Under the pieces are notes generated by a model. That model was not told the origin of the DNA, did no database searches, and worked only from the letters and a program-made list of their open reading frames with translations. A stretch of 37,147 nt of DNA from Desulfuromonadales bacterium (lineage in GTDB: Bacteria > Desulfobacterota > Desulfuromonadia > Desulfuromonadales > BM103), in NCBI GenBank assembly GCA_030614505.1, contig JAUWTX010000001.1, forward strand, positions 1 to 37,147, in the 5' to 3' direction. The position numbers were made by a program, and so were the translations under genes. Positions 1-37,147 of the stretch are shown here, piece by piece; position 1 is the stretch's first letter, and the number at the start of each line of letters is the position of its first letter.

Positions 1-1
1 A

Positions 2-460
2 GATGGTAATGCCCTCAGCGAAGTTAGCCAGACCATCAGCCTGATATGTGATGGCGCCCTCGGCCAGACCGATGATGTAAATTTCAGTATCAAGCAGGGC
101 TTCACCGGTAACATCATGCTGCATCTCGCCACGATCCGCTGCGGTGGTGAAGGTGTCGGTGATCAGAACATCATCGTCACCTATGGTGGCCGACTCGTCA
201 CTGATCATCAGCTTGTGGCGACCCGTCCCAACGTCGATGTTGAGCATGCCGTCAACATCATTCAGATGACCGCGCAGGAAGTCCGTATCGGTCTCAAGAT
301 CAAAATTGGCTGTCGAGGAGATATAGACTCGCTCATCACCATCATGCAGGTTGAGGTTGGTAATTGCCGAAGTGCCCTGAACGTTGAAGACATCATCACC
401 AGAACCAAGATCGATGTTGAGAATCTTGATGCCGTAGTAGTTGATGCCATTGATCCGGGT
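2..460 (-). other. Beta-helix spine segment (degenerate RTX-like rungs), C-terminal-most part visible
   Basis: GINYYGIKILNIDLGSGDDVFNVQGTSAITNLNLHDGDERVYISS...LNDVDGMLNIDVGTGRHKLMISDE; same rung grammar as 9420-9830 and 24100-24850. Confidence 0.75.
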
Positions 461-3400
461 CTCGACGGTGGCCGTATCTGGCTCGATGATGTAACTGGCT
501 TCTTCGGCGGTCAGATTGATCGTGACCGTAAACTTGTTACCAGCAAGGCTCTCGATGATCAGCAGGGTGCCATCAGTCCAGGCCGTGTACTCCGGAGCAC
601 CGAAAGTATTGATCTGGTCGGCAAGGGCGGCTGCCACTGCAAACGGCGTGTCACCATCCTCAACGGTGTAGGTATATCCAGCCGCAAGACCGGTGACCTC
701 GGTCTCATCATTCGTCAGCGTGATCGTCCAGACATCACCGTCAACCGGTAGACCGTAAGGCGTAACAGTCAAGACCGTGTCAAAGACCGCACCGGAAAGG
801 CTGGTGATCAGAATCGTATCGCCATCAGTCATCGCAACATAATCAGACAGAGCGACATCATTGTTAATCATGACAGCCAGAGCAACCGCGATTTCATCGA
901 GAGTATCGATGGTACCGTCGGCATCACTTGCTATGTAACCATAAGTGGTCGCAAAGTCATCGTTGAGTACAATCGTCCACACCTCGCCAGCCAGAGGAGT
1001 GCCACTCAGATCGACAGATGTGGAACGGGCAGAAGTTTCATCAATAACGGCAGTTCCTGTACCGCAGATATTGATATCAGTAAAGAACATGGCACCCGCT
1101 GTGTTGGCGACAATCAGCGTACCGCCATCTGAGGTTGCCACGAAACCAGCTCCTGCCTGTTGATAGACGATTGCAGCCAACTGCGCAGCAACAACAGCAG
1201 CAGTTTCTCCACCATCAGCATTGTAAACAAATTCGATCTGGTTGCCACCGATGATCAGAGTAAGCGTGTAAATATCGTCTGCAGCAGCGGTGCCACTGAG
1301 GGTAATCATTGTGGTTGTCGTCGTAGCGGCATCAATCGCGGCATCACCATCGGTTACACCGCTGATAGCGACCGTTACAGTGCGTGCAGTTCCTTCCAAA
1401 TTCACCGTATTGATGTCATGAATTGAGAGGTCAGCGCAGGCACCCTGAAAGGTGATCTGGAAGACGTTGTCAAACTTGCTGACGGCAACGTTGTCAGTGT
1501 AAGGCCGTGACGGAATACGGGTCTCACGATCAAAGTCAGGATTGATATCAATCGTCGAGCCGTTCGGGTTGAAAAGTTTACTGAGAGCCTTGTAGAAATC
1601 CAGAGCGGTTGCATCGTAAGCAATGTTGTTAGTCGTCACCAAGACCAGTTCACCTTCTGCGTTCTCAAGCAGGAAACTCAGTGTGAAGTAGCCACCGGTG
1701 GCTTCAACAGCAACCGTTTGTACATTGTTCAGACCGACATTGAAAGAGCCGTCCTGAATCGTAGTGATGAGAACATCGGCAGAGGCTCCAGCAGTTGGCA
1801 ACAACCCTGTCGTGATCTGGTTTTCATTCCAGATAATTTCATCGAAGTCTTCACCAGCCTGGTCACGAACAAACTTGAAGGTGTAGGTGACGTTGCCAAT
1901 ACCGACCTCGGCCTCAACTTCAATATCTTCAAATCCGTAGAGAATCCGCAAGCGCTTCTCCACATCATCGGCACTCAGACCATAATCAAGCGTAGTAAAG
2001 GCTTTGCCAGCCAGTCGTGTGACGTCCTGAGACAACAGCGTAGTATTGAACTCGTTACCGGCACGGTTGGTGATGATCAGTAAAGCACCCTCGGTCCAGG
2101 CCGTGAAGTCTTCGGTATCAGTGCTGATCTCTGCTGCGAACCAGACAGCCACCTCTGCGAGCGTTTCATCGACGATAGTCAGTGTCCGGAACTGGTCATC
2201 AATGACCAGCGTCCAGTCTTCTCCTGCTACCGGTGTGCCACTGAGTTGGACCTTGGTTGTAGTTGCCGTTGTTGCATCAATGGCGAAAAAGCGTGGCGGT
2301 GTCATTTCTACGACAACCTCAAGATTACGATCCAGGCGATCGGTGACAACCAGGGCTGCGCCTTCGGCAGCAACCGTGATCCCAACAAGACCATCACCCG
2401 CGATCAGGCCAGCCAGCGTTGCCGCAACAGTAGAGAGACTGTCGCCCGACATAACGGTGTAGATGTACTCATAGGTATCATCATCAACTGTCAGCCACAC
2501 TGTCCAGACCTGGCCAACCCGCATTGTTGCGCCAAGATTGGCAATGACCGTTGCGCCACTGTCAGGATCAATGACCGTCACTTCACCACGACCTGCAGGT
2601 CGCTGCACCGGCTCGATGGCAGAAACAACCGTAAACAAGGTCCCATTGCGGCTGACGATCACGAGGATTGCATCTTCAGCCAGACCAACCAGAGTGGCCA
2701 GGCCGGATGCAGTAATCTGGGCTGCCAGAGACGAGGCGATATTGCCCAGGACTTCACCTTCTTCAACAATATGTGTAACAGTCAAAGTCGTACCATCAAT
2801 GGTGATTGCGAGTGACCATGCTTCGCCAACCGCGGGTGTCCCTGTCAGATCAACCTGTTGCTTAGCTGCAGTTTCTGCATTGATCAACATCTGGCCACGA
2901 GTGGTGCCATCCGGGCGGGCGATATCATACGCCAAGGCGAAACTGGTGTAGCCCATACCGAGAACAATCAGGGTTTCTCCTTCTGTAGTGACCACGATCC
3001 CCGAGAGGTTCACAAGAGCAGCCATGCTTGCAGCAATCGTCTCAAGGGTATCAGTGCCAGTGACCAGGTGACTGTAGGCATGAATTTCCCCACCTGTGTT
3101 AACCAGCAGGTACCAGGTATCACCGACAACCAATGTTCCTGAGAGAGTCGCAAGGATCGCGGCCGGTTCAGGCGCAACAGTACCGGCACCGGACGGCTCA
3201 ACTACGAAGGCTGGCTCGTCCACGTCGAATACCACACCAGCGCGGTTGATGATCAGCAGGTCATCCATTGCGGCAATGGCGGTGTAGTCATACGGGATCC
3301 TGATATTTGATGTGCCGGCACCGGAGCTGATTGATAAGGAAACAACCACAAACTCACCGGAGAAAGCCCCGATACGCAGCACAGCATCTTCGACCTCGGC

Positions 3401-6400
3401 CTTGACGTCAGTCAGATCTTCTTCAGTCGTATAGTTGTTGACCAGCTCCGCCAGTGCTGCAGCGATTTCATTAAGAGTACTCTCAGCATCGGTCCTGACC
3501 GTGTAGTTTTTACCGTCAACAGTGAGTGTCCAGTCTTCATCGGCTGCGATCGTACCACCCAGAGTAATCTCCGCGCTCCAGTCATCGGCGCTAATCAGGT
3601 CGGCCAGGAGAGCAACGATATCCGCGATTTCGTCGACAGTCTCAGTCCCTTCAACAGAGTAGGTGTGACCATCAAGAGTTACGGTCCAGAACTCACCCGG
3701 ATTAACGGTGCCGAGGAGGATGGTTTTCTTGCCAGTTGTAATCAAGGCAGAAACATCAGCGGTGCTGGCTTCAGAAGCATCGACAACCGGGGTTCCCGTC
3801 ACATTAAAGAGGATCAGATCAGCAGCCTCAGCCACGGCAACAAGACCTGTTGTGCCGGTTTCGAGGTTGACCAGAATGGCCAATGCGGCAGCAATATCTG
3901 AAGCTGTCTGGCCATCTGTCACCAGATGGATGTAATCGCTGCCATTGACAGTGAGAGTCCATGATTGACCGGCAATCGGCGTGCGAGTCAGAGATAGTTG
4001 CGAAGCCGATGTCGTCAGGCTCGAATCGGTGTCGTCGAGCGGAGTAACAACGCCACTGAGTGTAATCGCGGTCGTGCCGAGAATGGACAGAATGTCACCG
4101 CGTGCTACCGCCGTGAAAGTTCCAACTGCATTGATCTCATCTGCTAGTTGTGCCGCAAGGTAAGCCAGGCTGTCTCGACGATCCACGGCAAACTCACATA
4201 GAGTCTCGCTGTCGGCCGGCGTAATCACGGTACTGATGGTCAGCGGCGCACTGTTCAACTTCGAGATCGTCAAAGTTCCGCCATCTGCTGTTGCCATGTA
4301 GTCAGAATCAGCGTCAATCGCTGCAGCCAGGGCCGCCGCAATCTCAGCCAGGGTGTCGAGTGTCGTGTCTTCATCACTGGCTTCATGCTCGTAGATCGTA
4401 CCGTCCAGTGTTATCGCCCAAATTTCCTCAACAGTGACTGTACCGGAAAGGGACACCATTGCTGAAACCACCGTAGCCGCATAGGTCGTACCGCCAAGAG
4501 TGAGTTCCCAGCTATCCGTCGGCACAGCAAGACCTGTGAACTGAACGGTATTAGCGTCTGTCGACTCGGTTGAAGTCACTTCGACAGGAGCGTAAGCAGT
4601 GGCAACCAAAGAGCTGACAGAAAAAAGATCGTTCATCAGACTGATGATGAACAGCATGTCATCCACAACCAGGGCTGCGAAGTCAGAAGCCTCAGAATCA
4701 TCAAAAATTTCATCAGCAAACCACCCGGCAACCATGGCTGCCGAATCGCCGGTTGAAAAACTGTGGCTATACTCGAGGAACTGAGCTTCACCATCGAGAT
4801 TGATGAAAGTGATGGTCAAAGTCCAAAGCTCTCCGTCTAACCTTGCCCCGATTGGAGTTGCCGCAGCAGCCCTGGCTTCGTTGTGTTCGAAGTCGCCGGA
4901 AACAACGGCCATGGGATCGCCTGCACCATCAGTAATCGAAACACCGAGATAGAAATCAGAGGCACTGAGGCTGACGATAAGGAGGAGATCTCCTTCAGCC
5001 ATGGCAACAAAATCTGTAGCATCGCCATCTGCGTTAATCTCGGCAGCAAGAGCAGTTACAATCGCAGCATGCGTATCGCCGGACGATACGAAAATTTCGT
5101 AAGTAAGTATTGTCGCCGGCGCATCCTCTACAGGAATGGTGATGGTGACTTCCCAGGTTTCGCCAACTGCCAGAGCACGGACCAGGCGCAAGGTCGTCGC
5201 CGACTGGATATCGAAGTTGCCGCTCGGCGTAATCTCGAGAGTTGCACTAAAGGCCGTGCCCGTCCGGTTGATTATCAAAACATTATCGCCAACGGCAAGC
5301 GCCAGGAAACCAGCGGAAGCATCGGCCTGAATCGCTTCAGCCAGGGCCGTGGCAATATCAGCCAAAACATCACCATCGGCAACGAGATAACTGAAGGTTT
5401 GCGTAACTGTTATGAACTCTTCATTGAGCGCGTCATATTGCTCAATCGCAAATTCAATGATCCAGGACTCACCTGCCACTGGCGTTTCGACCAAAGCAAC
5501 GGTGGCATTCTGTGCATAATTTGCCGCTTCGATCACGCCTTCAGCATCGCCAGCGAGTGTCAGCGAGAATGTTTCCGCTGCCGGATTCGCAACAATCAGC
5601 CTGGGCCCCTGAGGAGACGCCACAAATCCACCACCGACCTGTACCGCCAGACCCTCGGAAACTTCAGCAAACGTATCGCCGGCCACGATCTTAACTACAC
5701 CATCAGTTGCCGGAGTCGTCATGGTCATTGATCCGCCGATACCATCAATATCAATACGGGTGATTCCAACCTGAGCAGCAAACACAGCCGCGACATCATT
5801 GCTGACGGTCAGCGTCTTGCCATCCGCCACGGCAGTGTAACCGGCAATTGAAGTGTTGATGATCACTGCCATTGCTGCACTGACCTGCTCAGCAGTCAGA
5901 ACCTCGGTCAGCAAGATGGCGGGGATATCATCATCAACGGTGTCGTAGTAGTCACCAATGGTAACGCTGATGGAAGGAAGCCCTGCGAGCATCAGGTTCC
6001 AGGTGTCACCTACGGTCGGAGTCCCACCCATGGTGATCACAGCTTCATCATCAGGAACCGGTGTGATCGTAACGTTGACCGAGAATGCGTCATTAAGAGT
6101 GTTCGCAATGTACAGAGCAATGTGCTCGTTGGAATCCTCGTCAATCGTTATCACAACAGAGGCAACAAAGTCAGTGGCATCATCGTTAACCGCCTGGGCA
6201 AAAGCACCGGCAAGGTTTTCCACGGTCAGTACGGTAGTCGTGATGCCGCCAACCGGATAGTTATCACCAATCACGATCTCGTAGGTGCCGATGCCATCAA
6301 TGGTCAGTGACCAGATCTCTCCATCCGCCGGGTCGCCGTAGAAGGAGATATTCGCCCACGACTGGACCACATAATCATACTGAGTACCAGCAACAACGAT

Positions 6401-9400
6401 TGACCAGGTTCCGCCGGCAACAGGAGTACCGGTAAAGGTGATGGTCGCCGTAACCGGCAGGGTAACAAACAGGTTGGCTGGCAGCACCGTGACCGTCGGT
6501 ATAAAGATTGTGTTGGCACGATTGACGATATAGAGGGTATCACCGGAGGCCACGGCAGTGTAATCCGTTGCGCCTGCATCATCGGCATTGATGGCGATTG
6601 CCAGGGCAGTTGCGATATCAGCCAAAACGTCACCTTCGGCGGCCTCATACGTATAGCTCAGAGTAGCGAAGCTCACCGACCAGGCTTCACCAGGACCGGC
6701 GTTGCCAATCAGGGTAACAGACTTTGCATAGGTGGATACATCAATTGCGCTACCTGCTGAACCAGCATCATCACCATCCGGGCCGATAGTCACAGCGGTT
6801 GCGAATGTGGCGTTGTCACGGTTGACGATAACGAGAGTATTGCCTTCAACTGCAACGGAGAATTCAACAGCATCCGAGTCTTCGTTGATGGCTTTGGCAA
6901 AGAACTCGGCGATATCGGCCAAAGTATCAAGCGAACCCGTGGCAACAGCACCTTCAACAGTCGAATCATCAGGATCGGTACCTTCCGCAATACTCCAGCT
7001 CGTTGAGAAGATGGCTGGATTCTCAACCAGAACGGTTGCGCCATCCGCTGTCGCTGTGAAACCGGTGCCGGCGTTATTGATTGCCTCGGCCAGGGCTGCT
7101 GCAAGCTCAGGAAGCTCATCAACCGGAATAGTGATGTCGCCGACGTCGTAAGAGGCTCCAATTATAAAGACATAGCTGACGACTGCCCCGTCGTTCAGCG
7201 TAAAGGACCAGACTTCACCAGTCTTCACCGGGCCAAGAAGAGTAAAGATGGTGCCTGTAAGGCCAACCTGGAAAGTGTAGGTTGTACTCGGATCGCCATC
7301 AAGAACGAGAGCCCAGGTATCGTTATTGATCGGCACGCCGCCCAGGGTCACAATTCTTGTCGTCACATCTGAGGTTGTAGCATCAACGACAGTGGTCGGG
7401 GTCACTACCAGGGCCGCGGTAAAGTCACCACCGTCACGGTCAACGATCAGGAGTGAATCACCGGACACAACGGCAGTAAAGATGGTGTCCTCAACGTTAA
7501 TCAGGTCCGCCAGGCCCTGAGCGATTTCTGCAAGAGTATCGACTCCGCCAGTATCACTGACTGTATGACCGTAGGTCGTACCGGCATTATCGTTGAGTAC
7601 GATTGTCCAGACCTCACTGACAAGTGGCGTCCCGCTCAAGCCGACATGGACGGTCGTTGCACCGGAATCATTAGTAACAAAACCCGCAGGATCCCCGTCG
7701 GCCTGGGTCATGGCGAAGGTAGCGGTAAAAGTAGCACCAGCCCGGTTAATGATGATCAGGGCATCAAGAGCTGCAGCGGCTGTAAAATATTCGGCATTGA
7801 TATCATCAGCGTTGATGAGTGCAGCCAACGCCTCGGCAATTTCTTTGAGAGTATCGACGCTGCCATCGGCATCGCTGACTTCATAAGCATAAGTGGTGTC
7901 AGTATTACCATTGAGAGCGATCGTCCAAATTTCTCCGGCCACAGGATCGCCACTGAGCGTGGCAACGGTCGTTGTCGGCCCTGCACCATCATCTATGGTT
8001 ATTTCACCGTCCGTATCGGCAACGAGAAGACCCGAACCTGCCAGAGCAATGCTGAACGTTGTCGTGAAGTCGACGCCATTCCGGTTGACGATAACCAATG
8101 CACTTCCGTCGGTTACAACTGTGAAATCAGCAGCAGCGGTATCGGTATTGATCAGATCAGCCAAGGCAGTTGCGATCTCTTCCAGAGTGTCTGTTGTACC
8201 AGTTATAAAGACATTGTAGTCTTTGCCATTGAGACTGACCGTCCAGGTATCACCAACAATGGGTGTGCCGCTCAGTTGAACGGTGGTTGTCGTGACGCCG
8301 GTATCGGTGAGATACGGCAGGATCTCAAAATCGACAGCAAAGATGCCAGAAGAAATCTTGGTGATTGTGATTGCACTGGCAACAACTTCGACCATCCAGT
8401 TGTCATCAAGATGCACGTCAAGTTTCTGGGCAATCGCTTCAGCAATATCACCTGCGATCTCACCACCGGACGTCACCACATACTCAAAGCTTGTGGTCTG
8501 ACCACCGATGGTCAGTAACAGTTGCCAGATTTCGTTTGTCGTTGCGTTTCCGCCCAAAGTCACTCGCCAGGTTTCTTCTTCTACGGCCTCGTCATTCTCA
8601 GTCACATATTCAACGGTAAAAAGACCACCGAGGGTCGCAGGCGCCGGCGCCACAGCCAGTTCGGTTGATAAATCAGCGCCGTCAAGGTTGACGATCACCA
8701 AGGTGTTGCCATCGACCGTGGCCGTGAATCCGGCATGGTCGTTATCGACACCAAAGGAGCTGTTGTTGATCTTCTCGGCCAGTTCATCAGCAATATCACC
8801 CAAAGAGTGACCAGAAACCGTGACCAGGACGGATTCCGACTGATCGCCAATACCCAGGGTGAGTGTCCAGATGTCACCGTCTTCCGGCGTATCACTGAGA
8901 TCGATCAGTGTCGTGGTCGCTGTATCCGGGTCGATATGATCGTCTACGATCAGTAATTGATAAGTCCCTGAAGCGGCCTGGACATAGACGGTCTGGATTT
9001 CGGAAACGGTCGGCATATCAAGACCGGTCAGGGTCCGTTCGGTGAGCGTGCCGGTATTCGGATCAATTTCACCGCTGTCATCAACATTCAGCACGTCACC
9101 AGGACGGACTATGTGTGTGAATACCCGATCACCGGACAAATCTGTCAGTGTCACAAACCATTCTTCGCCAGAAGCGGGATCACCGGTGAGGGTGATTGTA
9201 ATTGACGTTGCACTGGTGTCCGGGTTGACACTGGAACCACCGGCTGTTTCAGCACTTCCTGCCGCTGTGATATTGAATGCCGCTTCAAACGCAGTACTGT
9301 TCGAAATTGTCAGCACAGCACCCGTAGCAGTAGCAGAGTAACCTGCTGTCACCGCATCAAGATCAATGTTGATCAGATATGCCAGCGCCTCGGCAATCTG

Positions 9401-12400
9401 CGCCAAACTATCAGTCTGATCGCCACCGCCGCTGATGGTCAACAGGCCGTTGATCGGATCGACCAGTTGATCGGCGTTTTGAACGTTCATGGTATCGGCA
9501 CCATCCTCGGCCTGAATATTGGTGTGGCCAGAGATGGTCTCGACGTTAACCACATCATCGCCGGCACCGGAATTGAGATAGGTGGCCCCAGCATGCGTTG
9601 ATTCAATGGTGAAGTTATCGTTGCCAGCTCCAAGATCAACATTCAGAACCTCAAGGCCGTAGTAAATGATGCCGCCCGGCAGTTCGCGACCGGCGATAAC
9701 CGTTTCATCGCCCATGCCGAGACCGGTCAGGCTGTTTTCGGTGAGAACACCGTTGTCATTCGACGGGCTGTTTCCATGATAAATATTCATCACGTCAACT
9801 TGCTCAACCTCATCAACGCGGTAGTTCAGGTTGACCGGCCCATAGAAGTAATTGTTGCCGGCTTCGGGTTGCTGCTGACGAGTCGTTTCAAGAACTGAAA
9901 CTGTACCAACAACGGTGATTTCGATGAAAGTCGTAAAAGCAACACCTTTGATGTTGACGATCAACAGAGCCATGCCGTCTGTCGTGGCCATGAATGCCGC
10001 AATCGCCTGGGCATTGATCAGATCAGCCAGAGCCACGGCAATATCGGCCAGGGTTTCATCCAGAGTAGCGACATGACTCATGGTGCTGCGGGTTTCACCA
10101 TTATCAAGAATCACTGTCCATACTTCACCGGCAACCGGTGCTGCGAGTACAGGCGAACCGCTGACCGGCTCATCAAAGATAGTTACGATCGTCGACCTGG
10201 TCGACTCATTGATGTCAGCGCTGTTAACCAGGAAGAAATGAGCTCCGCCACTATGATCAATAACAAGCTTGATGGCAACGGGATCGCTGTCGTCAACCGT
10301 GGCTTCGAACTGGAAGTCTGCATTGGCATTGATATCGGCAGCGAGCGCCAGGGCGATATCCTTGAGCGTAGTCGTTGTATCCGTGACACGGTAGGTATGC
10401 AGACTCACCGCACCATCGACGTTAAGAACCACAGACCAGTTGGCTTCGGCCTCAATACCGTATGCCGGAGTGACCAGTACAATTGACTGTTTGCCATCAA
10501 CTTCGACAACAGCAGTAGCTCCGAGTTGGGTTTCCGCCTGCTCGATGGTGAAATTAGAGGTAAACGTCTCTGCCGGGTTAACAATCAGCAGGGTGTCGAC
10601 AGAGGCATAGGCAACAAAATCTGTGGCAGAGGCATTGATGGCAGAGGCCATGGCTGCAGCGACATCGGCAAGAGAGTCATCCAGATCGGCAACATACTCG
10701 TACCAGATACTGTCGAGCTGGATCTTCCAGGTTTCACCCGGTGCCGGGAGACCGTCGAGATTCACGCTAATCGAAGCGGCAGTTGAACCATCCACAGCGT
10801 AGAGCTGTTCCGTCGCAGCATCGGCTTCAACAAAGGCAAAGATCGGCACAACAGCGCCGGAGCCGGTAGTTCTGATGACCACGAGAGCATCACCTTCTGC
10901 CTTGGCGGCGAAGTTCGGCAGATCATTAAGGAGAAGCACCCAACCGGCAGCAATATCAGCCAGCAGGTCACCCTCGGCGACAGTGTAATGGAACGAAGCG
11001 CCATCAATGTTCAGTGTCCAGATCTCACGGGCGGCAGGCGTGCCACTGAGAGTAATAAGTGCCGTATCAATTGTCGTGCTATCGATGGCAACCGATCCGC
11101 TGGTACTTAGTTCAACCAAAGAGGCTCCCGTGATCGTCAACACTGCGCCATCTGCCACAGCGTCTGTAATCTGTGCAGCGAATCCAACGGCAATTTCATC
11201 CAGAGTATCACCTGCAACGACAGAATAGGAAGTAGCATCAACAATAAGCGTCCAGACCTGACCGGGCTGCAGCGTTCCCGTCAGTTCGATCGTAAAGCCC
11301 TCGGTAAAGAATGCATTTACGCCGACTTCACCGGAAATAATGTTGATGACCAGGCTCTCGCCAACAGCAGTCGCGCTGAATCCGCCTTCGGCGCTGCTGA
11401 TGGCCTGAGCCAGGGCTGCGGCTATTTCGTTCAGCGTGTTGCCATGGGCGATAGTGTAAGAGTAAGCTGTACCGTCGAGCTCAACCGACCATACATCACC
11501 CGCCACCGGCGTACCGGACATTGGCAGAGTGATATCGGAACCGAAACCGGCCGGGGCAACATCAGTTGCAACAACGAAGCTTGTCGGATCAACGGTTGCT
11601 GCAGAGGCTCTGCCAGTCAGGCTCGTAATAACCAGGGAAGTCCCATCAGCAAGAGCAAGGAAATCCACGGCCTCGAAATCGTTGCTTATCTGGTCTGCCA
11701 GCGACCGGGCAATATCTTCCAGAGTTTCGAGCACGGCGTCCACGCGAGTCACAACATGGATGTAGGTGCGGGTCAGGATCTCGGTTGTGCCCTCTTCGGC
11801 ATCCACGATGTTCTCGAACCTTAGCTGCAGGAACCAGGTCTCACCTTCATTCGGCACACCACTCAACGTAACGCTGGCACTGTTATTCGTCGCAACCGTT
11901 GCATCAGCAGCGTCAGGGTCTGCAGTCGCGGCACCGACGATCAGGAAATCAGCACTGTCGGTATTGGCGGCAGCATTCACAACGACCAGGGCCACGCCGT
12001 AGGCTTCCGCCGACAGGCTGTCAGAATCATCAGCATTGATGAGCTCGGCCAGGCCCATGGCGATAGTTTCGAGAGTATCGCCTTCAAGCACGAGGCGATC
12101 AAAGGTTTTTATCGTTCCGGCGATATCAAGTTGTACCGACCAGGTCTCGCCAACCACCGGAGTTCCGCTGAGGATGAAGGTGCTGGTGCCCTCAGCCGAC
12201 CACGGTGAGGCAAAAGTCACGGTATAACCGGAAACCAGCGGCAGGAATTCGGTACTGATCAGATCAGCCAGGTTGAAAGTCAGAGTCTCAACGGTGTCAC
12301 CACCCTGCACCTGGTAAGTTGCTGGTTCTGTTTCACCATTCAACGTTAAAACCCATATGTCATCCGGATTGATGGAAACGACAAATTCGAACGCCGCCAT

Positions 12401-15400
12401 GTTCCAGCCTTTCCCGTTTACCGTTGTTGAACTGGAGAAAAGCACGCTGTAATTATCCTGTTTCGGTGTGCCGTTGAGGATGATTCCTGCACTAGCGGCA
12501 TCGGTGGTATCAAAGCTGACCTTGAAGGTACTCGTACCATCAGCGGCCCAGATGCGGATCTTGGCGTTGCCGAGGATATCGACCAGTGCTTCGGCCCGAT
12601 AGGTTGTGGTAGTGTCGGTGATCATTGTGCCATTGATCTGTGCAGCCAGTTCCCTGGCAATCTTCGAAAGCGCCTTACTCTCTGCCGTAACGTCGAAGGT
12701 AAACGATTGCGAGACACCACCATCCAGGTCGATCTTCCAAATATCTTCCTGGTATGCGGAGCCGGTAAGGCTCACTACGACTTCGTGCCATTCCAGATTC
12801 GGATTCAGCGTGGTAATCACCGTGGTCTCTGTCAGCTCGGGGGCACCGCTGAAGACAACCTGGCCGGAGGGAGCACTGCCGTCGATCGTCAGGTCGACAT
12901 TGAAGGGATCAACGTTGCTGATCGAGAGAATCTCTTTGGAGACCGATTCAACATCAAGGAAAGTGTCGATTCCCGGGCCATCAAGGAAAGTAAACTCGAA
13001 CGGGAAGCCGTTCATGCGCGGATCGAATCCCGGCCGCTCGCCGTAGATGCCGCTGAAGTGGAAGGCTTCGTCGTCTGTGATCACCCCGTTACCTTCCAGG
13101 TTGGTGCTTGTGGAAGTCAATGTCCCATCGGACTGGCGCTTGTTGGTTTCTTCCGGCAAACGGAACGGATCGTTGAGGAAACGCTCTTCACCGACCAAAG
13201 CACCGCCCTGGATGGTCAACGGACCGCGAATGGCATTGACACGTTCCTCGAATTCCGGGAAGACCAGTGCGTCACTACCGTCGATAACATCATCATCAAT
13301 CGCCATGACGGTGACGATCTGCGGATCGCTCCAGTTTGAATCATCAAAAACTAGCTGCGGGGTGATTACAGCGCTGCCAAGGCTGTCAGGGCTTATGGTG
13401 ACAACTGCGTCGATATCCCAGGTTTGTGACAAAGTGGCATTGCTGATGGTCAGTACGCGACCGCGCAGAATGACATCGTACTTGTTTGTTGCAAGCAGTT
13501 TATCAGCCAGAATACTGGCAATTGTGGAGAGATCGTCCCTGAACTCGGTGGTGTAATTGACAGAAACAATGGCATCCGTATCAGCACCGAGATCGCTGAG
13601 GCTTAACGTCCAGAGTTCACCTGTAGCCACCTGACCGGTCAGTTCCACGGCCACGCTCTGGAAAAGATCGCTCTCGTCATGGGTGACTTCAACAGTGGCA
13701 CCACCGGCGGTATCCGGGGTAATGGCGAAGCCTGTGAAAAAGGCTGTGTCGGAAATTATGGTCAGCGGGATACCGATATAAGCGTCGCCGTCACCGGTGA
13801 AGGCCAGGGTAAAATCGTTGCCGAGGGTACTGGTGATGGTAATCGTATCGCCTTCGGCAACTGCTATGAAGTTAGCAAGTTCGTTGGTGCCGAAATGTGC
13901 ATTGATGCTGACTGCGAGTTCAGTAGCCACCTGCGCCAAGGTGTCATGCAGTTGTACCGTGTAACTGTGCGTGCTCAACGGATTCACACCATCATTGAGC
14001 GTGATCGTCCAGGTTTCTCCGGCTACCGGCGGACAGCTCAGCATGATTGAGCGGGTCGTCCCTTCAGTTGCCACAGTGTAGCCGATATCTGAAATACTGG
14101 CCCGCAGGGCGTCAGCCACATCCTGAAGCGTATCGTTTGCCAACACCTGGTAAACAAAGACGTCATTATTTGTCGCATCGTAGTTGGCCGCCACCAGAAC
14201 ACCACGACTATCGGTCGAGGCACCTTTAAGGGAACCGTCCGCCAGGTCAGCGAGGACCTTCTGCAACAGGGCATCGGTGCTTATGGTGGTGTTGACTTCG
14301 CCAGTCACGCTATCAATTCCGCCGAGAGTGACAATCCAGTATTCGCCGTTACTGACATTAACGGCGCCTATCAACTCAAGGATAGCGCGATCTGTCGCCG
14401 TGCGGACCTGAAGATCGCGGGTCTCACCAAAAGCGGCATCCGGGTTGAAAGCTTCGTCTGCATTGTAAGTACGGGTCAGTGCCGGCACCACGTCGACGAT
14501 GACGGTTGCGCCGGAATCAGGCTTGGCAGTCAAGACTACGGTATAGGTATCGGTGAGTGGTACTTCATCAAGTTCCATAGCATAGAGGGGATTACCAGCT
14601 TCATCAATCGGCTCCAGTGAGAGGAGCGAAGTAATTTCGTAACGGCTGTCAGTCTCCGGCAGGAATTCCCAATCATTCAGCGGCGTCAGGGTATATGCGC
14701 TGGTCTGAGAATCATACTCGGTAATCACGGCAACCTGACCCTTACCGTCCTCCTCAACAATAGTGAGAACCTTGTCCTTCAGCTCAATGGCGTTCAGATT
14801 GGTATCGTGCCGCTGAATCGAAGTGATCAATCGATACTGAAGCTCCGGGTAGACTGCTGAACGCTTGGAGCTGAAGTTCCAGAAGGAGATTGATGATTCG
14901 TAAACAAAAACCGAAGTCACCCGAATCCGGAATTCGGCAGAGTTTTCAATGCCCAGATCTCCATCGGTAAAGGTGTATTCAAGGAACGGATCAAAGAAGG
15001 TTTCGCTGCCTTTGTCGATCGGTGAGGTGGCGTCACGGGTGCCATCACCGTACCAGTTGCCGGCTATGACATTCCAGTTTGAGCCGACATACTGCTGCAA
15101 TTCGAGTGCAGGGGCGACCGTGATATTGGCCGTATCCAGAATCCGTTGGCCATACGCGTCATGCTGGCCGGTAAAGAATTCGTAGCTGTATTCAAGCAGG
15201 GTGCTGTGATCAATATCAAAAACAACGTGAACGGTGCTGTTGCTGGCGGCGCCAAAGGTGAAGGTATCCCTGCCGTTAGTAATTTCATCAACGATCGTCA
15301 CCGAGGATCCGGCTGCAAATGCATTGTAAGCGGCTTCGTTATCAATAACGTTGGCAATCCGGCTGGCGACGAAAGCCATGGTCAAGGTATCGTCCACCTG

Positions 15401-18400
15401 AAGTTTGTAAGTGTAAGACTTGCCGGACTGAACGATATCGACGCCATTCAAGGTAATCAGCCACTCATCACCAACACTCGGCGTTACTTCGCCATCAAGC
15501 ACGTACTCGACCCAATCGTAGCGTATGGCCGGGGCCGCCGAGTTTTGATTACTCAGAGCATAAGGCTGGAGCCTGGTTTGTTTGAAATCGGAAACATACC
15601 AGGCATCATCCACGATCACGGTTAAGCCGGAGGCATAAGCGTAACTTTGAACACCTGTTTCGCCATCAATTTTGTTGATTCCGTCATTAATAGCCGCGGC
15701 CAGGAATTGGGCCAGTGCGTTCGTGCCGAAGAAGGAACCCAACTCACTACCAACAGTATATTCAAAGGCACCGGTCTGCCCGCCGTTGGTCAGAATAAAC
15801 TTCCAAACGTCATGGATGGTGTTGGCATAAGCATCGTTGACAGGAAGAATGACTTTGACGACAGTTTGAACCGGCTTGCCTTTAACCAGTGCGGTCCCTT
15901 CGGGAATCGTCGTATTGGTGACACCATCACCAGAGACGCTGACGGCGAAGTCGATGTTGTCCAACCTGTAGACAAACAATTGGCCGCTATGAATTAAGGT
16001 GTTCGCTATTGCCGTATAAGAGCTACCGACCTCAGACTTGAGACCAGGGACAAGGTTCCCGTCGATTGTATAAATTGTCGTCCCCAGCTCAGTTGAATAG
16101 GTGACATCAATCGTCGCATTCGCAACAAGATCAAAGCTCCAGCTTTCACCTTCCGCAACCGGCCCGGTCAATGTGACGATTGCCGCCTTGACTGCACTGT
16201 CAATATTGCCACCGGAAACACTGATATCATGACGAGTTTCCTTCATAGTCACGGTGCCGACATTGCTGTCATCGTCTTTTGTAATCACCAGTTTTTCGGA
16301 GACAATAGAAGCATTATAAGACGTGGAATGCGGTGCCGTATTGATTGCTGCTGCAATGGCAGATTTGGTACCACTCATGGTACTGGCGACATTAGCAGTT
16401 ATCGAAATGCCAGCGATGGTGACAGTCCATTGGTTTGCAACGACAGAAGTGCCATCCAACTCATCCAGAGTTACGGTAACTGTCTTACCGCCAGCAGTGG
16501 TAACGATGTTGCTGCCGCTGACGGAAACGTCGTTGCGGCTTTCTGTCAGGTCAGAAGTGAAGGCCGTCGTGCTGCTGTTGACAATCAGTAAAGTATCCGT
16601 TGCAGTATCGTAGGTCGCCGTGTAAGTTTCCTCGACATTAATCTGAGCGACGAGCAGTGCAGCAGTGTTATCCCGTGAAGTAATAAAGTTCTGGGTAAAA
16701 TCCAAGACCCCGGGGAGAACCAGCGTCCACTCATCAGGAGAAGAACCATCGCCGGAACGACCAAGTTCAACGAGACTCAGCGTTGCCGCAGCATAGGTGC
16801 TGCTACCAGAGATTGAGCTATCCGTATGAGGCTCTGCCTTGGTAATACTGAAGCCACTCACCTGAGCACCGACGACATCCGCACCATAGAATGTCAATGT
16901 GTTTAATGGCGAGTCGACAATGATACTCAAACCACCGACCTTGCTTTCGAAATCACTTTCAAGGCCATTGGCGATCTGAGTCAGGCCGTCGTTGTAATCA
17001 GCTTTATATGTTGCCGTAATGCCCGCGACAGTGATGGACCAGACTTCATTCTCGTGGACATCTCCGGTCGTTCCCGTCCCAAGGGTGATCTCAAGTTTTT
17101 CGGTCGTACTGGCTGCATTCCAGGCGATCAGCTTGGTCTGGTCAGTGAGATCGGCAACAAGTGGCTGGCTGGAAGGTGTGGCATTGTCTATGATGGCACT
17201 GCCCTGCGGGGCATCTCCTTCGACCGAAACTTCAACGGTGAACCCGGCAGTTCCGGAAGCGGTGATCGTAAGCGTTGTTCCGGAACGACTGATAGTCAGG
17301 TTGTTTAGTTCCGGCGCGGAGCTTGCGTTAAACGCTGCAACCAGTTTGTTCGCAACGCTGTCCGGATTGTCAGAACCTGAGAGGGGCTGGAGATCAATCC
17401 CGTTAATTGTCAGAACCCAGTTGTCAGCGAAGACGGTTGTTCCCGTCAGAGTAACGTCAACACGGGCGAACTCAATTGGTTGCAGCCCTGAATCTTGAGC
17501 AAAGATCGAACGTTTGATGCTGGCGGCATCCTCAAGCTGCTGCTGCAATGGCCCCTCAGAATTGGCCCCCTTGAGAGTAAAGCCGGCCGTTTTTTGAATA
17601 CGCAGGCTGGTGGTGGATGTTGGCTGACTAATCGTGTAACCGGAAACGGTAGCATCGCCTTCGATAGCGAGTTCTAAGGCATCGACAACGGCAGCCAGGC
17701 TCGTTTTATCGGTGACCAGATAATCACGGTAGCCAATGCCCAGCAACCATTCATCAGAGGAATTTACCTGATCGGCAACCAGGGTCAGCGTAATATCGGT
17801 GTAGTAGATATTGCCATCAACCAGAGAATCGCCAAGTATCGTATCGGGAGAAGTCAGCATCTCGCGATTGATGATGAAGGAGTAGGTATCAGGACTGTAG
17901 GTGCTGTCTTCGGGATCGGCACTCTGTATCACCGTATAGGGTGTAGTGTAGTTAGTGGTGCCATCGAAACCAAGATCGGTATTGCCAACTTCCGGATCAT
18001 AGAAGGTGTAAAAATTATCACCATTCTGGTCGGTGGTCTCGTTATCAGGATCAAGTTCCTGGGCAGTATCGTTCCGGTCTTCATCCTCCAGAACAGGATC
18101 AGGGGCAAAAAGGAAAGAGTCTTCTGCATGTTCTTCAATTGAGATGTGCAGTTGGTAGTCGGCACCTTCGGGAACCCCGTCAACGTTATCCGGATAGATT
18201 GATGTCACCTCAATGAAATAAACACCGGACTGCTCGAAGTTGTATTCGAGATAATCATCCCAGAAAAGCGGGCTGCCCGGATCTCGAGTCGGCCACTGGA
18301 AGCCTGATCCGGAGGTGATTAATGAGGGAGTCTTCGGCTCTTCCGGATTCAGTGGTTCTGTGATCTCCCAGAGTCTCAGCCAGGCTGACCAGAAAAAGCT

Positions 18401-21400
18401 GTCGCCCAGATCAAGGCCATGGTCTATATCAAAGACGACCCGAAGTCCTTCAAAGTCTGAGAGATCGCCATCCGCCGCTACAAAGCTCTCCTGTGCGGCC
18501 AGAATCATCTCACCAGTGATTTCGAATTGATAGAAGTCTGCATTGCCGTCGCCCGTACCGAGGATCGTCAGGTGCGGCAGTTCGGTTGCCAGGGTGATAT
18601 TCGGATTGGCGTTGGTGTTCCACTTGCTGGTGTCGATATCCTGGGCATTGAAGACAGAATCGTGGATGCCGACTTCACGAGCCACCGAAGTGCCAAAGTC
18701 TCCAATGAACTTGATCAGGTTGGCATTGACGGCATCGGCCAAAGCAGCGCCAACTTCTGCCAAGGTATCGACGGTGCCGTCGGCATCACTGACCGCATAG
18801 CTGTAGGTTCTGAAATCGGAATCAATTGCAAGAGTGACCTTCCAGACTTCACCAACGGCCGGAACGCCATGCAACGGAATATCGACAACGCTGCCAGGTG
18901 TTGCCGGAAGCGTAATCGGGAACGAGTAGGTGGTCGTAAAGTCACCTGTGCCGGATTTATTAACGATAATCGTCGAATTGATGAGCACAGCACTGAAGCC
19001 CGTAGCACTGCCGTCTGTATTGTCCGTATTAACCTTACCCGCCAATATTTCTGCAACCGTATCGGTTGTATCGGTCGCACCAATCACATACTCGTAGGTC
19101 AGATTGGCAACTTTCAGAGTGACAATTTTGCCTGTTTCCGGCAGGTTGCTGATTCTGGTAACAGTTCCCGTGCCAACGACGTGAGTTCCGTTGCTCTCAT
19201 AGCTGTAGCCCCAGCTAAAGATGCTATTGAAAAAGAACTCGCCGATCGGAGTAATGTTAAAGCTGGTACTAAAGTCGCCGCCCGTAAGGTTTTCGATAAT
19301 CAGCGTCAAACCAGATGCCGAGGCTTCATAGTTGTAAGCATAAGGATTGTTGTTGATGGCACTGGCCAGAGCTTCCACAATTTTTACCAGGCTATTGACG
19401 GCACCACCGACTGTGACGGAGTTGCTCAGTCCGTCGTAAGTAACTGTCCAGATCTCGCCATATTTGATCGTCCCACCTAATACAACTGAAGTAACACTCG
19501 CATCAGAGGTGGTTTCAACAATAGCCGAGACGGCAGTGAAAGGAGCATCTGTGTTGTTGACTATCTTGACAGTAGCCAGATCGTTTATTTCAGTAGCAAG
19601 CGCCAAAATCACGTCAGAGAGAAGGTTGCCGGACTCCACCAGATAGCTGTAGAGGCTGGTTTCCCCTTCAGTGGTCAACTCAATCTCCCAGAGCTGCCCG
19701 GGGATTACGGACTGACTGCCAAGATTGAGGGTCGACTTGATACCGGCACTCGGTGCATCGCTGATAACAGACGAACCAGCGATGTTGACGGTTACACTGA
19801 AATCAGTGTTGATGCCGACTCCTGTAGAGCGGTTGGTAATTTCCAGGCTGTCCTCTGCTGCTATCGCCGTGTAGGTGGTCACGATAGGTGCGTTGTAATC
19901 TATATTCCCGCCACTACTGTTGACGGTAAGGACCAGGGTAAATGGTGCGCCAGTGATACCAAAGAAGATCTCGTCACTTCTGACCAGTAAGGTATCCGGC
20001 AGGGTCGGATCCTCTTGCAGTGCAATATTCCAACTGAGATAGGTCGGGTCTTCGGCAGCTAACGTACCCGAACTATCCTGGTTGATATAAGCGGCTTTGT
20101 CGATCAGGGTGTTCAGAATATCGCCAAGACTCTCACCATTCGTCACGAAATGGGTGGCTTTATAAGTAATCGGTTCCGGCACGCCACCGTCGTTGTTCAG
20201 AACAGTCAAAATGACTGTCCAGGTTTCACCATCGCCCGGGACACCAGTCAGGCGGAGACGGGCTTCATCGGTGGAGCTCAGGAAGCCTGAGCCAAGCAAC
20301 ACGGTTTCGGTCGGCTCGACCACCGTAGTGGAATCACCGGATTGCAGGATCAGGACACCAGGCGCATCGTTATCAATGATGCGGACATCATGGGAATCAG
20401 GCCGAATCACTTCACGATTGGCGCCAGCGGTATAGTCAGCAGACCGCCCATATAGAGTCAGCGTCCAGGAAACGCCCTCTACGATCATGTCGGCAGTCGC
20501 ACTCAAGGAAAGAACCCGCTTGGCCCAATAAGTCGGATCGCTGCTCTCGGTAGAGTGAGACGATAAGTCATCTACTGTACCACCCGTCGGCAATTCGCCA
20601 ACCTGAGACGCATTGTCGGCACGCGTGACATACACTGTAAACGGACTGCCATCAAGTGAGGTAACCACGAGAGAGTCACCAGTCGAGGACGTCGCTTCAC
20701 CAGAGACCGCGGCGCTACTCTGTGTGTTGATACCGACAACGTTAATCTCAATGGTGAAAAGTGAACCATCATCAGCGGCCAGATGAATTGTCTCGCCGAG
20801 GACCCCCGAATCCAGGTTGGAAACACCGGTGAAGTTGTCCTCCGCAGCAATGATTGCGGCAAGGCTGCTTGCGATATCTATCAGCGTTCCACCACTGGGA
20901 ACCGTGTAAGTTGTTCCCAAAGTAACGCCATTCAAAGTAACGGACCAAACATCGTCCTTGAGTTGTGTGCCAGTGATCTCCGCGTCGGCACTGAGATAGC
21001 TGGCAATAAAAAGATTACTATCCAGATTGATGGCATCGGCCAGGCCATCAGCCACATCACTCAGGGTTTCCGTGTCAGCGAGAACGTAGGAGAATTCTTC
21101 GCCATTGAGGATCACCGTCCAGACGGCACCAATCGCCGTTGCAGGACCACTCGTTACCGCCCCCATGAGTTGAATCTCTGCAGAAGTCCATGCCGGTTCA
21201 CTCTGATCATTGTCAAAGGTAACGTCTGCCATGGTGCCGGTATTCACAGCGCTGCCGTTCGACTCACCCGTGGCTGCAAAAGATACAGTAAGTAACCCGG
21301 CGCCGCTGAATGCGAGCACATCATCATCGTCAGCATCCGGGCTGTCAATAGTGTATCCGGCGTCAGTCAGTTGTTCTTGTAGGGCATTGACAACATCAAA

Positions 21401-24400
21401 CAAGGCATCACCGTATTGAACGGAATGAACAAACGCGACTCTATTCACAATCAGTACCCAGTTCTCACCCACCTGCGGCGTTCCGGAAAAAGTAACAACT
21501 GCGTTCGTAAAAGGAGCGCTCATTGCAGCATCAAAAGCATTGCCATCTATAACAAGGGAAGTGTTTGAAGTGGAGCTAAATCTAACGCCACTGACGTAGT
21601 CATTGCCTTCAGTATCCTTGCCGTCCGGGGCGTTGATTCCAACGGGAGCAACGGTGATTCGGATGGCGAAGATCGTCCCTTCAGCAGCCGTCACACGAAT
21701 GACACTTCCTATACCTGAACCGTTAAGTACCGTATCTGCTGTAACGTTTGCCTCAGCAGAGATAAGTCCGGCCAGGGTGCTTGCGATATTTGTCACGCTT
21801 TCCCCATATAGCACAGTGTACGCATCCACTTCGGTTCCATTGAGGAAGACTCTCCAAAGATCACCAGCAACGGGAACCCCGATAACTTCAATGTCAACAG
21901 CGGTATATTGGACGGAAGCATCCCGTTTTTGTTCGAGATCGCCATTGACCTTGGCAGCGAGGCCGTTGGTCACATCATCAACTGTAACTCCCAGAAACTC
22001 ATCCAGTGTGCTCTCGTCAACTTCGTGGTTGATCCGCGAGTAATGGGTGGCTTCCTTGTCGAAATCTTCTTCCGCTGCGATCGTGATTGATACCGGGATA
22101 TTCCAGTTGTCGGCATTGAAGCTTACCGAGTCCTGCGAACCGGTATTGCCGGCGCCACTGATTGAAATGACCCGCAACTGGCCATCTTCGCTCAGCCCGT
22201 CACTACCGATGTTGGTCAGATTAACAACGACCGTCCCTGTCGGAGCTTTGGTGAGAACAATCCGGTAAACATCCTGCAGCAAGGCCACCGGGGCCGGGTC
22301 GCTGTTCAGGCCGCCTTCAGCAACCAGCGTGTCATATTCGTTCGGGAAATCGGCAATCCCGGCATCATCATTGATCGGAGCGATCAAAACCGAGGCAGAA
22401 TCATCATCAACGACTTCGACCACGACACCGAGAGCAATCAGACCATCATACGCATCGCCATCCTTCGGACTGCTACCCTGAGTCACCTTGTGCTGGATGT
22501 TTATGTTGCGGATACCTTCGGCCAGCATGTCATCCGGGGCCGTGACCGTAATCATTTGCGGGATGAACCAGTTGGTGCGGGTGAAAAGTAACGAAACGCC
22601 ATCGACACTGCCATTCAGCGCGATGCCCTCACCACCGGCGCGCTGCTCGCTTTCACGCAGAGAGACCGGAGAAGCTGACACCAGCACGTTATCTTCCGGC
22701 GCACGGGTCAGAACGACCATGTATGTATTAAAAATCAAGCCCGCATCAGCCAGGGGGTCCTCAAAGACTCGCAACGGCCCCTGGTTCAGCAAGACGACGA
22801 TACCGGCCTCATCATTATCGGCAACATTCGCCGAAATATCCTGGACATAAACATTCTGGTAATCAGGATCGTCGCTGCCGACGGTGTTTATGATCAGACC
22901 GCTGTGACCCTCCAGATTGTTACTGACCACGGTGACTGCTTCACCGTTGCTACCACCAACGTGGAAGGTATCGCTACCTAGGCCGCCGACCACTTCCAGG
23001 GCCACATCTTTGCTGGTGCTTTCGATGAAAAAGCGGTCGTTGCCCTCAATGGCATCAACAACAATCTTTTCCAGGCCGGTATAGGTAACAAAGAGACCTG
23101 CACCGTAGACACCCTGGTCGCTGATGACGAAATCGTCACCGAATTCAGTGCCAATCACAGTCAGGGTGTCGAAACCATCACCGCCATCAATGCGTACCGG
23201 AGCATTAACAGTGAAGGAGATGAAGTCAGCTCCCTGGCCGCCGTTGATATTGGTGTAAGGCGCCTTCGGATCATTCGGGTCAACCTTGACAAAAGCCCGC
23301 ACGGTAAAAGTATCATCGTCCTCATCGCCGAAGAGGAAAAGCTCTGCCTTGTTGCTATAGACCGTAAAGTTGTCGTTGCCGACACCACCGAAGAGGGTGG
23401 TGTTTTCACTGATGCCGTTGCTCAGGAAGCCGCGGGTGATCTGGGTAGTTTCGAAGTAGTCTTCCTCGGCCAGACCGTTGTCCGGGTTGCTGCCGTCGCG
23501 CGCAGAGAGGAAGACCTGACCGATCTGAAAGGTATCGTTACCGGCATCACCGAAGATTACAGTTGGCGAGAGATTATCGTCGAGAACGAAGGTGTCATTG
23601 CCATCACGGCCGTAAATTTCGATGGCCCCGTTGATGTCGCCATCATAATTGATCCGTTCGATGACGCCGCCCTGCACCGGCTCACGATTCTCGTCAACCT
23701 CAATGGCCGCAACCATGCCCTGGCCGATATCCTGGTTGGCCCGCAACAGGAAGAAATCGGTCTCGTTGGTGCCATAGATGCGCAAACGATCGATGCCCGT
23801 ATCACCTCTGGATTCGTCAAACACGTTGATGCGTGAGGAAATTCCACCGGCCAGGCCGATATCGTACTTGTCGCTGCCTTGCTGGCCGTGCAGGGTCAAT
23901 TCACCATCAATGCCACTGACAAAAGTCTGGTCCTCGTTTTTATCGTAATTAACACGAACGATGTCGTTGCCATCACCCATATCAATCGTCGTGGTGCCGG
24001 ATATGCTGTTAATATTGATGACGTCGTTGGTGCCATTGATGAGGGGCGTCTCGTCACCGGTATCAATCTGTGTCACAGCTTCGTGGGTGGAATCAATATA
24101 CAGGCCATTGTCATTATTACTCAGCCAGAGAGTCAGCAGTTCGAAGCCCTGATATTCGATCCCCAGGATCATGCCGAGACCGACAATTTCATCAGACCTG
24201 AGCTCACCATTCTCTGCGGTGCCATCGCCGCTGTCATAAACCTTCAGGTAATCGTGACTACCCTCTTCATCAACAACGATAAGCCTGGCTTCGATGGCAT
24301 TTAAAGAGCTGCCGAACGCATCAATAGCACCAAGAATCTGGCCAACGTGCGCCGTGGTGTTACCGACACGAACGATATCGCTGCCGCCACCGGTCTCGAC

Positions 24401-27400
24401 GGTGGTTCTGCCAGCAATCGTTTCGATATTGATAACATCGTTACCAGTGCCACTGGTAAGGGTTGTTACCGAAGCCCCGCCATGAGTACTCTCGATACTG
24501 AAGACGTTACAGGGGTTCGTGCTACCCAGGTTGATATTCAACTCTTCCAGGGTGCCGTAGGTAATATCGCCGTCTGCACCCATCAAGGTCAGGCCAGTGG
24601 TTCCGGCAATGCCGTTGGTGATCGTCGTTGCGGTCAGCGTACCGTAGTTGTCATAAGAGTCATCAGTATCGTCCAAAGTCACAACATCGTAGTCATTGAT
24701 GCCCTGGCCATTGATCGTTAGCGATGCATTGATCGTATTGAGATCACCGGCACCAAACCGGGTGGCGCTTTCGACTCCGGCATTACTACCTATGTTGACT
24801 ATATCGCTGCCTGCGGCCAGGTTGATTACGGTCGAGTCGTTGATCGCCTGTACCGCAATCCGATCATCACCTTCACGCGTATTGACTTCGACGAAATTCA
24901 CGCCACCGAAAGTGATTCGGGCCAAGTTGATATTGCGATCACCACTCGCCTTGATGCGGTCAAACAGACCGGAAACATCCGGGTCCAACCAATCTGGCTC
25001 ATGATGGGTATCGTATACGACAGCTTTGTCTGCAGATAGTGTCAACCAGTCGGAAGCACTGCTACCCGTAACAACCAAGCGATCATTGCTGCCAGTGGAA
25101 TCAGCAATATGCACCTGAGTCGTATCACCAAGACAAACCGTGACCAGGTAATGCTCGGGATAAGCTGTATCATTGCTGTCGTTATCCAGCCAGACGCTAC
25201 CGCTCCAACTAGTTACGTTGCGACTTTGCGTCCCTATTCGGATGACATTGTCCAAATCGTTGACAACGATCGTGTTGTTGCCTGTGTCACCGGTCAACTC
25301 GGCGCGTTCGAAAAGGTTCTTCAAGTCCTCTACGGTCGCCCCCGAGGCCCAGCGATCACCAGCATCGGTCAACTCGTTGGTCGAAGTCTTGCCAACCTCG
25401 AAGTTTTTCGTCCCGTTCTGATCAAGCAGAGTGCCGATGATCAGGGTGTTATTGAACAGGCCCATATCGTCGTTGAAACTCTCGACAAGCGTGTCAATTT
25501 CACCATCCGGACTCACATCATAGAAGGTGTCGAGACCAGTCTCGCCCGTCACCCGGTCATTGCCAACGCCGCTGTCAATCACGTCGTTGTACGGGGAACC
25601 GATGATTCTATCGTTGCCGGCTCCACCGACCAGCTTCAGGGCAAGCAGATCGCTACTCAGTGTTGAAGCGTCGATGGTGTCGTTGCCGCCCTGGCCATCA
25701 ATCGTTAAGGTATCGCCCTGGCTGCGGACGCTATTGATCACGTTGACGTTAATAGCAGCGCTACCTTCCCAATGAGCAGCAGTCTTCACTGACCCGTTGC
25801 TCAGTTCAAACTGGTCGGCAAAGCCAGTACCCTTGATCGTCACCTTGTCTGCACTGCCAGTGCCAAGATCGAGGTCGACTTCTTCCACACCGGAGCCTTT
25901 GAGAGATTCGACAGTGATCTGATCAGCACCACCTTGTGCAAACAGCAGAATATTTTCGAAATGGGTTCCTGTGATGGAACCGGAGGCAGTATCACCATCA
26001 AAAGTAGTGATCTTGATTTTCGAAGTTCCGGCCCCTGCAACAACCAACACATCATTCTGCGGCGAAGCAGTGATTTCCAAGGTATCGCCGTCAGTCTCGT
26101 CGACCTCGCCCCCATTGACCTCACTCAGTTCGAGTTGTCCGAGCAGCAGGCGGATAAGATCGTCGCCACCCTGGCCATCAATATCGTCTGTGCCGCCCCG
26201 ACCATAAATTTCATCGTTACCATCACCGCCCGTAATGATGTCATTACCTTTACCACCGTAGATCTTATCCTCATCATCACCACCGTTTATAGTAGCCGGC
26301 CCGGCGCCGTTATGGACGATGTAATCCTGGTCTGCTCCACCATCCAGAAGAATCGTGCCGGACGCGTTCTCCCCGGTAACGATGTAATCCAGGCCTTCGT
26401 TTCCATATATCTCTGCTGAACCGCTACCGTCATAAATGAATACATCATTGCCGGTACCGCCCGAGAAATAGACATCAGACGTGACACCTTCACCGACGTA
26501 GATGTGATCGTCTCCGGCTCCCCCGTTGGCATGGATGCTGGTGACTCCACGGTAGATCTTCTCACGCCCGCTGAACTTGACGCGAACGATCTCGCCGTTA
26601 TCATCACTGCCGACGTGCTCAATAATATAAATCTCACCTTCCGCGCCTTCGGCGATGCCTCGTTCGGTATTCCGCGAGCCCATGTTGAGATAAAGTGCAC
26701 CACCGGCATCCCACAATCGGGTGTCTCCGCTGGCATTACCAGCCAGATAAACGATTCTGGGCAATTCGATATAACCAAGAGTGAAGCTCATCGAGACTGA
26801 AACATCGAAGAAGAGGAACTCAAGAGTGGCCTTGGCACTGACAACGATTGGCACCCGCCCGGATCCTGCAGCAGTAACATCGAAGCCGATTGAGACACCG
26901 GCAAAGGTGAAACCAAAGGCTCGCAGTTTAGCGGAACCGCTGGCACCGACCGTGAAGTAGTACTCGGTGATTCCTTCGGGCTCGCCTGCCACCTGGCGTT
27001 CACCGAAACCAACTTCGAAATGGAAGCTGGTCTTCAGCCCAAAGCTGTCCGTACCAAGCGTAAATCCGCCATCCAGGGTGATATGGAAATGTCCCTTGTA
27101 GTTAAAAAAGCCGCTGGCACTCATTTTGGCCAGACCGAAGAAATCCAGACTGGTAGCAAACTCAACCTTCCATGAGCCGACTCCTTCGTAACCGACAGCA
27201 AGTAGGAAACTGGCGTCGAATTTAAGGACTTCAAGGAACTTGACTGAGCCGTTGAGGGCAAGGATGAAGCTGTTGCCAGGCATAGTGATTCCGACGAGAG
27301 TCCGTGCTGATGAGGAGGTGTTCAACTGCATGGTCCCGCCGGCCTTGATCTTGATGACTTCAAAGATGTTGGCTTCGACTTGAACATCAAGCAGCAGCGC

Positions 27401-30400
27401 GATTCCATCGTTGTAGATTGCCGCGCCGCCTTTGGCCGCTACGCTGAGCGGTCCGAGATGCATCGACACATCAAACTCAATCGAGAACTGCTGGGCCTGC
27501 AAGGTAATGATCACACTGCCGGAGGCTTCCGCAAAACCGAGGAAGGTCACGGAACCGTGCATCTCTAGCTTAAAGCCCTGCTTCACAGTGACTTCCGTCG
27601 TGTTATCAGCAAGAGTAAGAACTTTTGCATCCAGAGAGCCAATGTACAGCTCCAGGGTGGCACCGACGTTGAACTGCAGACCCAGATCGCCGCCAAACCC
27701 GGCGCTGATGTCAACATTAATATATGCCGCAAAACCATCAGCATCGACGCGGAGAACAGCGTTGATGTCGAATTCACCGACGCCGAGCAGCTTCATCCTG
27801 GCCAGAGCCTTGATCTCGACAGAGTCGGGGCGAATAGAAAATTCGAATCGGCCTTCTATCTCGAGTACCGGCCCGAGCACCAGTTTGCCGGCAAGCACCA
27901 GGCTCAACCCTGATTCAATGGTTACATCACCAATGACAAAGAGCCCGGTGTCAGGCTCGGTGGCCAGGATGTCCGCTTGCGGACCTGAATAGGCCGGATC
28001 GGCCTCGGCATTGGTCTGGAAGCTCTGGATGACTTTGGCTGACCCGTAGGTGTTGATCTCGAGCAGGAACTGCCCGCGTATCTCTACACCCGGAATCATG
28101 CCGCCGTCGGCAATCGCCAATTGAACACGGCCAAGGAGACCTGGCCCTTCACCGTCCAGGTTGGTGTAGAACATCAGGTCCATGCTGCCGGAGAGTGCAC
28201 CGACATAGTCAATCTTGGTGCTGACTGCACCGGAAATCCGGACAAAGGCATTACCGCTGGTATCGACACTGGCGGTAAAACCGATAAAACCAGTCAGGGT
28301 GATGGTATCGAACAGGGTAATACTGCCCTGTATGTTCGCGGAGATATAGATCGCGGGGTTGACTCCCGCCTCTGACGAGCGCGATCCGTCAAGGCCCGGG
28401 GCGCTGTCATAAATTTCAACCGTGGTCGCCGCATCGTCCGGCAACAGTGCCAGGAAGCTGTCCGGTATCTCGAAGATCTGCTCGCGCAGGGTGGTGTTGA
28501 GCGTAAGGACAACACTGCCTTTCAGTTCGAAGATGCCATCAAGGGCAGACACCTCGCCACGGTCGTCATCGGGGCTGTCCGGCGGCGAGCTGCCAAAACT
28601 CAACTCAACGTTCAGCAACATGGCGATGCCTGGGATACCGGGGCCCGAAAATCTGCCATCGATGATCAACAGACCGAGAGCGTCACCTTCGAGACCGAGG
28701 ACCGGAACCTTGACATAAGCCTTGACGAACAGCTCGAAGCGTTCCGGGGTAATGCTCAGGTAGAAACCACCGAACATTTCAACCCAGTTATCCGCATTCG
28801 GGTCGGAGGAACCATTGGCCTTGAGCTTGAGAGAGCCAACAATTTCGATGGTAAACGACGCTGCAGCCAGTTCAAAGGTCTGGGCTTCTGCACGAAGATC
28901 TAGTGTGCCGTCTGAGGAATCGTATTCGACGAAGAAGACGGAGCTGTTTTTGGTCCCACCCTTGCCATCATCAACCTTTGTGATGATCTTCCATTTCCGG
29001 CCGGTGATAATGGTTTGCACCAAGGCACCGGTAAAGTCGACCGTATCAATGATGCCCGTGTTGGGATCATCGATGTTCAGACTGTTGAGCGATGTTACCC
29101 ATGCCGCCGGTATCTCAACTTCGGCCAAAGGCGCTGTGGACAGGGAGGAACTTGACAACTCCAGATCCTCTTGAATGAGATCGCCGGGGATTCCTTCCAA
29201 AACGATCTTTTCGGTCTTGGCCGTCGAGGACATGTTGACCTGCAGAAGAGCGCTGCCCTCCGCAAAGATGCCGACGTTCTTCAGGAAGTCGAGATTTGCC
29301 TGGATCTTGGCCACACCCCAAAACTCGGGATAACCGGAGACAGTGTTGCCAGTCTTCAGAACAAAGCGTGCTGCCGCAGAACCAATATTGCCGAGTTTGA
29401 TGATCTTGATGGTTCCGGAGGCATCGAGAGTGAAACTGTCGGCACCGATTTCCAACGAAACCTTACCACGGATATCAATGATAGGCTCATCAAGGAAACC
29501 AAGGCCCTGCAGCTTGATGCCGCCGGATATCTCGATAAAGAAGACCCTCTCAACTTCTTGCGCAGGCTTGCCGCTCTCATCTTTCAGGGTTTCCAAAACC
29601 TGGAAGCTGGCACTGCTGGCGGTTCCCGGGTTTGCAGACTCATCAAGCCAGGAGCCGGCGATAAATTCGACAGTAACCGGCCCCTTGACGAAGCCACGGC
29701 TGACGTAGAAACGACAGACATCCTCGTCGGCCTCATCGACCTGGCCATCGTTATCATTATCAATACCGTCATTGCTGGAGCCGAGTTGCGTCGGAGCCAT
29801 GCCGGCTATGAGTGCCGCAGCGCCATCACCAATACCAAGACCGGCACCGGAAAGCCTGAATTCCGGATCATCCGTGTCAAGGATTGAATCGGCATCCAGC
29901 GCAACGTCACCGGCAGTGTGGAAGCGAACGTCGATGTAGGTCAGTCCACCATCGGTAAAATCTGTAAAATCAGCAACGGCGGTATTGCCAATGGTCTCCC
30001 CATCAACCTTCACGAACGTAACGCTCTCTTCAATGAGGCTTAACGTCACGTCATCCGAATAGAGACCGGTGTACCAGTAACGGAAGGTGTAAGTCTCGCC
30101 AATCCGAACCGGAGCCTGGCTGTCATCCAGTGCAAAGACAGCATCATTGGCCAACGCTACAGTGAATTCAGGATCAAAGTCGGTAACAGAGGCGACGTCC
30201 AGGTCGGCCGCTTCAGCCGGGATGGTAAACGCGACATCAATATAACCTCGATTGTTCAGCAGGTCGCTGTCAATAGTTACACCGTCACGCGGGTTGATGA
30301 TTTCAGCGGTCAGTTCCTGGATGGTGAAGCTCTCATCCTTGGCCAGGTTGCCGATGCCGGATTGGATACCAGGCAGATCAGTGTCGACCGAGAAGAAGCT

Positions 30401-33400
30401 GTCTGGGCTAAAGCTGACGGTGATCTTACCAGCGGCAAAGTCGCCTTCGAGGAAGTAGCGGAAGGTATTGCTATTGGTCAGGCGTAGCGGGGCCAAATCA
30501 GTGGACTGAGTGACCGCCACAGCAGCCGCACCGGTCAGATCGAATTCCTGATCGTCCGATGTGCCGTTGTCGACAATCGAATCTATATCCAGCACAAAAC
30601 CGCTGGTCGGCTGATAGTTGACATCAATGTAGGTGAGATTGACGGTACTCGGATCCGCAATCGTCAGGATGTCGATTGCGGTACTCAGGGAACCGTCCTG
30701 GAAGCTGAAACTTTCGGCAATCAGCGTTACCGTCAGGCTGCCGCCTGTGTAACTGCCGATGGTCCAGTAACGGAAGGTGTAGCTGCTGCCATCCTGATTA
30801 ATAAGAACAGGGGCCTGTTCATTATCCAGCTCAATACCGGTTGAATTGATGGCGAACTCGGCCTCAAGGTCATAGATCGACTCAGGATCGAGAACTGTGC
30901 CATCCGGGAAACCGAAGGTGGCATCGATAAAGCCGCGCTTGTTCTGCGACAGGATACCGATGCTGTCACCAGCCTGCGGTCCCTGGATCGCACCGGTCGG
31001 GCCTTGGACAGTGAAGCTCTGCACAAGCGTGCGGTTCTCATGACCCACTGAGTCGACGATAGCACCTTCAGTGAATTCAACATCGACCGGCCCTTTGTCA
31101 AACTGGCCATTTACGTAGACACGGTAAAAATCGCCGTCCAGGTGCATGATCGAATCGACGGTGAGTCCAGGATAAGCCTCTAGGATATCCGCATCGAAGT
31201 CAACCCATAACTTGATTTCACTTGCTTCGAGATTATTGTCGATCGTGATCGGCGACTCTCCAGGCGTGATATCGACCGAGGGTTTCACCAGGATATCAAT
31301 ATATGTCCGGTTGTTGTCATCGGTGGAACTGGTCCATGTGTCGCTACCAGGAGCATAATCATCCTGAGTGAACGACCAGGCTGCTTCAGTACCGAAAGTC
31401 AGGGTGACGTTCTGGCTGCCGTCGGAGACGAAGTCGCCGGAGACACGGAACCGGTAGCTGTTAGTTTCGCCGTCGCGGAGCGGTGCTTCGTCGCCCACCA
31501 GTTCGATACTGCCTGGGCCGCTGTAGCTCAAACCAAACTCGACTTCGAGATCCAGGATTGATTCAGGATCAATCTGATAACCGGCAGGGGCCGAGTCAAA
31601 ATCAACCGTAATGTAGCTCGGATCATCCAGAGTCAGCGTGGTGACCGTTGGCGACGCCGGCGCCGAGCTCGGTGTGAAGGACCAACTGCCCGGAGTGAAG
31701 GTCAGGTCCACGTCACCATCAGCAAACCGCCCGCTGATCCAGTAGCGGAAGGTATTGTCACTACCGTCGTTTTCGGGATCCTGAATTGGAGTCTGTCCAT
31801 TATCGAGAGCGATGCTGCCGAGACCGGGTCCACTCAGGGTGAATTCTGAGGTCAAGTCGGTGATGCTGCTGTCATCGATGATATACCCGGTTGGTGCGTC
31901 CGGGAAGGTCACATCGATATAGTTGCGGTTGTTCAGTTCACCGATATCGATATTGCTTTCATTGCCGGGGCTAACCAGACTGGCTGTCGGTCCTTCGACG
32001 ATAAAGACCCTTTTGTTTTCGTTTTCGGAATCACCGCCCACCTCACCGAAATTACCTGCACTGTCTGCCCAACTATCCGACGCGAAAACTATCTCGATCT
32101 CACCGACAGTGAATTCTGTTATATCAAGCAGGTAACGGAAGCGGGTGATTCCTTCCTGGGCCAACAGAACGGCATCCGCCAAATCGCCGTTTTCGTACTT
32201 GACCTCCGAGGCTTCCATAACAAAGTCGGCATTGAGAGCCAGGGAGATTGGAATCGGCCGGCCAGCTACTTCATCAGTATCGAGAGTGAACTCAGCTTGG
32301 GTATCAAGAATCGAATCGTAATCAAGACCGCTCCCCGGAGTCGGGGTGAAGATCACGTCGATATAATAGTCGCCGGGGGCCTCATCGACCTGAGCGTTCA
32401 GAACGTTGACATCAACGATATTGTTATTGGCTGTAAACGGAGCCGCTATAGCAGCAGTCGGCATCACCACCGAGAAGGTCTTCGTTGCGGCTGCGCTGCC
32501 GGCCTCGCTGGAATCTTGCCAACCTTCGTCGCCAGCGAAGGATAGGAATTCAACCACATAATCTCCTGGAGGCAGAGGCTCGGTAAAAAAGTAGCGAATC
32601 ATGCCGTTACCAAGAACCGTAGGGGCTTCGCTGCTCAATGGGATGACCAGTTCAGCACCATTTCTAAGGTTGAAGATCGCCTGGCCACTGGCGGCCAAAT
32701 CCATCAAGAAAGCATCATCTACATCGGCATCGATACTGCCGATAAATTTAATGTCAATATACGGTGCCACAAGGCTTGCCACAAGAACACTACCAGCGGC
32801 AGGGGTCATCCCCTGCTCCACACCATCAGCATCTTCAAAAGCGCCAATCTGGTTAAAGAGTTCTTCGCCATTTGCTGCGAAATAAGACCAGGTTTCCTTG
32901 AGGAAGATGATACTGACTCCGGTCGAGACATCACCCTGGGTCCAGAAACGGAAGGTGTTGCCGTACATATGCACTGGAACCTGGGTCATATCAAGCACAG
33001 CGCCATTACTCGACTGAAGGATAAATTCAGGTGCCAGATCAAGGATCGAAGCTGCGCTCAGGGTGCCAGTCACCGTAACATCACCCGAATCCGTATTCAG
33101 CGTCCCAGCCGTCTCAGGGAACTCAATATCGACAAAGCCGCGGCCATTGATGCTGCCAGCACCGATCAATCCACCATTATTGGGACCAGCAAGATTCGTG
33201 TATGGCTGGCCCGTACGTGGGTCCACAACCTGGAAGGAAACTTCTTCACCATAGGCATTTCGGAAGCCCATCTTGAGCTTGCCGTCGATGGTCAATAGCT
33301 GCACCTGATCAGGAATATCGGCCAGGAACAGGACGGTCGCCTCACCAGCCGCGATCTTGCTCAGATCGGCATAGAGCTTACCGCTGATGCTCAGGTTGTC

Positions 33401-36400
33401 GGCAGCGAAGTTGAGCTTGCCGATGATCAGGAACTTGCCGTCAGTGCTGAAGCGGATCACCACCTCGCCGTTGAACACCTCCTTTGAGGTATACATGGTG
33501 AAGACCTTGGCCCCGCCTGTGATCAGCATTGGCGAGGTGAAGGCGGCAAGGAAGCCGGGGATTGATGGGTTCGCCTTCATTGCCTGGTACTGGTTAACGA
33601 CCTGCTGTTTGACGGAAGCCAGCCACTCCTCGGCACTCTGTCCGGTCGGCAGGTCGAATGCCGGGCCACGCAATTCTTCAGGATTTTCAATTGATGGCAA
33701 CGACTTGAAAAATTCGACGCCAGCCGAAAAATCATTGATCGAAAGCCCGGTATTCGGCTCAAGCAGGATTCCGCCAGGTATTGATGCACTGATGAACACG
33801 CCGAGCGGCCCGAGTTCGGAAATCGCGAAGCGAATGGTAAAGCCGCCCACTCCGGAAAAGGAGAAGCCGCCTTCGACGCCAACAAAGAAGATGCGATCCT
33901 CAACCGGTGTAGTGGTATCGAAGGTGCCAATCGGGTTGCCCAAAGCATCGACTTTGAGGATACCGCCGATCAAACCGGCATTGATTTGGCCACCGAAGAG
34001 GTCACCGCGCAGGGTCACGCCGATTGAGGCGATATCGACAATCGGGAATTGGCCGGCAAACAGTTTGCCGACATCGATCACAACACCCTCAATGGTGCCG
34101 GAGAATTCAATCCCTGCCATCCCCTGGATGCCGGTGACGGATGCCGAAAGGGTCAACTTGAAGTCAGCCGGATTGTTCTGGATGTCATCCCAGGTGATGC
34201 CGAGTTCGGTGATGCGTATCGGCAGCCATGCAGGCCATTTGAAGCTACCGCCAGTGGCAGAACCAACACTGAGGAATACCCCGAAGCCAGCCTTGGTAAC
34301 AAAGGTGCCATCACCGAGGAAGGCGAAGTTGCGGCCTTCGCCGCCCAGCACCAGAGAACCGACCTTCACTTCCGCACCGATCGCGCCGAAGCTGACCAAT
34401 TCCTCGTTATCCGCCGCTCCGGTATTGATATAGATGTCAGTGCCGGTAAGGGTCAAGAACTGGCCAAGGGAAACCCGCATGGTGTCGGCTTTGAAGATGA
34501 ATCCCTTGACCTTGCCGTCTTCACCGAAATCAATGGCTACGCGTAGGGCTTCGGTATCTGACGCAAGCTCCCCGGAGGTCCGGTCGGTAATTGATGCGGA
34601 GATCGGCTTACCGGGCAGGAACTTGGCGCCACCGGTGGCAATGTACATTGTCCCAGTGAACTTGAAAGTGCTGCCAAAGGTCAATTCAAAATCAGTCACG
34701 CCGATACGGATATCGTCGAACTCGAGGATGCTACCGAGCTTAATGGCGGCCCCCGTAGAGGTGGTGCCGTAACTCAGCACTGCCTGGCCCAGCTTAAAAC
34801 CGTCTTCATAAACAACCAGGCCGGGGTTGGTTCCACTCGGGGCAATCGAACCGGCAATATCAAATTTCGGGAAGACGATGCTGGCCGTCTGCACCACCAC
34901 GATTTCCTGGCGGGCTCCGCCGTTAGCCTCGGCGTCGTAATTCGGGTCGTAATTGATGACAATGCCGGTACCGGAGACCTTGAGGAGATCCGGAACTTCA
35001 ATATTCAGGGAGGCGATGTCGATGCGGAACTTGCCCGGCACGCTGAAGGCGTCGACAATGTTGCCACCCTGGGTAACCGCCTCAAGGGCTAAACCAATAT
35101 CGACGTTGATGTCGAAGGTGCCGACAAGGCCGGTCACTTCGGCAGTGACACCGCTGTCTCCCTGGCTGCCGCCAAAATTGAGGGCAGCGCGGTTGACACC
35201 TATGGCGATTGACAGGACTAGTTGACCGCCTTCGAAGCCGACTTTAGCGAGGCTAATCGACGGGCCTTCAAGTGTGAGCGGACCGAGAGTAATGCCATTG
35301 GTTGCCGTGGCGGCATCCTGCACCTGCCCGGAGACAGTGAAGGTAGCGTAGGTACCGACATTGGCAATGGCAGCACTGCCGGTGCCCACACTCCAACTGC
35401 TGGCCACGAACTGTACGCTGATCTCGCCGTCAACAAAAGTCTGCCCCGGCTCGACGCCCGCCTTCGGCTGTATGTAAAAGCGATAGGTTGATGCCGTGAT
35501 GCGCTGGATCGAACCAATCACGAAACCGGTTGTTGCCGTCTTATCTATATTGGTCGCGCCGATACCGCTTAGCTTGATCTCATCGCCATTGAGGGTATCC
35601 GGATCAACGAAGGCTCCTGTCGGGCTGACAAAGGTGACATCAATGTAACGTTTGGCGTTGAGGCTCTGGGTGCTGATTATGCCACCGTTCATCGGGTTGG
35701 CGAGAATTGCATAAGGCGCATCAAGAACCGGCTTAACGCTCTGGTAAACAACAAAACGCTCGCTCTCGGCTGAATTGCCCTTGCCTTGGCTATCTGACCA
35801 ACTGTTGGCGAGGAAAGAGACCTGTATGTTGACCAGTGTGGTTGCCGCGTCCAGCCCGTCCGTATTCAACAGGTAGCGGAACGTCCGGTCATTGTTGGCA
35901 TCAAGCACCTTCTCACCGGCGCCATTGACACTGATGGTAACCGGGGTACCATCTGACTTCGCTGCCGAGATGCTGAATTCCTGGCCGGCATCTTCTATCG
36001 ATGCGTCGTTCAGTCCGACCCGGTTGACATCATTGAACACGACATAGAGATAGTCGAGATCATCGACCTTGACGACGGAGCCATTGGTCGGTCCAGCCAG
36101 ATCCGCCGTCGGTGCCCGCAGCGAACTGGCACTCGGTGGGATGGTGGCCCCTACTCCGAAGATTGAGTAGCCTGTAACCTGCAAACTCTCAAGTTGGAAG
36201 CCCTCCGCCCCGCCGAAGTAGAAACGAGCCGCGCCTGACAGGCCGAATGCCTCTTCTAAACCACCCTCACCGTCCGGAATGCTGATGGCAACACTGGATA
36301 GCGGAAGGTCGACTTCAACCCGACCTGTTGGGGTCTTGGTGAAGCGAACAGCGCCTTCTAAGGTGAAGATGCCCGCTGCACTGATCCTAACGGCAGAATT

Positions 36401-37147
36401 GTCGCTGATGTCACCAGATTCGTCAAATCCGGCTGAGAATTCTTCGATCTTGGCTGTGCTGTCAAACTTCACCCGGATAGCGGCGGTTTCACCAGGTTCG
36501 TCTGTTAAGCCATTGCCGTTGTTGTCCTCACCATCACTGCCAGGTGGGAATTCTGCAATCGGATCGTCAGGCAGTTCGATCAGACGGTCGAAGGACCGTC
36601 CGGTATTGTTGATACGTACGGTGATAGCACCCTGAATCGTCAGACCATCAAGACCGACAAAGCTGGCCTCGCCGTAGGCATAAACAGCATAGAGGCTGCC
36701 ACCAGTCGAGGTGGTTGAACTCAGTTTGATGACACCAAGTGTAGCATTCTGGACAAGCAGGCCGATGGCACCGTCAATCAGTTCACCATCCTCACCGCGA
36801 ACCTCAGCGCTGTCCGGTACGTAGCCCATGAAAATTTCGACATTACGGGCACCGTACAGAGTCTCATCTCCAATGGTCTGGATAGTGAAATCGCCCTGCA
36901 GGGAGAAGAACGGAGGGAATTCGAGGGTTGCGTTAAGAATCGCGAAACGCACCACGTTTTCTTCACCGGCACCGAACTTGATCGCTATGTTCTGCCCACC
37001 GACGCTGATCGTCTGATCAATGATCTTGCCTGTGTTGTTGATTTCGAGGATAACATCACCGCCGGCCGAGGCAATACCGAGATCAATATCGGTAGTCAGA
37101 CGCATCGCACCTGCAAAACCTTCAGGCAGAAAAACGAAACCGCCCGC
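2..37147 (-). CDS. Giant (>12,382 aa, partial at both ends) RTX/Calx-beta/PPC repeat-rich secreted or surface protein, resembling LEPR-XLL-type giant proteins
   Basis: Codons occupy + positions 3k+2..3k+4. Hand translation gives coherent protein at both ends (37147: AGGFVFLPEGFAGAMRL...; near 2: ...EGAITYQADGLANFAEGITI) and in every internal line checked, with no stop. None of the listed minus-strand ORFs is in this frame, although an in-frame Met lies at 37103-37105. Any internal stop should therefore have produced a listed ORF. 37146/3 = 12,382 codons. Confidence 0.96.
480..1380 (-). repeat. Repeat A array (3 copies of the ~100-aa GxPxxGExW / DTLxxIA module)
   Basis: Anchors LSGTAAADDIY (~1268), LSGTPLAGEVW (~977), YGLPVDGDVW (~728). 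Confidence 0.8.
1400..1725 (-). other. Intact EVQ-type domain (xVQTVxVxATGGxFTL...AYDATAxxxxxAL...VxV...FxITFQG)
   Basis: NVQTVAVEATGGYFTLSF...TTNNIAYDATALDFYKALSKLF...DNVAVSKFDNVFQITFQG. Confidence 0.7.
2009..8944 (-). repeat. Repeat A array (~23 copies, several nested in each other)
   Basis: Trp anchors counted near 2213, 2504, 2816, 3113, 3530, 3686, 3959, 4418, 4508, 4823, 5153, 5462, 5999, 6311, 6404, 6680, 7208, 7313, 7607, 7925, 8243, 8525, 8867 (e.g. GTPVAGEDW, GTPTVGDTW, GDPVAGEIW). Confidence 0.88.
9010..9830 (-). other. Beta-helix spine segment carrying one permuted repeat A insert (9095-9415)
   Basis: EQVDVMNIYHGNSPSNDNGVLTENSLTGLGM...GIIYYGLEVLNVDLGAGNDNFTIESTHAGATYLNSGAGDDVVNVETISG...INGLLTISGGG [insert] DVLNVDDSGEIDPNTGTLTERTLTGLDM. 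Confidence 0.8.
9870..12915 (-). repeat. Repeat A array (~10 copies)
   Basis: Trp anchors near 10118, 10436, 10727, 11018, 11252, 11489, 11834, 12140, 12353, 12737 (e.g. LSGTPVVGETWSVQL...GDTLETIAMGLAELIN). Confidence 0.85.
13380..14395 (-). repeat. Repeat A array (~3 copies)
   Basis: Anchors GEYWIV (~14337), PVAGETWTI (~14009), GELWTL (~13610). Confidence 0.75.
14630..14785 (-). other. Small beta module (IxIxxGxGxGQxxxIxxYxxxT...W...PxxxSxYxI type)
   Basis: LKDKVLTIVEEDGKGQVAVITEYDSQTSAYTLTPLNDWEFLPETDSRYEI. Confidence 0.6.
14807..18088 (-). other. PPC/DVUA0089-like domain 2, split by a 2.6-kb repeat A array
   Basis: N-half EDEDRNDTAQELD...TTPYTVIQ...DTYSFIINREML (17855-18088); C-half VVFDIDH...DKGSETFFDPFLEYTF...FRIRVTS...YRLITSIQRH (14807-15226). 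Confidence 0.75.
15227..17854 (-). repeat. Repeat A array (~8 more divergent copies)
   Basis: Trp anchors near 15461, 15803, 16139, 16427, 16727, 17039, 17417, 17747. Confidence 0.75.
18128..18676 (-). other. PPC/DVUA0089-like beta-sandwich domain 1 (intact)
   Basis: HDSVFNAQDIDTSKWNTNANPNITLATELPHLTILGTGDGNADFYQFEI...VVFDIDHG...DPGSPLFWDDYLEYNFEQSGVYFIEV...GADYQLHISIEEH. Matches my recall of PPC-like domains in giant planctomycete-type surface proteins. Confidence 0.72.
18720..20275 (-). repeat. Repeat A array (~5 copies)
   Basis: Anchors near 18842, 19130 (Trp lost), 19448, 19688, 20219. Confidence 0.72.
20366..22400 (-). other. Calx-beta-like domain 2 (last strand displaced by insert)
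   Basis: DVYRIVLTKAPTGTVVV...VSFNADNWNIPVSITIAAEEDFDKEATHYSRINHEV (22020-22280); the closing strand DVRIIDND appears only at ~20366-20389. Confidence 0.72.
20420..21990 (-). repeat. Repeat A array (~5 copies) inserted in Calx-beta-like domain 2
   Basis: Anchors near 20465, 20945, 21119, 21458, 21855 (GVPVAGDLW, GTPQVGENW). Confidence 0.75.
22405..22805 (-). other. Calx-beta-like domain 1 (intact)
   Basis: RVFED...NTYMVVLTRAPEDNV...LLFTRTNWFIPQMITVTAPDDMLAEG...IQHKV...YDGL...VVVEVVDDD, a typical LxFTxxNWxxPQxVTVxAxDD signature. Confidence 0.78.
22950..25520 (-). other. Beta-helix spine with degenerate GxGxD Ca2+ rungs
   Basis: TGNDVINIETIAGRTTVETGGGSDIVRVG; MGDGNDIVRVN; GRDGNDTFVLDDN; FGDAGNDTFQIG; RGFLSNGISENTTLFGGVGNDNFTVYSNKAELFLFGDEDDDTFTVRAF; DGGDGFDTLTVIGTEFGDDFVI. 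Confidence 0.82.
25520..26530 (-). repeat. RTX (hemolysin-type Ca2+-binding) nonapeptide clusters
   Basis: GGAGDDHIY, GGTGNDVFI, then tandem GGDDEDKIY-GGKGNDIIT-GGDGNDEIY-GRGGTDDID-GQGGDDLIR (26150-26284). Second cluster GQGGNDTID...GGAGNDRII-GSPYNDVID-SGVGNDRVT-GETGLDTFY (25520-25700). Confidence 0.92.
26770..29560 (-). other. Hydrophobic amphipathic beta-strand segment III
   Basis: Continuous G/F/L/I/K-rich alternating strands, e.g. IEGRFEFSIRPDSVEIKALARMKLLG, ending AKATLEFLFFDVSVSMSFTLG. Confidence 0.65.
29600..33215 (-). repeat. Ig-like repeat B array (~10 copies, ~110-150 aa)
   Basis: Recurrent YIDVxF...DxxSIxD...EFxL...AP...TFRY(W/F)...GxVxxxF...SW, with copies near 33200, 32800, 32460, 31990, 31620, 31300, 31000, 30630, 30300, 29940. 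Confidence 0.82.
33250..35280 (-). other. Hydrophobic amphipathic beta-strand segment II
   Basis: e.g. GSILEFDDIRIGVTDFELTFG, SFKWPAWLPIRITELGITW, FFVGVEGGFSFSGVGGFTIRFAISELGPLGVFISA. Confidence 0.65.
35335..36115 (-). repeat. Ig-like repeat B (2 copies)
   Basis: PTADLAGP...YLYVVF...SIEDAGQEFSI...TFRY...VSFLANSWSD; PYAILANP...RYIDVTF...EIKL...TYRF...GEISVQFVASSW. Confidence 0.8.
36130..37147 (-). other. Hydrophobic amphipathic beta-strand segment I (continues beyond window)
   Basis: GDVILEINNTGKIIDQTI...FFSLQGDFTI...GAITVRINNTGRSFDRLI...IFTLEGAVRFTK. Confidence 0.62.

Follow-up and report, generated by a model that had tools for sequence, protein, structure and literature searches.

Deeply nested domain insertions suggest a branched architecture for a giant RTX-repeat protein

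Results

One open reading frame spans the entire contig

The window, by which we refer to the whole stretch of 37,147 nucleotides that was analysed, consists of one uninterrupted frame on the minus strand, which encodes 12,382 residues with zero stops and is open at both ends, with residue i located at window base 37147-3(i-1) (Table 1). The contig is part of a fragmented metagenome bin of 292 contigs, where it ranks as a composition outlier (second of 74). An anchor search was negative in 36 genomes of the same family and positive in one of 24 further genomes from that order, which leaves the host of the contig uncertain, with transfer or mis-binning as potential causes. No RNA dataset was among the listed holders of the sequence. 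Contigs from four runs of two studies, each covering part and none the whole of the stretch, are collinear with the window with zero joints, and exact DNA repeats of at least 20 bp do not occur in the window, which together rules out a repeat collapse.

Table 1. Features of the window in the order of the encoded chain. Positions refer to the window.
Feature	Positions	Strand	Basis or remark
Open frame	2..37147	-	whole contig (C124); N-terminus short by about 3,100 residues relative to homologue G061
Level 1 host, RTX-like beta-roll before first large nest	22916..26560	-	nine GGxGxD motifs, PF00353 above cut-off
Calx-like domain 3, F-G strands (residues 4745-4779), first in chain	22811..22915	-	profile 97-127, prob 90.9
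Calx-like domain 1, intact (residues 4780-4917)	22397..22810	-	iE 2.8e-40
Calx-like domain 2, strands A-F (residues 4918-5053)	21989..22396	-	profile
Permuted repeat A (helix half first) and further A copies, inside Calx 2	20399..21988	-	A within A at 20,633-21,136
Calx-like domain 2, closing strand G	20360..20398	-	homologue slot gaps
Level 2 host, Calx-like domain 3, strand A (residues 5597-5615)	20303..20359	-	profile 1-18, prob 77.2
Level 3 host, small beta module 1, N-terminal piece	20264..20302	-	boundary by eye; homologues P0050, P0051; L060 model
Repeat A array between beta-module piece and PPC1, 518 residues	18710..20263	-	missing in e.g. P0019, L060
PPC-like domain 1, intact, collagen-binding-domain fold (predicted)	18122..18667	-	profile, L060 model
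Level 4 host, PPC-like domain 2, N-half (residues 6345-6432)	17852..18115	-	profile
Repeat A array in PPC2, 870 residues, about 8 copies, predicted levels 5-8 or more	15242..17851	-
PPC-like domain 2, C-half (residues 7303-7448)	14804..15241	-	profile
Small beta module 1, C-terminal part	14618..14794	-	profile 18-65, prob 99.4
Calx-like domain 3, strands B-C	14390..14560	-	profile 24-45, prob 95.8
Repeat A array in second Calx 3 loop, 345 residues	13370..14389	-	about 0 in e.g. L060, L062
Calx-like domain 3, strands D-E	13262..13369	-	profile 69-96, prob 98.5
Beta-roll resumption (VNAIRGPLTIQGG)	13133..13252	-	profile, slot series, L162 model
Second nest, beta module 2 split by about 1,010 residues of repeat A	9818..13132	-	inner boundaries by eye
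Single circularly permuted repeat A within beta-roll rung	9098..9418	-	repeat and homologue comparison
Third nest, module B split (8,933-9,001 and 1,778-2,011) by about 2,300 residues of repeat A	1778..9001	-
Intact module B and three further repeat A copies, inside third beta-roll slot	503..1729	-
Beta-roll resumption (GINYYG), 2,861 residues after rung exit, running off contig end	2..475	-

The beta-roll spine is interrupted by several nests

A first-pass annotation of the sequence had proposed that a repetitive spine breaks off at the motif GGLGSDTFHVG and resumes at VNAIRGPLTIQGG. The interruption is confirmed: the motifs begin at residues 4721 (22,987) and 7970 (13,240), leaving a gap of 3,249 residues, and a profile built from eight insert-free homologues matches both flanks, with residues 4661-4740 aligning to positions 1-80 (iE 1.5e-27) and residues 7953-7998 to positions 76-120 (iE 3.5e-4). 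The HemolysinCabind family (PF00353) was recognized in one of 25 pieces with 52.5 bits at a cut-off of 23. As in RTX adhesins of the LapA/MpIBP type, the chain thus contains an RTX beta-roll, with nine GGxGxD nonapeptide motifs, and split domains from which other domains project. In the model of a homologous stretch (L162, pLDDT 87.6, pTM 0.87), the RTX fold of CyaA is found with a Z of 10.9 and RTX beta-roll chains align over the range 1..704 with 203 residues at an rmsd of 4.0, more than the roughly 140 residues that precede the insert, and the beta-roll is predicted to run on across it.

Beyond this main nest, we find three more large nests at residues 8079-9088, 9244-9350 and 9406-12215. 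Across 71 aligned rows, the slot of the second nest of Table 1 holds 42-50 residues in nine, 81-250 in 34 and more than 250 in 28 cases. The slot of the third nest of Table 1, where copies of repeat A reside within other copies at 6,791-7,351, 5,558-6,442, 4,067-4,546 and 3,221-3,718, is also present in homologue G061.

Host domains are split into complementary pieces

Within the gap, the first-pass annotation had described Calx-beta-like domains, the third of which would hold two PPC-like domains and a small beta module. These components are present, but the beta module likely encloses both PPC-like domains and, by profile comparison, Calx-like domain 3 is divided into four circularly permuted pieces, with its F-G strands leading the chain. 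The pieces tile the profile of an intact Calx-like domain at positions 1-18, 24-45, 69-96 and 97-127 (prob 77, 96, 99 and 91); among the 35 pairs of this profile-profile comparison, the 27 remaining pairs have a prob of at most 1.3, one of them being the expected short N-terminal piece of the beta module. Taken alone, the F-G strands (iE 0.062) and strand A (iE 0.039) of the window match weakly and hold at the family level only. The F-G block is found in 117 of 119 aligned rows and is missing solely from the two insert-free ones. Calx-like domain 2 accommodates 533 residues compared to 3-23 in insert-free homologues, with P0038 containing a single permuted copy of repeat A. It is predicted that the three Calx-like domains close a loop, since the leading F-G strands would complete the last of them. 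Among the fold matches listed for the L162 model, none covers the permuted domain, and the proposed ring closure thus rests on pTM and strand confidence. The name Calx-like is a label of convenience: CBD1 of NCX matches in fold with a Z of 9.4 (2dpk, rmsd 3.6, 114 residues, 17% identity), PapD-like chains score a Z of 10-11, and Calx-beta (PF03160) matches none of 25 pieces at an E of 0.01.

In line with the earlier proposal that the second PPC-like domain contains an array of repeat A, 870 residues separate two halves which tile the profile of PPC-like domain 1 at positions 17-66 and 73-169 (prob 98.7 and 99.4), with the N-half on its own scoring an iE of 0.39 on the window and holding only at the family level. 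For the beta module, the short N-terminal piece reaches an insignificant prob of 0.5, and its level is therefore not demonstrated by profile. In the model of a second homologous stretch (L060, pLDDT 82.4, pTM 0.59), PPC-like domain 1 is predicted to share the fold of the collagen-binding domain of collagenases (5iku, Z 12.5, rmsd 2.3, 114 residues, 25% identity). The same model contains single-domain matches over ranges 1..1080 (81 residues, rmsd 2.7, Z 7.1), 19..984 (71, rmsd 2.3, Z 7.3), 315..684 (78, rmsd 1.8, Z 9.6) and 406..594 (87, rmsd 2.2, Z 11.2), where ranges denote first and last residues only and commonplace arrangements can reach Z values similar to those of the split hosts (7.1-7.3). 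The expectation that distant halves form single domains was thus borne out in models of two natural homologue stretches, which predict the reassembly of the beta module and Calx-like domain 3 from their pieces; in the window, the assembly of both and of PPC-like domain 2 is proposed on the basis of profiles and homologue models.

Library searches, which had been suggested along with the original annotation, recovered part of these assignments. HemolysinCabind is the only family above cut-off among 25 pieces scanned against Pfam and 18 against NCBIfam, where neither PPC nor DVUA0089 profiles matched. Since the hosts are split in pieces they were missed by both libraries, and all are consequently defined by profiles built in this analysis.

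Repeat A is predicted to zip into stalks

Repeat A is found in 60 copies (iE<1e-3), two of which are circularly permuted and five split around other copies, as anticipated from the initial inspection. Its profile retrieves phage tail chains in four of five PDB matches (E 4.8e-5 to 0.034), the fifth being a flagellar hook-associated protein, and its fold in the L060 model superimposes on 9cuy (Z 9.6, rmsd 1.8, 78 residues, 27% identity). By profile and predicted fold, repeat A is thus a phage tail-sheath-type domain, with related folds in sheath inserted domains (9cb9, 9khy, 8kee) and T7-like nozzles (8i4m), to both of which it shows weak sequence likeness, and in the outer domains of flagellin (FliC) and FliD. 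No Pfam family exceeded its cut-off in 19 copies, phrog_165 matched one of six scanned, and a protein atlas gave no result. With respect to sheath cores, no Pfam sheath family was detected over the whole frame, and the matches cover only chain residues of about 85-180. At their tips, the A stalks show no ligand-binding domain of the kind carried by RTX adhesins.

In fold searches, sheath domains align in many rows to an A core and to a strand 100-300 residues downstream. For the array in PPC-like domain 2, strand 17,813-17,842 is predicted to complete the last copy and strand 15,554-15,580 the first. When the outgoing and returning halves of this array from the window were modelled as separate chains, the complex scored 0.63 compared to 0.00 for the best of three controls, in a test whose mark 116 of 157 solved pairs attain, as do two of 215 mismatched ones. 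The halves form 294-379 contacts in nested register, with runs agreeing in at least 52% of contacts and a partner pLDDT of at least 66, and in the best pairs residues 7190-7198 slot into the first A copy between its strands one and six, in a register predicted before the run. This test covers one of about seven A arrays and is blind to whether pairing occurs within a chain or between copies; covariation between the halves amounts to noise (68 rows, effective 62). The array is thus predicted to form an out-and-back zipper, a hairpin stalk where a single strand from the opposite leg would complete each domain core, and we infer that the remaining arrays are built likewise. Nesting, for which at least four levels had been claimed, would extend deeper, with at least eight levels predicted.

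Homologues contain the same slots with and without inserts

The beta-roll slot holds between 32 and 3,309 residues in 118 homologues, and 16-33 residues in six of 21 proteins. A comparison with insert-free relatives, envisaged at the outset, succeeded at four of five slots measured, namely the beta-roll slot and three Calx slots, but not for PPC-like domain 2, where the smallest insert among 71 homologues carrying both blocks comprises 468 residues. Distances per slot are quoted for named rows, with block picking giving negative or cross-copy values in some rows, and one motif tally across homologues is noisy. On a tree of 115 rows, rooted at its midpoint only, the insert class requires four changes compared to 38 when shuffled. 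A stepwise growth of the nest along the tree is unsupported, with both insert-free rows located inside a Calx-only group where they may be losses, and five Rhodobacterales seem to have lost the PPC branch, but the AU test does not establish this (p 0.216, midpoint root only). Cultured carriers include Amphritea balenae, Rhodobacter flavimaris and Pseudaquabacterium inlustre, which makes imaging and knockouts feasible.

Homologues adjoin a SecA_DEAD export module

The window lacks both termini of the chain, at which RTX adhesins of the LapA/MpIBP type have a retention module (N-terminal) and a T1SS signal (C-terminal), and N-terminal and export-gene features are known from homologues only. Full-length homologues comprise 12.6-19.2 thousand residues, four of five displaying a LEPR-XLL pattern at their start, which in G064 scores 29.5 bits at a cut-off of 17 (NF012209), and three of five HExxHxxGxxH motifs. 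Genes for SecA_DEAD, M50 and MFP proteins all adjoin the giant gene in G061, G063, G064 and G065, with G062 showing only a SecA-like gene among the neighbours listed; no ABC family was detected among five scanned neighbours in G064. In the bin of the window, LEPR-XLL (C56), matching module genes (C254 and C247) and HlyD above cut-off (C237) are found on separate contigs unlinked to the giant gene.

Discussion

In our assessment, the window probably encodes the central part of a giant protein with RTX repeats and nested branches. Its inferred function is likely that of a branched adhesin or matrix scaffold, secreted and stabilised by calcium. At the level of sequence comparison, we have identified split hosts with complementary pieces, insert-free and partly filled homologues and a permuted order of Calx-like domain 3, and structural support comes from predictions based on alignments of 50-68 rows. 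Insert-free homologues, homologue models and the predicted complex of window halves support the earlier suggestion of a stem with side branches, and a surface protein with the shape of a tree is a likelier fold of the chain than a linear adhesin. In such a protein, modules nested in modules would break the beta-roll spine at several rungs and give rise to side arms. The arms would act as stiff spacers, with PPC-like and sheath-type surfaces providing multivalent contacts. For export, the protein would rely on a LEPR-XLL N-terminus and on the SecA_DEAD/M50/MFP/TolC module that neighbours the homologous genes. The folding of halves so far apart, initially perceived as a puzzle for secretion, is a real problem, but a softer one than thought, as nested halves could close last-in-first-out in either direction of export: the innermost domain would fold first and the others outward, with six-strand cores awaiting their donor strand.

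Other readings share parts of this evidence. We regard it as rather unlikely that the same branched shape serves as steric shield or decoy, with about 60 phage-tail-type domains directed against phages or predatory bacteria or soaking up tail parts; the likeness of repeat A to the tail sheath inserted domain and stalks that terminate in repeat A without a distinct binding domain would fit this role, but the occurrence of its fold in FliD and FliC means that it could serve more generally as an insertable spacer, and RTX repeats and PPC-like collagen-binding folds favour adhesion. It appears improbable that splitting is confined to the outer hosts, with repeat A forming tandem beads that fold locally, which would reduce the depth to a known range of four to five levels: most A copies resemble complete tandem units in sequence and the pTM of the L060 model is modest, yet the downstream strand recovered in fold searches and the nested register of the window halves argue against it. 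Slightly less probable still is a pairing of halves across molecules by domain swapping into a cross-linked mesh, or a chain cut at export whose pieces assemble separately. Halves that passed as separate chains, their separation by up to 3,200 residues, a membrane peptidase-like gene beside homologues and the HExxHxxGxxH motifs would be compatible with either, but in models of a single chain the domains close intramolecularly, the strict bracket order is required by within-chain pairing and needless for a mesh, and the inner partner would always be nearest during export. Finally, the fragmented bin, the deviating composition and the lack of a run piece across the whole stretch could hint at an assembly artefact or chance motif matches, which we hold to be exceedingly improbable in view of an identical block order in more than 70 homologues, cultured isolates among them, and of a 37-kb frame free of stops, joints and exact 20-bp repeats; for the main nest, this reading is already refuted.

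The architecture had been thought undescribed, which applies to its depth, its size and the permuted ring, none of which we found in the open literature text, but not to the principle of split domains and nesting, which is in print for RTX adhesins, sheath proteins and RNA polymerase. As far as the open text of these sources describes, the beta-roll and Ig-like split domains of the RTX adhesins AhLap, MpIBP and FrhA bud other domains (PMC12077191; bioRxiv 10.1101/2025.09.30.679566), reaching three levels in AhLap (beta-roll, vWFA, insert) with single ligand-binding domains of 17-28 kDa as inserts (PMC12077191). The window shares the RTX beta-roll and Ig-like domains as split hosts, but has inserts of up to 3,249 residues, five domain types and at least eight predicted levels, and its homologues start with LEPR-XLL and adjoin a SecA_DEAD module. 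The deepest case named in a 2026 survey of 2.7 million domains, Si3 of the cyanobacterial RNA polymerase beta-prime subunit, likewise nests one small domain in itself to build an elongated arm of six levels (PMC13114784). Si3 is cytoplasmic with 640-690 residues, whereas the window is of extracellular type, with mixed hosts, several arms of 340-3,200 residues and predicted greater depth; one nested insert is about 25 times the size of its host domain, compared to inserts smaller than their host in 77% of surveyed events (PMC13114784). Contractile tail sheath proteins contain 'Russian doll' domains I-IV (PMC6088184), whereas the window lacks a sheath core and carries the domain 60 times in one chain, with predicted self-nesting by one-strand exchange. 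The homologues resemble LEPR-XLL giants (NF012209), as far as these are described, in size, in the motif at their N-terminus and in the TolC, MFP, M50-MFP and SecA_DEAD genes nearby, and the 2015 paper on the SecA_DEAD/M50/HlyD module, as far as its open text describes, names no giant substrate (PMC4452313). Giant Chlorobium proteins are described as rich in hemagglutinin motifs, with the words 'nested', 'inserted' and 'Calx' absent from the open text (bioRxiv 10.64898/2026.03.19.712371), as they are from bioRxiv 2023.11.21.568195, and term searches for the architecture in PMC11573180 and bioRxiv 2026.06.07.730766 were empty.

In a further-reaching reading, which we fall somewhat short of favouring, a widespread family of bacterial proteins of 12-19 thousand residues writes an entire tree in one chain, with all arrays forming strand-zipped stalks, a PPC2 arm of about twelve levels, a three-domain ring that latches the largest branch, SecA_DEAD export without an ABC protein and folding from tips to stem; if true, no architecture on record would be more deeply nested, and the protein would represent a natural dendrimer. 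The strand zipper may offer a route to branched protein design, and homologues ranging from zero insert to 3,300 residues constitute ready constructs to study the folding of far-apart exported halves. Members of the family are also candidates for what the uncharacterised SecA_DEAD export module transports. The usual picture of a giant surface protein is that of beads on a string, whereas the sequence and three independent predictions suggest branching, with a shape encoded by bracket-like nesting whose predicted depth exceeds the six levels of the surveyed extreme.

The reading frame and its genomic setting

The window is an entire contig of a 2.15 Mb bin of 292 contigs and contains a single minus-strand frame of 12,382 residues, which is open at both ends. 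Residue i of the frame begins at window base 37147-3(i-1). Since residues 2-5370 align with residues 3135-8613 of a 19,202-residue homologue at 54% identity, the frame is short by about 3,100 residues at its front. In a Pfam scan we detected only RTX repeats (PF00353, in 1 of 25 pieces), both the Calx-like and the PPC-like domains failed Pfam tests, and none of 18 pieces exceeded an NCBIfam cut-off. The host of the contig is uncertain because it is a composition outlier in its own bin and none of 36 genomes of the same family matches its anchor, the conserved 261 residues preceding the first beta-roll slot (a rung where inserts sit), with the closest anchors among the matches listed (85-87% identity) belonging to Sulfuritalea and gammaproteobacterial records.

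The nested architecture described below is not an assembly artefact. The window is devoid of exact DNA repeats of 20 bp and shows five weak self-matches. Contigs from four cold-seep runs of two studies, the best-matching of which may be the window's own source sample, are collinear with it and show no joints, and pieces of 1.2 and 1.7 kb in run X2 bridge the junctions around PPC2 and Calx 3.

Contig C6 of the same bin encodes a second giant-protein fragment of 4,561 residues, open at both ends, with an HExxHxxGxxH motif at residue 837. Its 38% identity over residues 774-2047 of the window marks it as a paralogue rather than as the end that is missing. Other long frames in the bin are a pair on C27 that by eye resembles polyketide synthases and two unannotated ones of 1,339 and 1,660 residues (C61 and C200).

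Nested hosts in the first beta-roll slot

The two beta-roll motifs flanking the first slot are 3,249 residues apart, which agrees with the interruption of the spine proposed in the first-pass annotation. With the anchor as query, we gathered 120 proteins and 160 loci, a sample in which sequences resembling the window are over-represented (the best 80 of each collection). Among the proteins, 110 are anchored and 21 extend to the resuming motif, with a first-slot gap of 16-33 residues in six and 289-820 in the rest. When comparing 162 frames (160 loci, L002 and the window), we found 148 to be anchored and 119 to reach the resuming motif; in 118 homologues, with lengths limited to about 3,370 residues, the gap measures 32-33 (2), 417-895 (38), 1,089-1,114 (5) or 1,422-3,309 residues (73). 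Record titles in the sample span many phyla and include several cultured strains.

With a Calx-like profile from whose training the window was left out, we identified two near-complete copies and four pieces. At the family level, these pieces tile the profile without overlap as a third domain, Calx 3 (strand A at 1-18, B-C at 24-45, D-E at 69-96, F-G at 97-127). Along the chain, F-G precedes the other pieces and lies 3,200 residues ahead of D-E, which makes Calx 3 a circular permutant whose link houses Calx 1 and Calx 2. The F-G loop of Calx 2 spans 533 residues compared to 6-13 in loci L060, L162 and L150, the A-B loop of Calx 3 1,907 compared to about 0 in L112, L137 and L032, and its C-D loop 345 compared to about 1 in L060 and L062. 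Insert-free homologues, earlier suggested as a check of the insertions, thus exist at each of these loops and, in the six short-gap proteins, at the beta-roll slot. Five Rhodobacterales loci (L032, L026, L030, L036 and L038), whose anchors group with the deep forms, retain repeat A, a tail-sheath-type domain, in two Calx loops and lack the beta-module/PPC branch (gap -5); a clean loss of this branch is possible.

For PPC2, the proposed interruption is supported by its halves, which tile PPC1 at 17-66 and 73-169, whereas no insert-free form was found in 71 homologues carrying both blocks, 70 of which contain inserts of 468-1,773 residues, with the remaining row being mis-picked. The view of Calx 3 as holder of the PPC-like domains and a small beta module probably requires revision insofar as two parts of this module, read by eye, themselves flank one intact PPC-like domain in proteins P0050 and P0051; for the short first part of the module, the profile match falls short of significance.

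In the model of a natural 752-residue stretch of L162 (50 alignment rows, pLDDT 87.6, pTM 0.87), combining a beta-roll with a minimal Calx insert of 422 residues, RTX chains give an alignment of 203 residues (rmsd 4.0) that spans the insert (range 1..704). Fold matches show the intact Calx-like domains to be Ig-like, and the permuted domain is covered by none of the matches listed. A model of 1,080 natural residues of L060 (51 rows, pLDDT 82.4, pTM 0.59) contains a PPC1 resembling the ColG collagen-binding domain (Z 12.5), and its ranges 1..1080 and 19..984 each match single small domains (rmsd 2.3-2.9, Z ~7), consistent with a predicted reassembly of Calx 3 and the beta module.

The repeat A array and the depth of nesting

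Repeat A occurs in 60 copies (iE<1e-3). Five are split around other copies, bearing out the earlier observation of such enclosures, and two are permuted, one of which resides alone within a beta-roll rung. Searching the PDB with a profile built from 19 window copies gave four chains of phage tails and, in addition, a flagellar hook-associated protein; by fold, repeat A is the domain that tail sheaths and T7-like nozzles carry as an insert, with FliD matched too. Further along the chain, ~1,010 residues interrupt beta module 2 and ~2,300 interrupt module B (halves at profile 1-27, iE 5.5e-4, and 20-76, iE 2.3e-6), slots that hold ~3,050 and ~3,190 residues in homologue genome G061. In a different repeat of the N-terminal part, copies without the last strand alternate with copies without the first, which looks like self-nesting there as well. 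Amphipathic beta-strand stretches, common to C6 and homologues, show no family match.

Sheath and nozzle domains match the L060 model at 313..684 and 406..594, and one chain at 299..779, suggesting that a repeat A core and a distant strand make one domain. From these ranges we predicted a zipper, in which the lead strand would pair with the last copy, the first copy with the strand preceding the last copy, and likewise inward. The array within PPC2 was examined as two chains without PPC residues, using 68-row alignments. Its halves reached a complex score of 0.63 compared to 0.00 for the best of 3 controls; among solved pairs 116 of 157 reach the mark, and among mismatched pairs 2 of 215, rates that are rough, with alignments made here. 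At least 52% of contacts are shared between runs (294-379 contacts, partner pLDDT at least 66), and the lowest-error pairs match the forecast made beforehand. Three further interface lists fit three more predicted A layers, their pairing being our reading. Single domains of this type have been solved in phage tails, and we know of no solved complex of the zipped type.

Positions of repeats, modelled interfaces and homologue features
Feature	Position	Partner or detail
Repeat YIDVTF...TFRY...GSW.D	window 29,594-33,199 and 35,333-36,112 (aa 346-605, 1317-2518)	12 copies
Long amphipathic beta-strand repeats	window 26,900-29,700 and 33,200-37,147	
PPC2 array, outgoing and returning chains	aa 6432-6782	aa 6970-7305
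Lowest-error pairs	aa 7190-7198	flanked by aa 6453-6457 and 6534-6538
Further interface list	aa 6436-6445	aa 7207-7217, 7291-7300
Further interface list	aa 6539-6551	aa 7092-7103
Further interface list	aa 6558-6562, 6645-6658	aa 7082-7091
Second anchor copy	G062:C6:672,779-673,450	
Second anchor copy	G064:C19:143,319-143,966	
Second anchor copy	G065:C10:452,600-453,256	
Two genes just after giant gene	G062:C6:692,146-699,127	

Counting the beta-roll, Calx 3, the beta module, PPC2 and four predicted A layers, nesting would extend to eight levels, beyond the minimum of four originally claimed, and to some twelve should the zipper continue as far as the tip. We regard the outer nesting as nearly certain and the modelled strand zipper as likely.

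Export, function and relation to known systems

Five full-length homologues comprise 12,574-19,202 residues. Four start with LEPR-XLL, with NF012209 over cut-off in the one scanned, and three (in genomes G062, G064 and G065) contain a second, diverged anchor copy (37-40%) upstream in the same frame, pointing to duplication of the beta-roll block. The two genes following the giant gene in G062 resemble a two-partner secretion pair by motif. The window's bin contains an LEPR-XLL N-terminal fragment of 878 residues (C56), for which BLAST gave no match among the five full-length homologues. Parts of a SecA_DEAD/M50/MFP module are present as well (C254, C247), and neither these nor the fragment are linked to the window. 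Neighbours in G064 include TolC, two membrane fusion proteins, a metalloprotease-MFP fusion and a SecA-like protein, a set corresponding, in the accessible text, to the module of Kamneva et al. without ABC transporter (PMC4452313).

The nested halves would close like brackets, so that the innermost domain would complete first whichever end exits first and the arm would then zip up towards the stem. Until its partner arrives, each core would be short of one strand, reminiscent of donor-strand complementation in pili, with the longest wait, of ~3,200 residues, for the F-G strands of Calx 3. From family knowledge, calcium would be bound by RTX and acidic loops. We favour a role as branched adhesin or matrix scaffold, to which we give about an even chance. 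Shielding is the main rival, since a separate binding domain is absent from the tips of the stalks. That the protein is a classical RTX adhesin is not shown.

Judged from the accessible parts of these reports, the same working principle underlies the split domains of RTX adhesins, with three levels in AhLap (PMC12077191), and the Si3 arm of cyanobacterial RNA polymerase, with six (PMC13114784), and repeat A is a domain type of the 'Russian doll' sheath proteins (PMC6088184). Our literature search found no description of the architecture of this giant-protein family, in line with the first-pass impression that it was undescribed; the nesting principle itself has been published. The architecture is real and conserved, and is a new and extreme form of a known design.
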